DNA of 64,000 bases from Candidatus Riflebacteria bacterium HGW-Riflebacteria-1. GTDB lineage: Bacteria; Muiribacteriota; Ozemobacteria; Ozemobacterales; Ozemobacteraceae. The notes beneath the pieces were generated by a model. That model was not told the origin of the DNA, did no database searches, and saw only the letters and a program-made list of their open reading frames with translations. Below, in pieces: positions 1 to 64,000 of this stretch. The stretch is taken from contig PGYB01000011.1 in assembly GCA_002839445.1 (NCBI GenBank), forward strand, positions 13,817-77,816, given 5' to 3'. Position numbers and translations under genes: made by a program. Positions within the stretch are counted from its first letter, which is position 1. Each line of letters starts with the position of its first letter.

Positions 1-353
1 TAGCATCGCCTGAATTCTTGCAAGCTTTGAATCATGAGGCCCGTAGGGCATGCTGGCATAATAGCGTACAGCATCGCACCCTATTACTACCAATGCCGTG
101 CCGTGACCCGCTAACAACCTCAAGACGTCATGCGTCACTGTTGTTCCTGGTTGCAACATAATTCCAGAAAGCATTTGAAAGGGAATCGCGTAATCGCCTG
201 CGGCAAATCACCGTCGCCAGCAGTAGTGAAACGCAACGTTCCATCTTCTGCCCAAAGTCGCCCTTTGGAAAGCCAGAGCAATCCAAACCTGTCAGACTGA
301 GGAATCCGTGCAGTCTCAAGCCCTAATCTGCCTTTCAGCATACTATTTCGCAA
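1..353 (-). pseudogene. cas1: cas1 (type I-E) 5' portion, running off the window start, with an apparent frameshift
   Basis: The ORF at 353..135 translates to MRNSMLKGRLGLETARIPQSDRFGLLWLSKGRLWAEDGTLRFTTAGDGD, which aligns with the Cas1e N-terminus (IPLKDRVSMIFLQYGQIDVIDGAFVLIDKTG). That frame stops at TGA 137-135. A second minus-strand frame open from ~207 to 1 reads GDYAIPFQMLSGIMLQPGTTVTHDVLRLLAGHGTALVVIGCDAVRYYASMPYGPHDSKLARIQAML, which matches Cas1e IPVGSVACIMLEPGTRVSHAAVRLAAQVGTLLVWVGEAGVRVYASGQP. The frame switch maps to about + strand 187-199. The position after cas6e fits the canonical I-E order. Confidence 0.6.
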
Positions 354-1086
354 TTGGCTTCAAAAGAAGCATTCCAAACCCAAAGGAGCTATGTCTACCA
401 ATTCCTTTAGTTATAAAACCTGTGAACTTTTCACCGTCCTGAATAAGCAATTCTCCTTTCAAACAAGCCTCTGGCCGCTCAAGAATCTTTGCAGTTCTGT
501 TTTCGCCCTGAGTTCTTCTCAGAAACTTTATTCTTTTGAACCCTTCAAGGCGGATAGACTCAACCTTTGCTGCTGCTGATCGTGTGAATTGTTCCAAACC
601 CCATTTTTTATAGACCTGCTCTCTACTTTGCTTCAATGAACTTTCCAAGTTGAGCGCGATCAGAAAAGCATCTACCTCAGCGCCTTTTTTAAACTTTCCG
701 GAACTGTTTCCAACCCTGACAACCGGGCAAGTTTTGACTTCAAAGTGATACTTTTTTCCTGTTGGCCAATTTTTGGGCATAGGTTTACTCGAAAACGTTT
801 CCCAGTTACAGGAAGAATATCTTAAAGGAGTGGAGTATTCTTCAGCCAATTCTTGAAGGTCTTTTGCACTTTGGTTAGAATAAGCCAGAACATTTATCCA
901 GCCAGCTTTTTGGCCCGTTATGCAGAATGTGGAAAACACATTTTTTCCAAACATCTCAAGGATCTGCTGATGAATGTAGTAACCTTCATCTACGTCTGTT
1001 TTCAATAAACCGGACTCGGATGCTTGAATCATTATCTTGCGCGCGTCAAACTGCATTTGAACCATAAACAATGGTAAGTTATTCAT
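343..1086 (-). CDS. cas6e: Cas6e (CasE/Cse3), CRISPR RNA endoribonuclease of type I-E
   Basis: A 247-aa protein with a C-terminal glycine-rich loop GIGRHSSFGFGML typical of Cas6e. It sits between cas5e and cas1 with overlapping boundaries, as in I-E operons. Confidence 0.8.
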   Translation of the reverse strand: MNNLPLFMVQMQFDARKIMIQASESGLLKTDVDEGYYIHQQILEMFGKNVFSTFCITGQKAGWINVLAYSNQSAKDLQELAEEYSTPLRYSSCNWETFSSKPMPKNWPTGKKYHFEVKTCPVVRVGNSSGKFKKGAEVDAFLIALNLESSLKQSREQVYKKWGLEQFTRSAAAKVESIRLEGFKRIKFLRRTQGENRTAKILERPEACLKGELLIQDGEKFTGFITKGIGRHSSFGFGMLLLKPIAK

Positions 1087-1802
1087 CGTTTTGCCTCCAG
1101 TTTCAGCAATCCATGGCGTATGCTTCGCTGGCCAACGTGAATTTGATTTTCCCAGTCTCTCTCATCCGTGACCATGGTTTCCTCATAATCTGCTTCATTC
1201 AAGCCAATTTCAGATGACCAGACTTCGAATTCGCCATGATGGCCAAGAGTGTTGGAGACATAGCTTTCAATTGCTGCCAATGTGGAGTCTGACTCAACCA
1301 ATGCTTCAAATAGCTTTGTAGATGGAATGCAGCATTTTCGGCCGATAAAAAGAGGTCTGGCTGGCCTTTGTAGCGCCTCCGCTATATCGGCAATCTTTAA
1401 GGAATCATTTTCGCTTTTAAATTTTATCGCTACTAGAAACGAGGCATTTGCCCAATAATCTCTGTTTCTGATATGAGTGCCTTTGGAACTTCCACCTGCC
1501 CGGACTTCCAATTGATGTTTCGTTGTCCAACCCCTATCAATCATGAAGTTCTGACCAAGATCAACAGTTTGGTAATCAGTTATTTTTTCGCCGCTTTGCA
1601 AGCAGCAAACAGAGTAGAGCAACTGGCTTTGCAATGTATTCAGTGAATCGAATTCACTATGATAGTAACCAAGAGCATTTGCCAACATTCCACACAATTG
1701 AGATAATGATGGAAAAGCCTGGATCGTTCCAATATTATCAACGATTGGCGCTCCAAAGCTCATCAAAGGAGCTTCAAGGCGCATTAGCAAGACTTTATGC
1801 AT
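1083..1802 (-). CDS. cas5e: Cas5e (CasD), Cascade subunit
   Basis: The N-terminus MRLEAPLMSFGAP matches the Cas5 family start motif (L.L.GPLQSWG-like). The LFIGRKCCIPS motif resembles the Cas5e conserved GRRxC region. It is 239 aa and sits between cas7e and cas6e. Confidence 0.8.
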   Translation of the reverse strand: MHKVLLMRLEAPLMSFGAPIVDNIGTIQAFPSLSQLCGMLANALGYYHSEFDSLNTLQSQLLYSVCCLQSGEKITDYQTVDLGQNFMIDRGWTTKHQLEVRAGGSSKGTHIRNRDYWANASFLVAIKFKSENDSLKIADIAEALQRPARPLFIGRKCCIPSTKLFEALVESDSTLAAIESYVSNTLGHHGEFEVWSSEIGLNEADYEETMVTDERDWENQIHVGQRSIRHGLLKLEAKR

Positions 1803-3006
1803 GGCTCCTCACTTTGCTGGCAATCCAATCTGCTGCAGAATCTAAAGAAATTCCTACTTTATCTTTGTCGATTACTGGTTTAAAGAGCGCTACGTTGCCA
1901 ATTGCAGAGACTGCTCTTTCATTGGAATTGCCATACATATTTTGCATCTGGTCCATGTAATTTGTTAATGCGACATATGAATTTTCCAGCAGATCAGGAG
2001 ACTGCTTTACAGGTTTCAAAAAAGCATTTGCTAAGGTTCTTGGCTGTTCGTTACCAGATTCGACCATCACCATGCTGGCATAACTGTAAGGCGCTGTAGA
2101 TCCTAGTTTTGCTCCTGGGGATACCTTGGCGACGAGATGAACAAGTTGTTTTACAACTTTTGCCGCGAGTTCTTTGTCGGCGCTTCGCCATTCGGTTGCT
2201 TTGCAGCCCTCAAGGTTGGATATAAGTAAAGGAACGTCAACTACTACATAGCCGTAGTATAAACCGCTGGTAAGCTCAACTGAATTTATATGGCCACTTT
2301 TCAGCGCTTTTTCTTCATTATCTGCGTCTAACAGATCGTCAATTGCCGCAAAATAATCGCTTTCGCAGGATTCTTCATGAACCGTTAGTGCATGAGCCAC
2401 GTGAACTGCAGCATCACCTCGAGCTAATATGTCACTTGTAACCATTCGACCAAATAATGCAGCATCCAGGCCAGCAGCCATTTTAATGGCACTCAGATTT
2501 TTTTTGATCTCTTTTATGCGGTCCTTGACTTCTTTCGCGGCACTTTCACCTGAAACAGCCTTTTGGCAAACCCCTTGCGCAACGGAAAACAGGTAATCCA
2601 CTTCGGGTTTGCCTAATACTGTAAGCTGGCTTGTAGTTGCTTCTACTGAAGCGACTTCCTCTTTGCCTTTTTTGGCGGCACTTTTTTTGCTCTTACCTAA
2701 AATTTCTACAATCAGTGCGTCAACTACCGGTTTGACAGTTGAATCAGCGCAACCGGTTGCCAGCAAAGGCTTTCTTATGCATTCCTCAAAAGTTCTTCTC
2801 GAACGAATTGAGCCAGGAACATTAAGAGCCTTTAACCCAATTGCACCATCAAAGACTCGCCAATGCCTCTTAAGGCACTGCGAAGAAATCCTTAAGCGTT
2901 CGCCGCCACCAAAGGGAATGCGTTTGGCAAAACCGGCATCGTCACGATTGAGAAGTGCGGCCGGGTATGAAGTAAGAAAATGTATTTGTACGAATTTGTC
3001 AGACAT
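1795..3006 (-). CDS. cas7e: Cas7e (CasC/Cse4), Cascade backbone subunit
   Basis: The N-terminal signature LLNRDDAGFAKRIPFGGGERLRISSQCLKRHWR is the classic Cas7e/CasC motif. It is 403 aa. Confidence 0.88.
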   Translation of the reverse strand: MSDKFVQIHFLTSYPAALLNRDDAGFAKRIPFGGGERLRISSQCLKRHWRVFDGAIGLKALNVPGSIRSRRTFEECIRKPLLATGCADSTVKPVVDALIVEILGKSKKSAAKKGKEEVASVEATTSQLTVLGKPEVDYLFSVAQGVCQKAVSGESAAKEVKDRIKEIKKNLSAIKMAAGLDAALFGRMVTSDILARGDAAVHVAHALTVHEESCESDYFAAIDDLLDADNEEKALKSGHINSVELTSGLYYGYVVVDVPLLISNLEGCKATEWRSADKELAAKVVKQLVHLVAKVSPGAKLGSTAPYSYASMVMVESGNEQPRTLANAFLKPVKQSPDLLENSYVALTNYMDQMQNMYGNSNERAVSAIGNVALFKPVIDKDKVGISLDSAADWIASKVRSHA

Positions 3007-3541
3007 TTTTGTTCTCCTCTGATTTGTTATTGAGAGCTTGTGATCTGTAATAATCTCTAGAAATTTTTCTGCGAACGATTTGAGCTACTTCGCTGTCACT
3101 ATGGCTTTTCATAAGCTCAAATGCTTCTGAAATATTTCCAGAAATTCCTTTGGAAGAAAGATACTTGCACATATAGCATACCTGCTTGCGTAGTGCGTCT
3201 TCATTCGCTTTTAACAGTCTATAAAAACGTAGTTCGGGATACCCGGCGTTACTCAGTGCCACACCCAGCGACACAGACGGGTTAAACATAGAAGCATCAG
3301 ATGCCATGGCACATAAAAGAACCATCAGGTTTTTTTCAAAAACCATTGCTTTTTTTTCATCAGCAGTCGGGTAAAATTTGTAGTTTTCTAAAGATGGCAT
3401 GGCAATTCGATAAAATGCTGGTGGCGGTGGCTCGTCAGGTTTTTGGCGTTTTAATTGAGCCAATTCACCGTTTGATGCCAGTCTTGTTATCTTGAAGTTG
3501 ATTTCTTCGAACAACTCCTTTAATGATTCATGCTGATCCAT
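2999..3541 (-). CDS. cse2: Cse2 (CasB/Cas11e), Cascade small subunit
   Basis: A 180-aa predicted helical protein sitting between cse1 and cas7e. Its size and position are canonical for I-E. The 8-nt and 14-nt overlaps with its neighbours suggest an operon. Confidence 0.7.
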   Translation of the reverse strand: MDQHESLKELFEEINFKITRLASNGELAQLKRQKPDEPPPPAFYRIAMPSLENYKFYPTADEKKAMVFEKNLMVLLCAMASDASMFNPSVSLGVALSNAGYPELRFYRLLKANEDALRKQVCYMCKYLSSKGISGNISEAFELMKSHSDSEVAQIVRRKISRDYYRSQALNNKSEENKNV

Positions 3542-5048
3542 CTGTTTTCTCCTTTACGAACAAGTGCTGGAAACGTTTTCTTTTGCAGCCTATAAACATT
3601 CCTTCAGCTTCACAGCTAATTCTATAGAAGCTGACAGAGGCTGTTGGCAATCTTTTAATAGCGGTCTGCAGGATTTCATGTGCAGTGTTGAGTAGCTCAA
3701 TTTCCCAGAGTCTATTTGCTTCCTCATCCTGCAATTCAATTCCCGACCAGAGTTTTGGGAAAAATTTTTGATCTACCTTTGTGGTAAATCTGGCAAGCCA
3801 TGGCATGGCTTTTCTCAAATCATCATTTAATAGCTTCTTTAAAGCCGGTAAAAGAACATTCTTTTCGATTACTGAAGCAATGTTTACCCACTTCTTTGAT
3901 TGCTCTCCTACCTTGTCTTTTCCAGAAACGGTCGCCAGCATTTTTCTTGCTTTGGCGGGTATTTTTACCGATCTTTCATGGTAGCCCTCTGTCTCTCCCT
4001 TTCCTCGCACCAGTACAGATCCCCAAAAGAAGGCTTGTTTAGCGTCTTGCTTAATCTCCTGGGTTACACCTGCCTTGTAGACATTTCCAAAAATAATCTC
4101 TTGAGTTAACTGGTAGTCAAAACCTTTGCTGCTGACACTCAACGCCTTTTGTTCCTCTTTGTTTACAGGGGTCCATGGGTCGCCAGTCCGGCCATTTAAA
4201 TCTTTCGCTAAAATCCTTGCTGATTTTGAATTTTGCAAAGAAGCAATTATACGGTTTGCCTGCTTGACTAATCGAATGCGTCTGCAAATCTCGATGAAAA
4301 AGGGATTCAGTTCGCTCAATTCGATTTGTGTCTTGCCATTCCAGGCCTTAAGCCATAAAAGACAAATTCCGTCTTCAGATTTATAGTGTTCATAAGCCTC
4401 TAATATCTTATTTCTACCATTAAGGCACTTTTCAATATCATCAATAAATACCTTGCCAGGCAAGTGACTACTTCGAAATGTCGCACATGGTCTGCTGCCA
4501 AAGCCTCCGTTCATGCGTGCTATGCCGTAGTTGCCACGCCCCATTACGCCTTGCATTGTCTGCAAAGAAATTAGAGCGTATAACCAATGTGAATACCGAG
4601 GATTAATAATCCTTTTCATTTTAACATCGTGATTTTTCGCTGTATTCAACAGATCAATCAGATCTGGCGAGTCGCCATTATCAGTTTTAAAACTGGTTAG
4701 ATTCCCTTCAGGAACAGGAGACTGCATGAATGCCGGTTTTGCCAGGTTCGGCACGATCAGCGACCAGGCTTCATACTCACCATTTGTCATGGTCAGGAGC
4801 ATTTCTTTCCATTTTTCGACAGAATCGCAATATGCAAGTTGATGCTTGTGTAAGGTCATGGCTGCAAGCTGAACCAGAAAAGCATGCCATGAATGTTGTT
4901 GATGCTTTTGCAGAGTAATAAAGGCTTCGATTTCGTTTCTGGTTAAGCAGGCCAATACTTCTGGTAATGTTAATTCATGCTCGTTGCCATCTGTTTTTCT
5001 GACCTGAATCAGCTTGTCAGACAACAAGCAATGCTCGTAATTATGCAT
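3528..5048 (-). CDS. cse1: Cse1 (CasA/Cas8e), Cascade large subunit
   Basis: It is 506 aa and sits directly downstream of cas3 and upstream of cse2. The N-terminal region (LLSDKLIQVRKTDGNEHELTLPEVLA) resembles the Cas8e N-terminal L.EPWIPV..G....LSL motif region. Confidence 0.75.
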   Translation of the reverse strand: MHNYEHCLLSDKLIQVRKTDGNEHELTLPEVLACLTRNEIEAFITLQKHQQHSWHAFLVQLAAMTLHKHQLAYCDSVEKWKEMLLTMTNGEYEAWSLIVPNLAKPAFMQSPVPEGNLTSFKTDNGDSPDLIDLLNTAKNHDVKMKRIINPRYSHWLYALISLQTMQGVMGRGNYGIARMNGGFGSRPCATFRSSHLPGKVFIDDIEKCLNGRNKILEAYEHYKSEDGICLLWLKAWNGKTQIELSELNPFFIEICRRIRLVKQANRIIASLQNSKSARILAKDLNGRTGDPWTPVNKEEQKALSVSSKGFDYQLTQEIIFGNVYKAGVTQEIKQDAKQAFFWGSVLVRGKGETEGYHERSVKIPAKARKMLATVSGKDKVGEQSKKWVNIASVIEKNVLLPALKKLLNDDLRKAMPWLARFTTKVDQKFFPKLWSGIELQDEEANRLWEIELLNTAHEILQTAIKRLPTASVSFYRISCEAEGMFIGCKRKRFQHLFVKEKTDGSA

Positions 5049-5050
5049 GT

Positions 5051-7711
5051 TTACTCTCCTCGCGGTAATTTTCTAAGACCCAGGCGGTCATAAACAAACT
5101 TGTCCAGGCCCAAAGAAAATGATAGTTCACCATCTAATCTTCTTGAAACTACAGGCTCGGTATCGGAACTTACGCCTTTTGCCATAAAAGCCGGGATGCT
5201 AATCTGTTTGAATTCGGTATTGAAGGCACTAATTGTAGCCTCCGAAAAGATCGCACATCTATCTCCTTCACCAAGGCGGGTTTGGATTTTTTCGTCTTTT
5301 ACATCGCCGCTGTTGTATTCCCCTAATGGGTTTTCCCACTCAAATCGGTTAAGAGCCGCTCCTGTTGATTTCCCAAAAGCTTTCCCGCGAACCAGTTTCA
5401 TTTGTTCGTTGAAACACTCCGCTGAATCGCATATCATTTTTAATGCTTCAGAATGCATGGTGTTTTCAATCAGTTCCCGGTTCATGTCAGGAATTGTCAC
5501 GCACTTGTGCTTTTCGATCTGTTGCCTGGTAGCTTCAATAGTTACCAGGTTTTCATAAACCACGCCTAACCCCATTTCTGTTTTTATATAATCAGAGCTT
5601 TTGTTTGTTGATATTTCGCTCGCAATCTTGCCGATGCCTTTTCTGGGCTTGTTAACTATGCAAACAGGTTCTTTGAACATGGGGTTACGGTCTGCTCTAA
5701 CGTGCCTGTGCAAGCGGCCAATTCTTTGTAAAAGCACATCCATTGGCGCCAGGTCGGTAATCATGAAGTCAGCATCAATATCCAAACTCTGCTGCACAGT
5801 TTGAGTGGCACAAACCACACAACCTTCTGCTTTAGAGCCTTTCCCGAAGCTTTTTTCCAGAGCAAGGTCGAGTTTTTTTCGATCGTCTGGAACGAATCTT
5901 GAATGATGAGGAGCCGGGAGTCCAGAGCATCTGAAAAGACAATCAGTCGAAGCTTCTGCTTCTGCAATTTTCTCAAGTTCATACTGTGTTTTGATACAAT
6001 CACCGACAGTGTTTCGGATAATAAGAACTCGCCCGCCCAGTTTGGCTTTTTCTAATGCCAGTCTTGCCGTATTTTCAAAATCGAGTAGTTCTGTCCGCCA
6101 GGCAACTACCTTTTTTTCTCCCGCAGGTGGCAAAGCGATCTGAACGAGTTCTGAGTTGACAGCTTTGCTGACAAGTAGTGGAAAGTTCCTTTGAGCAGCT
6201 ATTTCTAGAGACAGGGTATCAATCTTTTTTCCGGCAATTCCCAGATATGTCTCTGCCATCTCGCAGCCTAGTGTGGCTGACATAAGTAATGAGTGCCCAG
6301 CTGATTTAATGTGGGTTTGCAGAACAAATTTTAGAATTCGGTTCATATATTCATCAGAAGCATGGACTTCATCGACAACAAGAAATAATCTTTGTAAAGC
6401 TGCAGCCCTTAACAGAGAGTGTTTTACGGCAAGTTGAGAAAGAAGAATCTGGTCGATTGTGCCAACAATAATAGATCCAGCCAGATATCTTTTGGGATTT
6501 TCTGCCGCCCAGCCGCGCAGTCTAAGCCTGTCATCAACGACTTCGTCATCTGACCAGAGCACTTTGAAACCCGGTAGTTTCTGCCCTTCCTGGTCATCAG
6601 CCTTTAAATAGCCTGGAACCGCCAAAATAACTGGTGGGCGGGTTTTATCATCTGGAAAAGACTTCGCAACGTAGCCTCTGATTCTCTCAAAAATTTGAGT
6701 TGCAGCTGTTCTCGTTGGCAGGGCGAAATACATGCCATCAACAGCTCCAGCTTCCATTAAGCGTAAGAATCTCCCAAAGCATGCTTCGGTTTTCCCGGAA
6801 CCTGTAGCTGACTCTAGAATTGTTATCGAACCGTTACCTACAATTGGCATTTGAGCCGTAACCTTTTGTATTTCATACAGCGGAAAGTTAAAAATTCCGG
6901 GAAGGTCATAGCCAGCATTTGCAAGATAATCTTGAGCGTTACATGTTTCAACTCCAATTGCTTTCAGTGCTTCAGGAATCCTTGGCAAAACTGAAGTTGC
7001 TCGGTCCTCGCCGGCTTGAGAGAACGAGAAAAACCTTGTATCAGAGGCTATCCAGTCAGCCAGGCAGACAAGTCCACTGAACATGTACTGGAAATAGCTA
7101 GAATCAGGCAACTTGTCTTCTAACAAGTCCGAACGTAAGTTTGGAAAAATTGAAAAACAGGCATCAGTAACGCGTTTAAGGCCATCAAAAGGGTTGATGC
7201 CACAAGTTGGTTTCCAGTGAATGGCTTTCGAATACTGTTCACAGCCATCTAAGCGATATGTTTTACCATGATGCATTATTGATGCAATAAGATAAAAACA
7301 AGATGAGTCATTGGCGCCCCATGGCTCGATTTCTTTATAGCGTAACCCTGACAGCAATTGGGCATTAAACAGTTCTGAGTTGTAAATCAAACCTAATGCT
7401 TCTCGAACATGGCCGGCTAAGAAAGTTTGATTACTTTTTGCTCTGTTTTGGAAGCCGTTGTTGAGTTTGCCGAGATCATGCAAGGTGGCAAAAAAACTTA
7501 ATCGGTCAATCTGAACTTCAGTCAGCTCTCTTTGCCCGACTAGGCTGGCCAGAGTGTTTCTTATCTTTGTTGAAGAGCAGATGGCTTTAAAAACCAGACC
7601 CACATCAATACAATGGTCGATCAGCGGGTGCCAACTTGCAGTGTTGCCTGCTTCGTCATGCTCAAGTTTTGCCCAAAAATCGGTTGGTTCGCCCCTCATC
7701 GAAGACCTCAA
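5051..7711 (-). CDS. cas3: Cas3 HD nuclease/helicase (type I signature protein)
   Basis: An 886-aa protein. The N-terminal HD domain has motifs HPLIDHCIDVG and LHDLGKLNNGFQ. It is followed by an SF2 helicase with Walker A LESATGSGKTEA and DExH-like VVDEVHASDEY. Its stop is 2 nt from the cse1 start. Confidence 0.9.
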   Translation of the reverse strand: MRSSMRGEPTDFWAKLEHDEAGNTASWHPLIDHCIDVGLVFKAICSSTKIRNTLASLVGQRELTEVQIDRLSFFATLHDLGKLNNGFQNRAKSNQTFLAGHVREALGLIYNSELFNAQLLSGLRYKEIEPWGANDSSCFYLIASIMHHGKTYRLDGCEQYSKAIHWKPTCGINPFDGLKRVTDACFSIFPNLRSDLLEDKLPDSSYFQYMFSGLVCLADWIASDTRFFSFSQAGEDRATSVLPRIPEALKAIGVETCNAQDYLANAGYDLPGIFNFPLYEIQKVTAQMPIVGNGSITILESATGSGKTEACFGRFLRLMEAGAVDGMYFALPTRTAATQIFERIRGYVAKSFPDDKTRPPVILAVPGYLKADDQEGQKLPGFKVLWSDDEVVDDRLRLRGWAAENPKRYLAGSIIVGTIDQILLSQLAVKHSLLRAAALQRLFLVVDEVHASDEYMNRILKFVLQTHIKSAGHSLLMSATLGCEMAETYLGIAGKKIDTLSLEIAAQRNFPLLVSKAVNSELVQIALPPAGEKKVVAWRTELLDFENTARLALEKAKLGGRVLIIRNTVGDCIKTQYELEKIAEAEASTDCLFRCSGLPAPHHSRFVPDDRKKLDLALEKSFGKGSKAEGCVVCATQTVQQSLDIDADFMITDLAPMDVLLQRIGRLHRHVRADRNPMFKEPVCIVNKPRKGIGKIASEISTNKSSDYIKTEMGLGVVYENLVTIEATRQQIEKHKCVTIPDMNRELIENTMHSEALKMICDSAECFNEQMKLVRGKAFGKSTGAALNRFEWENPLGEYNSGDVKDEKIQTRLGEGDRCAIFSEATISAFNTEFKQISIPAFMAKGVSSDTEPVVSRRLDGELSFSLGLDKFVYDRLGLRKLPRGE

Positions 7712-7971
7712 ATGTGCATTTTAGCCAACGAAATTTGAATTAAATTTCTAAGTGTGGCTTATCTGATTTGTATTTGTTTACCTTATAATAATTAAATTAT
7801 GGTTACAAGCCTTTTCCTCGAATTATGGCTTGCCTTCGGCCAGTTGCCGAGTTTGAACCTAGCCAAACTACAAAAACCAAGGTCAAGTGACTATTTTCCT
7901 GCTATTTCCTTCGCTAAATAGCATTTTAAGGGAGTGTTCAAAGGTTATAATTCTTGAACTTTCTAGTAATT
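7712..7971. promoter_or_regulatory. AT-rich intergenic region upstream of cas3; probable promoter of the cas operon
   Basis: A 260-bp AT-rich non-coding stretch immediately 5' of cas3 on the minus strand. Confidence 0.4.
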
Positions 7972-8271
7972 TTAGATTAACCGCATGCGTTTGCTAACGC
8001 CTCGGCACCGGTATAGCGGGTTGCCACAGTAGCCAAATTTTGCTGACCTGTTGCGCGAGTTGAAATCGAAGCATTGAACCCGGCCAACTGCTTCGCTGAT
8101 TCCATCTTCGAAGAAAACCAGATTTGACTTGCGGTCAGTTGGTGGCACTCTAACGCCATTCACAACCGGCCGACAGGTGCGTTCTTCAAGCCGGCATGTA
8201 TCCTTCCATTGCGTTGCAGCCATGGCCTGAGATGAAGTCATTGTTTCAAAGCGCAAGCGATCTGCCGTCAT
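7972..8271 (-). CDS. hypothetical small Cys-containing protein (99 aa)
   Basis: An ORF with no recognisable motifs. Its coding status is uncertain. Confidence 0.3.
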   Translation of the reverse strand: MTADRLRFETMTSSQAMAATQWKDTCRLEERTCRPVVNGVRVPPTDRKSNLVFFEDGISEAVGRVQCFDFNSRNRSAKFGYCGNPLYRCRGVSKRMRLI

Positions 8272-8437
8272 GTTCAGTTACCTCGCTGTTCAAGTAATAA
8301 CACATCTTACAGATCATTGAAAATTGCTGATCGTTTCGAAAGAGTTGTTGGCAAATCATGTGCCCAAAATGCATGAACAGGCTTTATCCAGATTATGCGG
8401 AAGAAGCAGATGACGGTCAGAAAATCCCCGGCTGAAT

Positions 8438-8926
8438 CTATTCATTGATGATAAAAGCAAACGCGCTGGATGGGTCCCAGATGTAGTCTGAAGTGGCACG
8501 ATAACCGCGTAGCCAGAGAGTTCCGTTCAGCCGGCGCAGATAGAAACCATTGGGATATTCTTCGTCATCTCTGGTTTTTGCCGAAGCTACCGTCAAATAC
8601 GGCCCTTCAGGCTGATCCATATGCTGCAGTCGGAAATGTGCCGCCAGCTCAAGCGGGCATAAAGCAAGTCCCTGCCGCGAAGCTGCTGCAAATATTTCAG
8701 AACTGGTGCCACCATTATTCAGGCCCAATTCTTGTGCTGAAACCACGGCGAGGTTTACCTGCTGCGGCTCTGAGATCGTAAAATGCGGGTCATCAAAAAG
8801 AACTCTGGCATATTCATTCTGTTGAATCCCTGCCTCGGCAAGCCTTTGCAATAGCTGCTCCAGGGGCATCCCGCCAGTGGTAATCTTCTTGAAATTTTTT
8901 GTTGCCATATCAGTTCTTATGGTCAT
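8438..8926 (-). CDS. hypothetical protein (162 aa)
   Basis: An ORF adjacent to the Nudix gene and probably co-transcribed with it. It carries no recognised motif. Confidence 0.5.
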   Translation of the reverse strand: MTIRTDMATKNFKKITTGGMPLEQLLQRLAEAGIQQNEYARVLFDDPHFTISEPQQVNLAVVSAQELGLNNGGTSSEIFAAASRQGLALCPLELAAHFRLQHMDQPEGPYLTVASAKTRDDEEYPNGFYLRRLNGTLWLRGYRATSDYIWDPSSAFAFIINE

Positions 8927-8927
8927 T

Positions 8928-9362
8928 TTACGCCTGGTTACTGCAGGGCTTTTTCAGCAGGTTAACTCCGGCTTCAACCAGTTCAACTATTTTCAGCTCA
9001 GACAGCCGGTCAAGCTGGTGCCATTCGCAGCGGTCGGTGGTTCCTGAAGCTTCATGCCGCAGCTCGCCGCCGACAACTGTTATGTTGTAGAGGATTCTGA
9101 TTCCCTGAAACTCTTCATAGTCTCTTTTGATAAACAGGTTATCTATGCCGGCGATGCCTTCGGGTCTGACGATCAGGCCGGTTTCTTCTTCGACCTCACG
9201 CACGACTGCGACATCGGGGTTCTCGCCAAACTCAAGCCCACCGCCCGGAAGCGTCCAGCATCCTTCCCATTCAGGAATCTCTCTGGAAAGACGACAGAGC
9301 AGAATGCGCCCCGCATCGTGAATAAGAGCATAAGCAGAAACACGTAATCGCTGATTTTTCAT
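8928..9362 (-). CDS. Nudix hydrolase
   Basis: The Nudix box GGGLEFGENPDVAVVREVEEETGL matches GX5EX7REUXEEXGU. Confidence 0.85.
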   Translation of the reverse strand: MKNQRLRVSAYALIHDAGRILLCRLSREIPEWEGCWTLPGGGLEFGENPDVAVVREVEEETGLIVRPEGIAGIDNLFIKRDYEEFQGIRILYNITVVGGELRHEASGTTDRCEWHQLDRLSELKIVELVEAGVNLLKKPCSNQA

Positions 9363-9554
9363 ATAGATGCTGCTACCCTCCTTGTCAGAACCTGTCCGGC
9401 ATTATACAACAGGCAAACCAACCAGCTCTGGTTGATTTAAAATTGTTACTCAGGCAGAAGATTTAAACGTTACAAGAATACTGGCAGAGTAAGAGGGATG
9501 GCTAATGCTGGGTTGCGCAGGATAGAGCAGCTCTGCTGAGACAAGCAACTTTGA

Positions 9555-9577
9555 CGCAATCACGACAACTCTAACCT
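9555..9577. repeat. 23-nt exact repeat CGCAATCACGACAACTCTAACCT (copy 1 of 2; a partial third copy is at 33585-33598)
   Basis: The identical 23-mer occurs at 62649-62671. A 14-nt prefix GCAATCACGACAAC occurs at 33585-33598. All three sites are intergenic and lie near gene ends. Confidence 0.85.
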
Positions 9578-9603
9578 CAAGGTCGCATCTGCGCTGGTTG
9601 TGT

Positions 9604-9615
9604 TATACTGGCGCA
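9604..9615 (+). promoter_or_regulatory. extended -10 promoter element TGTGTTATACTG upstream of cyclase A1
   Basis: A TGn plus TATACT motif about 45 nt upstream of the 9658 start. The identical 12-mer recurs at 16993-17004, upstream of the 17049 gene. Confidence 0.4.
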
Positions 9616-9657
9616 AAATAGTTGTAATCTTGTTGAGCCCGGTGACGGTTAACGCTT

Positions 9658-12612
9658 ATGCATGATGATATCAAACTGCGAACAGCGGTTGGATTGGCAT
9701 TTTTTCTGCTGATACTGCTGCCGATGCTTTTTATTACCGCCAGTTTTCGGCAGGCGAACGAAGAAAGCCTGGCACAGCAGCTGCAACTGGCCGAAAACCA
9801 ACTCAAACTCGAAGCGCAGTCATTTCAAAGCGATCTGATCACCAGGCAACGTATTGAGAAGATTATTAAACAGGCTGAGCGTGACACTGGCATTGCCGGA
9901 GCTGCTGCTGAAAAACCGCGATTTGTTAAAGGCGTTGACCCACAGGTTTTTAATTCCCGCACGGTGCCAGATCTGTTGGCAAACTATCGAAAGCTTGCCG
10001 ATGTTGAACCGCTGTTCATAGTTGCTTATGGCGCGGATGTCTGGAATATCTGGAGCTGGTATTCTGCCGATGCCGCGGCTATTTCACAGCCAGATCGCAA
10101 CCGTGTCGACTGGCTGATCAGCGCTATTACCTCTAAACAAGCCGATTTTAAAAGAGTCGACGACAGCAATGCAAATGCAAAAGCCAATTATAAACTGCTG
10201 TGCCGCAAGGCGGCCGGTGATGAGCAAGATTTAACCAAGGCTTATTATCGTCTCATGCGTCGCCATTTTTCCGATATAGTTTTTCCGTTGCCGCATCAGG
10301 GAACCTGTTATGAAATCGCTACCCGAAAAATGGGCTGCAACAGGCTCGTTTCTTATTATCGCACTGTGACCGAAGGAAACAAAATCTATGGAGGTTACCA
10401 TGTAACCTTTACGACCCGGCAGTTTCCACCTCAGAAACTGCTGGCTGATGCGCTAAAAACTGAATCAGCCGGTTTTGCCCGCCACTATCTGAATAACCCG
10501 CCAGATAAGCCCGGGCATGTTGTCGCCACAAAGCATTGGCTGCAACTCGAAACAGATGTTCCAGCTGAGCTGATCGGTTACAACTCACTGTTTGCCCGGC
10601 CCGCAGCATTGCCGGCCGGTTTAAGGGTTGATTCTGACGTGTCAGGCCTGTATCTTGCCGCTGCTTCTTTCAACCGTCTTCTGAACCTGGTGCAGCAGAG
10701 CATCATGCTTGTAAGCTTTGCGGCCATCTGCTTTTTTATATTGTTTGGTTTTCCGGCATTTCTGCGCTTACGCAGGAGAATGCTGCTCGCTGTCGGTCTT
10801 GCGGTTCTGACTCCGTACATTGTTCTCGGACCAGTTGCTATGCGGCTGCTGAATCGTATTGAGAGCCTGGGGCGTTTCGAGTTGCGCGCAGAGAGCAGCA
10901 GTCTCATGTTCAGGTTGCAAAGTTATCATGATGACCAGAGACAGCAGTATCTGCTGCAGGCATTGAAATACAAAGAGCGTCTGGCTGAAATTGTCGATTT
11001 ACCTGCCAGAGAAATATATGAACTTCATGCGCACAATGTCGTGCCGGCCAGCACTCCTGCTGTTCTCTATTTTTTTCGTAATGACGGTGTTGGCAGGTCA
11101 TTCAGGGCTGCAACACCCGAAGTTAAGTCTATTCAAAGGGTTGAATGGCTTTTTTCGGTGAAGCATCTCGACAACCTCGGAGTGCTTGACCGGACTGCCC
11201 CGGATATCAGTAAAAAATTGAAAGTAACGACTTTTGCTGATGGCATCATTGATACTGTCCGCCAGGAATACTTTGACCATAAGGCTTTGCAGTATGAAGC
11301 CAACGAAACTTACGATCTCGGTAAAATTAATGAATTTTCAAGAATGATCTGGTTTCTTGTTCCTGGCGGTAATAACGGCGCCGGCTCTGTGCGGGCCATG
11401 GCTTCCACCAATATCAGCAATCTCCGCTACCTGATCTACAATCCGAATGAATTCGACCGCAGGATTTTCAGCAACTCTTCTGCGCGAATGCAGCATGAGT
11501 TTATCATGGGGCGAAGAGGTCATGACGACCAGATACTGCAGTGGTGGCCAGCTCAGATCAGCCCTGTCGCCGAGTTAAAAGGTCTGCTTGACGAAGCATC
11601 ACGCAAGCGTGCTTCTATGGAACAGCTGAACGGTTCAGACGGTCGCTATCGCCTGGTTAGACAAAGCTTTAACGAGAAGGCCGCTACAGTTTATGCGGGC
11701 ATTTCTACCAGCTCGCCAGATCTGGTGCTGGGACTGGTGAGTAGAGCGTTTCCCTTGCTGGTGCTGATATTTTCGCTGCTCTCGCTGATGCTTTTTGCTG
11801 ATGTCCTCGCAGCTCTTTTTATCAACCCGGTAAAAGGAATCAGCCATGGTGCTGCCGCGATTGAAGCTGGTGATTATTCACAGCATATTGAAATCGAAAA
11901 TACCGACGAGTTTTCGTTGCTGGTTACGTCTTTTAATCAGATGACCAGCGGGCTGGCGCAGCGCGAGAAAATGCGCCGTTTCGTTTCCGATAATCTCTAC
12001 GTTCGACTTGGGACTCAGGTTGGGCTGAACGAACTACGTTCGGCGCAGATGTCGCGCGTTACCATGCTTGCTGCCGATATCCGCGGCTTTACCACTCTCA
12101 GCGAAAAGCACGATCCGCAGCAGATTGTCAGCCTGCTTAACGACTATTTTACGGCCATGGAAGCTGCGATAAATGCTTATGGCGGCGTAATTGAAAGGTT
12201 TGTCGGTGACGCGGTCATGGCAGTTTTTTACCGTGCGGGCGAAACTTCTGGCGAAGTTCAGGCCGCGCTGGCAGCTCTTGCGATGCGGCAGAAGCTTGCG
12301 CTCTTGAATGACGAGAGAGCAGGTCGCGGTCTATTTATAATCGAAAACGGCATCGGTATTGCATCCGGCGAAGCCGCTTCCGGGCTGGTTGGCAGCGAAA
12401 GTGGCCGCATGGTGTTTACAGTGCTTGGCAAGGTAACTAAACTTGCCGAACTGCTGGAAAGTCAGACAAAACATGTTGATTCAAGAGTATTGCTCTGCGC
12501 CGAAACCGCAAGGGCTCTCGGCGAAAGATTTGTGGTGCAATACTCTGAAAAAGTCACTGTCTGTCAGGCTTATGAACTGGTTGGAGCAAAGCCGGAGGCT
12601 GAACATGGCTGA
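9658..12612 (+). CDS. membrane sensor class III nucleotidyl cyclase, A-type subunit (HAMP plus cyclase with metal-binding Asp residues intact)
   Basis: A 984-aa protein with four predicted transmembrane helices bounding two large extracytoplasmic domains. The HAMP region is LAALFINPVKGISHGAAAIEAGDY...FNQMTSGLAQREKMRRF. The cyclase core is TMLAADIRGFTTLSE ... ERFVGDAVMAVFY. The transition-state Asn/Arg position is degenerate (GKVTKLAELLE). Confidence 0.85.
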   Translation: MHDDIKLRTAVGLAFFLLILLPMLFITASFRQANEESLAQQLQLAENQLKLEAQSFQSDLITRQRIEKIIKQAERDTGIAGAAAEKPRFVKGVDPQVFNSRTVPDLLANYRKLADVEPLFIVAYGADVWNIWSWYSADAAAISQPDRNRVDWLISAITSKQADFKRVDDSNANAKANYKLLCRKAAGDEQDLTKAYYRLMRRHFSDIVFPLPHQGTCYEIATRKMGCNRLVSYYRTVTEGNKIYGGYHVTFTTRQFPPQKLLADALKTESAGFARHYLNNPPDKPGHVVATKHWLQLETDVPAELIGYNSLFARPAALPAGLRVDSDVSGLYLAAASFNRLLNLVQQSIMLVSFAAICFFILFGFPAFLRLRRRMLLAVGLAVLTPYIVLGPVAMRLLNRIESLGRFELRAESSSLMFRLQSYHDDQRQQYLLQALKYKERLAEIVDLPAREIYELHAHNVVPASTPAVLYFFRNDGVGRSFRAATPEVKSIQRVEWLFSVKHLDNLGVLDRTAPDISKKLKVTTFADGIIDTVRQEYFDHKALQYEANETYDLGKINEFSRMIWFLVPGGNNGAGSVRAMASTNISNLRYLIYNPNEFDRRIFSNSSARMQHEFIMGRRGHDDQILQWWPAQISPVAELKGLLDEASRKRASMEQLNGSDGRYRLVRQSFNEKAATVYAGISTSSPDLVLGLVSRAFPLLVLIFSLLSLMLFADVLAALFINPVKGISHGAAAIEAGDYSQHIEIENTDEFSLLVTSFNQMTSGLAQREKMRRFVSDNLYVRLGTQVGLNELRSAQMSRVTMLAADIRGFTTLSEKHDPQQIVSLLNDYFTAMEAAINAYGGVIERFVGDAVMAVFYRAGETSGEVQAALAALAMRQKLALLNDERAGRGLFIIENGIGIASGEAASGLVGSESGRMVFTVLGKVTKLAELLESQTKHVDSRVLLCAETARALGERFVVQYSEKVTVCQAYELVGAKPEAEHG

Positions 12613-15493
12613 AAACAAGATACATATCAGTCGCCGCCTCTCGGCAGCAACTCTGGCACTTGCCTGGTTCACGGTGTTTGCCGTGCCGGTTCTGCTGCTG
12701 CAGTTCAGTCTTGATTATCTCTTTAAACTGACACTGCAGGCTAATCAGCAGGCGGCTGCTGCAACGCTGATTGGTGAAATGAGCAGCTTCAAACATGATC
12801 TGGAGACTGAAGCTTTTGTCGAGCGCAAGCTTAAAGCTTTTTTCGGCGGTCAGAATCAACCAGAAAACAACGCGAAAGTAATGCTGCAGAAGCTCAACTC
12901 AACAAGCGGGCTGAGAGTTGCCGGAGTCGTTACCTGTGCCGCCGATACCATGGCAGTCGATTTTGAACTGGACCAGAGCTTGCAGCAACAGATGCCGACT
13001 TTGCCGCGAACCATGATGCAGCGATATCTGTCAGCTGTGAACTATCAGCAGCAGAATGATTTCTACCGCTCTTCTACTACGGCAACCGGCACTGGCAAGC
13101 TGTTTGCTGACTATGACAAGGCCCGCAAAGATGCTGACAGCTTTTTCAGGCGCCAGTTTGGGTTGATCGCCGAGATTCCTTTGCAGCCAGACAAGGTTTG
13201 TCGCACTGTGTCGGCAAAGCTTGCGGGCAGCGCCTTTTTTTACTATCACACTTTCACCAGCAGCGCTGGCGACAAAAATCGAATGAACGGGGGATGTCTG
13301 CTGATTTTGCGGGGGTGTGATCTGAATCAGCGCCAGATCTGGCAGGAAACGGCCAGCATAGCAAACTCTGGTGTCAAACGAAGTTATAGCCGGCTGGCAA
13401 TACCGCTAGCCGGCAAAAGCAACCTTACCCGCGAGATAATCACACGATTCATCTCTGATGAAACAGGTTTTCATCTCGTGTCAGCGCCGCCGGATCATAC
13501 TCTGGTTGACTTGATACAGCGCGGCACTTTTACATTGCAGCAACTTAACCCGGTTCTCAAGGCATTGCCGCTGCTGCAAGTTTCTGTGCCGGCGCGTGAT
13601 CTGCATCACCCTCTTGCCGGTTGGGCCAGGTCAATAAACATGTCTGCACGGCTTTTTGCTATGCTTGGTGCAGTATTTCTGCTGTATCTGTTTTTTTACG
13701 GAATAGACCTCAGACTTGGCATAAGAGGCAAAGTACTGCTCGGGGCCTGGACTATGCTGTTGCTGCCGATAGTGCTGCTGCTCGCCGGCTTTGTTACCTG
13801 GAGTCAGTTTAACCGGATCTATGGCTGGTATCAGGCCGAAGAACTGCAACAGCAGTATTTTAACGAGCTTTATGATGGATTTGGCAGCTACCTTACCCTG
13901 CTGCAGAAGCATAGTATTGCTGTTGCCGCCGAAGTTGACAAGGCACGTAAAAACGACGAAACAGCAATCCCGAGAATCTTGCAAACCGGCCTGGCCAGCT
14001 CCTGTGCTTCAGATATTTATCTCGACCGGTCAGCCGGGCTTAGTCTGCATTTTAAGTCACAAAACTATCACTGGCCAGGCTCGCAGAAAGAAGAATCCGC
14101 GCGGCGGCTGGTTTATGACACAATCCTCAATTCTTTTGACCGCCAGGGCAATTTTGTTGAAACGCTTTCGGACGGTAAAAATCCCGGTGTCACCTCGGTT
14201 GATGCCGCTCTGGTGAATAACCTGATCAACAGCTGGGCAAAGCCGTTCAATATGCTGCGCATCAACACAAACAACCGCTTTTCGACGGCTTTTGTCTACA
14301 ATGATGATAAATACAGCCCTTACGCTCTATTGTCGTTCAAGTATTCTGATATAACCTTGATGCGCGAATTTATCGGCCGGCATTTCAGGCCTTCACCCAG
14401 ATTTTCTGGTATTTCGGCAAAGTTTTTTATTGCAGAAAATAATGGAACTGGTTATCAACTCGTCGATCTTGCCGATGGCCAGCCCCTGCAGAACCAGTCG
14501 TTACTGGAAAAAATCAGCATTGCTGAAGACGTGGAAAACTTTGTCTGGCGCGAACGCAATCAGAATCTTATGCAGACGCGCTGGTTCAACGACTATCCAC
14601 TGGTTATAATGGTTGCCGGCGAAGTTTTTGCCGACGAATCTTCAGTACATCTGGTGCCGGCCATGTTGATTGGCTACGGACTGTTGTTGATACTTTTCAT
14701 TTATCTTTTTTTTGAGTTGATCTATCTGCGCCCGATTCGCGAATTTATCAGAGTAACTGCCGAGGTCGGCGCCGGCAACTATGCCGAGCAGGTGCGCCTG
14801 CAGGCCAATGATGAATTCGGTGATCTGCAGAAGGTATTTGCCGGTATGATTCAAGGGCTTGAACAGCGCCGCAAGCTTACTCACTTTGTTTCGCAGGATG
14901 TTCGGACTGCTGTCGAAAGTGGTGATGATGCCATGACTCCTGGCGGCGTAAGGGTAGCGGCAACTGTGGTCTTCATTCAACTGCAGTCTGTCGAAAGTTT
15001 TGAAAATTGCAGCGCTGACAGAAAGTTCGCGCTGCTCAGTCACTTTATTTCGACAGGTGATCGCATTGTTGATTGCTTTGGTGGCGTAATTGACAAGGTA
15101 GTTGAAGATACTCTGATGCTGGTATTTCGTGAAAATTCGTCATGCGATAGTCACTGTTTGCGCGCCTGCCGCGCCGTTCTGGAGATCGCTGCCGACTTGC
15201 AGGGTGACGGGATGAATATCAGAGCAGGAATAGCCAGTGGCAATGTTGTTTTGGGCCGGATAGGTTCGCGACTTGGCAAGCTGGATTACACTGTTATCGG
15301 TGACACGGTTAATCTGGCAGCACGCTTGAAAGCTTTGCCCGCCAAAGCCGTTGTAACTGGCATCATAATCGCCCCTTCCACAATCAGAATCCTCAGGGGC
15401 AAGGCCCGCGTCGGCTTTCTCGAACGCACCGAAATCAAGGGTAAAAGCCGCAAGTATCCGCTATATGAACTTTTAGAGCTTCGTCATGGATGA
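12604..15493 (+). CDS. membrane sensor pseudo-cyclase/cyclase B-type subunit (HAMP plus cyclase domain lacking the first metal Asp but retaining Asn/Arg)
   Basis: The start MAENKIHISRR overlaps the A1 stop by 8 nt (ATGGCTGA). It has the same four-transmembrane-helix, two-ectodomain and HAMP architecture as A1. The C-terminal cyclase fold has VVFIQLQS instead of F.DI.GFT, keeps the KVVEDTLMLVF region, and has the canonical DYTVIGDTVNLAARLKA. Confidence 0.8.
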
Positions 15494-15544
15494 TATTTCT
15501 GGTGGCGAGCTACAGCCTTTTACAACGATTGTCCGGGTTTCTGC

Positions 15545-16771
15545 TCAGTATTTTCTGGCTGCGGGCGTTTTTTGTGATCTGAGAAGTTCTGCTGCTATAC
15601 TTGCCACCGCCAGATCTGCGCTGTCAGTTGCATTGACCATAGAATCAAGATCACTGTTGAGCGAACTCTTATCAAATTCTTTCTGGTAAAATTCTTTTGC
15701 TTCTTTCAGGTTTCCGGCTCGAACGTTTATCAGAACCAGCAGCGGATAAATCAGAGTGGCATGATTGGGGCTGTCCTTGCAAAACTTAAGCGCATCAGCA
15801 ATAATCTCTTCGTTTTTTCCCATTTCATAATCAGTAAATAGTTTGAAATACCTGATAAACAGGTTTTCTGGATTAAGCCGGTGAGCAATTTCCAGCTTTG
15901 CGGCAGCTGAAGCGTAGTTTGCAAGTCTGAAATTCGCATGCCCGTTGATTGCATAGCCGCCATAGAACTCTGGAAGCTGTTTTTCGAGAATTTCTACTTC
16001 AGCTATGACCTTGCTCAGATCCTTTCCTTTTGAGTAAAGACTTTCGAACCTGGGTAAGTTATACTCAGGCAGGGTTTTAAGATACATGGATTCAGCAAAA
16101 ACCAGAATTGAAGCCAGAAGAATGCTGTAGCTGAACAACCTGGAAACACTTGTTTTCAGCCAACCGGCTCTTCGGATAATGATCATTGCCGTGAACAGCA
16201 ATCCTCCGATAAAACCGCCCAGATGCCCGGCGTGGGAAACGGGATTACCCATTCCCAGAATTTCGTTTCTCTCAAATCCTTTCCAGAATTGGGGATCGCT
16301 GATATAAATCAAGATTGATACTTCTAACAACTTTCTGATTCTGGTGCGAAATGTTATTTCTTTCTCAAACATGGAGAAAACAAAGTATGCGGCGAAAACT
16401 CCGAACATGATCCCTGAAGAGCCGACCATTACTAATAAAGGCTCAAACCATAATCCTGCAATACCGCAGGTATACATACTGAATATAAGGATTCCGGAAT
16501 ATTCCAGCGGTTCAAGCTTCTTTTCCAGTTCTTTTCCGATCAGGAAAAGGAAAAGCAGGTTAAGCAACAGATGAGAAAGATGCAGATGCAAAAGATTGTG
16601 GGTGAAAAATCGCCAGATATCGCCTGAAAGAAACTTCGGGGCATAGGCTGCTCCAAAATTCATGAGCAACGAAAACGTTATCGGTTCAGTGCTTTGCCCG
16701 GCTACCCAGAAATATGTTGCAGCACAGATCAGGCAGAATAGCATTGTCTGTAGAGGCTTTCTTTCGATCAC
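15545..16771 (-). CDS. rhomboid family intramembrane serine protease with C-terminal TPR repeats
   Basis: The rhomboid motifs are FTHNLLHLHLSHLLLNLL (the H...H...N region), the catalytic GSSGIMFGVF (GxSG), and the histidine in AGHLGGFIGGLL. The C-terminal ~180 aa are TPR-like helical repeats. Confidence 0.8.
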   Translation of the reverse strand: MIERKPLQTMLFCLICAATYFWVAGQSTEPITFSLLMNFGAAYAPKFLSGDIWRFFTHNLLHLHLSHLLLNLLFLFLIGKELEKKLEPLEYSGILIFSMYTCGIAGLWFEPLLVMVGSSGIMFGVFAAYFVFSMFEKEITFRTRIRKLLEVSILIYISDPQFWKGFERNEILGMGNPVSHAGHLGGFIGGLLFTAMIIIRRAGWLKTSVSRLFSYSILLASILVFAESMYLKTLPEYNLPRFESLYSKGKDLSKVIAEVEILEKQLPEFYGGYAINGHANFRLANYASAAAKLEIAHRLNPENLFIRYFKLFTDYEMGKNEEIIADALKFCKDSPNHATLIYPLLVLINVRAGNLKEAKEFYQKEFDKSSLNSDLDSMVNATDSADLAVASIAAELLRSQKTPAARKY

Positions 16772-17048
16772 AAATTTGCTCCCGTGTCATAATAAATACA
16801 ATCCTTACATACGTGGTCGCAACAAAAAAGTCACAAAAATTCATTGACGGCGGTTGATCGCTAAGGCATGGCAACCTCGAAGAGAACCTGCGTAATCTCA
16901 ACCTGTGCCCGCGTGACAGCTAGTTGTGTAATCCGCGGTTTCTTCTCTTTTGACCGAGAATTGCTGTAATTGTCGCTGTCGAATCGTTAAGTGCGATTAG
17001 CTGTGTTATACTGAGTGAAAATTACTGTGTTTCTTCTTAGGAGAACAG

Positions 17049-18176
17049 ATGGAGCTGTTTAATTCTCCGGAATTTGCCGGGTTGGTGGCTTTTGTTTTTA
17101 TCGTGCTGGTAGCCTGGGCCAATCGCTGCTCAAAGTGCGGAAAGCTTTTTACCTGCAAGATCAGAAGCCGCACGCAAACCTCAGAAGGCTACACGCACTC
17201 ATGGGAAGTCGACGAGAAATCGCAACGCGGCAAAAGCGTTCGTCGTTATACTTACCAGTACAACGAAACCTGGGCTTGCAGCAAATGTGGGCATGAATAC
17301 AGCACTTCCTGTTCGAGCTCTTACAGTCTGCCGTGTGGCTACTTTTCCCCAGAAGACCCTGCTAATGCCCAAAATAAAGGTCGCGGCTGCCTTAACCCTC
17401 TCACCTGGCTGAACTGGCTCAATCCTGTGGCCTGGTGGCGCTCGATTCCAGGTAAAAGGTATCTGCCGCTGCTGCCTGTCATCTTTTTTATCGGAATGGT
17501 CGTTTTTGATACCGAAGTCCTGAAGTATCCGACGCATTGGCAGGATTATCTCGAAGATTATGTTGAATTTCTGCTTGAGCCTCTGTCGCCGCGTGCCAAC
17601 AGGCGTACACAGCTCGAAATGGTCGAGGGGCGCTGGCAGACACAGCGCCGCATTCAGGAGTTCAAGCCGGTTGAATACGAAACCTGGGAAGACAGACTTC
17701 CCGAGAATGCAAGGGTTATTGAAAAGACAACAAGGCAACGTCCCCCTCAGTCGTATTATTACACCTATACAACAGCAACAGAACCCGCTACCTGGGTCAG
17801 GTATTCGATAGATTTATGGGTCACCATCGGTACGCTTACCGCCTCCGGCACAGGGTTACCGATTGCTTATCCTGATGATCCGGTCGCGCCCTCGCCCTCG
17901 CCTGGTGAAGCGGTTTACGGTGCCCGCCGCTCAGAGACGCCTACGGTTACCTATTCTCTGGTATTCAGAGACGCTGAGTCTGAAAGGGTCTATTGGGTAG
18001 AAACAATCGGTTTTATCCGCAAGGAAGACAGGTATTTTGCCTGGCAGCGCGAGATAAGTGAGACTGCTTATCGTACACTGATTGCGAGTTCGCAACCATT
18101 GCCAGCTCGGGTTTACGCTCGAAGTTATAATGAGTCACCAAATATTTACATCTATGTTGACGACGTACCTTATTGA
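17049..18176 (+). CDS. hypothetical membrane protein with Cys-x-x-Cys zinc-ribbon motifs
   Basis: An N-terminal transmembrane helix. CSKCGK and CSKCGH motifs are present, plus a second transmembrane segment. An RBS AGGAGAACAG precedes the ATG. Confidence 0.6.
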   Translation: MELFNSPEFAGLVAFVFIVLVAWANRCSKCGKLFTCKIRSRTQTSEGYTHSWEVDEKSQRGKSVRRYTYQYNETWACSKCGHEYSTSCSSSYSLPCGYFSPEDPANAQNKGRGCLNPLTWLNWLNPVAWWRSIPGKRYLPLLPVIFFIGMVVFDTEVLKYPTHWQDYLEDYVEFLLEPLSPRANRRTQLEMVEGRWQTQRRIQEFKPVEYETWEDRLPENARVIEKTTRQRPPQSYYYTYTTATEPATWVRYSIDLWVTIGTLTASGTGLPIAYPDDPVAPSPSPGEAVYGARRSETPTVTYSLVFRDAESERVYWVETIGFIRKEDRYFAWQREISETAYRTLIASSQPLPARVYARSYNESPNIYIYVDDVPY

Positions 18177-18240
18177 GCGGTTGGTGTGCGCCTTTGTTTA
18201 TCAGTGTTTGACAATGAAAAAAAATATTTTTAAAAAATGT

Positions 18241-18270
18241 TTGACTTTAGTAAGCGCTTTGCGGTAAACT
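18241..18270 (+). promoter_or_regulatory. sigma70-like promoter (TTGACT-N17-GTAAACT) for the downstream ORF-free region
   Basis: TTGACT at 18241-18246, a 17-nt spacer, and TAAACT at 18265-18270. No ORF follows it. Confidence 0.45.
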
Positions 18271-18277
18271 GTAATTG

Positions 18278-19370
18278 TTGAACGAACAGATCATTGACAA
18301 TAGAATCGGTGGCCGCAAGGCTGATACTTCTGAGCTCCGGCAGGTTTCAGGCAGTTATCTCAAGAAGGGTGCTGATGTCTGGTAACAGGTGTTAAGGCCC
18401 CGAAGGGAATAAATAACCTCGGGTAACGTGAAACTGAAGAAGAAGTATGAGTTGAAAGGCGAAAATTCCATGGGGGGAGGGCTCCGCATCGTCGGAGAAA
18501 CCAACTACGGCAGCAGAAAAACTCTAAGAGGGTATCAAACCCTGAAAGAGGAAGGATTTATCCAGGGCTGTTGTAGCCAGATACCCCGAAGGACAAAAGG
18601 TCATGAGAGTTGTAATCGCGATGTCTGGGTGAAACTTGACAGCGTAGGAGACGCTCTGAACCGGGAGCAAAGCTTCAAGGTTTGACTGAATCTCAAGATG
18701 GAAACCGGCTGCTTGCAGCAGGGGGCCAGTTAGAACCAGGGTCGAGCGAACGTAAGTTCGGCGGCCAGGCAGTGGGAACTGCCAGTGATTTCTGGAAGAA
18801 AACCGTGTAGAGACAGTAACAACGAAGGAGCATGATAGCTGGAAACAGTTATCGATCGGCTCAGGGTAAGACTCTGTAGATCAGGACCCTGCAAGTGCCA
18901 GTGGGATGGAATAAGCCCACAAGCTACCAAGGACGCAAGTTCTGCTGAGAGGTTGAGAAAACCTGGGAGCGGAATGCGACAGGGCCGGAATCCTGTCTGT
19001 CACGTCCCGGTGGTGAAGGCGCTAAGAGGGAAAGAACCTAAGAAGGCGTTGGTGTTATCCAACCAATGAAAGTGTGTGTGTAGAACCTTGAAGTCGGCAG
19101 AAGTCTAGAAGAGGATGGAAAGATCTGGTTAACTCCAAATCTGGTGATTGTATCGACGGCCTCGAAGGCGATGAACGTCTGAGGCTTGGCGTAACCAATG
19201 TGCGTCATAGTGCAATTGCGTTAAAACTCTAGAAGGCATGTAACGACACGAAGGGGTGACCGGAAGCGGTGACGCGACTGGCCAAGCACCCACTGATAGG
19301 TCTTCAGGAAGGGAAACCGATTCTAATCTGTTAGTTCAATAAAGAACCCCCGGTCAAACGGGGGTTTTTT
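18278..19370 (+). ncRNA. candidate large structured non-coding RNA (~1.1 kb), class not identified
   Basis: About 1.1 kb in which the only ORFs on either strand are two short overlapping ones (85 and 66 aa), with none in the final ~440 nt. The plus strand is strongly purine-rich and T-poor. Perfect GNRA-loop hairpins are present, CGAAC-GUAA-GUUCG and GGCAGU-GGGA-ACUGCC, near 18750-18800, plus GACAGG-GCCGGAAU-CCUGUC. The region ends in an intrinsic terminator. Confidence 0.45.
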
Positions 19371-19371
19371 C
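19345..19371 (+). terminator. rho-independent terminator (AACCCCCGgtcaaaCGGGGGTT plus a T tract)
   Basis: An 8-bp GC-rich stem, a 6-nt loop and a TTTTTT run seen directly in the sequence. Confidence 0.75.
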
Positions 19372-19382
19372 TATTTCACAAA

Positions 19383-19440
19383 ACTTTGATTTTTAAATTA
19401 CCAGGATTGAAACTTTGATTTCTAAATTACCATGATTTTT
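19383..19440. repeat. tandem direct repeat, 2 x 28 bp (AACTTTGATTTYTAAATTACCAKGATT)
   Basis: Two near-identical adjacent 28-mers. Confidence 0.7.
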
Positions 19441-19450
19441 TCTGCGCAGG

Positions 19451-19471
19451 GGTTCAACATGTTGAACCCCT
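19451..19471. promoter_or_regulatory. perfect 16-bp palindrome GTTCAACATGTTGAAC within GGGGTTCAACATGTTGAACCCC (copy 1)
   Basis: A 22-bp near-perfect palindrome. A second copy lies at 19832-19853. The two copies flank the small gene at 19470..19664. Confidence 0.6.
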
Positions 19472-19664
19472 ACTCGATGTCGACCGAGACGTAGTCGCCC
19501 TCCTGCAGATCGCGATTTTTGAATTTTTCGCGTGGCACATAAATTTCCTGCATTGCCTCAGGATCATCAGGGTGACGAACAACAACAACAACGATGCCGG
19601 CTGTGATGCGGTCGACAACTCCCTGCACCCGTTTTTTCTTTTTAGTATCTCTGGTTCCTTTCAT
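19470..19664 (-). CDS. small hypothetical protein (64 aa), possibly DUF3006-like
   Basis: An ORF with a hydrophobic core GVVDRITAGIVVVVV and a lysine-rich N-terminus. The family assignment is tentative. Confidence 0.45.
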   Translation of the reverse strand: MKGTRDTKKKKRVQGVVDRITAGIVVVVVRHPDDPEAMQEIYVPREKFKNRDLQEGDYVSVDIE

Positions 19665-19755
19665 GGCGTATCCTCCTCTTTCTTTCTATCTTTTTTTCTC
19701 TATCCTAATTCTAATGATTTTTGCTGTTGTTTGCAGGTGTTTTTTGCAGGGGGCT

Positions 19756-19853
19756 CAACATCGTAGAGGGGCAACATCGTAGGGGTTCAACATCGTATGG
19801 CTCAAAATCGTAGGCGTTCAACATCGTAGGTGTTCAACATGTTGAACCCCTGC
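19756..19853. repeat. iteron-like array of six direct repeats of CAACATCGTAG with a 16-bp period, ending in the palindrome GTTCAACATGTTGAAC
   Basis: Repeat starts are at 19756, 19772, 19788, 19803, 19819 and 19835, a spacing of 15-16 bp. The last unit is the palindromic copy. The array lies in the divergent promoter region between the small minus-strand gene and the ACT/UPF0210 operon. Confidence 0.7.
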
Positions 19854-19943
19854 AAGAGATCAATGTATTCTTCTTTACCTTGTTTGAACTATCTGCTATT
19901 ATGCCTCAGTACAACGCGATATAGCCACAGGGGGAGGTTCCCG

Positions 19944-20228
19944 GTGAACAATAACAAGGAACAGGTCGTAATTACCGTGCTTGGCGCCAATAACCCCGGC
20001 ATTCTTGCCGGCATAACCCGCACCATTGCCGATTCAAACGTAAATGTCGAAGACGTCAGCCAGAAAATCATGCAGGATCTCTTTGCCCTGATGATGATGA
20101 CCGACTTTTCAGCGGCCAACTGCAGTTTTGAAGAATTTCAGAACCGCATGCAGGCCATGGCCGACCAGCTTCGCGTCAAAGTTTTCATCCAACACGAAGA
20201 TGTTTTCAGGTATCAGCATCGACTCTGA
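19944..20228 (+). CDS. ACT domain protein (UPF0237 family)
   Basis: The start is a GTG preceded by a strong RBS GGGGGAGG. The sequence VVITVLGANNPGILAGITRTIADSNVNVEDVSQKIMQDLFALMMMTDF matches the UPF0237 ACT pattern. It is paired with a UPF0210 gene as usual for this family. Confidence 0.75.
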   Translation: MNNNKEQVVITVLGANNPGILAGITRTIADSNVNVEDVSQKIMQDLFALMMMTDFSAANCSFEEFQNRMQAMADQLRVKVFIQHEDVFRYQHRL

Positions 20229-20286
20229 TGCTTGATGGTCACCGCGCTGCCCGCCGCCGCGCGTATTGCAACGATGGAGGCAATAA

Positions 20287-21648
20287 ATGCTTTTTTCGCT
20301 CGAAGAAGTCATCGAAACCATCAGTGCCGTAGGTGTCGAAACCTTTGATATCCGCACGGTTTCATGCGGTATCAACATACTGAGTTGTGCTGATTCTGAT
20401 GTTAACAAATGCGCCGAAAAGGTCTACGAAAAGGTAGTCAGAGTCGGTCGCGATCTTGTGCCAACCGCCCGCATCCTCGAAAAAAAATACGGTATCCCCA
20501 TCGTTAACAAACGCATTTCAGTTACCCCGGTTTCAATGCTTGCTAACGCATTCACCGAGCCTACCGCCGTACCTATAGCCATTGCTCTCGATAACGCCGC
20601 TAAAGAACTGGGTATTGATTACATCGCCGGCTTTGGTGCCCTTGTTCATAAGGGTTTCACTCGTGGCGACCAGATTCTGATTAATTCGATTCCTGATGCG
20701 CTCTGTAGCACTGATCGAGTCTGCTCCAGCGTTAATATCGGCAGCTCGCAGTCCGGTATCAACATGGATGGCGTCTATCGCATGGCCGAAGTCGTCAAGG
20801 AAGCCGCCGAACGTTCGCGCGATAAAAACGGCCTGGCCTGCGCCAAGCTGGTTGTGTTCTGCAACGCTGTCGAAGACAACCCCTTCATCGCCGGCTCTTT
20901 CCTCGGTGCCGGTGAAGCCGAAGCCATAATTAACGTCGGTATTTCTGGCCCCGGCGTCGTGCGCGCTGCACTCGAACGTGCCGGCAACCTCTCATTTGGC
21001 GAACTTTCTGAACTTATTAAAAAAGTCAGCTTCAAAATTACCCGGACTGGTGAGCTTATCGGCCGCGAAGCATCACGTATGATGGGTATTCCATTCGGAA
21101 TTATCGATCTGTCACTGGCTCCAACACCAGCTGCGGGCGATTCAATCTCTGATATTCTCGAACTCATGGGACTCGAACGCACCGGCTGCCACGGCACTAC
21201 AGCGGCTCTTGCCATGCTCAATGACGCCGTTAAAAAGGGCGGCATGATGGCGGCCACCTACGCCGGCGGCCTCAGCGGCGCCTTTATACCGGTTACCGAA
21301 GATGCCGGCATGTGCCGCGCCATTGAAGACGGTGCTCTCAACATTCAAAAACTCGAAGCCATGACCTGCGTCTGCTCGGTTGGCCTTGATATGGTCGCGA
21401 TTCCCGGCGACACTTCGGTCGATGTAATTGCCGGCATTATTGCTGACGAAGCTGCTATCGGCATGATCAACCACAAGACCACCGCCTGCCGCCTGATCCC
21501 GGTACCCGGTATGAAAGCCGGCGATGTCGTTGATTTCGGCGGCCTGCTTGGCAAAGGCCCGGTAATGGAAGTAGGCCGCCACTCTCCGGCCGTGTTCGTG
21601 CGTCGCGGCGGCCGCATACCAGCTCCCGTCCACAGCATGAAAAACTAG
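20287..21648 (+). CDS. UPF0210 family protein (DUF711)
   Basis: A 453-aa protein. The N-terminus EEVIETISAVGVETFDIRTVSCGINIL resembles the UPF0210 start (EILETI..EENLDIRTVTMGISLL). It follows the ACT gene, and an RBS GATGGAGG is present. Confidence 0.7.
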   Translation: MLFSLEEVIETISAVGVETFDIRTVSCGINILSCADSDVNKCAEKVYEKVVRVGRDLVPTARILEKKYGIPIVNKRISVTPVSMLANAFTEPTAVPIAIALDNAAKELGIDYIAGFGALVHKGFTRGDQILINSIPDALCSTDRVCSSVNIGSSQSGINMDGVYRMAEVVKEAAERSRDKNGLACAKLVVFCNAVEDNPFIAGSFLGAGEAEAIINVGISGPGVVRAALERAGNLSFGELSELIKKVSFKITRTGELIGREASRMMGIPFGIIDLSLAPTPAAGDSISDILELMGLERTGCHGTTAALAMLNDAVKKGGMMAATYAGGLSGAFIPVTEDAGMCRAIEDGALNIQKLEAMTCVCSVGLDMVAIPGDTSVDVIAGIIADEAAIGMINHKTTACRLIPVPGMKAGDVVDFGGLLGKGPVMEVGRHSPAVFVRRGGRIPAPVHSMKN

Positions 21649-21670
21649 TCAGAAGACATGCATTTCAACC

Positions 21671-21706
21671 GGCCCTGAAAGCGTAACACGCTTTCAGGGC
21701 CTTTTT
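21671..21706 (+). terminator. rho-independent terminator after the UPF0210 gene
   Basis: GGCCCTGAAAGCG-taaca-CGCTTTCAGGGCC followed by TTTTT. Confidence 0.8.
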
Positions 21707-21726
21707 AATCACTTCTAAGAGCCAAG

Positions 21727-24672
21727 ATGTATAAAAACAAAGAGCTTCATCTGCGCGGCATGATCAGCCTGGTGTTTGCTTTTGTCGTGCTGGCTCCCCT
21801 GATCCTTATTGTTGCTGACCTCGCTAATGTGGCAAAGCAGCTTTGCCAGCAAAAGCTAGCTGCTGCCCGCCAGGAAGTCAAACAGGAGCTTGCGTTATTT
21901 CGCGAAAGTCTTATTCCACGGCAGTTTGTCGAGAATCTCATCAAGGCCGGCGAAGCGTGTGTCGGTCTGAACCCTGAAACCATGCAGCGCCCGGTGTTTG
22001 CGCGCAATCAGGATGCCGGTGTTTTTACTTCTGCAACCATAGCTCAGCTGCTCGAGTTTTATCAGCGCCAGACTGGAATAAAGCCCCTGGTTATGGTCTC
22101 TTTCAACACAGACTATGCCAATGTCTGGAGCTGGTTTAATGAAGACTATTCCGCTCTGAGAACACTCACTGATTCCGACCGCCGGCGTTTTACCTCGTTG
22201 CTCCCGATCTTTGTAGCAGACACAGCCACCTTTACTCCGGTCATTTCGAGCAATCCTGATGCTTTCGCGAACTTTAACAAACTTTTCGCGGGTGCCCTTC
22301 TCGGCGATCGGCGGGACTTCGCAACGCAAAAGTTCTTTTATGACTATCTGGGCGATCTGGCATATCGACCGCCCCACTATGGCCGGGTTTATGAGATGGC
22401 AACGACGCGTCTTGGTTCCCGGCGGTTTTTTACCTATCATCTGCCCGTCAAAGAAGGTGAAATGGTATACGGCGGTTATTTTGTGTTATTCGGCAGCAGA
22501 AATATCGCCACCGCAAAAATTCTTGAGTTATCCAGAAAAGGCACCCGTCCCGGCATGAAAAGGTTTTTTACCTCGGCTGACAAGTTCAGAAATAATCAGA
22601 TAGTCAGTCACAACAGCTTGTCGCTGAGTATGCCCTTTCCCGTCGAGCTCGCTTCCTACGACCGTCTGAGCGGCTCAATAAGCCAGTTCCCGGAAAGAAT
22701 AGCCGTTGCATTGTCAATAAGCGATCTCAGGAAGACTCATGACGATTATCTGAGCAATCTCGCTGTTTTCTGCCGTTTCGTCAGTCTAACGATATTCGCG
22801 GTAGCGGTTTATTTTACCCTGTTTGGCTTTCCTGGTGGCTTTCGACTGCGTCTGCGCATGATTGCCATCATTGCCCTGACCATTTTTTTACCATGGATCA
22901 TTCTTGGCTATTTTTGTCTCAGTCTGTTTGACAGCGTGCAAACCCTGGCTGGTCACGAACTGCGCGCAGAAGCTGGAAGTTCAATGTATCGTCTGATCAG
23001 TTATTATCACGATCAGAAACTGCAGCTCAATCTGGAACTGCTGAAAGCAAAAGACCGTCTGCTCAGATATGACGACAAAGCGCCAGAAGAACTCGAGAAA
23101 CTGCACGCACATAACATCGTTCCACCGGGCAGCAATTTTGATCTGTTATATTTTCGTGCAGATGGGTTCGCAAGAACATTCAGAGCAAAACATACTGAAA
23201 ACATATCTGTCCGCCGTATTGATTGTTATCTTGCCGCCAGATACATGGATAATCTCGGGGTGATCGACCGCGGTGTTCCAGCTAATCGTAAGTATCTTGA
23301 ACAGGGCGAATATTCTGCTGGCTTTATGGATTCACTTCAGATCAATTATTCAGAGCACACCAATATGTTTCTTGAAGGCGTCGAAACCCGTGAATGGAAA
23401 AAAGCCGACGAACTTTCCCGTATGGTTTATTTTCTGCTGCCTGATCCGAAATTGCCGGGGCAGCCGGTCAGGTCTGTCGCCAAAATTTCAATAAGTAGCC
23501 CAAATTTTGTGATGATAAGGCCTGGCAGCTTTAATCCCGGAGTCTATTCGCAGAGACTTCCGCAGCAGCAGCATGATTTTTTGATTGGTCAGCGTCGGGT
23601 TGACGACTCAATTCTGCGCTGGTGGCCTGATTATATCAATTCTTCTTCTGAACTCAAGCGCCAGGTTGATCTGGCTGCAAGCACTCGCAGTGGCGGCTCC
23701 AGGCTGACTCAGGATGGTAACGGTTTCAGGTTTGTTAATCGCCGCTACCTGAAAAGTCAGAGTCTTGTTTTCTCTGGCGTTTCTACAGCAGCGCAGGATC
23801 TCAGGGTAGAAATGCTGCTCAAGCTGTTTCCATTCGTTCTGCTGGCGCTGGCGCTGATATGCCTGTTTTTGTTTGCCGATCTGCTGGCCGCCATGTTCAT
23901 CAACCCGGTAGCCGGTTTTCGTTCCGCAACAGCTGAAATAGCTGGTGGCAACTACCAGGTGGCCGTAAAAATAGCGGCAACTGATGAGTTTTCTTCGCTT
24001 GCTGATGCATTTAACCGCATGGCTACCGGTCTTGCTCAACGCGAAAAAATGCGCCGCTTTGTTTCCGAAAACCTGTTTGAACGCATCGGGCAAAGCAGCA
24101 GTGATAATGCGGGAGCCAGTGAAGTCACTTTGCTGGCCAGTGACATTCGCAGCTTTACCACGCTCAGCGAAAAGCATGAGCCGCAGCAGATTGTCAGTCT
24201 GCTCAATGACTATTTTACCGAGATGGAATGCGCGATCAAAGAATCTGGCGGACTGATCGAACGTTTCGTGGGGGACGCAGTTGTCGCCGTTTTCTACAAC
24301 GACCAGACCGAAAAACCTGAGCATCGTGCGGTGCAGGCTGCTGTTCGTATGCGGGCGCGACTGGCCGGCCTGAACCGTCAGCGAACAGCTGCCGGGCTGT
24401 TTAACTTCGACAATGGCATAGGTATTGCAACCGGCGAAGCGGTTTCGGGAATTGCCGGCAGCTCGGCCGGCCGCCAGATCTTTTCTGTTATTGGCGAAGT
24501 GACCGGTCTTGCCGAAAAGCTCGAAAGCGCAAGTCGAAATGTGGCGTCACGCATTCTGATCTGCCCGAAAACAGCGGCCGGACTAGCTGATAGAACAGAT
24601 CTCAGCGAGGTGACCGGACAGTTTGGATTCGCAGCTTTTACCATAGTGGCCGACGAGGTGCTCAATGGCTGA
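21727..24672 (+). CDS. membrane sensor class III nucleotidyl cyclase, A-type subunit (paralog 2)
   Basis: A 981-aa protein with the same architecture as A1. The cyclase core is TLLASDIRSFTTLSEKHEPQQIVSLLNDYFTEMECAIKESGGLIERFVGDAVVAVFY. The Asn/Arg position is degenerate (GEVTGLAEKLESASR). Confidence 0.85.
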   Translation: MYKNKELHLRGMISLVFAFVVLAPLILIVADLANVAKQLCQQKLAAARQEVKQELALFRESLIPRQFVENLIKAGEACVGLNPETMQRPVFARNQDAGVFTSATIAQLLEFYQRQTGIKPLVMVSFNTDYANVWSWFNEDYSALRTLTDSDRRRFTSLLPIFVADTATFTPVISSNPDAFANFNKLFAGALLGDRRDFATQKFFYDYLGDLAYRPPHYGRVYEMATTRLGSRRFFTYHLPVKEGEMVYGGYFVLFGSRNIATAKILELSRKGTRPGMKRFFTSADKFRNNQIVSHNSLSLSMPFPVELASYDRLSGSISQFPERIAVALSISDLRKTHDDYLSNLAVFCRFVSLTIFAVAVYFTLFGFPGGFRLRLRMIAIIALTIFLPWIILGYFCLSLFDSVQTLAGHELRAEAGSSMYRLISYYHDQKLQLNLELLKAKDRLLRYDDKAPEELEKLHAHNIVPPGSNFDLLYFRADGFARTFRAKHTENISVRRIDCYLAARYMDNLGVIDRGVPANRKYLEQGEYSAGFMDSLQINYSEHTNMFLEGVETREWKKADELSRMVYFLLPDPKLPGQPVRSVAKISISSPNFVMIRPGSFNPGVYSQRLPQQQHDFLIGQRRVDDSILRWWPDYINSSSELKRQVDLAASTRSGGSRLTQDGNGFRFVNRRYLKSQSLVFSGVSTAAQDLRVEMLLKLFPFVLLALALICLFLFADLLAAMFINPVAGFRSATAEIAGGNYQVAVKIAATDEFSSLADAFNRMATGLAQREKMRRFVSENLFERIGQSSSDNAGASEVTLLASDIRSFTTLSEKHEPQQIVSLLNDYFTEMECAIKESGGLIERFVGDAVVAVFYNDQTEKPEHRAVQAAVRMRARLAGLNRQRTAAGLFNFDNGIGIATGEAVSGIAGSSAGRQIFSVIGEVTGLAEKLESASRNVASRILICPKTAAGLADRTDLSEVTGQFGFAAFTIVADEVLNG

Positions 24673-27586
24673 AATCACCACCCGCAGCACCATAAAAATA
24701 GAGCGTCGTGTCGGCTTTATGACGCTGCTGGCTGTCTGGTTGGCCGTGTTTGTTTTGCCCGTTGTTCTGCTGCAACTGAGTCTCGACTATCTGTTTAAAC
24801 TGACGCGCCAGGCGAATTTGCGGGCGATGACTCCGAAAATGACCAACGAGATGGACAGTTTTCGCAACGACCTCGAAATTGATAACTATCTGCAGAGAAG
24901 CCTCGAAAAGTTCTTTGCTGACCCCGCCAGCCAGTCTGAGAACGATCCGGCAATGCTGGCAAAAAAACTGCGCGCGACTGCAGATCTGCCGGTGGCCGGC
25001 GTAATATCACATTCAGCCGATACCATCAATGTGGAACACTGGTTCGGCGAACAACTCGCCAGAGAAATCCCCAGTCTTTCGCGCAGTCTCACACGCCGCT
25101 GGCTGGTATCAGTCAATGAGCAGCAGCTTTTCCGCTTTCACAGCACTGCAGCCGAAGCCGCTACCCAGGCACTTTTTCGCTTTGTCGATCCGGCAAAGTC
25201 GAAAAGAGATTCAGACCTGTTTTTTCGACGAATGTTTGCCCTGATCGCAGAACTTCCGTTGGTTCCCCGACGGATCACCCGCTCGCTGTCATCGCGACTG
25301 GGCGGCCCGGTGTATTTTTATTACCATCCCTTCGTTGCACCGTCTGCATCTGGTCTGCACATTACCGGGGGGTGTCTGCTGATTTTCCGCGGCCCGGATA
25401 TCGCATGGCGAAAAGTTGCCCGCGCAGCAGTTGAGCGCTCGGCGCCAGGACTGTTTCGCTGTTTTGCCAGGCTTTCGGATTCACTTTGGGAACGCGATAC
25501 CAGTCTTCAAAAGGTTATCACCAGGTTTTTTGAAGACTCTGACGGATATCACTTTCAGTCGACGCTTTCTCAGAGCAGCATGGTCGATCTTACGCAAAAC
25601 GGCTCTTTCATGCCGGTCCGGCTGCGTGAATTTGCCAGCAGAATGCCGCTTCTGCAGATCTCAATTGCCGAATCGCAATTACAGCACCCGTTGTTTCCAT
25701 ATCGATCTCATATCAGCTTTGCCGGAAAACTTTTTGTTTTGTTCGGTACTCTTTTTCTGACCAGCTTTTTTATGTTTGGCTTCGAATTCAAAGCAGGTAT
25801 AACGACCAAAGTGGTTATTGGTACCGCATTTATTCTGCTGCTGCCGTTTCTGCTGCTTCTCGCCGGTTTTGTCAGCTGGAACCAGTTTAACCAGGTTGTC
25901 GGCTGGTACCGGTTGGAATCAGGACAGCAACAGTTGTTTTCAGATTTTACCGACGATTTTGCCACTTTCCTGATCAGTTTGCAGCGCAATACTTATGATT
26001 TGTCGTTACAGCTTGAGAGGCCTCTTGATTCGGGAAAAGACGATGAAATTCAAGGTGTTTTAGCGCGCTGGCTCGACCAGAATCCTGTTGTCTCAGGCCT
26101 GCGTTTTGACCGCAAGTTTAACGACAGCCTGAATTTGCGCTCGCCTTCAGCAAAGGATTCTGATGATGCTGTGCGCGAATCTACCATGCGCCTGGTTGCT
26201 GCAACGATAATGTATGGGTTTGATGATGAAGGAGCGCTGAAAGAGTCCAATAAATTCGGCCAGGAGGGCGATATCACTTCGATAAATTCAAGCTTCATTA
26301 ACGACGTGGTCAATCGTTGCGGCGGAGTTTATCAGTTTGCTTCTTTTGGCAGTAGCCGTAGATTTTCGTCCATATACTATAATTACCCCGGCAAATACAG
26401 TATTCGTGCCATCATCACTGCAGCTTTTGAGCGTGAAAATCTGTTGCGTGAATTCGCCATCAGGCACTTCGCTGCACCATCCGATATTTTTCATCAGTTT
26501 TTTCTGATTCGCGAAGATCTCGGCGTGCCGAGATTTTACAGCCTTACAGACAACAGCGAAGTAACCGATGCAAAGCTGCTCGAACATCTTAATCTGGCGC
26601 TGATTTCCGGGCACAATCTTTATGAGCCGGAAAAGAACCAGCTTGCCCAGATTTTTGCGATGAGTGATATGCCATTGCTGATGCTGACGCGTGGCACAAT
26701 TGGCAGCAGCCAGTTGTTTGCACCGGGTTTTACGATTCTGCTGCTTTTGTATGCGTTGCTTCTCATGGTGCTGATCCTGCTGGTTTTCAAACTGATATAT
26801 CTACAGCCTATCGCGGAATTTATACGAGTCACCGAGAGTGTTGCGGTCGGCGACTATCAGCAGCAGGTCGAACTTTCACAGACCGACGAGTTTGGCGATC
26901 TTAAGGTCGCCTTTGATAGCATGATCAAAGGCCTCGAACAACGTCGTCGCCTCAGTCATTTTCTTTCAAGTGAAGCATTGCGTGCGGTAGAGTCTGATGG
27001 CGATGACAGTATGGCTCCGGGTGGAATACGTCTTGAGGCCAGCGTTGCTTTTGTGCGTCTGCATAACCTTCAGCAGCATGCCCAGGGCTCACAGGCAATT
27101 TTTAAGACACTTGGCGACTTTATCAACGAAGCTGACCGTGCTGCCATGCGTTACGGCGGCGTTGTCGACAAGCTGATCGAGGACACTCTCATGCTGGTAT
27201 TTCGAGGCAACAGCGGTTGTTGCGATCATGCGCCTGCTGCTGCCACGGCGGTACTCGACCTGGTTGCAACGATGCGGAGTTGTGGTTTTGAGCTGCGTGG
27301 AGCTATTGCCAGCGGAACAGTGGTCTCTGGCCGTATTGGCTCACGCCTTGGCAAGCTTGATTTTACCGTGATCGGCGACACGGTAAATCTTGCCGCCCGT
27401 CTCAAGGCCGAAGCGCATCGCACCACACAGACCGGAATCATCGTAGCGCCCTCGACCATACGCCTGTTGCGCGGTCGCGCCCGTGTCAACTTCATTGAGC
27501 GCGTTGAAATCAAGGGTAAAAGCCGCGAATACCCGCTTTATGAGCTGACCGCCCTGCGTCAGAGCTTATCAAAAACTGAAAATTAG
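24665..27586 (+). CDS. membrane sensor cyclase B-type subunit (paralog 2)
   Basis: The start MAEITTRS overlaps the A2 stop by 8 nt (ATGGCTGA). The HAMP region is IYLQPIAEFIRVTESVAVGDY. The cyclase-like core is SVAFVRLHNL ... DKLIEDTLMLVFRG ... DFTVIGDTVNLAARLKA. Confidence 0.8.
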   Translation: MAEITTRSTIKIERRVGFMTLLAVWLAVFVLPVVLLQLSLDYLFKLTRQANLRAMTPKMTNEMDSFRNDLEIDNYLQRSLEKFFADPASQSENDPAMLAKKLRATADLPVAGVISHSADTINVEHWFGEQLAREIPSLSRSLTRRWLVSVNEQQLFRFHSTAAEAATQALFRFVDPAKSKRDSDLFFRRMFALIAELPLVPRRITRSLSSRLGGPVYFYYHPFVAPSASGLHITGGCLLIFRGPDIAWRKVARAAVERSAPGLFRCFARLSDSLWERDTSLQKVITRFFEDSDGYHFQSTLSQSSMVDLTQNGSFMPVRLREFASRMPLLQISIAESQLQHPLFPYRSHISFAGKLFVLFGTLFLTSFFMFGFEFKAGITTKVVIGTAFILLLPFLLLLAGFVSWNQFNQVVGWYRLESGQQQLFSDFTDDFATFLISLQRNTYDLSLQLERPLDSGKDDEIQGVLARWLDQNPVVSGLRFDRKFNDSLNLRSPSAKDSDDAVRESTMRLVAATIMYGFDDEGALKESNKFGQEGDITSINSSFINDVVNRCGGVYQFASFGSSRRFSSIYYNYPGKYSIRAIITAAFERENLLREFAIRHFAAPSDIFHQFFLIREDLGVPRFYSLTDNSEVTDAKLLEHLNLALISGHNLYEPEKNQLAQIFAMSDMPLLMLTRGTIGSSQLFAPGFTILLLLYALLLMVLILLVFKLIYLQPIAEFIRVTESVAVGDYQQQVELSQTDEFGDLKVAFDSMIKGLEQRRRLSHFLSSEALRAVESDGDDSMAPGGIRLEASVAFVRLHNLQQHAQGSQAIFKTLGDFINEADRAAMRYGGVVDKLIEDTLMLVFRGNSGCCDHAPAAATAVLDLVATMRSCGFELRGAIASGTVVSGRIGSRLGKLDFTVIGDTVNLAARLKAEAHRTTQTGIIVAPSTIRLLRGRARVNFIERVEIKGKSREYPLYELTALRQSLSKTEN

Positions 27587-27692
27587 TGTAGCCTTATTGC
27601 ACTGTTTTGCATTGGCTGGAGAGGTTACACCTGTTATCATTTCTCAATTGCGGATGATAACGTGAAAGCGAAATACGCCTGGATAAAACGGA

Positions 27693-30665
27693 ATGGGTAA
27701 TATAAACGAAAAAGCTTTGCGACTGCTGATTGCAGTCGTTTTTGCTGTTCTGGTCTTTTTACCTCTGACGCTTGTGTGTTCAGAACTGTCTGTCATAGCC
27801 GGCCAGAAATACCAGTATCAGGTAAAATTGCTTGAACATGAGCTCAAAGAGCAGTTTAACTCATTCAGAGAAAGTCTTATTCCTCGCCTCTATCTTCAGA
27901 ATATTCTTAAGGCCGGCGAAGCGCATATTGGTCTCACTTCTGAGACTCTGAAGCGCCCGGTTTTTGAACGTGGTATTGACCCGAAGCTTATTACTGCGGC
28001 AACCAGAAAGCAACTGCTTGATTTCTACAAAGACTATGCCGGTATCGAGCCTTTGCTGCTGGTTTCATTCAATGCTGACTTTGCCTCGCTCTGGTCCTGG
28101 TTCAGCCCGGATATGCATGCTTTAACAGCTCAAGCCAGAAATGAGCTTGAAAATGCACTGACCATTTACACCGCGAACCTGTCATCGTTCACCCCGGTTG
28201 TCAATAACGATCCCGATACATTTCATCGTTTCTATCGCATGTATCCAGCTGCCTACGCTCGTTTTGACAGCGGTCAGGGCGCTGGTAGTCTCAAGAAGAT
28301 TTTTCATCGTCTGTTTGCCGATTACTTTTCTGAAATGGCTTATAGCCCGCCGCATCATCAGGGCGTCTGCTTTGAGATAGTCACTGACATGTATGGCAGC
28401 CGGCGTATTTTTACCTATCATAGAGCGGTCAGCCGTCGTCATGAACAGATTTATGGCGGTTATTTTGTTGCCTTTGCCAGCAAACAGATAAGAGTAGCTG
28501 ATATGCTGGCAAATACTTTGCAACGGCAGCAGCCTGGGTTTGTTCGTCAGTTGCTGGCAAGCACTTCATTGCCGCTGAACCGGGTCGTGCATAATGCTGA
28601 TGAATTGCTTATGGCAACACATGTGCCAACCGAACTGGCCGGCTACAATTCGTTGGCGTCGCAGCCACTGCGACTGCCGGGCTATCTCTATGTTTCAGCG
28701 TCTTTACGTGACATCAAAACAGCTTTTCGGCAAAGCCTTCAGCAGCTGAGTTTTCTGCAAAGATTCGCCGCTCTCTCGGTGTTTTGTGGAGCCACTTACT
28801 TCGTTCTGTTTGGCTTTCCACTGCTTTTCAGACTGCGCGCGCGAATGCTCGCCGCTATTACTCTGGTAATGCTGCTGCCTTATGCAATTCTGGGTTTTTT
28901 CTGTTTTGGCCTGCTCGACAGCATCGAAAGCCTCGGCAAGCATGAACTAGAAAGCGAAGCCGGTGGCCTGATGTATCGACTGCACAATTATTTTGACGAC
29001 CAGAAACTGCAGTTCATAATGCATATTCTCAAGGCAAAATTGCGCATGATGAGAGTGGTTGATGCGCCGGCCGATGAAATAATGCGCCTGCCGGCTTCCG
29101 AAATTGTCAGTGACGAGAGTGAAACCAACCTGAGTTTTTTTCGTAATGATGGCGTTACCAGAACCTTTCGTGATCGTGGTTCACCCAATACCGAGGTCGG
29201 CAAACTCGACAACCTTCTGTCGGCAAAGTTTCTAGGTAACCTTGGCGAACTCGAATCAGCCAGTGCCGAAGTAAAAAAAATCCAGCAGCAGTCACAGCTT
29301 GCAGACGGTTTTTTTGAATCATTTCGTCACAACTATTATGAACACAGTATTCTCAGCAATGAGGGAGTCGAAGTCAGAGACATTCGCAAAGTGGATAACT
29401 TTTCGCGTATGATTTATTATCTCATTCCTTCACGCCGGTCAAAAGGCATATCGCGTGTGCGCGCTCTTGCCATGACCGGAACCAGCAGCACAGGGTACAT
29501 TCTGGTGCAGCCAAATGATTTTTCGCCGCAGATCTATTCTGAAACGACTGCGCTGGGTGAGCATGAATTTGCCCTTGCCCAGCGCCGCACCGATGACAGT
29601 GTTTTGCGCTGGTGGCCTGAATACATTAATCCTGATGCTGAGTTGCGCAATCTGCTTGACGTTGCTTCACTCAAGCGGCAAAGCGGGTTTCAGAAAAAGG
29701 CCGCCGCGAAGGGTTTTAAATTTAGCCAGTACCGCTATTTTCCAGACAAGCCGGCAGTTTTTGCCGGGACTTCCCGACATGTTACTGATCACCTGCTCCA
29801 GTTTACCATCAAGGTTTTTCCGGTATTGCTGTTGTTGATTGCAATCGTCAGTTTGTTGCTTTTTGCCGAAATTCTCGCCGCCCTCTTTGTAAGCCCGGTC
29901 AAAGGCTTTCATAAAGCTGCCCGGCTGGTCAGCGCCGGGAACTTCAGTGTGTCTGTAAAGCTCGAAAAAACCGATGAATTTTCGCTGCTCGCTGACTCAT
30001 TCAATCGCATGACTCTCGGGCTGCAGCAGCGCGAAAAGATGCGGCGTTTTGTTTCCGAAGATCTTTATGAGCAACTTGGCAAAAAGACGTTTACCGCAGC
30101 TCCAAGAGTTACGCAACTCACGCTGTTGGCCAGTGATATTCGCGGTTTTACCGCGCTCAGTGAGAAGCATGAACCGCAGCAGATTGTGGGTCTGCTCAAC
30201 GACTATTTCACTGAGATGGAAAGCGCAATCACCAGCAGTGGCGGTTTTATCGAGCGCCTGGTTGGTGATGCTGTTGTTGCGGTTTTTTACCCGTCGCCGG
30301 ATTGTAGCAGCGAAGAAATGGCAATGCAGGCGGCGGTTGGCATGCGCGCGCGGCTGGCTGAGCTTAACCGCGACCGGATTGCGCGCGGCCTGTTTCCCAT
30401 CGATAATGGCATTGGCATCGCTACCGGAACGGCTTTTTCAGGCATGGCCGGCGCCGCTTCCGGCCGTCGTATTTTTTCGGTAATCGGCGAGGTTGCGCGC
30501 CATGCCGAACAGATTGAGAGTGCCTCGCGCCATGTCGCATCACGCATTCTGTTGTGTCCGGCTACCGCAAAAAAACTTGCGCGGCTTTACCGACTCGAAG
30601 ACGCTGCCGCAAAATGCGGTATCAGTGCATATACAATCAGTGCAGCAGGAGGCGACGATGTCTGA
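27693..30665 (+). CDS. membrane sensor class III nucleotidyl cyclase, A-type subunit (paralog 3)
   Basis: A 990-aa protein. The core is TLLASDIRGFTALSEKHEPQQIVGLLNDYFTEMESAITSSGGFIERLVGDAVVAVFY. The Asn/Arg position is degenerate (GEVARHAEQIESASR). Confidence 0.85.
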   Translation: MGNINEKALRLLIAVVFAVLVFLPLTLVCSELSVIAGQKYQYQVKLLEHELKEQFNSFRESLIPRLYLQNILKAGEAHIGLTSETLKRPVFERGIDPKLITAATRKQLLDFYKDYAGIEPLLLVSFNADFASLWSWFSPDMHALTAQARNELENALTIYTANLSSFTPVVNNDPDTFHRFYRMYPAAYARFDSGQGAGSLKKIFHRLFADYFSEMAYSPPHHQGVCFEIVTDMYGSRRIFTYHRAVSRRHEQIYGGYFVAFASKQIRVADMLANTLQRQQPGFVRQLLASTSLPLNRVVHNADELLMATHVPTELAGYNSLASQPLRLPGYLYVSASLRDIKTAFRQSLQQLSFLQRFAALSVFCGATYFVLFGFPLLFRLRARMLAAITLVMLLPYAILGFFCFGLLDSIESLGKHELESEAGGLMYRLHNYFDDQKLQFIMHILKAKLRMMRVVDAPADEIMRLPASEIVSDESETNLSFFRNDGVTRTFRDRGSPNTEVGKLDNLLSAKFLGNLGELESASAEVKKIQQQSQLADGFFESFRHNYYEHSILSNEGVEVRDIRKVDNFSRMIYYLIPSRRSKGISRVRALAMTGTSSTGYILVQPNDFSPQIYSETTALGEHEFALAQRRTDDSVLRWWPEYINPDAELRNLLDVASLKRQSGFQKKAAAKGFKFSQYRYFPDKPAVFAGTSRHVTDHLLQFTIKVFPVLLLLIAIVSLLLFAEILAALFVSPVKGFHKAARLVSAGNFSVSVKLEKTDEFSLLADSFNRMTLGLQQREKMRRFVSEDLYEQLGKKTFTAAPRVTQLTLLASDIRGFTALSEKHEPQQIVGLLNDYFTEMESAITSSGGFIERLVGDAVVAVFYPSPDCSSEEMAMQAAVGMRARLAELNRDRIARGLFPIDNGIGIATGTAFSGMAGAASGRRIFSVIGEVARHAEQIESASRHVASRILLCPATAKKLARLYRLEDAAAKCGISAYTISAAGGDDV

Positions 30666-33555
30666 ACAGATCATCAGAATCAAACGCCGTATAAATGGCC
30701 TGACACTGTTGCTGGTCTGGGTTATGGTGTTTGCGTTGCCGGCTTTTCTCGTTCTGCTGAGTTTGCACTACCTGTTTGATCTGGCCAGAGTCGCCAGGCA
30801 GCGCGCTATCGCCGGCGCAATGACGAGTGAAATGGAAGTTTTCCGCCAGGATCTCGTTGTTTCCAGCTTCATTCAAAACAGTATGGATAAGTATTTTGCC
30901 GGCCTGTCTGATCTGCCAGACTACCGCGACCCGGCAGCAGTTCTGGCGGGCCTGGCATCGGCAACCGGAATTCAACCAGCCGGCATTATCTGCCATGACG
31001 CCGATACCGCTGATTTTGCCCATCACTTTACCCCCTTTCTTGCCCAACAAATTAAGTCTTTGCCGCGTAACCTGATGCGGCGCTATCTGGTGAATCTGAA
31101 TCAGCAGCTGGACTGTAAATTTTACAGCCAGCAGGTCGAAACAGCTACCCGCGCAATGTTTCGCTTTGCCGATGCCGAAAGGGCCGGCAAAGATCTCGAC
31201 CAGTTTTTCCGCCGGGTCTTTACTCTGATCACTGAGATTCCGCTGATTCCACAACGTGTTTCTAAATCGATTTCTTCACAGCTCGGTGGTGTTGTTTACT
31301 TTTATTATCAGCCTTTTATTGTCGATGAAGCCGCTGCCAGGTTTATCAAAGGTGGCTGTCTGCTGATTTTTCGCGGCGCTGAAATTCCCTGGAAAAATGC
31401 TGCGCTGGCGGCGGCGCGGCGTGCTTCGCCCGGACTTCTACGCAGCTTTGTCGGACAGGCAAACTCGTTGTGGAACAGCGATAAGAATAATCCCGAAATC
31501 GTCACCAGGTTTTATGAAGACAGCGCTGGCTATCACCTGATATCAACCTTTTCACAGACCAGTCTGGTCGATATAACACAGGGTGGCACTTTGTTGCCGG
31601 TCAATCTGCGTTCTGTTGCTGAAAAAATGCCATTACTGAAAGTCTCGGTAGCATGGCCGCAGCTGCAGCATCCCCTATTGCCATGGTTGTCACACATCAC
31701 TTTCATTTGTCGACTTTACGTTCTTTTTGGCGCTTTTTTCCTTCTGCGTTTTTTCTTTTTTGGTATCGAATTCAGAGCTGGTATTACCAGCAAGGTTGTT
31801 GTTGGCACGGGCTTTGTTCTGCTGCTGCCAGTTCTGTTGCTGTTGGCCGGTTTTGTTACCTGGCACCAGTTTCATCGTATTTACGGCTGGTACATTGCGG
31901 AGGCAAGGCAGAAAGATGCTTATGTCGATTTCAGTGAAGGCTTTTCCGGTTATCAGACAACATTGCAGAAGAGTATTTTCGATCTATCGCAGACTGTCGA
32001 CAAATTGCTCAGAACCGATCGTTTGCGCAATATCGAAAGCCTGTTCCAAAAGTGGCTCAAAGATTCGATTGCCTCTGATCTGATTCTCGATTTGCCAGAC
32101 CGCCAGAGGATAAAGGTGCTTTCGGCTAAGCATCGTGTTTTAGAGGGACCGCAGGAAGATGCTAACCGTCGCATAACCGGTTTTGCCATTATCAACGCGT
32201 TTGACGAGAACGGTCGTTTTAACGATGTGTTTACCGAAGATCAAAAGCGCGACGCTATTGCTATTGATTCGCAATTTGTCAGCGAAGTGATTAATCGCTG
32301 GGGTCGTCTTTATCAGAATCTGCGCTTTCACCAGGGCAGCCGCTTTTCGACAGTTTATCTGCACGCGCCTGATCAGAATCGGCCAAGCGCTTTGCTTAAC
32401 ATGAAGGTTGGCAATGAAGACATGCTGCGCGATTACGTTCAGCGCCATTTTGTTACAGTACCTGATGTGCAGACGGACTTTTATCTGTTGCGCGACGAAG
32501 ATGGTATACGGCGCTATTACTCTCTGTTTGACCAGCGAGAAGTCAGTGAACCTGAGCTGCTCGCCAGCTTCAATCTGGCCGTGACTTCTGGTCAGCACAG
32601 CCGGCGAATCGCCAACAGGGATCTTGTGCAGATTTTTGCGATGAGTGATTACCCGCTTTTGCTGGTTATGCGCAGCAATAACGTAACCGGCCATTATGGC
32701 AGTCTTAATTTTATCGTTCTGCTGTTGGCTTACGCAGTGCTGCTGCTGTTATTCGTTTTTCTGGTGTTTATGCTCATTTACCTGCGCCCGATCCGAGAAT
32801 TCATCAGGGTGACAGAAGCGGTGGCGGCCGGCGATTATCAGCAGCAGGTCGAACTCTCGCAGGCCGACGAATTCGGCGATCTCAAAACCACTTTCGATAC
32901 CATGATTCATGGCCTCGAACAGCGGCGCCGCCTCGCGCATTTTGTTTCGAGCGAAGTAATCAAGGCAGTCGAGTCAGACTCTGAAGAAAGCATGGCTGTT
33001 GGCGGCGAACGTATCGATGCGACAATTGCTTTTGTACAGCTCGAAAAGCTGCAGCACCTTCAGGCAGATGCAACTGCTGAGCAGGTTTTCGATATACTCA
33101 GCGACTTTATTGCCGCGGCTGATCTCTCAGCCGGCCAGCATGGCGGTGTTGTCGACAAGCTTGTCGAAGATACGCTTATGCTGGTGTTCAGGGGCAACAG
33201 CGAGCGCCCCGATCACGCGGCCGCCGCCTGCGCTGCCGTGCTGGATCTCGAACTAAAAATGCGTGCGCCAGGCTTGCGTATCTGCGCCGGCATTGCCAGC
33301 GGCCCGGTCGTTTCCGGCCGTATCGGCTCGCGTCTCGGCAAACTCGACTTTACCGTCATCGGCGATACCGTTAACCTCGCCGCCCGCCTCAAGGCCCAGG
33401 CCAAAAAAGCCGCCAGCACCGGCATAATAATCTCACCCGGCGCGATTCGCATTTTAAAAGGCCGTGCCCGCGTCAGCTTTATCGAACGCGTCGAAATCAA
33501 AGGCAAAAGCCGCGAATACCCGCTTTATGAGCTTCTCTCCCTGCGCCACACTTGA
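30658..33555 (+). CDS. membrane sensor cyclase B-type subunit (paralog 3)
   Basis: The likely start MSEQIIRIKRR at ATG 30658 overlaps the A3 stop by 8 nt (ATGTCTGA). The ORF-track start at 30493 lies inside the A3 coding sequence and is probably spurious. The core is TIAFVQLEKL ... DKLVEDTLMLVFRG ... DFTVIGDTVNLAARLKA. Confidence 0.8.
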   Translation: MSEQIIRIKRRINGLTLLLVWVMVFALPAFLVLLSLHYLFDLARVARQRAIAGAMTSEMEVFRQDLVVSSFIQNSMDKYFAGLSDLPDYRDPAAVLAGLASATGIQPAGIICHDADTADFAHHFTPFLAQQIKSLPRNLMRRYLVNLNQQLDCKFYSQQVETATRAMFRFADAERAGKDLDQFFRRVFTLITEIPLIPQRVSKSISSQLGGVVYFYYQPFIVDEAAARFIKGGCLLIFRGAEIPWKNAALAAARRASPGLLRSFVGQANSLWNSDKNNPEIVTRFYEDSAGYHLISTFSQTSLVDITQGGTLLPVNLRSVAEKMPLLKVSVAWPQLQHPLLPWLSHITFICRLYVLFGAFFLLRFFFFGIEFRAGITSKVVVGTGFVLLLPVLLLLAGFVTWHQFHRIYGWYIAEARQKDAYVDFSEGFSGYQTTLQKSIFDLSQTVDKLLRTDRLRNIESLFQKWLKDSIASDLILDLPDRQRIKVLSAKHRVLEGPQEDANRRITGFAIINAFDENGRFNDVFTEDQKRDAIAIDSQFVSEVINRWGRLYQNLRFHQGSRFSTVYLHAPDQNRPSALLNMKVGNEDMLRDYVQRHFVTVPDVQTDFYLLRDEDGIRRYYSLFDQREVSEPELLASFNLAVTSGQHSRRIANRDLVQIFAMSDYPLLLVMRSNNVTGHYGSLNFIVLLLAYAVLLLLFVFLVFMLIYLRPIREFIRVTEAVAAGDYQQQVELSQADEFGDLKTTFDTMIHGLEQRRRLAHFVSSEVIKAVESDSEESMAVGGERIDATIAFVQLEKLQHLQADATAEQVFDILSDFIAAADLSAGQHGGVVDKLVEDTLMLVFRGNSERPDHAAAACAAVLDLELKMRAPGLRICAGIASGPVVSGRIGSRLGKLDFTVIGDTVNLAARLKAQAKKAASTGIIISPGAIRILKGRARVSFIERVEIKGKSREYPLYELLSLRHT

Positions 33556-33685
33556 TCGGCCTGCTGATTCAAACAATTGCACTGGCAATCACGACAACAA
33601 CACCTTAATGGTAAAAACTGATTGCGTTGCAATCAATGATTGCATATAATTATGTTGTGGCTGATGCAATTTAAAGGAGACAGGT

Positions 33686-33943
33686 ATGGCGAGCATAACT
33701 ATTCGCAATATCGATGAAGAACTTAAAAGTCTGCTGCGGCTCAGCGCCGCGACCAGAAATGTTTCCATGGAAGAAGAAGCCCGCCAGATCTTACGCCGCT
33801 TTTTGTTGCGTAAAAAGAGCAGTGAAGGAATTGGCTCGCGCATTGCCAGCCGTTTTGCGCAAATTGGCGGCATCGACCTGCCGCCAGTCGTCAGGTCAGT
33901 TCCCCGCTCCGGTGGCTTTGAACCGGAGGATGGGCAGCCTTGA
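33686..33943 (+). CDS. vapB: VapB/FitA-type antitoxin (ribbon-helix-helix)
   Basis: An 85-aa protein whose N-terminus MASITIRNIDEELKSLLRLSAA is typical of FitA/VapB RHH antitoxins. It overlaps the downstream PIN gene by 4 nt. Confidence 0.75.
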   Translation: MASITIRNIDEELKSLLRLSAATRNVSMEEEARQILRRFLLRKKSSEGIGSRIASRFAQIGGIDLPPVVRSVPRSGGFEPEDGQP

Positions 33944-34359
33944 TACTGCTTGACACCAACGTGATTTCTGAAATGATGCGCCCTGCGCCAGAACCGGGTG
34001 TCGTCGCCTGGCTCAATGCTTATGACGAACTCGATGTCTGGATCAGCTCCATAACAGTCGCCGAAATTTTCCTTGGCATCGCCCTTCTGCCTGCAGGAAA
34101 GCGCAAATCCAGTCTGATTGAGATTACTGACCAGATGTTTTTGCAGGACTTCCATGAACGCTGTCTGCCTTTCGATCAGTCTGCTGCTGCGAAGTATGCT
34201 GCAATAGTTGCCGAAAGAAAACGAAATGGCAGCCCGATAAGCGTTGAAGATGCTCAGATCGCAGCTATTGCCATCGCGGGTGGCCTTACTCTCGCCACCA
34301 GAAACATAAAGGATTTTGCCGGCATTCAGGGTCTGAAGACAATAAACCCCTGGACCTGA
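33940..34359 (+). CDS. vapC: VapC PIN-domain toxin
   Basis: The N-terminus MILLDTNVISE with a conserved Asp, plus an overall PIN pattern (TRNIKDF). It is 139 aa. Confidence 0.8.
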   Translation: MILLDTNVISEMMRPAPEPGVVAWLNAYDELDVWISSITVAEIFLGIALLPAGKRKSSLIEITDQMFLQDFHERCLPFDQSAAAKYAAIVAERKRNGSPISVEDAQIAAIAIAGGLTLATRNIKDFAGIQGLKTINPWT

Positions 34360-34455
34360 CTATAATCCTGTGTCACCGTCCCCGGCAGCCTTTCATCAGA
34401 CGATCTGATCAAAATCGAAAAGGCCATCAGAACCCAGCTGGCAACGAGCTGATAT

Positions 34456-34565
34456 CATCACCCATACTTCGCCGCTGCTGGCGATTTTACCCGCCGCACC
34501 TTCGGCAGGGCTGGAAAAACCCGGCGGCAGTAGACGCTTAAACCCGCAAACTGCGCGTTCGCTTG
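34456..34565. repeat. remnant copy (~110 bp) of the Uma2-gene 3' region repeat
   Basis: CCCATACTTCGCCGCTGCTGGCGATTTTACCCGCCGCACCTTCGGCAGGGCTGGAAAAACCCGGCGGCAGTAGACGCTTAAACCCGCAAACTGCGCG is nearly identical to 35300-35400 and 37040-37140. It is fused to the 3' end of the RelE-like gene. Confidence 0.75.
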
Positions 34566-34570
34566 TCGGC

Positions 34571-34933
34571 TTACTGTCGCTTTTTCTTTTGTGGTTTCTT
34601 TGCCTGTTCTTCTCGCGCCTGCGTTATTAGATCTTTAACAAGACCTGCCCGCTTCTGTGCCTGCTTGTAAAAGTTCTCATGCGGCCCGACCATAAAAACA
34701 GTCACATTGGAATCTTTGATTATATAGACATAAACAGCTCGATACTGGCCACTGCCCTTTAATGAAAACTCAAGCGATCGAGCGCCTTGCAAGCTACCGG
34801 ACAAAGGATGCCCTTTTTCGGGGTTGTTTCTTAATATCTTCAAATGCTCAATTACTTCGCTGGAAATCTTCCATAAGGCTTTCAAATCTCTCTCTGCCAA
34901 TTTGGTTAATTCAACAACGACTTCAGAGTTCAT
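34571..34933 (-). CDS. RelE/ParE-family type II toxin
   Basis: A 120-aa protein containing ...RAVYVYIIKDSNVTVFMVGPHENFY, typical of RelE/ParE/HigB folds. It overlaps the upstream antitoxin gene by 4 nt. Confidence 0.65.
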   Translation of the reverse strand: MNSEVVVELTKLAERDLKALWKISSEVIEHLKILRNNPEKGHPLSGSLQGARSLEFSLKGSGQYRAVYVYIIKDSNVTVFMVGPHENFYKQAQKRAGLVKDLITQAREEQAKKPQKKKRQ

Positions 34934-35190
34934 TTCTTGCTTCTTTTGCTTCTTTTCATCTTCTGTTCGAATTCTTCAAGGGTAACCGTATTACCGGCCT
35001 TGCTTTCTTGTATAGCGTGTCTGGCAAGTATATCAAAAGGATTTTCAGCTTTTGCCAGTCTTAAAACATCATTGTTGTCAGCCTCAATGAAGAAAATGTC
35101 GCCGGCTTCAATATGCAACATCGCCCTGAGATCTTGCGGCAGTGAAAGTCTGCCCTTGTTGTCAACCTTGGCAGTCATGGTTCCCTTCAT
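34930..35190 (-). CDS. AbrB/MazE (SpoVT-AbrB) family antitoxin
   Basis: An 86-aa protein with the KGRLSLPQDLRAMLHIEAGD swapped-hairpin motif. Confidence 0.65.
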   Translation of the reverse strand: MKGTMTAKVDNKGRLSLPQDLRAMLHIEAGDIFFIEADNNDVLRLAKAENPFDILARHAIQESKAGNTVTLEEFEQKMKRSKRSKK

Positions 35191-35297
35191 TTACACACCT
35201 CCTTAGTGGGATATTCCTACTACAATAGTAATCAATTATCAGGAATAATGCAATGTTTTCATTGTGCTGACCGCTTTTCAGCCCCTTTCAGAAAGCA

Positions 35298-35842
35298 TTA
35301 CCCATACTTCGGCGGTGGCAGTGATTTTACCCGCTTAACTTTTGGCAGGGGTGGAAAAACCAGGCGACAGTCGACGCTTAAACCCGCAAACTGCCCGCAA
35401 TCTATCTGGGCGCTGCTGTCATAAACATCTTCGCGCCCGTAAAGTCCGTCTTTGCCGAGCTTGTAAACCCTGACCAGCCGGTCGACCGGGTGCACCAGCC
35501 AGAACTCTTTAACGCCGTGCCGACGATGCCACGCTCCTCAATCTTTTTGGGGTCGCAGACCACCATGATATCAGGCTGCACCACAGTAGAAATTTCGTCG
35601 TTTCTTATTGCTTCATCTGATAAAATTACGTCGAAAGGCGCGCATACTACTTTGCATGATTTGTCTTCGAAAAAATTGGCAAACTGTCTGCCCAGTTCCA
35701 TCGATATAATTTGATGTGTAAAACTCGGCGAAGTCATATCGAACACTTCGCCATCGATTATCTCGTAGCGCCTGTCGTCATCCCAGCTCAGATAATCGGC
35801 ATAAGAATAACCCTGCTTTTTCTTTTTAACAGCTCCAGCCAT
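35298..35842 (-). pseudogene. Uma2-family (DUF820) endonuclease gene, frameshifted (copy 1)
   Basis: The N-terminal part MAGAVKKKKQGYSYADYLSWDDDRRYEIIDGEVFDMTSPSFTHQ...PDIMVVCDPKKIEERGIVG is in one frame. The C-terminal part HGVKEFWLVHPVDRLVRVYKLGKDGLYGREDVY is in the +1 frame (ORF 35298..35495). The junction is near 35500-35515. Confidence 0.65.
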
Positions 35843-35950
35843 TATGTCCTCCAAATTGCCCGGAAAATTTTCACTAATAGCAATCCCATGTCAAACTTAA
35901 ATATGTCATCTTCCGCGATACCTGGATAAGAAAAGACATGATGACTCCGT

Positions 35951-36768
35951 TTACTTTTTTTGCGAATTGAGTCGTTTTTTTGGATCAGGTAGAGGCAAAT
36001 AGCTTTCGTTAGAGACAACCTTTTTGCCAGTTTTCTCTTCGAGTTCGAGTCTGGCTTTTTTAGCGATTCTGCCGCCTTTGACTCCAGCTTCTTTATTTTC
36101 TTTCATCCCGGTTGCATCAATACTTTCAGCGATATGCCGGGTTGAAAGCTCTGCCAGAGCGGTAAAAATCAGCTCTGCCTCAGTCATGTGATCACGCAGA
36201 TTCTGGTTTTTAAGACCCTTGATTTTTTTATGCTGCTTAACCGACACATCGCTCCATTCCTTATCATCTCAATCTGGTGGTTTTTCCAATAATCGGTCAG
36301 TTTATTACGGCTTTCCTGACCCATCATTCGCTGCTGAATCCACTTTTCACTTCTGCCTTGCTTTTGCCAGTAATCTCTGGCCCGATCCAGTGAGCGTGCC
36401 GGGTCACCTATGTCCTGAAGTCTTTCATAACCGACTTTAGCTAGCCAAAGCTTGATTGGCTCAGCTTTTGGACTCGGAACAGACTGAATAAGTCTCAATA
36501 GTGTTTCAGGATCTGCGACATCGGTAAGGTATTTTTTCCCGTCTGCAGCCATCAGCTTCAGTCGGTTACATTTTGTAACCGACTGGCTGCCCTCCTTATT
36601 CAAGCGGTTCTTCAAAACTTTCCAGTAGTTTCTCGCCGCCTGGTAGTCAGGTTGATCTATTAAAACCTGTATAATATCTACAACAGAAAAAAACCACGTT
36701 TCGGTTGTCTCATCATAATGACGCCGAATTTTAAAATTTTCAAAAACCGCCAAAGCATTATCGGTCAT
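35951..36768 (-). pseudogene. dinD: dinD-like (BRO-N domain, DNA-damage-inducible protein D family) gene, frameshifted
   Basis: ORF 36768..36184 has a BRO-N-like N-terminus (FENFKIRRHYDETTETWFFSVVDIIQVL). ORF 36247..35951 carries the DinD C-terminal region (LKNQNLRDHMTEAELIFTALAELSTRHIAE...GGRIAKKARLELEEKTGKKVV). The two ORFs overlap in different frames. Confidence 0.6.
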
Positions 36769-37020
36769 CTTGTTTCCTCATCATCGCGCAAATTTGCTCA
36801 GACTCTTGCACCCAAAGATAACAGCCATAGTACAATGCACTTCTTACTTTACCAGATCGAATGACAAAATTCAGTTCCAAATGCAAATCTGGAAAATATA
36901 GATCTAACCAGTATCAACCGTTGTTGTTAAACGTTTATTTATGAGGCCATACTTGACCTGATTAATTATCTGAGGCTGCAAACTGAAGCGAGAAGTTCTT
37001 GACGCAACAATCGCTCTGAC

Positions 37021-37503
37021 CTAAGAATATTCAGCTGGTGGCGGTGATTTCACCCGCCGCACCTTCGGCAGGGGTGGAAAAACCCGGCGGCAGTCGACGC
37101 TAAAACCGGCAAACTGCGCGCTTGCTATCTGGGCGCTGCTGCCATAAACATCTTCGCGCCCGTAAAGTCCGTCTTTGCCGAGCTTGTAAACCCTGACCAG
37201 CCGGTCGACCGGGTGCACCAGCCAGAACTCTTTAACGCCGTACAGTAGCTATTTCTTCGTTTCTTATTGCTTCATCTGATAAAATTACGTCGAAAGGCGC
37301 GCATATAACCTCGCAAGGCTTCCCATCAAAAAAGATGGCCAGCTGCGTTGCCAGCTCAAGGCTGATTTTCTGATGTGTAAAACTCGGCGAAGTCATATCG
37401 AACACTTCGCCATCAATTATCTCGTAGCGCTTGTCGTCATCCCAGCTTAAATAATCGGCATAAGAATACCGCTTCTGCTTTCGCTTGACCGCTCCCGCCA
37501 TAA
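37021..37503 (-). pseudogene. Uma2-family endonuclease gene, internally deleted and frameshifted (copy 2)
   Basis: The N-terminal part MAGAVKRKQKRYSYADYLSWDDDKRYEIIDGEVFDMTSPSFTHQ...EAIRNEEIATVRR stops early. Relative to copy 1, about 63 nt (coding QPDIMVVCDPKKIEERGIVG) are missing. The C-terminal part LVHPVDRLVRVYKLGKDGLYGREDVY is in another frame (ORF 37021..37218). Confidence 0.65.
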
Positions 37504-37704
37504 ATAACCTCCGCCCCGCATTTTCTCTATTATACAATACCTCGCACAAAGACATTTGGCCATGGATGGCCTTATGCAGTTGCGCCACAGGAGAGAAGCG
37601 CAACTGCCAAAACCGCAAAGATGAGGCAAAATTGCATCTTGAACCTTTATCAGAGGCGGTTGCAGTTAAATTCAGCAGCTGCAGACGTAAAAGAACCGGA
37701 TGGC

Positions 37705-38394
37705 TTAATAGCGATCGGCCTTGAAAAAGTCTGTGTCAGCCTGGAGCGGCATGTAGCGCCAGCGCTTGAGCTGAATGACCTTGCGATTAAACTTGATTGC
37801 ACATTCTGCGACGATTTGTGATGTGTAGGTGGCGGTAACGGTTGTTCCGTTATATATCAAAAATCGTCCCTGCGACTTGATTATGTAACTATCCGACTGA
37901 ATTACGCTGCCAATCGTGTGTGGGTAAGAGATTGCTCTGAAATGATAGGGTTTTGTGCTGCTTCCGGTATCTCCGTAATCGAAAAGGCTGAGGCTCTCAT
38001 TCAGGAAGAACCAGTCGCTACTGGTGGCGTTAGTGTAAGTGCCGGCAGAAAACGCCAGACCGATACCGTCCCAGTCTGTGCCAGCGGGCGAAGTCCTGGT
38101 AAAATATCGGCGTTGTGCAACCAGGCTCTGGTCAAACATCTGTTTCTGGCTTTGCGCCACTGTAATAACAAAATTTACCCCTGAAAACGCAGCATCGAGT
38201 GCGCGGTCTGAGTTGTCGATCATGCCCTGGACCTGCGTTTCGGTCTGCACCATCTTGATATAAGCGGTCGAGATCGAAATCAGCAAACCGAATACCAGTA
38301 TTACCATTATGGTGCCAGCCATGCCACGCGGCTCTTTTCTGTTCATCGAAAACTCCTTAGCCTGCGCCCGGGGCCATGAAAGTAACTGTGTCAC
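37705..38394 (-). CDS. PilX/GspK-like minor pseudopilin
   Basis: The likely start is MNRKEPRGMAGTIMVILVFGLLISI near 38346, a PilX_N-like hydrophobic N-terminus. It is the last gene of the pseudopilin operon. Confidence 0.55.
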   Translation of the reverse strand: MTQLLSWPRAQAKEFSMNRKEPRGMAGTIMVILVFGLLISISTAYIKMVQTETQVQGMIDNSDRALDAAFSGVNFVITVAQSQKQMFDQSLVAQRRYFTRTSPAGTDWDGIGLAFSAGTYTNATSSDWFFLNESLSLFDYGDTGSSTKPYHFRAISYPHTIGSVIQSDSYIIKSQGRFLIYNGTTVTATYTSQIVAECAIKFNRKVIQLKRWRYMPLQADTDFFKADRY

Positions 38395-38872
38395 TCGAAA
38401 TTATCCTGTATGTACCGTCTTCTTCGGGGACATCGTTTTTAAACTCCAGATGTATCTGAACTGACCATGATGACAGGCGTGTTGCCGTAAACGATGCCAC
38501 GTTACGACCCAGACGAATAGTTGCCGAAGCCGCTCCGTTTGCGTAATCCCGTCTCAGCAAATCATCAACAATGGAGATTGTATAAGTTCCCGGAACTCCC
38601 GGTATGGCATATCTGAGCATGGCAGTAGGTGTTGCATTTCCACCAGGCAGAGCGGCTGGCTGCGTTATGGAGCTGGCGCTCATCATATCAAGTCTGATAC
38701 GTTCTGTAGCCATGCGCATGTAGTTGGCGCTCGAAATCTTGCTGTAGCCATCCTGCCAGATTTCGCCGCTGTATTGAATATAACCGATTACGCTCACCAT
38801 CAGCATGGTCATGACGATTGTGGCGACAATGATCTCAGCCAGCGAAAACCCTCTTTTATCCATTTTCACCAC
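38357..38872 (-). CDS. prepilin-type N-terminal cleavage/methylation domain protein (minor pilin)
   Basis: KRGFSLAEIIVATIVMTML matches the G-F-[ST]-L-x-E type IV prepilin motif. Confidence 0.75.
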   Translation of the reverse strand: MVKMDKRGFSLAEIIVATIVMTMLMVSVIGYIQYSGEIWQDGYSKISSANYMRMATERIRLDMMSASSITQPAALPGGNATPTAMLRYAIPGVPGTYTISIVDDLLRRDYANGAASATIRLGRNVASFTATRLSSWSVQIHLEFKNDVPEEDGTYRIISSDTVTFMAPGAG

Positions 38873-39495
38873 AAAACCTCGCTGTCATTTTCTATATTCA
38901 CCATGTCGCCCGTGTAAGATTCAGAACTGAAAACCCCCATCGGGGTGATGATTACCTTGATTATGGAACTGCCATAGCCGAAGCCGATATACTGCTCGGC
39001 AATTGGTGCGGCGAGAGCGCTGGTGATGTCCGGATTAGTGTAAATCTGCCCGTTTGGCCAGAAGTAAAGGGTTCGTGGCAGGTTGGTTTTTATTTCGGTG
39101 CCGGTGTCGAAAGTGATTTCGTAAGCTTCGATTGCATCGAACCAGTATGTGCTGTTATAGATGCCGTCATGGTGGGTGGTTCCATCATACGTGCCGATAG
39201 GCGGGTCGTCAAACGCGCTATGTACCTGCACGCGGTATGCCGACGGCGCTACGCTTGATGGGTCAGTATCGAAAATCAGTCGATACACCGCCTGTTGCTC
39301 AATTGCCTTGTAGCGCGCCAGCCTGACGTTCTGCACAAAAATTTCACCTTCGGCTTTTACCTGCATTCCCGAAAAAAAGTTAGCCATACCCGGCAATACT
39401 ATGCTCGACACGATCGAAATGATGGCAAGCCCGGCCAGCACTTCCATCAGGCTATAACCTGATTTCGAGACGGGGCGTGCTTCGCGGCGGTTCAT
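38866..39495 (-). CDS. prepilin-type minor pilin (GspH/FimT-like)
   Basis: SKSGYSLMEVLAGLAIISIVSS is a prepilin cleavage and methylation motif. Confidence 0.75.
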   Translation of the reverse strand: MNRREARPVSKSGYSLMEVLAGLAIISIVSSIVLPGMANFFSGMQVKAEGEIFVQNVRLARYKAIEQQAVYRLIFDTDPSSVAPSAYRVQVHSAFDDPPIGTYDGTTHHDGIYNSTYWFDAIEAYEITFDTGTEIKTNLPRTLYFWPNGQIYTNPDITSALAAPIAEQYIGFGYGSSIIKVIITPMGVFSSESYTGDMVNIENDSEVLW

Positions 39496-39507
39496 GTTAT
39501 TACTACC

Positions 39508-42500
39508 TTATGGAGTGAATTTGAAGATCTGAGTGGTCCCATTGGTTCCGTCGGTAGTACCGCCGAACAGATAGATCGACGAACCACAGGCAACAGCGCT
39601 CAGATGTGATCGAGCAGCCGGCAGCACGGTTACATCTCTGACTACTTTTGTATCGGGGTTCCAGGCGTGTATGCCAGCCTGTCTGACGCCACCGGTCATG
39701 CCGCCGAAGATGAAGATTTCGTCGCCGAACGAGCAGACGCCGGCATAGGCGCGTCTCGGCAGGGTGGCAGAAGTTGTCTGGGTTAAGTCAAAATAGCTGG
39801 CGCTGCTGTCTGAAACAGGAGTCCAGGTATTGGCGTCAAAGTCGAATATGTCGACATTGGCCGCATTAGTCGTGCCGCCGGTGAAACCACCGATGCGGTA
39901 AACCGTTCCCTTGTGCCAGACCAGGTTATGACCGAATACTGCAGTAGCAAGGGGGCGCAAAGTGCGCGATATCCCAACATGGTAGCCGGTATTGCTCGCA
40001 AAATATCCGGTGCCGTGTGGCCAGTAGACCAGGGCCGTGGTGGTCGCAGTGACAAAGCCTTGAGGCTGCCCGCCAGCGATAATGATGCCGTATGGAGTCG
40101 TGCAGGCTGCGCCCAGGCCCATCGGCAGCGTAACAGGAACATCTGACGGGCTGTCGAGAGCGACTTTGCTCATGCCGGGCTGGTCAGCTGTAATCAGGCC
40201 GGCAGTGGTGTCGTAAAATCTCAGATTGTGTATTTTGGGGTTGTTACCGTCATGCGTCGAGTTAACCTTGAGTCGATAATAGTTGTGTTTTGAAATGTAG
40301 CTGCTGTCGATTGCATAAAGGTATTCGATCGTAGTGTTTGGAGCATTGGCTGTCGTGCCGCCATGTGCAAAGGGTAACTGGGTTACCGATGAGAAATTTT
40401 GGTCACTTGAGCCTTCAAGGCTGAAGGAATTTACCCGGCCTGCAGTGTCTCCGCATCTCATTTTTACATACCTGACGGTAGAGCCGCCCTGGGTCGAAGC
40501 CGAAATGCCGACCCAGGCGCCCGTGCTACTGGTACCCTGCCAGCAGGTGGCTTGAGATACGTCAAAAGCATAATAACCTTCATCGCCGCTGTTGGTTCCG
40601 CTTCTGTATACCTTATAAGGTGATGGTGCGGTGTCGCTTGTCATGTCAACGTGCGGTATCGGTCTGATGCCGGTCAGATAAAACCACATTTCGCGAACTG
40701 CCGGCCAGAATGGTATGCTGTCCTCGTAGCATGTAAGGGTTTTAATGCGATAATGCTGGTATGCAACGTTGTTTGCGAAGCTGTTGGGCCAGCTGGTAGA
40801 TCCCTGAGGAACTGTGCCGCTGGTCAGCAACATCCATTGTGCTTCTGTTGTTGGGGGATTTTCGTTTGAACCATGCAGCTGAAAGTTTTCGACTCCATGG
40901 ATGTTGCCTTCTTCTTCGGTGAAGTTATTATTGATAACAATTTTGTTAACTACGGTTCGCAGCGAAGTCGAGCCATAATTGTATATAGCCCAGATATTGC
41001 TCCAGGGCTCGCCGGCCGTTGTGTAGTTTTGCCAGCCACTGCTGCCGGTGACGCCGTCAAACATTCTCCAGGTATTATAACCGCCGCCGGTATTTGTGTG
41101 CCCGGAGTCAGAGATTAAAATTGGCGTTGGCTGAGGATTCTGGTTATACGAAACCTGAAGTTCGCCGAGACCTACGCTGGCTTCGTCGTAAGAAGTCAGG
41201 AGTTCTCCTGAAACACTGTTGTATCGCTGTACCCAGTCTGACTTGGTAGTAGTACTGGTGGTGGTGATGCCCTGAAAAGAATAAATCATGTTGTCATAAG
41301 CTGCAACTGAGTTGAATTTAACCCCCAGGTTCAGGTTAGACACCGTGTTGGAAACATTGGTTGCCGGATTGTAACAGTAGATGTTGGTTACAGGAGCATT
41401 GTTTATGACTGAGGTGCCGCCCATGATGTAAATACCGCCGGCGCCAAGGGCGGCATTGTTGTTGCCGACCATGCCGGCTGGCAGGCTGCCTATTGCCACC
41501 AGCGATCCGCTGGCCAGCGTCGATTTGTAAGTGGTGAACGGTTTGGCGGCCAGGGAAAATACCGGGAGTTTCGCAGTTACGCTGGCAATCAGCCGGCCGA
41601 AGCCAGTCGAGGGTGTTTTGTCAGTACCATCGAAAAAGCTGTCGAGAGGGTTGCCGATGTCTGTGACATACAATGTTTTGTCAGAACCCCCGGATGCAAA
41701 GATGAGCTTCTGGCTGTCAGGGCTTACTACCAGCTGTTGGCTGGCAACGGTAGAGGCAGCGTTGTTGACAATCCTGGTAAGACTCTGGCCTGGTTTCAGT
41801 GCCCAGACTTTGGCACCCGTGGCGTCGAGAACGAACAGTATCGGGTTGGCCACGTCGCGTGAAAATGCCAGTGCGTTACCGTAGGCGCTGCAACCGGTAA
41901 TGTTGTAAGACCTGAGAAAGGTCGGCTTGAAGTTGAACGGCCTGGTGGTTTCGGAGGAGATGGCTGTCCAGCCGGTCAGAAAAACGTTTCTTGACTCTGC
42001 TGCTCCGGAGTTCGTTGTTCCTGCCGGTGAAGCACCGACGTTTGTGTGAGTGAAAATTCCCTGCCTTATATTGCCGCCATTGGTGTTGAACTCGAGCTGA
42101 ACGAGGCTGGCGGTGTAGGAACTCTGCGAATAGGCAACGCTTGTGCTGCCGGCGCTGCTGGCATCAAGCCTTTCTAACCAGTAGTTGTGGTTGATCAGTA
42201 ATCTGGAGTAGTCCTGGTTGTAGATGGCAAGGGTGCCGACATCTAAAGTCGGGGCGAAATAACCGAAAACTCTGCGGTTGGAGTCGCGCTTGGCCGTATT
42301 GACCCCGGCTGAGACAGAGACGCCGGTGTCGAGATCAAAATTGCCGGGGTAATTTCTGAAACCGGTCCAGGACTCGTTGCAGGTCAAAGCCGCCTTGATA
42401 CTGATGCCGCTGCCGGTAAAGACACAGCTGCTGATGACATTGTTAAAATTCCAGTAGACGTCGTTGCCGACACGATAATCCGATATCCAGCCTTTCAGCT

Positions 42501-44934
42501 GTGTTTCATGGCCGAAGTTGTTGCCGCCAAAGTCATACAGATGAACCTTGTTGGGTAATGGATCCCTGGCCTCGATGGCAAGAAAACCTTCGCATGGGCT
42601 GATTGCGATGTTCTGGGCGTAGCGCGGCGGGAAGTTGTTGAAATCGCTGGTCAACCAGCGCGCGAACGGCGCGTATTTGCCTTTGTCGGTGCCCCATTTA
42701 ATTTTGCCGATCCATTCGAGCATGGCGTTGCCGTCGGCTCTTGCGTAAAGCACGAGAAAGCCGCCATTCGGCATGCCGATCAGGTCTTTTCGCTGCCAGG
42801 CCGTGTCCAGATCGATATCAATGCCGATACCGGAGGGGCGCGGCGCGTGGGGTGCCCAAAATGCATTGCTGCCGGTGACTTCGAGAGAAGCGAAAAAGTC
42901 GTCTATGTTGAAACTGGCTGCATATTCAGACAGTGTGTCGTCATCATTAGAATATGCGAGCGCGCGGCCGGCGGCAGTACCCTGATTCGTGCTGATTGTG
43001 GTGTCGGTAACCAGGTTAAAGGTGTCGAGGCCGGTGGCGTTAGATCCAAAACCGACTTTAAGGCGGTTGCCCTGCGGGGAAATGGCAAGAGCAGCCGGTT
43101 TGGCGCGCAAGTCGGTTGCTTTGTTGACGTCGAGTTTGAGAGTGCCGAGGTCGAGAAATTCGACAGTATGTTTGCTGCTGTTGTCGCTGCTGCCGATTGC
43201 CAGGTATTCTGACGGGCGCGAAACCATGTCGGCCGCCGGTTTTTTTGTGCTGTCGTAGTCGAGAATGTTATCGCCCGGAACGGCTAGAACGCTTTGTGCC
43301 GCCAGTTCGCCAATGTTGGCAAAATACATTTCGGGCTTATCTTTATGGGTAAACATAGCGGTATTGCCTGTCGGGGCGATAACTGCAAGGTCGGCTTTCA
43401 TTTTGTAGCCTGGGTGTGCCCGGTAAGTCGGTATGGCACCAGCTCCAGTCGGGTTGTTGGCAAAAATAATGCTGCTGATCGTCGCCAGTCGTAGACCGCC
43501 GGTGACGTCATCGACTTTGTCGGTCATCATCAAGTATCTTGAATCTGGCGAGACAATCATGTCTCTGAACTTGTCAGCGGACACGAATTCTGCAACGCCA
43601 ATCTTTCGCAGTGGCGATGACGAATATTGGGCGACCTTTTTGTTATCGCCGACAATGTAGACCCACTTGCCGTCGAACGAGGTTGCAACGGTGCTTACTG
43701 CGTCTCCTCCCATGGGTGCGAGCATCTGTTCAAAACGCCAGGTGGTGAACGAATCCTGGTCGGGATACATGGGAAACCTGATTACGTTTTTCTTGTCTTT
43801 TATCGCGAGATAAAGATAGCCATCATTACCAGCTATAAGGTCAGTGAACACGGCGCTGTCTGTATCAGAATTACCTTCGTTCTTTACGTCAAAGCTCCTC
43901 ACCAGACTGACTGTTGGTGGCCAGATATGGGTCGCTGTGCCAACATCTATTCCATACACATAGAGAAACTTGTTGCTGTGACTTGTTACAAAAAAGAACT
44001 TGCCGTCAGGTCTGAACACAAAGCCACGATCTTCTTCGGCCTTGGTAGCATCTGCTTCCTTGATGTCGGCATATTTGCCGCCTGCTACCGGATGAGTGGT
44101 GACCACTGTGGTGTCTCGATAATTCGGATGTGACTGGTCTACGTTGATCATGCGTATGGTGCTTTCACACTGTGCACCGACAACCCGGCGGGTCGGGTGG
44201 ATATCTATGTTCCACGGTCGATTAGGGTTCTGTTCCGCTTTTTCGATCCCTTTCGATAGGTCTGCCAGAGGTATGCTGAAAGTTTCGGCTATGCTTCTGG
44301 TAGTGGGGTCGACTGCGAGAACTTTCAGCATGTTGGAGTTTGCCACCCATATATAATTGTCTCCGAATGTCGGAATATTGAGCAGTGACATGTAACTGAT
44401 CGAATCGGTTGCGATGACGGAACTGCTTTCGAGCAGCTCGGCTTTAACTACTAGAGCTTTAAGTCCCTTGGGCGACATCAGGTATGACGAATCAATAATC
44501 AGATTGTTCGTAGTCGTCGCTATGGTTACGTTTTCCTTGACCTCTGTGCTGACTTTGTATGTGAACATGATGTCATTGAGATCGAAAATACCGGTTTCTT
44601 CTGTAAAACTGGCCATAGTGCCAGAGTCTGTTGCCAGATAACTGTCTACTGATTTGTAATTGATCGGATCCAATGAATCCTTGAATACATAATGATAGGA
44701 TGTGGAGGGGTTAATAGCGGTATGGGAGAACGCCCCGGCAGAAAGTTCCTGATTCAATCGCGATCGTGCGAGCATACGCAATTTTTCGCGGTGGTTGAAA
44801 TTCTCGGTATGTCTGATCCCGCCCTGCATTGTACCAACGATCGGCATGATACAGTAGCCTGCAATTACTGTGGCCACAAGAATTTCAGCCAAGGTAAAAC
44901 CGCGACGCTTCAAATACAGAAATAGTCTGTACAT
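39508..44934 (-). CDS. giant (1808 aa) prepilin-type protein, a putative pilus-tip adhesin (PilY1-like in size, not in motif)
   Basis: The N-terminus is LKRRGFTLAEILVATVIAGYCIMPIVG (a G|FTLAE prepilin motif). The remaining ~1770 aa are rich in Ser, Thr, Gly and Asn, beta-rich, and have no transmembrane segment. It is the first gene of the four-gene pseudopilin operon. Confidence 0.75.
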   Translation of the reverse strand: MYRLFLYLKRRGFTLAEILVATVIAGYCIMPIVGTMQGGIRHTENFNHREKLRMLARSRLNQELSAGAFSHTAINPSTSYHYVFKDSLDPINYKSVDSYLATDSGTMASFTEETGIFDLNDIMFTYKVSTEVKENVTIATTTNNLIIDSSYLMSPKGLKALVVKAELLESSSVIATDSISYMSLLNIPTFGDNYIWVANSNMLKVLAVDPTTRSIAETFSIPLADLSKGIEKAEQNPNRPWNIDIHPTRRVVGAQCESTIRMINVDQSHPNYRDTTVVTTHPVAGGKYADIKEADATKAEEDRGFVFRPDGKFFFVTSHSNKFLYVYGIDVGTATHIWPPTVSLVRSFDVKNEGNSDTDSAVFTDLIAGNDGYLYLAIKDKKNVIRFPMYPDQDSFTTWRFEQMLAPMGGDAVSTVATSFDGKWVYIVGDNKKVAQYSSSPLRKIGVAEFVSADKFRDMIVSPDSRYLMMTDKVDDVTGGLRLATISSIIFANNPTGAGAIPTYRAHPGYKMKADLAVIAPTGNTAMFTHKDKPEMYFANIGELAAQSVLAVPGDNILDYDSTKKPAADMVSRPSEYLAIGSSDNSSKHTVEFLDLGTLKLDVNKATDLRAKPAALAISPQGNRLKVGFGSNATGLDTFNLVTDTTISTNQGTAAGRALAYSNDDDTLSEYAASFNIDDFFASLEVTGSNAFWAPHAPRPSGIGIDIDLDTAWQRKDLIGMPNGGFLVLYARADGNAMLEWIGKIKWGTDKGKYAPFARWLTSDFNNFPPRYAQNIAISPCEGFLAIEARDPLPNKVHLYDFGGNNFGHETQLKGWISDYRVGNDVYWNFNNVISSCVFTGSGISIKAALTCNESWTGFRNYPGNFDLDTGVSVSAGVNTAKRDSNRRVFGYFAPTLDVGTLAIYNQDYSRLLINHNYWLERLDASSAGSTSVAYSQSSYTASLVQLEFNTNGGNIRQGIFTHTNVGASPAGTTNSGAAESRNVFLTGWTAISSETTRPFNFKPTFLRSYNITGCSAYGNALAFSRDVANPILFVLDATGAKVWALKPGQSLTRIVNNAASTVASQQLVVSPDSQKLIFASGGSDKTLYVTDIGNPLDSFFDGTDKTPSTGFGRLIASVTAKLPVFSLAAKPFTTYKSTLASGSLVAIGSLPAGMVGNNNAALGAGGIYIMGGTSVINNAPVTNIYCYNPATNVSNTVSNLNLGVKFNSVAAYDNMIYSFQGITTTSTTTKSDWVQRYNSVSGELLTSYDEASVGLGELQVSYNQNPQPTPILISDSGHTNTGGGYNTWRMFDGVTGSSGWQNYTTAGEPWSNIWAIYNYGSTSLRTVVNKIVINNNFTEEEGNIHGVENFQLHGSNENPPTTEAQWMLLTSGTVPQGSTSWPNSFANNVAYQHYRIKTLTCYEDSIPFWPAVREMWFYLTGIRPIPHVDMTSDTAPSPYKVYRSGTNSGDEGYYAFDVSQATCWQGTSSTGAWVGISASTQGGSTVRYVKMRCGDTAGRVNSFSLEGSSDQNFSSVTQLPFAHGGTTANAPNTTIEYLYAIDSSYISKHNYYRLKVNSTHDGNNPKIHNLRFYDTTAGLITADQPGMSKVALDSPSDVPVTLPMGLGAACTTPYGIIIAGGQPQGFVTATTTALVYWPHGTGYFASNTGYHVGISRTLRPLATAVFGHNLVWHKGTVYRIGGFTGGTTNAANVDIFDFDANTWTPVSDSSASYFDLTQTTSATLPRRAYAGVCSFGDEIFIFGGMTGGVRQAGIHAWNPDTKVVRDVTVLPAARSHLSAVACGSSIYLFGGTTDGTNGTTQIFKFTP

Positions 44935-45105
44935 ATCTGACCTCTTTCATCTACAAAGCAACAGTCATGCCATCGTTAAGCAGGTTTTCAGCAGGCATGA
45001 CTCAACCGGTTTTGAGCACAAGAAGCCGCTATTCTTCTCTTTTAATTCTACACGCTATCAGGATCAATAGGTGAATTTTTTTACAGCTGCAGATTTTTTT
45101 TACAC

Positions 45106-47394
45106 TCAACGCCGGAATGGTTGCAAAAGAGAATACAGGCTTGAATAACTGTCGGTCCATACTTTTCCGGCAGCGATATTGTTTCTTAAGTTTTGCCAGT
45201 CAATATATTCGCACTTTTTGAGCTCTGTCGCTACCTGTAGCGACTCTGTTAAAACGACATATTCAGTCACGCTGCGCCCGAAATTCCCAGGATCATTCTG
45301 GTCGAATACTCTGTCTAGACTGTAAAGCCCATATAGACTTAACTGGTTCGCCAGCGCTGCAAGCATGGGTTTTAAATCCAGGTAGCGGTTGGCAATGTTG
45401 ATTACAATAACCCCATCTGGTTTCAATCTGGAAAAATACATCCTCATGGCCTCAAGAGTCATCAGATGTACCGGGATTGAATCAGAAGAAAATGCGTCGA
45501 GAAATATCATGTCATAATAAGCTTCCTGCGACTTTTCGATCATGCGGCGGCCATCACCGCATACAATACGGCTACGCCCTTTAAAGGTCGCCAGATACGA
45601 AAAGTAATCGGTATTGTTCGCTATTTTTATGACCTGTGGGTCGATTTCATAAAAAGTGAACTCATTTCCCGGCTTTGAATAGGCAAGGAGTGAACCAATG
45701 CCGAGACCTAGAATTCCTGCCTTTAAATCAGGCTTGTGTGAAAACAGCTGTCGAAAGGCACTGCCAACCGGACCATTTCTGTGATAATAATCGAGCGGGT
45801 CGAACATCGACTCCAGATTCAGACTCTGCCTGCCGTGCACTGTAGAACCGTATATCAGAGATACCATCTGGTCTTCAATACTAAGTCTGACATCCTTTAT
45901 TCCGAAAAAATTTCTCATGCTGCACAGTTTTATTGGAGCATTTCCTGTCTGCCAGATAGTTGTGAGAACAAGACAAACCATGGTGAACATCGCAAGATTT
46001 ATTCTAGGGAGTTTTCGCAGAGTGAGCAGAGGTAAAATTGTGACCAGAATCATAGCAAGTGTTTTACAGGAATTCTGCTTTTCGATAAGAAATAGCACAG
46101 TAGTTCTCAGAAAGCCGATTTCCGGGTTTATTCCAATGTTATGAGCGTTGTGCTGAAGAAATTTAGCAAAGCCAATCGACTCGATGGCGGCAAACATTGC
46201 GGCAGCATAAGTTCCCATTATGACCGTAAGCACCAGGCTTTCATCAGGTCTTTCTTCCGTTTTGTCGGCAGCTTCTGCCAGCGTGAAGTGCCTGGTAAGA
46301 TAGCATGAGAGAATTATCAGGATTGGATATTCGGCGGAACTGGTAAACAGTAACGGCGCTATGAAGCTGATCAGTAGGCTTCCGACTGCTCCTCCAAGAG
46401 AAATATTCGCGTAAAACAAGGTCAGGTGTCTTACTGACGGCCTGTTTCTGGCAAGGTATGTGTGGCAATAGAGCGAAATGGTGAAGAGAATTGCAAGATG
46501 AAGTGGTGCAGCCACCCATAGGTTGGTATTGAGCTTGTAGTAAGCGACAGGGAATACCATGACAGCCGCAAAAAATAGTTTTTTGATGTGCGCCGGGGCA
46601 AGGTTCCAGGTGCTGAAAGCCATTACATAGGTCAGCAGATAGATTGCCAGCGGAATTATCCACAGAAGAGGAACCGGAGAAATGTCAGCGGTTATGAACT
46701 GGGTCGCTGCCAACAGCAGTGCCGATGGGAACAGCGCTGCCACCAGCCATTTGAGCATGGTTTCGTAGCTCGGCGCCTGGTCTGTAGATTCTATTTCGGC
46801 TGTATCAGCAGTTTCCGATTTGACGGTGAGTCGGCAGGCAACCAGCATTACTATGAGCAGGGCAAATCCGCCCGACCATATTTTTGCCTGGACAGCCAGA
46901 TCGAAAGATGGTTCAACCAGCGTTGGATAAAGCAATAGCGCGGCAAAACTGCCGAGATTGCTGGCGGCGAAAAGAAAATAGGGGTTGTCAGCTTTTTGAT
47001 GCCCGGTGCGGCTGAACCAGAACTGAAGAAGTGGTGAAAGGGCTGTCAGCACAAAAAATGGTAATCCTGCACTTTTGAAAAGCCTGACGATCAGCCACAG
47101 CGAAGGATCTTCCGGAACTGTGGCCGCGCGGTCAAAAGAAATCGGCAGCAGAATCAATGCGCCAACCATAAGCAGCAGATGAGTTAATGCCTGCCGGTAC
47201 AGCCCGAGCCGTCGCAGCGAAAAATGCGCGTAACCATAGCCCGCCAGCATCAGCGCTTGAAAGAAAAACAGGCAGCTGTTCCAGGCCGCCGGCGCGCCGC
47301 CAACCAGCGGCAGAATCATCTTGCCGATCATCGGCTGCACCAGAAAAATAAGAAACGCCGACAAAAACACCGTCGCCGAATATAAAACCAGCAA
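45106..47394 (-). CDS. polytopic membrane protein fused to a spermidine/spermine synthase-like (PABS) C-terminal domain
   Basis: About 13 predicted transmembrane helices in the N-terminal ~480 aa. The C-terminal region ...GLGIGSL...DMIFLDAFSSDSIPVHLMTLEAMRMYFSRLKPDGVIVINIAN is an aminopropyltransferase-like fold. Confidence 0.7.
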   Translation of the reverse strand: MLVLYSATVFLSAFLIFLVQPMIGKMILPLVGGAPAAWNSCLFFFQALMLAGYGYAHFSLRRLGLYRQALTHLLLMVGALILLPISFDRAATVPEDPSLWLIVRLFKSAGLPFFVLTALSPLLQFWFSRTGHQKADNPYFLFAASNLGSFAALLLYPTLVEPSFDLAVQAKIWSGGFALLIVMLVACRLTVKSETADTAEIESTDQAPSYETMLKWLVAALFPSALLLAATQFITADISPVPLLWIIPLAIYLLTYVMAFSTWNLAPAHIKKLFFAAVMVFPVAYYKLNTNLWVAAPLHLAILFTISLYCHTYLARNRPSVRHLTLFYANISLGGAVGSLLISFIAPLLFTSSAEYPILIILSCYLTRHFTLAEAADKTEERPDESLVLTVIMGTYAAAMFAAIESIGFAKFLQHNAHNIGINPEIGFLRTTVLFLIEKQNSCKTLAMILVTILPLLTLRKLPRINLAMFTMVCLVLTTIWQTGNAPIKLCSMRNFFGIKDVRLSIEDQMVSLIYGSTVHGRQSLNLESMFDPLDYYHRNGPVGSAFRQLFSHKPDLKAGILGLGIGSLLAYSKPGNEFTFYEIDPQVIKIANNTDYFSYLATFKGRSRIVCGDGRRMIEKSQEAYYDMIFLDAFSSDSIPVHLMTLEAMRMYFSRLKPDGVIVINIANRYLDLKPMLAALANQLSLYGLYSLDRVFDQNDPGNFGRSVTEYVVLTESLQVATELKKCEYIDWQNLRNNIAAGKVWTDSYSSLYSLLQPFRR

Positions 47395-47639
47395 ATCGTC
47401 AGCCCCTTATCAATCGTTAGTCATTGCGACTGCGAGGTGCAGCCGAAGCAGGAAGCAATCCCATTGTCTCGTCATTGCTGCAATAACTTCTGAGTCTCAA
47501 TGATAAAAGTTTTTCCGGCCGCATGCAATGACAATAAAAATCGCGCACGAAGCCACAAAGGCACGAAGAACGAATCCGAGACTGTCGCCGATTAACGCAG
47601 ATTAAATTTTGAGTTGCAGCGTCCGTGACATACGTTCTG

Positions 47640-47925
47640 CGCGCAGGACGGCTAATTCTTCTCAGGGTCTCAGGGTCTCCGCGCCTCCGCGCGAGACTCT
47701 TCGGCTGCTAACTTAAAATCCTCTCTGAATCTCTGCGACTCTGCGTGAGACTCTTCGGCTGCTAACCTGAAAATTTTCTCTGCGTCTTTGTGCCTTCGTG
47801 CGAGCCTCTTCGGTTGCTTAACTAAAATTCTTCTCTGTGTCTCTGCGGCTTCGTGCGAGGCTCTTCGGCTGATAAACTAAAATTCTTCTCTGTGCCTCCG
47901 CGGCTTCGTGCGAGAATCTTACTCC
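47640..47925. repeat. degenerate tandem repeat, ~58-bp unit x about 4.5
   Basis: The unit is TCTCTGNGTCTCTGCGRCTYCGTGCGAGRCTCTTCGGCTGCTAACYTAAAATTCT, repeated head to tail with about 80% identity between copies. Confidence 0.75.
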
Positions 47926-48356
47926 TCAGACCTGTTCGTGTTTTTTTCGAGGTGGGCGGCGATCATCTGCCACATTGCCACGAAAAACGCCTGGTTCTGC
48001 AGTTCGGGCTCGATGCGCTTGTGCACGGCGTTGACCGGCATGACGATGCTGCCGGTGGTTTCGTCGAGTAGAGCGGTTTCGTTGCCATGGCGGTCTTCAA
48101 TGCGGCACCAGCTGAATCTGAACTGCTTGTGCAGCAGTTCGCCAAATAGGCTGCCAAGACCGCTGGCTATCTCGTCAGCGCTGAACTTTCGAGCGCTTTC
48201 TGGCGAACTGGCCCACAGCGCAAAGACCTGATCAAGCGCCGCGGCATCGATCGCTTTTTCCTTAAGATAAAAGGTGCATATCGCTCGGCCGCGCTCAAGG
48301 CTCTGCGAGAGCCACTGCCGGTCAGCGTTGCTGAACTGATGAATTTGTGTCTGCAT
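47919..48356 (-). CDS. hypothetical protein (145 aa)
   Basis: An ORF with no recognised motif. Confidence 0.5.
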   Translation of the reverse strand: MQTQIHQFSNADRQWLSQSLERGRAICTFYLKEKAIDAAALDQVFALWASSPESARKFSADEIASGLGSLFGELLHKQFRFSWCRIEDRHGNETALLDETTGSIVMPVNAVHKRIEPELQNQAFFVAMWQMIAAHLEKNTNRSEE

Positions 48357-48570
48357 AGTTTTTTGCTTTCCCGATGTTTTAGTGGTAAATATAATAGCAG
48401 ATAGCGGGAGCTAAAACTATTCTGTAAAATGCTACGGCGCAGCAATTGAGCTCCCAATAAGGTGACTGTGGTCTTGAGTGGCGCTTTGATAGCAGAGATT
48501 TTTCTTGACACGTTGCAGCAAAAACAATAGTATCAGCTGACTTGAGACAGGAATGAAATGGAGGCCGGTA

Positions 48571-49842
48571 ATGGTCACTGAGGTTGAAGCAAAGATAATC
48601 CTGGTGCTTAACTGCGGCAGTTCGTCACTTAAATACGATCTGGTCAGAATGCCGCATCGCGTGAGCCTTGGCCGCGGCATTGTTGAGCGCATCGGCGAAG
48701 AAAAAGGCGTGCTGGAACAGCGCTGTGGCGATAATAAGCTGGTGATCGAACAGGCTATTCGCGACCACAAAGAAGCGCTGGAACTGGTGATGCGCGCGAT
48801 TACCGACCCCGATGAAGGTATTGTCAAAAGTATCGTTGAGATCAGCGGCATTGGTCACCGTGTCGTACATGGTGGCGACAAATATTCGTCTTCAGTTGTT
48901 ATCGATCAGGGCGTGGTCGACGCCATCGAAGAGTTCATCGAACTCGCACCGCTGCACAATCCGCCTAACCTCACCGGCATTCTGGTCGCGCGCGAGCTCA
49001 TGCCGAAAGTCTCTCAAGTTGCTGTTTTCGACACGGCGTTTCATCAGACAATGCCGCCGCATGCCTATCTTTACGGGCTGCCGCGCAAGTTTTACGAAGA
49101 ACTTAAGATTCGCCGTTATGGCTTTCATGGCACCAGCCACCGCTATGTTTCGTCGCGCGCCCTGCATCTCTGTCGCCGTCACCCGATCAACACCAACCTG
49201 ATTTCGTGTCACCTCGGCAACGGCGCCTCGGTCACCGCGATCGCGCACGGCAAGTCGATAGATACCTCGATGGGCTTTACGCCGCTCGAAGGCATCATGA
49301 TGGGCACGCGCTCCGGCGACATTGACCCGGCGATTTTTGGTTACCTTATGGACCGCGGTTATTCTGCCAAGGATTTGATGAAGATCCTCAACAAAGAGAG
49401 CGGTCTTCTTGGTTTGAGTGGTCTTTCAAACGATATGCGTGATCTTGAAAAAGCAGCCGATGCCGGGAATCGGCGTGCCAAGGAAGCGATCGAGTGTTAC
49501 GCTTATCGGGTGCGCAAATATATTGGCGCTTATGCTGCCAACCTGGTCAAGCTCGACCTGCTGGTATTCACCGGCGGCATCGGTCAGCATGGCTGGCGCA
49601 TGCGCGAGCGTATCTGCCACCGCCTTGAGAACCTCGGGATCTGCATGAATTATAAATTAAACAAGGAGAAAGGGTCTAATGAGGGAGTCGTATCTGAAGC
49701 GCATTCGCCGGTCACCGTCATCGTGGTGCCGACCAACGAAGAGCTGCAGATCGCCATCGACGTCTATGATCTGGTTTTTGGCGGGGAATCTGAATACCGC
49801 CGGCGCCAGAGCGATATTTCAGTAGGTGTTGAGTCGGCATAA
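48571..49842 (+). CDS. ackA: acetate kinase
   Basis: The N-terminus KIILVLNCGSSSLKYDL is the acetate/propionate kinase signature. It is about 420 aa. An RBS AATGGAGG lies upstream of the ATG at 48571. Confidence 0.85.
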   Translation: MVTEVEAKIILVLNCGSSSLKYDLVRMPHRVSLGRGIVERIGEEKGVLEQRCGDNKLVIEQAIRDHKEALELVMRAITDPDEGIVKSIVEISGIGHRVVHGGDKYSSSVVIDQGVVDAIEEFIELAPLHNPPNLTGILVARELMPKVSQVAVFDTAFHQTMPPHAYLYGLPRKFYEELKIRRYGFHGTSHRYVSSRALHLCRRHPINTNLISCHLGNGASVTAIAHGKSIDTSMGFTPLEGIMMGTRSGDIDPAIFGYLMDRGYSAKDLMKILNKESGLLGLSGLSNDMRDLEKAADAGNRRAKEAIECYAYRVRKYIGAYAANLVKLDLLVFTGGIGQHGWRMRERICHRLENLGICMNYKLNKEKGSNEGVVSEAHSPVTVIVVPTNEELQIAIDVYDLVFGGESEYRRRQSDISVGVESA

Positions 49843-49863
49843 GGCTTCCTGGCCTGGCTGAAA

Positions 49864-50472
49864 ATGCAACAAACAGTAGAGTATTACGAAAAAAATGCAG
49901 CAGAGCTAAGTGTCAGATATGAGAGCGTCAGCCTTGATTCTTTTCATCAGGCGCTGAACGAGTATTTTGATTCAGGAAGCTGCCTGCTGGAAGTTGGTTG
50001 CGGATCTGGTCGTGACGCTGCCCGCGCCGTAGCCAGCGGATTCGATGTGGCGGCCATTGATGCTTCACACCGGTTGTTGTCTGAGGCGCGCAAGTTGCAC
50101 CCTGAGCTTGATGGCCGCTTGTTTCAGCTGACGCTGCCCTGCCAGCTGCCGTTCGCCGACAAGACTTTTACCGGCTTTTACAGCGTGGCCTGCCTGATGC
50201 ATTTGTCGTCTGACGACTTGCGGTCGGTAATGAGCGAAATTAATCGGGTAGTGCGCTATGGCGGCCTGGTCTCGGTTCCCGCCTGCCGCCCTGATGTTGA
50301 TAGTTCAGGGCTTGACGACAAGGGTCGCGTTTTCAACATGATGCCAGTCAGTGAATGGTTGCGGCTTTTTGCTGCCAGCGGCTTTGTCGGCAGTGTCGGC
50401 TGCGAAGAACCAGACAGCCTCGGCCGTGACGGTATCAGCTGGGTAACCATCTCACTGAAAAACCGCGCCTGA
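49864..50472 (+). CDS. SAM-dependent methyltransferase (class I)
   Basis: LLEVGCGSGRDAARAV is the glycine-rich SAM-binding motif I. Confidence 0.7.
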   Translation: MQQTVEYYEKNAAELSVRYESVSLDSFHQALNEYFDSGSCLLEVGCGSGRDAARAVASGFDVAAIDASHRLLSEARKLHPELDGRLFQLTLPCQLPFADKTFTGFYSVACLMHLSSDDLRSVMSEINRVVRYGGLVSVPACRPDVDSSGLDDKGRVFNMMPVSEWLRLFAASGFVGSVGCEEPDSLGRDGISWVTISLKNRA

Positions 50473-50489
50473 CGCTGTCGCCAGAGAGG

Positions 50490-50891
50490 TCACTCTGCAA
50501 GAAGAAGACCGTGTTGGCAGTAGTCTTTTGCTCGCTTGTCGGCTGAAACAAAGGTCAATTTGTGACGCATGCATTGCCAGATCAGCAGCCGGTCAAAAGG
50601 GTCACGGTGCCCGGCCATCACCGGAAGCTGCCAGAAAGAAGCGAGGTCTTCGCTGTGCATCTCTTGAATCACATAACCGGCTTTTTCGGTTTCCAGCAGC
50701 AGTTGGCTCGGAGTGATTCCGGATAACTCGAGTTTGCCAAGCGAATATTTAAGCGAAATTTCCCAGAACGTGATCTGGCTGACAAACTTAATGCTCTGTG
50801 GCTTTGTCAGGATTCCTTTTACTTTGTCTCCGATGTTTTCAGGAGAAAAGAGGCTCCAGAGAAGGTAATGCGTGTCGACGAGGTAGTTCAT
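50490..50891 (-). CDS. vapC: VapC PIN-domain toxin
   Basis: The N-terminus MNYLVDTHYLLW with PIN acidic residues, and SADKRAKDY at the C-terminus. It overlaps the upstream antitoxin by 4 nt. Confidence 0.75.
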   Translation of the reverse strand: MNYLVDTHYLLWSLFSPENIGDKVKGILTKPQSIKFVSQITFWEISLKYSLGKLELSGITPSQLLLETEKAGYVIQEMHSEDLASFWQLPVMAGHRDPFDRLLIWQCMRHKLTFVSADKRAKDYCQHGLLLAE

Positions 50892-51127
50892 TCGCCAATC
50901 AGATAATCGTCGTCCAGGGCGAAATCTTTTTTTATCTTGCAGGTTGCTTTGTCCGCTAGATTGCCAAGCTTGATGACATTGCGCTGCCGATACTCATCAT
51001 AAGGTACGAGCACGGCCACATTCTCGTTCTTGCGGCCAAAGGCGACAACGATTTCTTCGCCCTGACGCAGCAGGTCGAGAATCATCGAAAACTTTGCTTT
51101 GAGCTCGCCAACATGCATTACTTTCAT
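50888..51127 (-). CDS. Phd/YefM-family antitoxin
   Basis: A 79-aa protein containing EEIVVAFGRKNENVAVLVPYDEY, the Phd/YefM pattern. Confidence 0.65.
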   Translation of the reverse strand: MKVMHVGELKAKFSMILDLLRQGEEIVVAFGRKNENVAVLVPYDEYRQRNVIKLGNLADKATCKIKKDFALDDDYLIGE

Positions 51128-51190
51128 ACTTTAATCATATTTAATTCGTGACAACTTGTCAAGTTGTCACGATATCGTTGATGCGGTGGA

Positions 51191-51916
51191 CTATGACTTT
51201 GGAGCTTTGGGCAGAACGTTGTTCAAGACGATCATCACGCCGACTGACAAAACTCCGAGAATGACAAAAACCGCCAGCATGGTATTGTCACCGGTTTTGG
51301 CCGCGCGAACTTTTGGGGTGTAACCGGCTGCTTTGCGCAATTCCTGCTGTTCATCGGGTATGCAGCCATGATAATCGCAGTAAATTACGGCAGAGTCAGA
51401 GAGGTCGCCGTAACTGCGCAGGTGACAGGATGGCTCAGGCATTACCATTGGCGATTTTACATACTTCGCGGTGACGAGCATGCCGCGGGCGTCGGCAACA
51501 TCGCTGAAATTAAGTGTTTTATACATGGTGGCGTTGTCCATGTTGTACATTTCGACTGCGCCCATGGTTACACGCTGGTAGGCGTAGCATGCTTTCGTTC
51601 GCGCCTCTGCTCGTGAGAGAGCCCGGCCGCCAAAAATTTTGCTCATTAAAGAGCTTTTTTCGCTGGCGATAACTTCAGCAACTGGCGGTTCCAGTATGGC
51701 TTCGGGAACCGGCCCGTACTTGTTGATCATTTCCTGATAGTTCTGCGAGTAGGCCATGACAGCACCAGCCAGCAGCAAAAACAGTGCTATTGCTGAAAAA
51801 AGTGTCTTAAAGCGCATTGTCTGATCTCTCCCATGCTGTGAGGACTTTACGAGATATTCCGTTTGGACTATTTCTCGGGCAAGCTGATCATGATAATTAT
51901 ACAGGCTATCCGGCAC
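51191..51916 (-). CDS. hypothetical exported/membrane-anchored protein
   Basis: A signal-peptide-like segment MRFKTLFSAIALFLLLAGAVMA (likely true start near 51817) and a C-terminal transmembrane helix. Confidence 0.5.
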   Translation of the reverse strand: MPDSLYNYHDQLAREIVQTEYLVKSSQHGRDQTMRFKTLFSAIALFLLLAGAVMAYSQNYQEMINKYGPVPEAILEPPVAEVIASEKSSLMSKIFGGRALSRAEARTKACYAYQRVTMGAVEMYNMDNATMYKTLNFSDVADARGMLVTAKYVKSPMVMPEPSCHLRSYGDLSDSAVIYCDYHGCIPDEQQELRKAAGYTPKVRAAKTGDNTMLAVFVILGVLSVGVMIVLNNVLPKAPKS

Positions 51917-51979
51917 ATTTATCCACAGATTAAAGGATTATCGCTTCCTAAAACCATCTGCAAAATCACCCGGCTGCTG

Positions 51980-53512
51980 TTACCGCGACTCCAGCGCGAT
52001 GCGGTTGCGTTCGAGCAACGAACCATCGGCTCTGAACAGTTCTATAATCGCGTTGGTATAGTCGACTGCTGCTTTTACCTCGGCAATTCTCGCTGCGGTC
52101 AGGTCACGCTGCGCCTGAGCCACCTGAAAAGCTGTAGTTTTACCGACATTGAATTTTACTTCTTCAACGCGCAGCTTTTCGAGCTGTTTCTGGGAAGTCG
52201 CGGCGGTCGCGGTCATCTGCTGAATTGTGCGCTTTACTTCGATAAAAGCCTGAATTACGTCTTCTTTGATGATCTGTTCGAGGTTGCGAATTGATTCAAG
52301 GCGCATTTCGCGTGAGGTTTTCGCGCGTTTGAGCTCAGCGCGGGCAGCACGCCGGCCGCGGCTGATTTCGTAGATAAAGCCGGCATTGATGTCGTAAGAG
52401 CCATGGTTGTCAAGTCTCGCGGATTGGCCCAGGGCATCTGCGTAGCCGCTCTTGCCAATGCTCGCGAAGAAATCGAGTCTGGGCAAAATACCGTTCGCAC
52501 TTTGCACGACATCGAGCGCGTCTTTTTGACTTAACAACTTGGCCTGAGCGAGTTCTGGGCGCTTAAGCAGCGCTGTCTGCAGGTGGTGGTCAAGGTCGAG
52601 TTCATCGGGATGTCTGAGCAAAGGTGCGTCAGTCAGTTCGGGGCGCAGTTTCCAGAAATTTTCGCTGTCATGGTTGATGGCGCGCAACAGGGCAACAGCG
52701 GCGGTTACCGCCTGACTCTCGGCATTGATAAGCTCTTCATATCTGAGAGCAACTTCGGCTTCGGCGGCGGCGGCCTCAGATTCTGCAATGCTGCCGGCTT
52801 CTATACGTCGGCCGGTTTCTTCGCGCTGCCTTTTGGCGAGTTCGAGCGATTCGCTGACGATTTCAAGCTGGCGCAAGCGCAGGTAATACTGCCAGTACAG
52901 GGTTTCAACCCTGGCGGCAAGACCAAGCACAAAGCCCTGCAGTTCAAACTCAGACCAGTCGAGGTCGAGTTCGGCCTTGCGCAGAGACACCAGGTTAACT
53001 GCCCGGCCAGCACCGCGGCGCAGCGGGTGTGCAAGGTTCAGGCCCAGTCTGGTGGCATAGAGGTCGTTCGTTGTTGCAGAGCGGCTTCGCGACTGACTGA
53101 GTTCAAGAGACGTTCTGGTGCCCGAAGTAGTGAGCTGCTCAAGCGATACAGCGGCATTTGTCGTGTTGCTGATTGAGTCGTTGAGCCTGCCCTGCTGTGA
53201 AAGGGACTTTCCGACGCGCTCGCTGCCAGACAACTCGGCGTTCACAGCCGGGTCAAAGCGTGCTTTTTCTTTTTCTACAACGGTTTCGCTGAGCTGTGGC
53301 CGGAAGTTTTCGACATTGAGGGCAAGGTTATTTGATAGTGCGCTGTTGAGCGCATCGTCAAGCGAAATCAGCAGCGCTGATGTGTCGCTGGCGAAGATGT
53401 TAAATGCCCCATACTCCTTGCATACCGATTTCTGCGGATCATCAACTTCAGCTGCCAAGGGCGCAACAGTTAAAATGATCAGTGCCAACGCCGATACAAT
53501 AAGCTTTTTCAT
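51980..53512 (-). CDS. TolC-family outer-membrane efflux protein
   Basis: A 510-aa protein with a signal peptide [21 protein letters not shown] and repeated coiled-coil segments. It is immediately downstream of the RND pump, and its start overlaps the pump's stop. Confidence 0.8.
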   Translation of the reverse strand: MKKLIVSALALIILTVAPLAAEVDDPQKSVCKEYGAFNIFASDTSALLISLDDALNSALSNNLALNVENFRPQLSETVVEKEKARFDPAVNAELSGSERVGKSLSQQGRLNDSISNTTNAAVSLEQLTTSGTRTSLELSQSRSRSATTNDLYATRLGLNLAHPLRRGAGRAVNLVSLRKAELDLDWSEFELQGFVLGLAARVETLYWQYYLRLRQLEIVSESLELAKRQREETGRRIEAGSIAESEAAAAEAEVALRYEELINAESQAVTAAVALLRAINHDSENFWKLRPELTDAPLLRHPDELDLDHHLQTALLKRPELAQAKLLSQKDALDVVQSANGILPRLDFFASIGKSGYADALGQSARLDNHGSYDINAGFIYEISRGRRAARAELKRAKTSREMRLESIRNLEQIIKEDVIQAFIEVKRTIQQMTATAATSQKQLEKLRVEEVKFNVGKTTAFQVAQAQRDLTAARIAEVKAAVDYTNAIIELFRADGSLLERNRIALESR

Positions 53513-56500
53513 GCGGTTGCCTCATCGTCTTGTTTTTTTTCAAAGGGCTTGCTGCGAAATGCCTGCTCAAATTCATAGTAAACTATAGGGATGAACAGCA
53601 GTGAAATGAAGGTTGAACAGATGAGGCCGCCGATAACCGCGCGGGCCATGGGTGCCTGCACTTCTCCGCCTTCGCCAATGCCTATAGCCAGAGGTAGCAG
53701 GCCAAGCATCGTGGTCAGTGCTGTCATCATGATCGGGCGGCAGCGGTCGTGCGTCGCTTCTCTGATAATGCCCATCAGATCAGTACGCCCGGAACTACGC
53801 AGATCGTTGATGTGATCAACCAGCAGAATCGAGTTGTTTACCACGATACCGCCGAGCATGATACAGCCGATGAACGACTGCACGTTCAGCGTAGTGCCGG
53901 TAAAATAAAGCATGGGAATTACCCCGAGCAGTGAAAAAGGCACGGTGAACATGACGATTATCGGGTCGTAAAGGGACTCATATTGCACGGCCATGACCAT
54001 GTATACAAGGATTAACGCGAGGAAGAAGCTGAAAAGCAGCTCTCTGAAAGATTTCTGCTGTTCTTCGTAATCGCCAGCCATAACGATACTGAAATTGGCG
54101 GGAAGCGGTATTTCGCGAAGCTTTTGCTGAACTTCCTGAATTACAAAGCCCAGCGCGCGACCTTCGACGTTGGCAGAGACATTGAGCACACGTTCCTGAT
54201 CGCGGCGCTCGACCTGGGTCGGGCCCTGCTGGCTTTCAATGTGCGCGATGTTGCGCAGCATGACCTGCTTGCCGGCTGAATTGGTAACGGTCATGTTCAA
54301 TATCTCGTCGAGTTTCATGAACTCGGCATCACGTGCCTTGACCAGTATGCGATATTCATCGCCGCCCTCGCGCAGATTGCCGGCACTGCTGCCTGACATC
54401 ATGGTTTCGAGAAACGATGAAACCTTGGCAATAGTCAGTTTCTGGTCGGCTGCTTTGGCGCGGTCGATGACGACGAGACGTTCAGGTACCCCTTTTTCGC
54501 GAGAAAGCTGAACATCGGTGATGCCTTCGACGCCTTTCAGCATTGCCTGCACATCGGCGCCGAGCAGGTCGGCGGTCTTGAAGTCGAAACCGCGAATCTG
54601 AACTTCGAGCTTATCGGCATTGCCAGAGCCCATGCGCATCATAAACATGCCCTGGCCTTCTCTGATTCTAATTACAGCTCCTGGGGTATTCACCAGCTTA
54701 CGGCGAAGTTCGGCAGAAACTGCGGCGCTGCTGCGCTTGCGCTCTTTGCTGCCTTTAAGCGGCACTCTTATCGAGCCGCTGTTCAGTGCTCCTCCTCCTC
54801 CTCCCATACCGCCGCCAACGTTGACAAAAACGGTTTCGGCTTCAGGAACGGTTTCCATGATAACTTTTTCGGCGACGGTAAAGATGCGCTCTACCAGGCT
54901 CAGGCGGGTGCCTTCTTCCAGTTCGAGGTTCACCCGCACTTCGCCTTCGTCAGCTGTTGGCATGAGTTCGGTGCCAATGTTTCTGGCGAGACCGAGAGCC
55001 AGTGCCGATACTATCCCAAGCACGAACACTGCTTTTTTGCGATGTTGCAGTACTACGTCGAGCGCAAAACGATGGGCAGCGAGCAGTGTGTTGATAACCT
55101 TCTCTGAGAAGCGCCGGAAAATTCCCTTTCTGTCATTGCTGATGTTCAAATACCTTGAAGTAAGCATAGGAACGATAGTCAGCGCGATCAGCATTGAGCA
55201 GAGCAGCGAAAAGCCGACGATGTAGGCGAGCTGTTTGAACATTACTCCGGTCATGCCTTCAACAAAAAGCAGTGGCAGAAAGATAACAACCGTGGTCATA
55301 GTACTCGCCAGAACCGGCATGGCGACTTCTGAGCTGCCGGCTATCGCTGCCTGCATCATGCCAAGGCCTCTTTCGCGGTGCCTGAAAATGTTTTCGAGCA
55401 CGACGATCGAGTTGTCGACGAGCATACCGATGCCCAGCGCAACGCCGCCAAGTGACATGATGTTGAGCGTGAAACCGAAGTAATACATCAGAGCGAAGGT
55501 AGCGATAATCGAAACCGGGATCGCCGTGCCGATAATCGCTGTGCTGGCCAGGTTGCCGAGAAACAGCTGGAGAATAACAATAGCCAGAAGGCCGCCATAA
55601 AAGGCCGACGTGCTGACATTGTTGATTGAGCGCTCAATGTATTTGGAACTGTCGACAATAGGTGCCAGCCTGAGCTGAGGAATTTCCTGATTGATTTTTT
55701 CGAGCTCGCTCTTTACCGCTTTGGCGACCGCTACTGTATTGCTGCCAGACTGCTTGTTAACCATTACGCGCACGCCAGGCTTGCCGTTTATGCGAACTAT
55801 GCTGCGTCTTTTTTCCCAGAGGTCGAGTACATTTGCGACGTCGCGCAGTCTGATCAGCTTGCCGGCAGTCTCGCCAATGACCAGGCGTTCGATTTCTTTA
55901 ACATTTTTGAACTCGCCGGGGGTGCGCAGTCGAAGTTCATAATTGCCAGATTCGATCAGACCGGCCGGCAGGTTGAGATTTTCGGCGCGCAGTCGGCTGA
56001 TAACCTGATCTGGCGCAATTCTTAGCGCTCGAACGCGGTTGATGTCGATGTTTACCTGAATTTCTCGCTGGCTGCCGCCCATGACATCAATAGCGGCAAC
56101 TCCTGGAATGCGCTCGATGCGATATTTAACCTGGTCTTCAATGAGATTGAGCATCTGAACCGGGTCGAGATCGCTCGACGCACCAATGATCAATACCGGC
56201 AATGCTGCCGCGTCGAATTTGCGAATGGTCGGGCGTTCGACATCTTCGGGCAGGCGCGCCATGATGCGGTCGATACGGTCGCGCAGGTCGTTAGATGCTG
56301 CGTCGAGATCGATTCCCCAGGCAAATGAAATGCGTACGCGGCTGTTGCCTTCGGTCGAAGTAGAATTGATCTCCTCAACGCCGGGAACCGCGGCGACGGC
56401 CTGTTCTATCGGTCTGGTAATCAAGGTTTCAACTTCTGTCGGGCTGGCATTTGAATAGCGCGCGCTGACCGTGATTGTTGGATAAGTGATGTCTGGCATC

Positions 56501-56607
56501 AGGTCTACAGGCAGTTTATACAAAGAAATTACGCCGAAAATGATAACAATGCACATGATCATTGTTACACCAATTGGGCGCTTTACCGAAATATCAGCAA
56601 GAATCAT
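53509..56607 (-). CDS. RND efflux transporter permease (AcrB/HAE1-like)
   Basis: A 1032-aa protein with 12 transmembrane helices and two large periplasmic loops. The N-terminal pattern [24 protein letters not shown] is typical of AcrB-type pumps. Confidence 0.88.
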
Positions 56608-57872
56608 CGCTGCTGACCGCCTTTCGCGGCAGATGGGCCTTTGCCTTGTCTTTTGCTGCCGCTGTCGGCTTTTGCTGTCGCGGCGGTCTGCCCGGCGAGA
56701 ATGACTGCCATGCCGTCTTCAAGCAGATGATGGCCGATGGTGACTACATCACCAGATAGTGTGGGCGAAGCAATTTCGACAAGCTCTCCTTCGGTGAACG
56801 CGATCTGCACCGGCACAAAATTGGCTGTTTCGTTGGTATGATCGATCAGGAAAACGCCTTCGCGCTCGTTACGGCGAACCAGTGCCGAAGCCGGCACTAC
56901 TGTCGCATGCTCGTGCACCTGATAGATCAGGCGGGCTCTGATAAACATGCCCGGTTTGAGCTGGAAGTCCGGATTGGAGAGCTCAAGCTCGATTCTTGCC
57001 TGGCGCGACGCTTCGTCGAGCATTGGCGATATGCGCGATACCCGCGCATTATAAACGCGTCCGGGCAGTGCTGATATTTCGATTTCGGCATTGAGGCCGA
57101 CTCGGATCTTGAAATAATCCTGTTCGACAACGTCGATGACCGCGGTAAGCGTGGCGATATCGATAACCGATACTATCGGCGTATTGGCTGATATCATCGC
57201 GCCTTCGTTAAGAAAGCGCTCAGCTATGAATCTTCTGCCATTGCTGTCGCTCCATGAAGCACCAACTTTCGCGTAAGAAAGCCTGACCTTTACCGTTTCA
57301 AGAGCGGCTTCTTTCTGGCTCAACAGAGCGCGGTTTACCTGGTGCCTGGCCTGCCGCGTCTTGTGTGCCGCCTGGGCATTCTCGACGTCGACATCAGAAG
57401 AAACTTTCTGTTGCCGCATGGTTTTAACCCGATCAAGCTCGCGCTGCGAAATTTCTAAAAGCCCGCTGCTCTCGTTAAAATTGGCGCGGGCGATTTCCAG
57501 ATCGGCCTCAGCCTGCTTGACGGCCAGCAGCAGTTCTTCATCGTCAAGAGTCGCAACCGTCTCGCCATTGCTGATGCTGTCGCCAATATCGACAAACAGC
57601 TTTTTTAGTCGCCCGGAAATTTTGGGAGCGACCATGAATTTTGACTTTGACTCGATTGAACCGACAAAGCGACCTTCATCAACCAGACTGCTTATTCTCG
57701 CTGCTACGGTCTCAACAGCAACCTTTGCGCCGCCGCCCGGTCCGCGGCGCCCGCCACTCTGGCCTGCCGACTGCCCCTGCATTTTTTGCACGCCATAGAT
57801 AAGTGCACCGGCAATAGCCAGTCCTAACAAGAAGGTCAGCATAAATTTTTTCATTATTCTCTCCTGCCACAT
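56604..57872 (-). CDS. RND efflux periplasmic adaptor (membrane fusion protein, HlyD family)
   Basis: The likely start is MKKFMLTFLLGLAIAG near 57854. Coiled-coil and lipoyl/beta-barrel domains are present. Its stop overlaps the pump's start by 4 nt. Confidence 0.8.
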   Translation of the reverse strand: MWQERIMKKFMLTFLLGLAIAGALIYGVQKMQGQSAGQSGGRRGPGGGAKVAVETVAARISSLVDEGRFVGSIESKSKFMVAPKISGRLKKLFVDIGDSISNGETVATLDDEELLLAVKQAEADLEIARANFNESSGLLEISQRELDRVKTMRQQKVSSDVDVENAQAAHKTRQARHQVNRALLSQKEAALETVKVRLSYAKVGASWSDSNGRRFIAERFLNEGAMISANTPIVSVIDIATLTAVIDVVEQDYFKIRVGLNAEIEISALPGRVYNARVSRISPMLDEASRQARIELELSNPDFQLKPGMFIRARLIYQVHEHATVVPASALVRRNEREGVFLIDHTNETANFVPVQIAFTEGELVEIASPTLSGDVVTIGHHLLEDGMAVILAGQTAATAKADSGSKRQGKGPSAAKGGQQR

Positions 57873-57995
57873 GCTCCCCGCATCTGGTATATCTGATAAT
57901 TTTGTGTGCGTAACTATAGCACAATTTGATTTTACTATTGAACCCGCTTTACATTACTTAACATTGCGGCCATTCCCGTCTCTGCTATCTTCTAT

Positions 57996-58085
57996 TAATC
58001 GTAATCGTAATCGTAATCGTAATCGTAATCGTAATCGTAATCGTAATCGTAATCGTAATCGTAATCGTAATCGTAATCGTAATCG
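57996..58085. repeat. hexanucleotide microsatellite (CGTAAT)x15
   Basis: Fifteen perfect tandem copies of TAATCG/CGTAAT. The six-frame ORF 57871..58143 that reads NRNRNR... is an artefact of this repeat. Confidence 0.95.
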
Positions 58086-58330
58086 CACCTGGGCGCGCCG
58101 TATCCTCGGGCGCCCTGGCACTAGCGCATCCTGCGCGTCGTAATCGCACCTGGGCGCGCCGACCCGGGGAGCCCTGCGGGATACGCTGCTCTAACGGCTA
58201 GCCACTCCCGGTTAAGGACTGCGGGATACGTGGCTCTAATGGCTAAAAGCCATAAGAGCCACCTAAAGAGCAGCCTAATCCTCGGGCGCCCTGGCACTAG
58301 CGCATCCTGCGCGTCGTAATCGTAATCGTT
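58086..58330. repeat. complex GC-rich repeat block containing duplicated 45-mers and palindromes
   Basis: ATCCTCGGGCGCCCTGGCACTAGCGCATCCTGCGCGTCGTAATCG occurs at 58101-58145 and 58279-58323. GTAATCGCACCTGGGCGCGCC occurs twice. CTGCGGGATACGYKGCTCTAAYGGCTA occurs twice. A hairpin GGCTCTAATGGC-taaaa-GCCATAAGAGCC lies at about 58226-58254. Confidence 0.8.
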
Positions 58331-58422
58331 CATACTGACTGCATTTTTTTTGTGGGCTTTCTGAAACAGCTGACTTGAGGTAGAATTAGTGTACTGGTTA
58401 AGACAAGTCACAGGAGTTAGTC

Positions 58423-59466
58423 ATGATAAAGAGATTTTTACCATTGATAGCCATGCTGCTATTGTCGTGCAGTTTGCTGGCGCAAGCCGGTGGTCCTTTT
58501 GCCGTAGACTCGGCATCATCTGACGCCAATGCATCGGTTATCGCCTCATTTAGTGCCGGTTCAGGTGATGCTGAAGCAAAGCAGGCCAGAAAAGGTCTGC
58601 TGGCGGCGATTATTGATTTTATCAAAGAACTGTTTGGCGGATCTTTTGCGGGCTCCAAGGCTGAAGCTGATATTGTCAACACGCTTGACCGCGCGCTGGC
58701 AAACACGCAGCAGCAGAAAAAGGCAGCAGGTTCGACCGCAAAAAGCGCAGGCTCAACCGCAAAGGGTGCGATTGCCTCAGCAACGGCTGCGATAGAGCGC
58801 CGGGCCGCCGAGCTGAAAGCAAAAATTCCGCAGCTGGTTAAGCACGAATCAACTGGCAGCAAAAGCATTTCGGTTGGTTCGCCCAGTTTTAAGAGCTGGT
58901 TCGATGAAGCTGCCAGGCACTCTACGTCATGGGAGTTTCCGGATGTTACCAATAAATATGGCCAGAAAATAAGCCGCGAAGACTATCTGCGCGCCATAAT
59001 CTGGATCGAGAGTCGTGGCATTCACCAGGATAACCGCGGTCGTGTGACCAAGAGCTGGGCCGGTGCAGTTGGATTTATGCAATTAATGCCGAATACCGCC
59101 CGTGGACTCAAAGTTAATCCTTCTGATGCCGCGCAAAATCTCAAAGGCGGCGCCAAATACCTGGGCGAAATTTTCAACAGTGGCAGCGTGAGTAAAAAGA
59201 GCGGCGCTGAAAAGCTGATCATGGGAGCCTGCGCCTATAATCTCGGGCCATTTTCCAAAAGCATGAAGATGTCATGGGAACAGCTGAAGACTGCTAAGAT
59301 CCCGGTTGAGACAAGATCTTATGGCCTTAAAATGAAAATGGCCCTGGGTCTTGAACTCAGCGCTGCCGAAAAGACACTTGCTGATGAGTGGTTCGTGCCA
59401 AAAGACAAGAACGTTGACGAATTCACTGATGAGTTTTACGCTCATGCACAGGGCATTGCCAGATAA
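58423..59466 (+). CDS. secreted lytic transglycosylase (SLT domain) protein
   Basis: A signal peptide MIKRFLPLIAMLLLSCSLLAQA. The SLT catalytic region is IESRGIH...AGAVGFMQLMPNTA. Confidence 0.75.
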   Translation: MIKRFLPLIAMLLLSCSLLAQAGGPFAVDSASSDANASVIASFSAGSGDAEAKQARKGLLAAIIDFIKELFGGSFAGSKAEADIVNTLDRALANTQQQKKAAGSTAKSAGSTAKGAIASATAAIERRAAELKAKIPQLVKHESTGSKSISVGSPSFKSWFDEAARHSTSWEFPDVTNKYGQKISREDYLRAIIWIESRGIHQDNRGRVTKSWAGAVGFMQLMPNTARGLKVNPSDAAQNLKGGAKYLGEIFNSGSVSKKSGAEKLIMGACAYNLGPFSKSMKMSWEQLKTAKIPVETRSYGLKMKMALGLELSAAEKTLADEWFVPKDKNVDEFTDEFYAHAQGIAR

Positions 59467-59475
59467 GGAAAAAAT

Positions 59476-59991
59476 ATGAAAATTATTACTTCGGCTCTAG
59501 TTCTTCTGTTGACAGCTGCTGCACCTCTTGTTGCCCAGCCACCCGAACGCTCGGTGATCGCCGAGCTGCCGCAGGGCAGGCTTGTTCTCGAACGTTCGAT
59601 AATACCTGATGGTATTGCCTTTAACGACCGCATAACCCTTGAACAGGGCTCAGAAGCGGTTGATGTGTTTGAATCAGAAGGCCGCGCGATTCAACAGGTT
59701 GTTGCTGAAGACCTTGATGGCGACGGCGTCAGCGAATTGCTGGTTCAGATGGACCTCGGCGGCTCCAGCGGTTTCCGAGAATTTGAGCTGCTGCAGTTTA
59801 AAGAAGGCGTCTATCTGCCGGTTTGGCTTGACACTGGCTATGCCGCCGGTGAAGCTTCTATCTCTGATCGAGACGGCAGCGGCCAGAAACGCGTTTATAT
59901 CGAATACACCGATACCGATGTTGAACCCCAGGTCGAAGCCACCGCAGTATTTGAATTCACCGGCGGCACTCTGCAGCGCCTGCAAAAATAA
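59476..59991 (+). CDS. hypothetical secreted protein
   Basis: A signal peptide MKIITSALVLLLTAAAPLVAQ, and DLDGDGVSEL, an FG-GAP/calcium-binding-like motif. Confidence 0.55.
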   Translation: MKIITSALVLLLTAAAPLVAQPPERSVIAELPQGRLVLERSIIPDGIAFNDRITLEQGSEAVDVFESEGRAIQQVVAEDLDGDGVSELLVQMDLGGSSGFREFELLQFKEGVYLPVWLDTGYAAGEASISDRDGSGQKRVYIEYTDTDVEPQVEATAVFEFTGGTLQRLQK

Positions 59992-60061
59992 AACTGGAAA
60001 TGATCCAGCGCCCTTAAAGGGGGCGCTGGGTCTAAGCAAAACTTCTGTTACGGAAACTTAA

Positions 60062-62647
60062 TTGATGAATCAGACGATGTGCAGGTTTCCGATAGAAGAG
60101 AGTCTGTCGCAGATCCGGTCTGCGCTTGCTGCCAACCGCGATGTGATACTTTCTGCAGCGCCCGGTGCGGGCAAGTCGACAATTGTGCCGTTAGCGCTCA
60201 AAGACGAGCCGTGGCTGTCCGGAAAGCGCATAATAATTCTGCAGCCCCGCCGTATTGCCGCAGTAACCCTGGCGCGGCGCATGGCTTATCTTGATGGCAC
60301 GGCTCCCGGGACGGTGGTTGGTCATAAAGTTCGTTTCGACAGCAATATAACAGCCTCTACGCGTGTAGAAGTCTTGACCGAAGGCATTCTTACGCGGCGG
60401 CTTCAGAAGGACCCACTGCTGGAAGGCGTTGGTCTGGTCATTTTTGACGAGTTTCATGAACGATCAGTACATACTGATCTGTGTCTGGCCCTGTGTCGCG
60501 AAGTTAAACGCGAAGTCAGGCCTGATCTCAGGCTGATGCTGATGTCGGCAACAGCTGATCTTGAATTGGCGCAAAGCTTTCTTGATCAACCCGAGCTTAT
60601 AGAAGGCAAAGGGTTTCTGCACCCGGTCGAGATAAGCTATCGGCCATTTTCTGCTGGCCGCGACCACATTGGCGCGCTGGCTCGAGCAATCGCCCAGATT
60701 ATTGACGAGTCAGGCGCTGCTGAGGAATTTCTCGTTTTTCTGCCGGGTATGGGTGAAATTATGCGGGTTGCCGATTATCTTGCCGGCAGTGCGGCAACCA
60801 ACAGTCACCAGATCATGCCTTTGCATGGCTCACTCAGCGTCAGCGAGCAGGAAAAAGTGCTGCAACCGGCCTCGCGCCCGCGTATCATTTTAAGTACTAA
60901 TATTGCAGAAACTTCGCTGACTATCGACGGCATAACGGTGGTTATCGATTCAGGAGAAGCACGCTGGCTCGAAGTGGATTCACAAAGCGGTCTTGAGCAG
61001 CTCCGTCTGCACAGAATCAGCCGCTCATCGGCTGTACAGCGTTCCGGTCGCGCGGGTCGAGTGCGCCCGGGCAAAGCCTTTCGACTGTGGAGTCAGGCTG
61101 AGCATCAGCAGATGCCGGAAAACGACCTGCCTGAGATACTCAGAATAGATCCTTCGGCTGCTGTTCTTGAACTTTTTTCCTGGGGCTGCCGCGACCCGAT
61201 ACATTTTAACTGGCTGCAGTCGCCTGGTTCAGAGACTATAGCCCGCGCCGTCGACCTGCTTAAACTGCTGGGAGCAGTTGACGACAATGGCGTAATCAGT
61301 AGCGATGGGCGAAAGATGGTTGAATTGCCGGTAGAACCGCGCCTGGCAAGAATGCTGCTGACTGCAGCTAAACTTGGGATTACAGAATTGGCAGCACTTG
61401 CCGCCGCAGTGATCTGTGAAAAAGACTTTGTAAGAAAAAGCTCTGCCGATGTTGGCGCGATGTTTGGCTACGCCGGCAGCGACGCTGATCTCAGCTGGCG
61501 CCTGCAGCTGTTGAACGACAAAAAAGGAGCCGGTGCAGCAGCCGGCAATGTCGATGAAGGCGCAATCAGAAGAATATTTAAAGTACAGCGGCAATTGCAG
61601 GATCTTCTCGCTGTTGCATCTGAAAGGTTGCGTCCGCACGGTGATGGCGGGCGCAAGTTGCAACAAGCTCTGTTGGCTGCTTTTCCTGACCGGGTTTGCT
61701 TGCGTCGTGGCACTGGCCGCTCGCCAAGCTTTACCATTTGCAGCGGGCAGGGGCTGGCAATCTCTGATACCGGACTTTTGCCGGGTGAGCGTCTGATTCT
61801 GGCACTCCGCCTTGATCTCAACACACGTCCCGGTATGGCTGACGGGCGAGTGTTTCTAGCCTGTGCCATTGCTGAGGAAACTTTGCCTGCACAGGCTCTT
61901 TATAAGCGCAAGCGCGAAATCTTTTTTTCAGATGAGCGTGCCAGAGTTCTTGCCCGTGAGCGTACGTGGTATGGCAAACTCCTGTTGAATGATTGCGAAT
62001 CTGCGCTGAAAAGCGAAGAATCTGCTGACGCAGGACAACTGTTGATGCAGGCGGCTCTGACTTTTCCTGAAAAGGCTCTGGCCTGTTCTGACGAAAAAAA
62101 CTGCGAGTTTATCAATCGTGTGTCAGCTCTTAAAAGCTGTCGGGCCGGTGCTGACTTTCCTGAACTCGACAACAACTGGCTGGCTGAACAGATTCGCGAA
62201 ATGGCGCCTGGCAGCCGCAGTTTTACCGACCTGCAGAAACAGTCGCTTGAGCAGATTTATCTGCAAAAATTGAGCTGGAAGAACCGCGAACTTTTTGAAA
62301 AGCTGGTGCCTGAGCGCTTTGAAGTGCCATCCGGCAGTGCCATAAGAATTCAATATCAGGCCGCCGGCGCTCCAGTGCTGGCTGTCAAAATTCAGGAACT
62401 GTTTGGCATGCCACAGACTCCGGCTCTCTGCAATGGTCAGCTCAAGATGCTTGTTCACCTGTTGTCGCCCGGTGGCCAGCCGGTACAGATAACCGCCGAT
62501 CTTGCCTCTTTCTGGCAAACCGGTTATCAACAGGTGATAAAAGAACTCAAGGGGCGTTACCCGAAACATCGTTGGCCTGACGACCCCGGCAACGCTGTTG
62601 CATTTTATGGCACCAAAAAACAGTTTGCCCGCAAATTCGGCAGCTGA
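60062..62647 (+). CDS. hrpB: ATP-dependent RNA helicase HrpB
   Basis: Walker A ILSAAPGAGKST, the DEFH box FDEFHERS, SAT (MSATAD), and a C-terminal HrpB-type extension. It is 861 aa. Confidence 0.85.
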   Translation: MMNQTMCRFPIEESLSQIRSALAANRDVILSAAPGAGKSTIVPLALKDEPWLSGKRIIILQPRRIAAVTLARRMAYLDGTAPGTVVGHKVRFDSNITASTRVEVLTEGILTRRLQKDPLLEGVGLVIFDEFHERSVHTDLCLALCREVKREVRPDLRLMLMSATADLELAQSFLDQPELIEGKGFLHPVEISYRPFSAGRDHIGALARAIAQIIDESGAAEEFLVFLPGMGEIMRVADYLAGSAATNSHQIMPLHGSLSVSEQEKVLQPASRPRIILSTNIAETSLTIDGITVVIDSGEARWLEVDSQSGLEQLRLHRISRSSAVQRSGRAGRVRPGKAFRLWSQAEHQQMPENDLPEILRIDPSAAVLELFSWGCRDPIHFNWLQSPGSETIARAVDLLKLLGAVDDNGVISSDGRKMVELPVEPRLARMLLTAAKLGITELAALAAAVICEKDFVRKSSADVGAMFGYAGSDADLSWRLQLLNDKKGAGAAAGNVDEGAIRRIFKVQRQLQDLLAVASERLRPHGDGGRKLQQALLAAFPDRVCLRRGTGRSPSFTICSGQGLAISDTGLLPGERLILALRLDLNTRPGMADGRVFLACAIAEETLPAQALYKRKREIFFSDERARVLARERTWYGKLLLNDCESALKSEESADAGQLLMQAALTFPEKALACSDEKNCEFINRVSALKSCRAGADFPELDNNWLAEQIREMAPGSRSFTDLQKQSLEQIYLQKLSWKNRELFEKLVPERFEVPSGSAIRIQYQAAGAPVLAVKIQELFGMPQTPALCNGQLKMLVHLLSPGGQPVQITADLASFWQTGYQQVIKELKGRYPKHRWPDDPGNAVAFYGTKKQFARKFGS

Positions 62648-62976
62648 GCGCAATCACGACAACTCTAACCTGAAAGTTTTGTCTGGCGATAGCCCGGCAT
62701 AAGCAGTATGCCCTGGTTCGAACTCTCTAGCTCATGTGTGACAGAGGACTAGTCCTCTGGCAACATTGAATGAGTAGTTTCGCCGGTAAAAAAAATGATG
62801 CAAAATTGCTTTTATAAGAACGTTAACAAGGGCGTAGGCAGGTTTTTTGCACACGAGGTGCTTATGCCGGGCGGCTCAGGATGGAGATCGCCCGGTCCCA
62901 TGCGCGAAAGCTTTTTTGCACCCCGGCAAAAGCGGTATGCCCAAGTTGAATTTATCTACTCAATTGTGACAAAGGA

Positions 62977-64000
62977 CTAGAATTCTTTGCCCTTCATGAA
63001 TTCGTTTTTGATGAAGTTGTAGCGCGCGTTGTTAACCTGTTTGAGCCAGTCTTTTGCGCCGAAATAACCGATGACCGCCTGCTGCATGTCGACGTAGGCA
63101 TCAGAACTGCTTTGCGACTTGTCGAAGGTGTCTTTCCATTTTGTGGTTACTTCGGGATGGTAATAGAGAAAGCGCAGAGTCATTTCGCGCAGAAGCGTTT
63201 CTTTAAACCGCTTGCCACGTGCCGCATCGTCGAGTTCGACAAATGACGGCATGAACCATGAGTTCTGGGTAATAAAAATGAACCCTTCAGATGAAAAGGC
63301 GGTTTCGGTGTCAGTTGTCGGCAGATAAGCTATTGCCTGGGTGCAGGTCGAGAAAAACTTTGGCAGCACTTCGAAGAGTTCGACAATCGCGCTTTTGAGA
63401 AGGTCGGGCGCGGTTTTCCATTCTGCCGGAAGACTGGCGGCTGCGGTGCCGACGTCGACTTCGGTCACGATTGGCAGGTAGTCACCGTCGGGAATCTCTG
63501 GTGCGCCGCTGGCTGTAGGTGTTTCGACATTGCCGGGGTCGTCGCCGGGGTCAGTTGTGCTTGAAGCCGCGTCGTCGACCGGCATGTAACCCCAGCCAGA
63601 AATTGTGGCACCACCCATGACATTGTTTTTAACAAAGTCAAAGCGGGCCTGCGACTTGCTTTTTAAGCTGGTTGGTGCTGCACAGTATTCGCCAATAGCA
63701 AAGGCAAGGTCGATCATCAGAGGATTTTTGCCGGGCAGCACAATCATGTTGAGCTCAGCGCCAGGTCCATAAACCTTGGTCGAGTAAGTACCGTAGGTTA
63801 CCGCTCTGCCGTAAGCCTTGAATACGTCAGGGTTTTCCTGGATAAAGCTGTAGGCCATGCCGCGGGCAAGAATGTATTTAAAGCGTGCTATTTTTTCAGC
63901 GCTGGTCGGCATGCGCTTATAGGTTGCCTTGAATTTATTGGTGTAAACAGAAGACGGAAACATTGAGCCATAGCCCATCTGAACAATGCCATGCTGGTCG
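62977..64000 (-). CDS. hypothetical protein, N-terminus probably beyond the window end
   Basis: A long ORF. The reading frame stays open upstream of the first Met through position 64000. Confidence 0.45.
   Translation of the reverse strand, partial: DQHGIVQMGYGSMFPSSVYTNKFKATYKRMPTSAEKIARFKYILARGMAYSFIQENPDVFKAYGRAVTYGTYSTKVYGPGAELNMIVLPGKNPLMIDLAFAIGEYCAAPTSLKSKSQARFDFVKNNVMGGATISGWGYMPVDDAASSTTDPGDDPGNVETPTASGAPEIPDGDYLPIVTEVDVGTAAASLPAEWKTAPDLLKSAIVELFEVLPKFFSTCTQAIAYLPTTDTETAFSSEGFIFITQNSWFMPSFVELDDAARGKRFKETLLREMTLRFLYYHPEVTTKWKDTFDKSQSSSDAYVDMQQAVIGYFGAKDWLKQVNNARYNFIKNEFMKGKEF

Follow-up and report, generated by a model that had tools for sequence, protein, structure and literature searches.

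The locus of Candidatus Riflebacteria bacterium HGW-Riflebacteria-1 described here raises the question whether six large membrane receptors ending in class III cyclase domains, which are encoded by pairs of overlapping genes, act as independent enzymes or as the two halves of one. The window, that is, the whole analysed stretch of 64,000 nucleotides (contig PGYB01000011.1), contains three such gene pairs on the + strand, A1/B1 (9658-15493), A2/B2 (21727-27586), and A3/B3 (27693-33555). It is proposed, at a probability of about 0.8, that the two proteins of each pair would be the subunits of a membrane-bound adenylyl cyclase of class III (IIIb-like) that is an obligate heterodimer.

Gene pairs and receptor architecture

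All six open reading frames of the first-pass annotation (962-990 aa, + strand) were recovered at their positions. They and their features are as follows.

9658-12612, + strand: A1, C1-like subunit by prediction, 984 aa (open reading frame, Pfam, transmembrane (TM) scan, catalytic signature); TM1 at about residues 10-28, TM2/3 hairpin at residues 351-397, TM4 at about residues 700-718
9745-10707, + strand: A1 ectodomain 1 (residues 30-350)
10849-11751, + strand: A1 ectodomain 2 (residues 398-698)
11806-11955, + strand: A1 HAMP domain (residues 717-766; Pfam, 4.8e-09)
12040-12561, + strand: A1 cyclase domain (residues 795-968; Pfam Guanylate_cyc, 4e-16)
12594-12598, + strand: Shine-Dalgarno motif GGAGG of B1, within the A1 coding sequence
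12605-12612, + strand: A1 stop/B1 start overlap, ATGGCTGA
12605-15493, + strand: B1, C2-like subunit by prediction, 962 aa; same topology of four TM helices and two ectodomains
14726-14866, + strand: B1 HAMP domain
14960-15448, + strand: B1 cyclase domain
21671-21701, + strand: strong hairpin resembling an intrinsic terminator, with a 14-bp stem and a T run behind it, between DUF711 and A2
21727-24672, + strand: A2, C1-like subunit by prediction, 981 aa (open reading frame, Pfam, TM scan)
23884-24033, + strand: A2 HAMP domain
24118-24588, + strand: A2 cyclase domain
24655-24658, + strand: Shine-Dalgarno motif GAGG of B2
24665-24672, + strand: A2 stop/B2 start overlap, ATGGCTGA
24665-27586, + strand: B2, C2-like subunit by prediction, 973 aa (open reading frame, Pfam, TM scan)
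26801-26941, + strand: B2 HAMP domain
27047-27526, + strand: B2 cyclase domain
27693-30665, + strand: A3, C1-like subunit by prediction, 990 aa; start 106 nt past the B2 stop
29874-30026, + strand: A3 HAMP domain
30102-30581, + strand: A3 cyclase domain
30647-30652, + strand: Shine-Dalgarno motif AGGAGG of B3
30658-30665, + strand: A3 stop/B3 start overlap, ATGTCTGA
30658-33555, + strand: B3, C2-like subunit by prediction, 965 aa (open reading frame, Pfam, TM scan)
32782-32922, + strand: B3 HAMP domain
33019-33513, + strand: B3 cyclase domain

The description as three tandem pairs does not hold, as approximately 6 kb with a rhomboid gene (- strand), one hypothetical gene, and an ACT+DUF711 gene pair lie between pair 1 and pairs 2-3. 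Given the terminator-like hairpin, A2B2, possibly together with A3B3, would be a transcription unit apart from DUF711. RNA genes were not detected in the window by Rfam and tRNA scans.

The overlap of 8 nt between each A stop and the following B start, as claimed previously, is read directly from the DNA. With the B start positions taken at the ATG inside this overlap, the start codons of all three B genes are found 5-6 nt 3' of the GGAGG, GAGG, or AGGAGG motif. Because the start codon and the Shine-Dalgarno motif of B sit inside the end of A, translation of the two genes would be coupled and A and B would probably be produced in roughly equal amounts. A programmed frameshift fusing A and B was considered and rejected, since every B possesses its own ATG and Shine-Dalgarno motif and the overlap is 4, 8, or 11 nt across the family.

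Pfam and a hydropathy scan agree on a common layout of the six proteins, as had been described: each crosses the membrane with four TM helices, has two domains in the periplasm, and ends in HAMP and class III cyclase domains. TM1 is located at approximately residues 10-35, the hairpin at 345-400, and TM4 at 685-720, with the HAMP domain beginning at the end of TM4. Guanylate_cyc (PF00211) scores above the gathering cutoff in all six (35-60 bits versus 21.9), as does HAMP (PF00672; 27-38 bits versus 25). Not only the TM positions but also, except for one gap, the lengths of the HAMP-to-cyclase linker match between A and B. Among the paralogs of the window, the ectodomains, correctly characterized as divergent, are 25-48% identical, compared with 52-82% for the HAMP and cyclase domains.

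Of the Pfam families suggested earlier for these receptors, Guanylate_cyc and HAMP were thus matched, while dCache and CHASE were not: searches with eight ectodomain sequences at E<=10 returned only noise for Cache, CHASE, and other sensor families, and the NCBIfam match was confined to the stretch from TM4 to HAMP and was far below the cutoffs. Ectodomain 1 weakly resembles the dCache/tandem-PDC periplasmic sensors Mlp24 (6iop), LuxQ (2hj9), and WalK (4ywz) and may be dCache/PDC-like; the predicted structure of ectodomain 2 has a pLDDT mostly below 50 and gives no confident model. Riflebacteria also possess proteins of the same topology with a PP2C (SpoIIE) output domain, which are likewise encoded by overlapping gene pairs.

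Division of the catalytic residues

Catalytic positions were assigned by alignment to the solved IIIb cyclases Cya2 (2w01), CyaB (3r5g), and OaPAC (5x4t); matches of the window proteins to PDB cyclases reach 2e-22 for A and 1e-12 for B. By this alignment the motifs quoted in the first-pass annotation occupy canonical catalytic positions, both those of A (F.ADIRGFT and GDAV.AVF; VTKLAELLE, VTGLAEKLE, and VARHAEQIE) and those of B (VVFIQLQS, VAFVRLHN, and IAFVQLEK; DTVNLAARLKA). The A proteins have kept both metal-binding Asp residues (D1 and D2) and carry Arg at the position of the substrate Lys, K, G, or R at that of the transition-state Asn, and L, K, or Q at that of the Arg. In the B proteins, D1 is replaced by Q, R, and Q, respectively, while K, D2, T, N, and R are kept; the loss of the first Asp is thereby borne out, with the amendment that the window B copies retain the second metal Asp (EDTL). 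In the order D1-K-D2-T-N-R, the signatures are D-R-D-T-K-L (A1), D-R-D-S-G-K (A2), and D-R-D-S-R-Q (A3) as opposed to Q-K-D-T-N-R (B1), R-K-D-T-N-R (B2), and Q-K-D-T-N-R (B3); in B1 the IKGK loop is also present. The full set of two metal Asp, substrate pair, Asn, and Arg is found in no single A or B, but it is complete across an A-B pair.

This complementary pattern recurs in 72 related loci, nearly all of them from Candidatus Riflebacteria, collected in a sampling that started from two peptide patterns of A-type proteins and could therefore miss divergent unpaired relatives. Outside the window, A-type proteins possess D1 and D2 in 59 of 59 cases each, and Asn and Arg in 2/59 each; B-type proteins possess D1 in 0/52, D2 in 29/52, and K, T, N, and R in 52/52 each. 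While the definitions of the A and B classes rest in part on residues that were later counted, K and T in B, the two phosphate loops, and gene adjacency are independent of the classification. Recurrence in 59 A-type and 52 B-type proteins of other genomes excludes chance as its source, and the C1/C2-like division of labour noted before is hence a property of the family. It extends to motifs beyond those noted originally, namely the DIRxFT phosphate loop (44/44 A, 0/44 B) and the K-G-K/R loop (44/44 B, absent from A). At the lost Asn and Arg sites, the A-type proteins show 13-14 different residues.

When a profile of the A sensor module was run against 1.84 billion representative proteins, 109 matches were obtained (81 A-type, 8 B-type, 2 partial, the rest fragments). 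None of these has a complete catalytic set, and none is a fused A-B form, the longest comprising 1055 aa. The outgroups, shorter HAMP-cyclases of other phyla from the same scan, all have the complete DxDTNR set.

From the complementary residues we infer heterodimerization of A and B. Side by side, the two proteins would form a pseudo-symmetric receptor with eight TM helices and four different periplasmic domains, in which the HAMP domains of A and B would combine in a four-helix bundle and their cyclase domains in a head-to-tail dimer. A class III cyclase dimer has two interface pockets; in the A-B dimer, one would be complete and the other degenerate. To the single active site thus predicted, A would contribute the two metal-binding Asp residues and the DIRxFT phosphate loop, in the manner of mammalian C1. 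From B, in the manner of mammalian C2, would come the Lys/Thr pair that specifies adenine, the Asn and Arg of the transition state, and the KGK phosphate loop. The pairing of Lys with Thr instead of Asp, which defines class IIIb, is seen in all three window B copies and in 52 of 52 family members, and the structures closest to the window catalytic domains are IIIb enzymes. The K/T pair points to ATP as substrate and cAMP as product, and not to the wider range of cyclic nucleotides. The degenerate pocket might be regulatory, much like the forskolin site in mammalian cyclases or, in chytrid RGC1/NeoR, the nucleotide site without catalytic function. Periplasmic signals, presumably including ligands, would be sensed by the fast-diverging ectodomains and relayed via HAMP to set the level of cAMP synthesis.

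Pair evolution and alternative readings

The coupling of A and B anticipated from the window is found throughout the related loci, where they are always neighbours: 47 junctions are A to B and 11 are B to A, with neither A-A nor B-B junctions (0 each). If the nearest in-frame ATG is taken as start, the overlap measures 8 nt in 28 cases, 11 nt in 10, and 4 nt in 6. In a mirror-tree comparison, the A-A and B-B distances correlate with r=0.98 over 44 pairs, a value reached by 0/1000 permutations, and the nearest neighbour is identical for A and B in 34 of the 44 pairs. Pairs therefore duplicate as units, the point that the first-pass annotation had wanted a phylogeny to test. In a neighbour-joining tree calculated without the signature columns, the 62 A and the 55 B sequences each form a single split, with moderate bootstrap values for monophyly (26/40 and 28/40, that is, 65-70%). 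The family arose once and was expanded by whole-pair duplication, to at least 4-8 pairs per genome in the best-sampled genomes (fetched loci). Its origin is probably inside Candidatus Riflebacteria, the home of nearly all recovered members.

Against this background, other arrangements of the same proteins have to be weighed. Since homodimers are the form usually described for bacterial class III cyclases (PMC9552081), A and B might form separate homodimers, A-A being a weak cyclase without transition-state residues and B-B a dead receptor or pseudoenzyme that modulates A or signals otherwise; the presence of both metal Asp in A and of Lys at the substrate position in about half of the A-type proteins would be in line with this. 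It is quite improbable, however, in view of the invariance of K, T, N, and R (52/52) and of the KGK loop (44/44) in a B protein that is unable to bind metal A. This conservation makes sense only if the residues face a partner supplying the Asp pair. Hypervariability of the Asn/Arg sites of A argues in the same direction, and strict adjacency, overlapping start and stop codons, and co-evolution at r=0.98 are not expected of independent homodimers. Cyclases without Asn/Arg are less active, though not in every case inactive, and A homodimers could thus have residual activity. Promiscuous assembly, in which any A would combine with any B of the same genome to give combinatorial receptors instead of cognate pairs, is unlikely: the dimer interfaces may well be compatible at 52-82% identity of the HAMP and cyclase domains among the window paralogs, and several pairs coexist in the best-sampled genomes, yet translational coupling favours cognate co-assembly, and the co-divergence of A and B, down to shared nearest neighbours, suggests pair-specific adaptation. 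It is very improbable that neither pocket is catalytic and that the cyclase domains serve only for dimerization or nucleotide binding. Every individual protein is indeed incomplete, but across the pairs the full canonical set has been kept in more than 100 proteins diverged to approximately 25% identity, a pattern that marks purifying selection for a single functional site.

A role in anti-phage defence, be it as a Pycsar-like cyclic-nucleotide system or as an accessory of the adjoining CRISPR-Cas locus, is barely conceivable. It is brought to mind by a type I-E cas operon 2 kb upstream and by weak matches of the cyclase domain to PADLOC PycC models (20-51 bits). These matches are no better than the generic Pfam cyclase match and would be expected of any class III domain. 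Pycsar consists of a soluble PycC cyclase and an adjacent gene for a cNMP-activated effector, whereas the window proteins are membrane sensors of about 1000 aa; the flanking genes that were run against PADLOC had no match, and an effector-type Pfam domain is absent from the neighbouring genes. Type I-E CRISPR systems are not known to make use of cyclic-nucleotide signalling. No Cas3 match was found near the pairs in the 72 other loci, 14 of which have the pairs after conserved ACT+DUF711 genes instead, and a periplasmic sensor combined with HAMP is typical of environmental sensing. The adjacency to CRISPR thus looks coincidental, as had been surmised. Clustering of flanking open reading frames revealed no partner common to the subfamilies that could be a conserved accessory gene; the clusters follow local synteny only (ACT+DUF711, ABC transporter, PmbA/TldD).

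Relation to known cyclases and implications

The proposed heterodimer is close in logic to the mammalian membrane adenylyl cyclases (class IIIa), whose C1/C2 pseudoheterodimer shows the same split, with metal Asp and phosphate loop on one side and substrate Lys, Asn/Arg, and the KGK Lys on the other, and has one active site and one degenerate pocket, as predicted for the A-B pairs. Even the order TM1-C1-TM2-C2 of the mammalian protein corresponds to the A-B gene order, in which a membrane and C1-like part is followed by a membrane and C2-like part. The mammalian enzyme, however, is a single chain with a six-TM domain before each of C1 and C2, while A and B are separate, coupled polypeptides with their own start codons and Shine-Dalgarno motifs, each of them with four TM helices, a pair of large periplasmic domains, and a HAMP domain. 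Furthermore, the mammalian signature is IIIa K/D, that of the Riflebacteria pairs IIIb-like K/T. The Riflebacteria split is of bacterial origin, restricted to its lineage, and probably independent of the mammalian one.

Two-gene heterodimers are known from eukaryotes. Soluble guanylate cyclase alpha/beta (PDB 3uvj, 6jt0), both subunits of which are among the PDB matches to the window cyclase domains, is an obligate heterodimer of class III paralogs with one catalytic and one pseudo-symmetric site; unlike the A-B pairs, it is eukaryotic, soluble, GTP-specific, and equipped with haem-NOB/PAS sensors. The chytrid rhodopsin guanylyl cyclase RGC1/NeoR is likewise encoded by two genes and combines one catalytic with one non-catalytic, apparently regulatory site, the latter having been probed for regulatory effects with the mutant RGC1-D379A (PMC12264004). 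NeoR possesses the metal Asp and is devoid of NxxxR, like A; RGC1 contributes base-specifying residues and NxxxR, like B, but has kept its own metal Asp, where B has lost D1 (PMC12264004). It is a eukaryotic system with rhodopsin sensors and cGMP as product, and its genes are not coupled in an operon (PMC12264004). The A-B pairs share with it the residue pattern of a two-gene heterodimer, separate genes with metal Asp contributed by a subunit without NxxxR.

Among bacteria, the HAMP-linked class IIIb adenylyl cyclases have the same membrane sensor-HAMP-cyclase layout as A and B, and of the solved catalytic domains, those of P. aeruginosa CyaB (3r5g) and Synechocystis Cya2 (2w01) are nearest to theirs in sequence. 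The canonical form is represented by shorter relatives from Burkholderiales and Chloroflexota, which have a full DxD...TNR set and are taken as homodimers; at 515-650 aa, with two TM helices and at most one ectodomain, they are unlike A and B. In work by Guo et al. from 2001, a metal-Asp mutant and an Asn/Arg mutant of the homodimeric bacterial cyclase Rv1625c reportedly reconstituted one active site. Those were laboratory constructs of a natural homodimer, while the A-B split, following the same logic, occurs in nature and is fixed throughout the family. According to Schultz (2022, PMC9552081), no fused dimeric class III cyclase is known from bacteria, whose enzymes homodimerize. They are regarded as having two equivalent sites, and the asymmetric design with one site as having arisen in eukaryotes by duplication and fusion of genes (PMC9552081).

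In the full-text literature on natural bacterial heterodimeric class III cyclases, on Riflebacteria cyclases, and on the engineered Rv1625c mutants, no account of the A-B family was found, though the subscription literature may mention one. There is an even chance that the A-B pairs are the first family of obligate heterodimeric class III cyclases found to occur naturally in prokaryotes, in which an unfused, independently evolved C1/C2 split would be joined to a multi-signal receptor with eight TM helices and an allosteric second pocket, pairing being a property of the Riflebacteria scaffold.

If the proposal is true, more than one external signal could be brought together at a single catalytic site by a receptor whose four periplasmic domains differ and whose HAMP bundle is mixed; heterodimeric HAMP receptors of this kind, with two unlike sensor halves to integrate, are apparently rare. 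The same subfunctionalization as in the eukaryotic design would have been fixed in bacteria in two coupled genes, over more than 100 proteins, one frameshift away from fusion. This would make the family a natural and genetically simple model for the evolution of asymmetry in dimeric enzymes, in which it may be asked whether obligate heterodimerization preceded the decay to one site, and a test bed for the role of the degenerate second pocket. The double-ectodomain sensor module, weakly dCache-like and previously undescribed, is the dominant one in the cAMP-related signalling of an uncultivated phylum, and apparently in its PP2C-related signalling as well.

Gene pairs, junctions and domain architecture

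The six membrane-bound sensor-cyclases of the window are encoded as three gene pairs, each consisting of an A-type (C1-like) and a B-type (C2-like) gene:

9658-12612, + strand: A1, ORF of 984 aa
12605-15493, + strand: B1, ORF of 962 aa, starting at an ATG inside the overlap
21727-24672, + strand: A2, ORF of 981 aa
24665-27586, + strand: B2, ORF of 973 aa, starting at an ATG inside the overlap
27693-30665, + strand: A3, ORF of 990 aa
30658-33555, + strand: B3, ORF of 965 aa, starting at an ATG inside the overlap
21671-21701: strong terminator-like hairpin between DUF711 and A2

As stated in the first-pass annotation, each A stop overlaps the following B start; the junctions read ATGGCTGA in pairs 1 and 2 and ATGTCTGA in pair 3. 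The B starts as assigned are supported by GGAGG, GAGG or AGGAGG, located within the A 3' end, 5-6 nt before each ATG. This Shine-Dalgarno position suggests translational coupling, by which A and B would be made roughly 1:1. The description of three tandem pairs has to be corrected, because pair 1 is separated from pairs 2 and 3 by a rhomboid gene (- strand), a hypothetical gene, an ORF-poor stretch of ~1.6 kb and an ACT+DUF711 gene pair. By sequence comparison, the closest paralogs in the window are A2 with A3 and B2 with B3, as would be expected if an entire pair had been duplicated in tandem.

HAMP and Guanylate_cyc domains, as initially proposed, are found above the Pfam threshold in all six proteins, while the two ectodomains match no Pfam family even at E<=10. 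According to a hydropathy scan, four transmembrane segments are common to all six (TM1, ~10-35; a hairpin with an Arg-rich cytoplasmic loop, ~345-400; TM4, ~685-720), bracketing two periplasmic domains of ~300 aa each. AlphaFold2 modelling of A1 (residues 1-725) gives a confident ectodomain 1 (pLDDT about 90) and a poor ectodomain 2. Identity amounts to 39-46% among A and 40-49% among B proteins; between A and B, good alignment is confined to HAMP and cyclase domain (~27% identity), and weak matches in the N-terminal half (E about 1e-4) indicate that the whole architecture is paralogous. The ectodomains are indeed divergent between the pairs, being 25-48% identical among paralogs versus 52-82% for HAMP plus cyclase domain, and this faster divergence would fit diversifying ligand specificity.

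Complementary catalytic residues and co-duplication of the pairs

Canonical positions were set by alignment to Synechocystis Cya2 (2w01), P. aeruginosa CyaB (3r5g) and OaPAC (5x4t), and every motif string given in the first-pass annotation proved correct.

Catalytic positions in the six window proteins
Metal Asp 1: A, kept (DIRGFT / DIRSFT); B, Q, R, Q
Substrate Lys: A, Arg; B, kept
Metal Asp 2: A, kept (GDAV); B, kept (EDTL)
Substrate Thr: A, Thr or Ser; B, kept
Transition-state Asn: A, K, G, R; B, kept
Transition-state Arg: A, L, K, Q; B, kept

The site loss is thus complementary, as had been claimed, with A lacking Asn/Arg and B the first metal Asp; the full catalytic set is found in neither subunit alone. 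In B, the retained residues belong to the motif GDTVNLAARL. Lys together with Thr forms the adenine signature of class IIIb, and the presence of this pair in B makes ATP the expected substrate; the product would be cAMP.

All ORFs of 72 loci from other genomes were scanned with an HMM based on the catalytic domains of all six window proteins, and the six catalytic columns were read. Outside the window, the division of labour holds in 59 A-type and 52 B-type proteins. Both metal Asp are kept in 59/59 A-type proteins, with Asn and Arg each remaining in 2/59 and 13-14 different residues occurring at these positions; in B-type proteins, substrate Lys and Thr and transition-state Asn and Arg are each present in 52/52, Asp is always replaced at metal position 1 (by nine different residues), and at metal position 2 it is kept in 29/52. 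Two motifs outside the criteria for A/B classification separate the types as well: the phosphate loop D-[ILVM]-x-x-[FYW]-[TS] occurs in 44/44 A and 0/44 B, and the K-G-K/R loop is invariant in B (44/44) and absent from A. All shorter HAMP-cyclases from the same scan (515-650 aa; Burkholderiales, Chloroflexota, Fibrobacterota) contain the complete set. An A sensor-module profile had only 109 matches among 1.84 billion representative proteins (81 A-type, 8 B-type, 2 partial, the remainder fragments); no match carries the full catalytic set or is long enough for an A-B fusion. Two conventional Riflebacteria cyclases, each with the complete set, are located next to pairs:

L048:17000-19135, - strand: dCache_1-HAMP-cyclase, set DKDTNR
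L033:15875-17890, + strand: cyclase with an N-terminal cyclase domain, set DKDDNR

The half-site design thus characterizes the 4TM family alone and not Riflebacteria cyclases generally.

Where cyclase genes are neighbours in the loci, the junction is A->B in 47 cases and B->A in 11, and two genes of the same type never adjoin. The B->A junctions are partly inter-pair; the others belong to a subclade with reversed coupled order and His at metal Asp 1 of B. With the nearest in-frame ATG taken as downstream start, 28 junctions overlap by 8 nt (ATGNNTRA), 10 by 11 nt and 6 by 4 nt (ATGA). A-A and B-B distances correlate with r=0.98 over 44 complete pairs (reached in 0/1000 permutations), and the same pair is nearest neighbour in A and B for 34/44. 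In a neighbour-joining tree of the cyclase domain, built after removing the six signature columns, 62/62 A form one split and 55/55 B another (bootstrap 26/40 and 28/40). Together with the correlation, this implies a single origin for each of A and B, followed by joint duplication, bearing out the suggestion that pairs were duplicated as units. As minimum counts from the fetched loci, one MAG has 8 pairs and Riflebacteria bacterium GWC2_50_8 has 6.

Distribution, neighbourhood and related sensors

Full-length relatives of A1/B1 number a few dozen among 5.8 billion proteins searched, the named ones being from Candidatus Rifleibacterium or Riflebacteria; in the genome scan, nearly all come from MAGs of Riflebacteria, Rifleibacteriota or Ozemobacteraceae. 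The relative from GWC2_50_8 is the closest (88% identity to A1), and its contig carries the same three pairs. Members under other phylum labels (L045, DYKG01000045, Methylomirabilis; L059, SABV01000407, Erysipelotrichia; P0009) seem to reflect mistakes in binning or labelling and not horizontal transfer, since the distribution is otherwise strictly Riflebacteria.

In 14 Riflebacteria loci (L001-L009, L013-L015, L017, L018), as in the window, one or two pairs lie directly downstream of the conserved ACT+DUF711 anchor. Neighbouring features of the window are:

17049-18176, + strand: 375-aa hypothetical protein with N-terminal hydrophobic segment and CxxC motifs CSKCGK and CSKCGH, no Pfam match
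18.2-19.8 kb: ~1.6 kb without ORF >85 aa and without match in Rfam and tRNA scans
19446-19473 and 19826-19853: two copies of a 28-nt near-perfect palindrome, GCAGGGGTTCAACATGTTGAACCCCTAC
19752-19851: tandem overlapping 15-16 nt units, roughly GGCTCAACATCGTAG, directly upstream of ACT+DUF711
19830-21648: ACT + DUF711 (UPF0210-type), 86-98% identical across Riflebacteria MAGs
33589-36768, - strand: islet after B3 with a hypothetical gene, ParE-like toxin, Uma2 family endonuclease and Bro-N domain protein
38866-44934, - strand: 1808-aa Kelch-repeat protein adjoining a protein with type IV pilin-like N-terminal methylation motif

The CxxC protein recurs (41-80% identity) between cyclase pairs and ACT+DUF711 in L006, L007, L009 and L014, and Uma2 copies also lie downstream of pairs in several other loci. 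The repeats and palindromes at 19446-19853 may constitute a regulatory region.

The same topology (TM1, ectodomain, TM hairpin, ectodomain, TM4, HAMP) occurs in Riflebacteria proteins of ~960-1000 aa with SpoIIE/PP2C phosphatase output, checked by Pfam on the L041 member:

L016:16121-21845, same-strand neighbouring pair
L021:4018-9839, same-strand pair, ends overlapping
L025:4021-9827, same-strand pair, ends overlapping
L030:2530-8351, same-strand pair, ends overlapping
L041:2212-5127, single gene seen

Only around the TM hairpin can their sequences be recognized as similar to those of the cyclase sensors. The paired arrangement of these genes suggests that pairing is a property of the sensor scaffold rather than of the cyclase.

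A probable composite catalytic site

Architecture, residue complementarity and its conservation, adjacency and overlap, co-duplication and taxonomic restriction are direct observations, and an obligate A-B heterodimer with one composite site would be the simplest model explaining all of them. Backed by strong comparative evidence, this interpretation is given a probability of about 0.8. A would act as mammalian C1 and B as C2 in a physical heterodimer including a mixed HAMP bundle, the second pocket being degenerate. Promiscuous pairing of A and B from different pairs is a possible variant. That A and B form independent homodimers is very improbable, and that both are fully dead pseudoenzymes is more improbable still; either would leave unexplained why B keeps every C2-type residue without metal site A, and why A-B pairing is strict.

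A role in defence could be suspected from the neighbouring type I-E CRISPR-Cas effector operon (343-7711, - strand), which encodes Cas3 (HD + helicase), Cse2, Cas7 (CT1975), Cas5 and a Cas6e-like protein, with a 506-aa protein without Pfam match in the large-subunit position. Such a role is unsupported: no Cas3 match adjoins the pairs in the other fetched loci, in line with the earlier view that the proximity may be coincidental, and PADLOC PycC matches are generic, falling on the cyclase fold, with no effector found.

Under the heterodimer model, the degenerate pocket may be regulatory. Parallels are the forskolin site and, in chytrid RGC1/NeoR, the non-catalytic site, whose disabling raised activity ninefold (PMC12264004). 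On a plausible route, the sensor scaffold would have turned obligate heterodimer, after which selection would have had to preserve just one of the two sites at the interface, with decay of the other.

Summarizing, the A-B pairs are class III (IIIb-like) cyclases with a HAMP domain which would work in the same way as mammalian membrane adenylyl cyclases, sGC alpha/beta and RGC1/NeoR, and they would be the natural counterpart of engineered complementing Rv1625c mutants. They fall outside the mammalian type, which is defined by two 6-TM domains on one polypeptide. In the literature, class III cyclases of bacteria are described as monomers that homodimerise, with fused dimeric species unknown in bacteria (Schultz 2022, PMC9552081). 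In the openly accessible full texts searched, neither a natural class III heterodimer from bacteria nor the present Riflebacteria family is described. The principle is already known; apparently new is its bacterial form, which is encoded by two genes, expanded within one lineage and equipped with a new 4TM sensor of two ectodomains.

Follow-up and report, generated by a model that had tools for sequence, protein, structure and literature searches.

A Probable Gene for a 1.1-kb Structured Non-Coding RNA Outside the Rfam Families in Groundwater Riflebacteria

What is encoded by a stretch of about 1.1 kb that contains hardly any open reading frames and lies between a promoter-like sequence and an intrinsic terminator? 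The question is raised by a locus in Candidatus Riflebacteria bacterium HGW-Riflebacteria-1; the whole stretch of DNA analysed, 64,000 nucleotides long, is referred to below as the window. A first-pass annotation made from the sequence alone had proposed a large structured non-coding RNA (ncRNA) of no recognised class. This proposal is supported by a negative Rfam comparison, the lack of a conserved ORF, covariation and selection, the transcript itself being inferred. We consider it probable that plus-strand positions 18,277–19,370 constitute a stand-alone gene for a highly structured ncRNA of ~1,095 nt, representing a family not included in Rfam 15; its transcription, tertiary fold and biochemical activity are inferred only. 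As far as comparative sequence analysis can establish, the locus is non-coding, its sequence is under selection, and the geometry of its promoter and terminator is conserved.

Coding Capacity and Search for Known RNA Families

The plus strand of the region is purine-rich, as described in the first-pass annotation (G 30.3%, A 29.6%, T 20.3%, C 19.7%), and its purine fraction of 0.61 is the maximum among all 1-kb tiles of the window (mean 0.487, sd 0.028). The GC skew is about +0.22, and the AT skew ranges from +0.14 to +0.27, mostly from +0.18 to +0.27. Stop codons are distributed over all frames (24, 15 and 23 per 360 codons on the plus strand; 9, 11 and 10 on the minus strand). At a threshold of at least 60 aa, the two ORFs of 85 and 66 aa reported for 18,280–19,370 are indeed the only ones, but they lie on opposite strands and do not overlap as had been stated (Table 1). 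The last 440 nt had been described as ORF-free in six frames; this holds at the same threshold but not below it, where three minus-strand ORFs of 47–56 aa are found at 19,038–19,293.

Stop-free segments of at least 18 aa from all six frames were joined into a 1,874-aa query and compared with 5.8 billion proteins, without a match at E ≤ 0.01. This agrees with the expectation of the first-pass annotation. However, the negative is weak, since the predicted 85-aa ORF itself was not returned; the word index was probably overwhelmed by so long a query containing X residues.

The cmscan check against Rfam 15 proposed at the outset gave no match to any family at gathering scores over the whole window. 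At E ≤ 10, positions 18,100–19,500 yielded nothing beyond noise, concentrated almost entirely at the terminator, and at E ≤ 1 no match was obtained in the two most divergent loci, L023 and L027. The covariance models left unmatched include those of OLE, GOLLD, ROOL, HEARO, raiA and T-large, as well as rRNA, RNase P, tmRNA, SRP and 6S RNA. No prior description was found in the literature on Riflebacteria ncRNA, DUF711-linked RNA motifs or new large ncRNAs.

Table 1. Features of the RNA locus. Positions are those of the window; H, helix of the consensus fold.
Feature	Position	Strand	Basis or support
A/T-rich tract, UP-element-like, directly 5′ of −35	18,214–18,239	+	Mostly conserved in homologues while promoter spacer diverges
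−35 hexamer TTGACT	18,241–18,246	+	Promoter scan
−10 hexamer TAAACT	18,265–18,270	+	Promoter scan
Proposed RNA gene, ~1,095 nt, inferred start to end of terminator T-run	18,277–19,370	+	83.7–97.5% identity block in 8 lineages; consensus fold
Closing helices H1–H3, 5′ strand, 22 bp, partner 19,316–19,340	18,277–18,310	+	Consensus fold
Domain I (H4–H10), GURA tetraloop hairpin, loop 18,382–18,385	18,312–18,460	+	11 pairs changed on both sides in H5–H9
ORF, 85 aa	18,428–18,685	+	ORF list, ≥60 aa
Domain II (H11–H17)	18,467–18,593	+	H14: 4 covarying pairs; H11–H13 and H15–H17 invariant
Hairpins H18 and H19	18,598–18,645	+	H19: 3 covarying pairs
Long-range helix H20, 5′ strand, partner 19,300–19,305, encloses domains III–V	18,647–18,652	+	RNAalifold prediction
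Domain III (H21–H28), tetraloops GUAA 18,752–18,755 and GGGA 18,774–18,777	18,653–18,831	+	Covarying pairs in H22, H24, H27, H28
ORF, 66 aa	18,730–18,930	−	ORF list, ≥60 aa
GAAA-tetraloop hairpin H29 (loop 18,842–18,845) and hairpin H30/H31	18,834–18,882	+	H29: 1 covarying pair, 3 one-sided changes; GAAA invariant
Domain IV (H32–H38), GACAGG/CCUGUC hairpin = H38	18,887–19,030	+	Covarying pairs in H34, H35, H36, H38
Hairpins H39 and H40	19,037–19,068	+	H40: 2 covarying pairs
Domain V (H41–H51), GUGA-tetraloop hairpin (loop 19,269–19,272)	19,071–19,294	+	Covarying pairs in H41, H43, H45, H47, H51
Long-range helix H20, 3′ strand	19,300–19,305	+	Consensus fold
Closing helices H1–H3, 3′ strand	19,316–19,340	+	Consensus fold
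Intrinsic terminator	19,342–19,370	+	Scan; stem 19,342–19,352/19,359–19,369, G+C core 19,347–19,352/19,359–19,364, loop GUCAAA, U-run 19,365–19,370

Homologues and Selection

Homologues of ~1.09 kb were found in eight distinct lineages, all from one clade of related groundwater Riflebacteria, at 83.7–97.5% identity to the window. The known range of the RNA is narrow: in all carriers the neighbouring DUF711 protein is at least 90% identical. The RNA is present in a single copy in the window and at each locus. A metagenome scan with the pattern GNRA-N6-AGTGATTT-N4-AAGAAAACC returned three true homologues, belonging to the same clade, and nine unrelated chance matches. Three loci (L023, L027 and L030) deviate from this pattern; GATACCCCGAAGGACAAAAG, invariant in all ten sequences, would be a better probe.

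Identity of the RNA to the window is 97.5% in L005, 94.0% in L006, 92.5% in L007, 92.3% in L030 and 83.7% in both L023 and L027, and at four-fold degenerate sites of the neighbouring DUF711 gene the corresponding identities are 67, 54, 50, 57, 48 and 40%. The ratio of the two distances is 0.06–0.21 in these six lineages, i.e., the RNA evolves at 6–21% of the neutral rate. Judged by this alignment, the nucleotide sequence of the RNA is clearly under purifying selection, with neutral sites nearby approaching saturation. The upstream 375-aa protein retains only 52–55% amino acid identity in L007. The identity ranks of the RNA track those of the flanking genes, which points to vertical descent and not to recent transfer.

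Promoter and Terminator

The σ70-like promoter noted earlier as N17-GTAAACT was recovered at the same site and is read here as TTGACT, an 18-nt spacer and TAAACT (18,241–18,270). The −35 hexamer is TTGACT or TTGACA in all six lineages whose upstream sequence could be read (window, L005, L007, L010, L023 and L030), and the −10 element of the homologues reads TAGACT, TAAACT, TAAGAT or TATCTT at the same distance, 7 nt 5′ of the first conserved base. Hexamers and spacing are kept across the homologues, whereas the sequence of the 17–18-nt spacer diverges. The role of the A/T-rich tract as an UP element is inferred only; likewise, the start at 18,277 is deduced from promoter geometry and the onset of conservation and was not mapped.

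The scan also found the anticipated rho-independent terminator closing the region on the same strand, and it reports this hairpin for the minus strand too. Four pairs of its stem covary; for example, CCCCCGG/CCGGGGG is replaced by GCCUCCGG/CCGGAGGC in L023. No expression data are available, and transcription of the RNA from its own promoter to its own terminator remains an inference.

Secondary Structure and Covariation

The consensus fold consists of 328 base pairs in 52 helices, with a helix closing the 5′ and 3′ ends, and has an energy of −359 kcal/mol when projected on the window sequence; 98.6% of the cells of the 328 pairs are paired. Forty pairs are changed on both sides, compared to 15.6 ± 2.9 in shuffles and 2–10 in register-shifted controls, and 71 cells are changed on both sides, compared to 19.2 ± 3.7 in shuffles; neither value was reached in any of 500 shuffles. 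The search for homologues and covariation, named earlier as a check, has therefore produced both, the covariation being well above controls. However, the sample comprises no more than 10 sequences, all of one clade, and the alignment used for the test is also the one that yielded the fold. Because all homologues belong to one narrow clade, the covariation rests on few independent events.

The structural signal is asymmetric between the strands. The minimum free energy z-score is −5.3 on the plus strand and −2.3 on the minus strand, and 43 G–U pairs of the fold are valid on the plus strand only. GNRA hairpins with stems of at least 4 bp number six on the plus strand (1.15 ± 1.07 in 1000 dinucleotide shuffles, none of which reached six) and zero on the minus strand. 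The hairpins singled out by the first-pass annotation are all present: CGAAC-GUAA-GUUCG (18,747–18,760), GGCAGU-GGGA-ACUGCC (18,768–18,783) and GACAGG..CCUGUC (18,979–18,998). Covarying stems carry five conserved GNRA tetraloops. Adenine makes up 49% of the unpaired positions and purines together 76%, whereas the paired bases are balanced in composition. Within the limits of the alignment, these data demonstrate a conserved, strand-specific secondary structure; the tertiary fold can only be inferred.

Support is distributed unevenly along the domains listed in Table 1. Pairs of the closing helices H1–H3 are invariant or show one-sided changes, which is compatible with pairing but supplies no proof by covariation, and the long-range helix H20, nearly invariant with one non-pairing cell, also lacks such support. 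The tetraloop of domain I is GUAA or GUGA in every sequence. Domain II holds long invariant stretches, e.g., CCAUGGGGGGAGG and GAUACCCCGAAGGACAAAAG. In domain III, both tetraloops are invariant, and the junction strands AGUGAUUU and AAGAAAA are nearly so. A crude script detected no complementary unpaired segments of at least 5 nt (pseudoknots or kissing loops) common to all sequences.

Alternative Explanations

In the window, the RNA is surrounded by genes encoding a 375-aa protein (membrane/zinc-ribbon), a 64-aa protein, ACT and DUF711. It lies upstream of ACT–DUF711, on the same strand and with the intrinsic terminator at its end, in every lineage with readable downstream sequence, and the gap between terminator and ACT is just ~100–160 nt in L023, L027 and L030. 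The upstream neighbours vary by lineage while the position of ACT–DUF711 is constant, leaving some room for a cis role: the locus could be a giant riboswitch-like or attenuator leader controlling the operon through its terminator. We consider this very unlikely. ACT–DUF711 has its own conserved promoter 3′ of the terminator (TTTACC, 17 nt, TATTAT, motif TATCTG.TATATT), and a similar motif precedes ACT in L029, a relative without the RNA; moreover, relatives with DUF711 no more than 89% identical keep the operon but lack the RNA. The RNA-less relatives include L024–L026 and L028 as well as L029. A minus-strand gene for the 64-aa protein lies between the RNA and ACT in five of the eight lineages; it was seen in the window, L006 and L007, established by alignment in L005, and inferred in L010, whose contig stops ~75 nt 3′ of the terminator. 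In the first four of these it occupies its own repeat-flanked cassette. With an own promoter for the operon and an intervening opposite-strand gene (direct evidence in four lineages), the RNA is not simply the operon's 5′ UTR (a long 5′ UTR would, by the first-pass annotation, have refuted the proposal), and the definition of a leader as a 5′ UTR with no intervening promoter or gene is not met. At 1.1 kb, the RNA would also be exceptionally long for a leader; we know of none exceeding about one-fifth of this length.

The upstream side of the locus offers no constant partner either. The 375-aa protein adjoins the RNA in five lineages (window, L005, L006, L007 and L010) and is absent in L023 and L027; L030 is uninformative, as its contig begins ~260 nt 5′ of the RNA. 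The protein belongs to no Pfam or NCBIfam family, its own family is tiny (27 representatives among 1.84 billion proteins), and a genome-collection scan with it returned one locus only, L005. Its absence from L023 and L027 rules it out as an obligatory OapA-like partner. The 64-aa gene is missing in L023, L027 and L030, and no constant protein partner of the RNA was found across the lineages.

The purine-rich sequence contains many strings such as GAAG, GGAA and AGGAG-like motifs, and GAAG occurs in 19 copies, compared to 11.6 ± 3.3 in shuffles. The RNA could accordingly be a sponge, CsrB-like or mimicking the anti-Shine–Dalgarno sequence, in which purine-rich repeats would titrate away ribosomes or some RNA-binding protein. 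We rejected this very improbable reading because GGA and Shine–Dalgarno-like motifs are not enriched (GGA, 26 copies against 31.4 ± 3.9 in shuffles; likewise AGGA, GGAGG, AGGAG and GAGG), and few copies are unpaired. The RNA also has no internal repeat structure, and sponges tolerate drift between motifs, whereas here the entire 1.1 kb is constrained.

A type I cas3 operon ~10 kb from the RNA and Xer-type integrases upstream of it in L023 and L027 raise the possibility of a mobile element or defence system, in which case the RNA would be a group II intron without an ORF, the ncRNA of a retron, an omega RNA of the IscB/TnpB type, or a partner of CRISPR or of a defence reverse transcriptase. This origin appears extremely doubtful. 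The group II intron, HEARO, retron and CRISPR families gave no Rfam match even at permissive E-values, and the reported lack of an adjacent iscB, tnpB or reverse transcriptase gene extends to all loci: within ±5 kb, none carries a gene for a reverse transcriptase, IscB, TnpB or a transposase. The RNA is a single-copy unit with its own promoter and terminator, inherited vertically at a fixed chromosomal site, and no match to it was found in phages and plasmids (blastn, 'distant' mode) or viral contigs (three sequence patterns).

Gene callers place ORFs at the locus, namely one of 85 aa in several assemblies, two (116 and 59 aa) in L023 and a minus-strand one of 135 aa in L008, as would be expected of an mRNA for small protein(s) or a decayed, frameshifted protein gene. 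Such an explanation is hardly credible. In L006 and L007, codon 40 of the 85-aa ORF is a stop, every other ORF of at least 40 aa loses its start or frame in some lineage, and none is intact in all homologues; stops are dense in all six frames, and the six-frame search, itself a weak negative, showed no protein or Pfam-type similarity. Substitutions keep base pairs, not codons. A pseudogene would drift neutrally, and at 6–21% of the neutral rate the locus is not a decayed gene, which answers another of the original objections. Spurious ORFs of this kind (85, 116 and 135 aa) mask such RNAs: the L023 copy, detected by nhmmer, is hidden by two spurious ORFs in the gene table.

Finally, we see practically no case for a DNA-level element (an origin or binding-site array) in place of an RNA, as the iteron-like repeats just 3′ of it (19,381–19,437 and 19,750–19,840) fall outside the conserved block, covariation inside the block keeps Watson–Crick and strand-specific G–U pairs, folding is asymmetric, and promoter and terminator bracket the block exactly.

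Proposed Function and Significance

We return to the stand-alone structured RNA as the preferred reading. In the mechanism we propose, a sigma-70-type promoter with an upstream A/T tract would drive synthesis of the RNA, and its own intrinsic terminator would end it. The transcript is predicted to fold into a closed structure, in which a 22-bp set of 5′/3′ helices surrounds five multi-helix domains. The fold also has A-rich junctions and no fewer than five conserved GNRA tetraloops, elements of the sort that build tertiary or quaternary contacts and may do so here. Most likely, the RNA acts in trans as a folded particle, be it a scaffold of a ribonucleoprotein (RNP), an RNA-only assembly or a ribozyme, although any such activity is inferred only; it is unlikely to serve as an mRNA, a cis-acting leader or a base-pairing small RNA. 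We speculate, tentatively and with the odds against it, that it is the first member of a hitherto unrecognised class of giant 'ornate' RNAs in bacteria, working as a ribozyme or as an RNA-only or RNP particle that assembles itself, and specific to one subsurface lineage of the candidate phylum Riflebacteria.

Among bacterial RNAs, a length above ~500 nt combined with a complex conserved fold is very rare; besides rRNA, group I and II introns, OLE, GOLLD and ROOL, only a few others are known, and each such large RNA proved to be a ribozyme or had an unexpected architecture. At ~1.1 kb, the RNA would be among the largest bacterial ncRNAs of unknown function and, if the speculation is correct, the largest. 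An RNA of this size evolving at 6–21% of the neutral rate along its full length implies a demanding three-dimensional function. Its source is a phylum without cultured members, on which hardly any experimental biology exists. The sequence, ten aligned homologues and the consensus fold suffice for in vitro work on the RNA and for building a covariance model.

Comparison with Known Large RNAs

The Riflebacteria RNA shares with raiA and HEARO/omega RNAs the status of a conserved structured bacterial ncRNA recognised by comparative genomics. However, these RNAs are much smaller (raiA, ~200 nt) and their models do not match, and no IscB is encoded near the Riflebacteria RNA. The function of raiA RNA is, to our knowledge, still unknown.

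Group II introns and RNase P are similar to it in size and complexity, with a closed multi-domain fold, GNRA tetraloops and A-rich junctions. The Intron_gpII, group-II-D1D4 and RNase P models are nevertheless unmatched. Unlike a group II intron, the RNA has neither a domain V-like hairpin nor an intron-encoded protein, and a promoter and a terminator flank it where an intron would have exons.

GOLLD (~800 nt), ROOL (~580 nt) and OLE form RNA-only homo-oligomeric assemblies. With the first two, the Riflebacteria RNA has in common a giant multi-domain organisation with many hairpins, and it possesses A-rich junctions and several conserved GNRA loops. GOLLD and ROOL attain their tertiary and quaternary structure via A-minor contacts and kissing loops, giving RNA-only nanocages (PMC12286853). 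In contrast, a crude search found no loop complementarity of at least 5 nt conserved in all Riflebacteria sequences; neither model matches, and the RNA is chromosomal, vertically inherited at one site and not found in the phage and viral collections.

OLE RNA (Rfam RF01071) is ~600 nt long and occurs in Bacillota. The Riflebacteria RNA does not match its model, is nearly twice as long and comes from another phylum. The oapA gene adjoins ole (PMC12054373, PMC9723947), whereas the 375-aa neighbour described here has no OapA-like domain and is missing in L023 and L027, and an adjacent oapA cannot be claimed. Even so, the small membrane protein gene next to the RNA in five lineages recalls, by analogy only, oapA beside ole. 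Like OLE, the Riflebacteria RNA is large, ornate and highly conserved, a stand-alone ncRNA from anaerobes or extremophiles with an as yet unknown biochemical function.

Coding Potential and Boundaries of the RNA

We show that the candidate RNA gene (~1,095 nt; the RNA hereafter) is non-coding, strongly constrained, strand-specific, extensively base-paired and bracketed by a conserved promoter and terminator. At a threshold of at least 60 aa, only two ORFs touch 18241-19371, located at 18428-18685 (+, 85 aa) and 18730-18930 (−, 66 aa). The first-pass annotation had reported these two as mutually overlapping, which they are not, and its claim that the last 440 nt are devoid of ORFs holds at the 60-aa threshold only, as shorter ones exist; a few further small ORFs of 40-56 aa occur in the region, mostly on the minus strand. 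Over 360 codons, stops number 24, 15 and 23 in the plus frames and 9, 11 and 10 in the minus frames. The 85-aa ORF meets a stop at codon 40 in two homologous loci (L006 and L007), and none of the remaining ORFs of at least 40 aa keeps both its start and its frame in every lineage. Public gene calls inside the RNA are spurious ORFs of 59-135 aa (L001/L002 11380-11637; L010 1684-1941; L030 414-671; L023 3701-4051 and 4309-4488; L008 11445-11852), and because of them the L023 homologue came to light only with a nucleotide profile search. The purine richness ascribed to the plus strand is genuine (G 30.3%, A 29.6%, T 20.3%, C 19.7%); no other 1-kb tile of the window reaches its purine fraction of 0.61 (tile mean 0.487, sd 0.028).

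A consensus scan recovered both signals proposed to delimit the region, a sigma70-like promoter (TTGACT, 18 nt, TAAACT) and a terminator consisting of a G+C hairpin and a T-run. The same promoter layout is found in each of the six lineages for which we inspected upstream sequence (window, L005, L010, L007, L023 and L030): TTGACT or TTGACA, 17-18 variable bases, a −10 hexamer (TAAACT, TAGACT, TAAGAT or TATCTT), 7 variable bases and the conserved GTTGAACGAAC. Judging from this sequence comparison, the layout is the footprint of a genuine promoter with a predicted start near 18277. The conserved block sets in at 18277 and finishes with the terminator, in whose stem four pairs have changed in a compensatory manner. 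Divergence is free in the promoter spacer and beyond 19372. A second promoter-like site within the block (18278-18306) is taken as part of the RNA, since an 8-nt insertion in L007 disrupts it.

Features of the RNA locus and its surroundings (window coordinates)
Feature	Position	Strand	Remark
cas3 and run of ORFs	343-7711	−	cas3 (Cas3_HD) 5051-7711
Tandem paralogues	9658-15493, 21727-33555		six genes, ~980-1020 aa
Rhomboid gene	15545-16771	−	absent from L005
375-aa protein	17049-18176	+	upstream of RNA; no Pfam or NCBIfam family
Promoter	18241-18270	+	
Closing helices (H1-H3)	18277-18310 / 19316-19340	+	
Domain I	18312-18460	+	
Domain II	18467-18593	+	
Two hairpins	18598-18645	+	
Long-range helix H20	18647-18652 / 19300-19305	+	encloses domains III-V and hairpins between
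Domain III	18653-18831	+	
Hairpins after domain III	18834-18882	+	
Domain IV	18887-19030	+	
Hairpins after domain IV	19037-19068	+	
Domain V	19071-19294	+	
Conserved GNRA loops	18382 GURA; 18752 GUAA; 18774 GGGA; 18842 GAAA; 19269 GUGA	+	
Terminator	19345-19370	+	3′ of architecture
29-nt direct repeat	19381-19437		two copies directly after terminator; one missing in L005
Cassette with 64-aa gene	19446-19853		~410 bp
28-nt inverted repeat	19446-19473 / 19826-19853		cassette edges
64-aa basic protein	19470-19664	−	weak DUF3006 / cold-shock-like matches
16-nt tandem units	19750-19840		~six units, in cassette
ACT-domain protein	between 64-aa and DUF711 genes		
DUF711/UPF0210 protein	20287-21648	+	
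55-nt tandem repeat	47668-47920		4.6 copies
(TAATCG)x15	57996-58085		

Distribution and Selective Constraint

By its 375-aa protein, the window belongs to Candidatus Riflebacteria bacterium HGW-Riflebacteria-1, and the RNA is 100% identical in four assemblies of this species. Divergent copies were collected through relatives of the 375-aa protein, a pattern scan of metagenomes, and DUF711 relatives screened with an nhmmer profile. The known range is one subsurface Riflebacteria clade comprising eight lineages. As the searches relied on exact patterns and synteny alone, members further afield remain possible. Relatives with DUF711 at most 89% identical (L024, L025, L026, L028 and L029) possess ACT-DUF711 and lack the RNA in the fetched flanks.

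Identity to the window at homologous loci (RNA values for L005, L006, L007, L030, L023 and L027 from A4, the alignment of ten RNA sequences)
Locus	Source	RNA	DUF711 four-fold degenerate sites
L005	GWC2_50_8	97.5%	67%
L006	sediment metagenome	94.0%	54%
L007	GCA_018818125.1	92.5%	50%
L030	ENA assembly	92.3%	57%
L023	Logan assembly	83.7%	48%
L027	Logan assembly	83.7%	40%
L010		about 96.5%	
L014 and L015	partial copies	about 97%	

The DUF711 four-fold sites are near saturation, and with these as the neutral reference the RNA-to-neutral ratio of Jukes-Cantor distances is 0.06 to 0.21. In L007, the 375-aa protein is down to 52-55% amino-acid identity, versus 92.5% for the RNA. The order of RNA identities tracks that of the flanking genes, so the similarity is not accounted for by recent horizontal spread.

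The RNA had been presented as belonging to no recognizable class, and the searches agree: Rfam 15 gave no match at gathering thresholds across the whole window, only noise (nearly all at the terminator) at E≤10 over 18100-19500, and nothing at E≤1 in the two homologous loci that diverge most. No similarity to the RNA was detected by blastn against phage and plasmid collections, pattern searches of viral contigs did not match it, and no earlier description was found in the literature.

Secondary Structure

The hairpins quoted in the first-pass annotation, two GNRA-capped and one formed by GACAGG/CCUGUC, are all present. On the plus strand, GNRA loops cap six hairpins whose stems reach at least 4 bp, and on the minus strand there are none; dinucleotide shuffles yield 1.15 ± 1.07, with 0 of 1000 reaching six. 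The plus-strand folding energy is −372 kcal/mol versus −327 ± 8.6 in shuffles (z = −5.3), and the minus-strand z is −2.3.

The consensus fold (RNAalifold; ten sequences of A4, 1114 columns) comprises 328 pairs in 52 helices, with −359 kcal/mol when projected onto the window. Covariation among homologues, proposed earlier as a check, supports it, with two-sided changes well above both controls: 40 pairs are changed on both sides against 15.6 ± 2.9 in shuffles (0 of 500 reach 40) and 2-10 in slid controls, and 71 cells against 19.2 ± 3.7 in shuffles. Cells are paired in 98.6% of cases (shuffles 96.5%, slid controls 37-42%), and the seven closest sequences alone follow the same trend (10 pairs versus 3.0 ± 1.4). 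Compensatory changes occur in ~25 helices distributed across the entire molecule, and five GNRA loops are kept on covarying or invariant stems. The window sequence forms 43 G-U pairs, and therefore the plus strand is the functional one. Among unpaired positions, A accounts for 49% and purines for 76%, and composition is balanced where bases pair; the purine skew thus arises from A-rich junctions plus G-U pairs. The fold was tested on the alignment from which it was derived, the sample is a narrow clade, and covariation provides no test of the closing helices or H20, both nearly invariant.

Genomic Neighborhood

No protein neighbor is constant across RNA loci. The upstream one is variable, being the 375-aa gene in five of eight lineages. 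Two hydrophobic segments and two zinc-ribbon-like CxxC pairs characterize its product, a fast-evolving protein (52-55% identity where DUF711 retains 94%) whose family is very small, numbering 27 representatives in a set of 1.84 billion proteins. In L023 and L027, a ~950-aa uncharacterized protein and a Xer-type tyrosine recombinase lie upstream (L023 1-3449; L027 1-3268), with mutually inverted orientation. The reported absence of neighboring iscB/tnpB or reverse transcriptase genes is confirmed by gene content, as no reverse transcriptase, IscB, TnpB or transposase genes were found near the RNA.

The inverted repeat edging the 64-aa gene cassette contains the palindrome GTTCAACATGTTGAAC, and the tandem units read GGGGTTCAACATCGTA. 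The entire cassette, gene included, is missing from L023, L027 and L030, and so resembles an inserted or tightly regulated module. Two tandem repeats, (TAATCG)x15 and the 55-nt repeat, occur in other parts of the window; L030 carries a comparable run of CGTAAT/CGTCTT hexamers (~1365-1440) in the interval from the RNA terminator to ACT.

Four scanned paralogues around the locus (9658-15493, 21727-27586) encode HAMP and adenylate/guanylate cyclase domains, as does a fifth (27693-30665) according to the gene table; the sixth (30493-33555) is counted on size alone. The cas3 gene and the ORFs following it, ~10 kb upstream of the RNA locus, probably represent a type I cas operon; neither Rfam nor the tandem-repeat finder reported a CRISPR array in the window.

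Possible Mode of Action

In the absence of expression data, we infer that a discrete ~1.1-kb RNA would be made from the locus and may act in trans as a folded particle. Wherever downstream sequence is readable, the RNA precedes ACT-DUF711 in the same orientation, and it could be a cis-acting leader of this operon. However, ACT-DUF711 keeps its own promoter past the RNA terminator (TTTACC, 17 nt, TATTAT), a similar motif precedes ACT in L029, which lacks the RNA, an opposite-strand gene cassette separates RNA and operon in five of the eight lineages studied (four by direct observation), and we know of no leader as large as ~1.1 kb; for these reasons a role in trans is preferred. A sponge RNA is unlikely, given the lack of internal repeats and of any enrichment in GGA or SD-like motifs.

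The putative trans-acting particle may be a ribozyme, an RNA-only assembly or, like OLE, an RNP scaffold, and the present data do not discriminate among these. RNA-only assembly has been shown for GOLLD, ROOL and OLE (PMC12286853); a crude search revealed no conserved loop-loop complementarity in the RNA.

Relation to Known Large RNAs

The finding of a large structured RNA of unrecognized class is real, and the analysis supports its original interpretation. Its interest for RNA biologists is high, tempered by the narrow distribution, missing expression data and unknown function. The RNA shares size, complexity and conservation with the "large ornate" bacterial ncRNAs; unlike each of them, it does not meet the sole testable membership criterion, a covariance-model match. 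Phylum, length and genomic context also set it apart from the known representatives, and it is best classified as a new family of this group.
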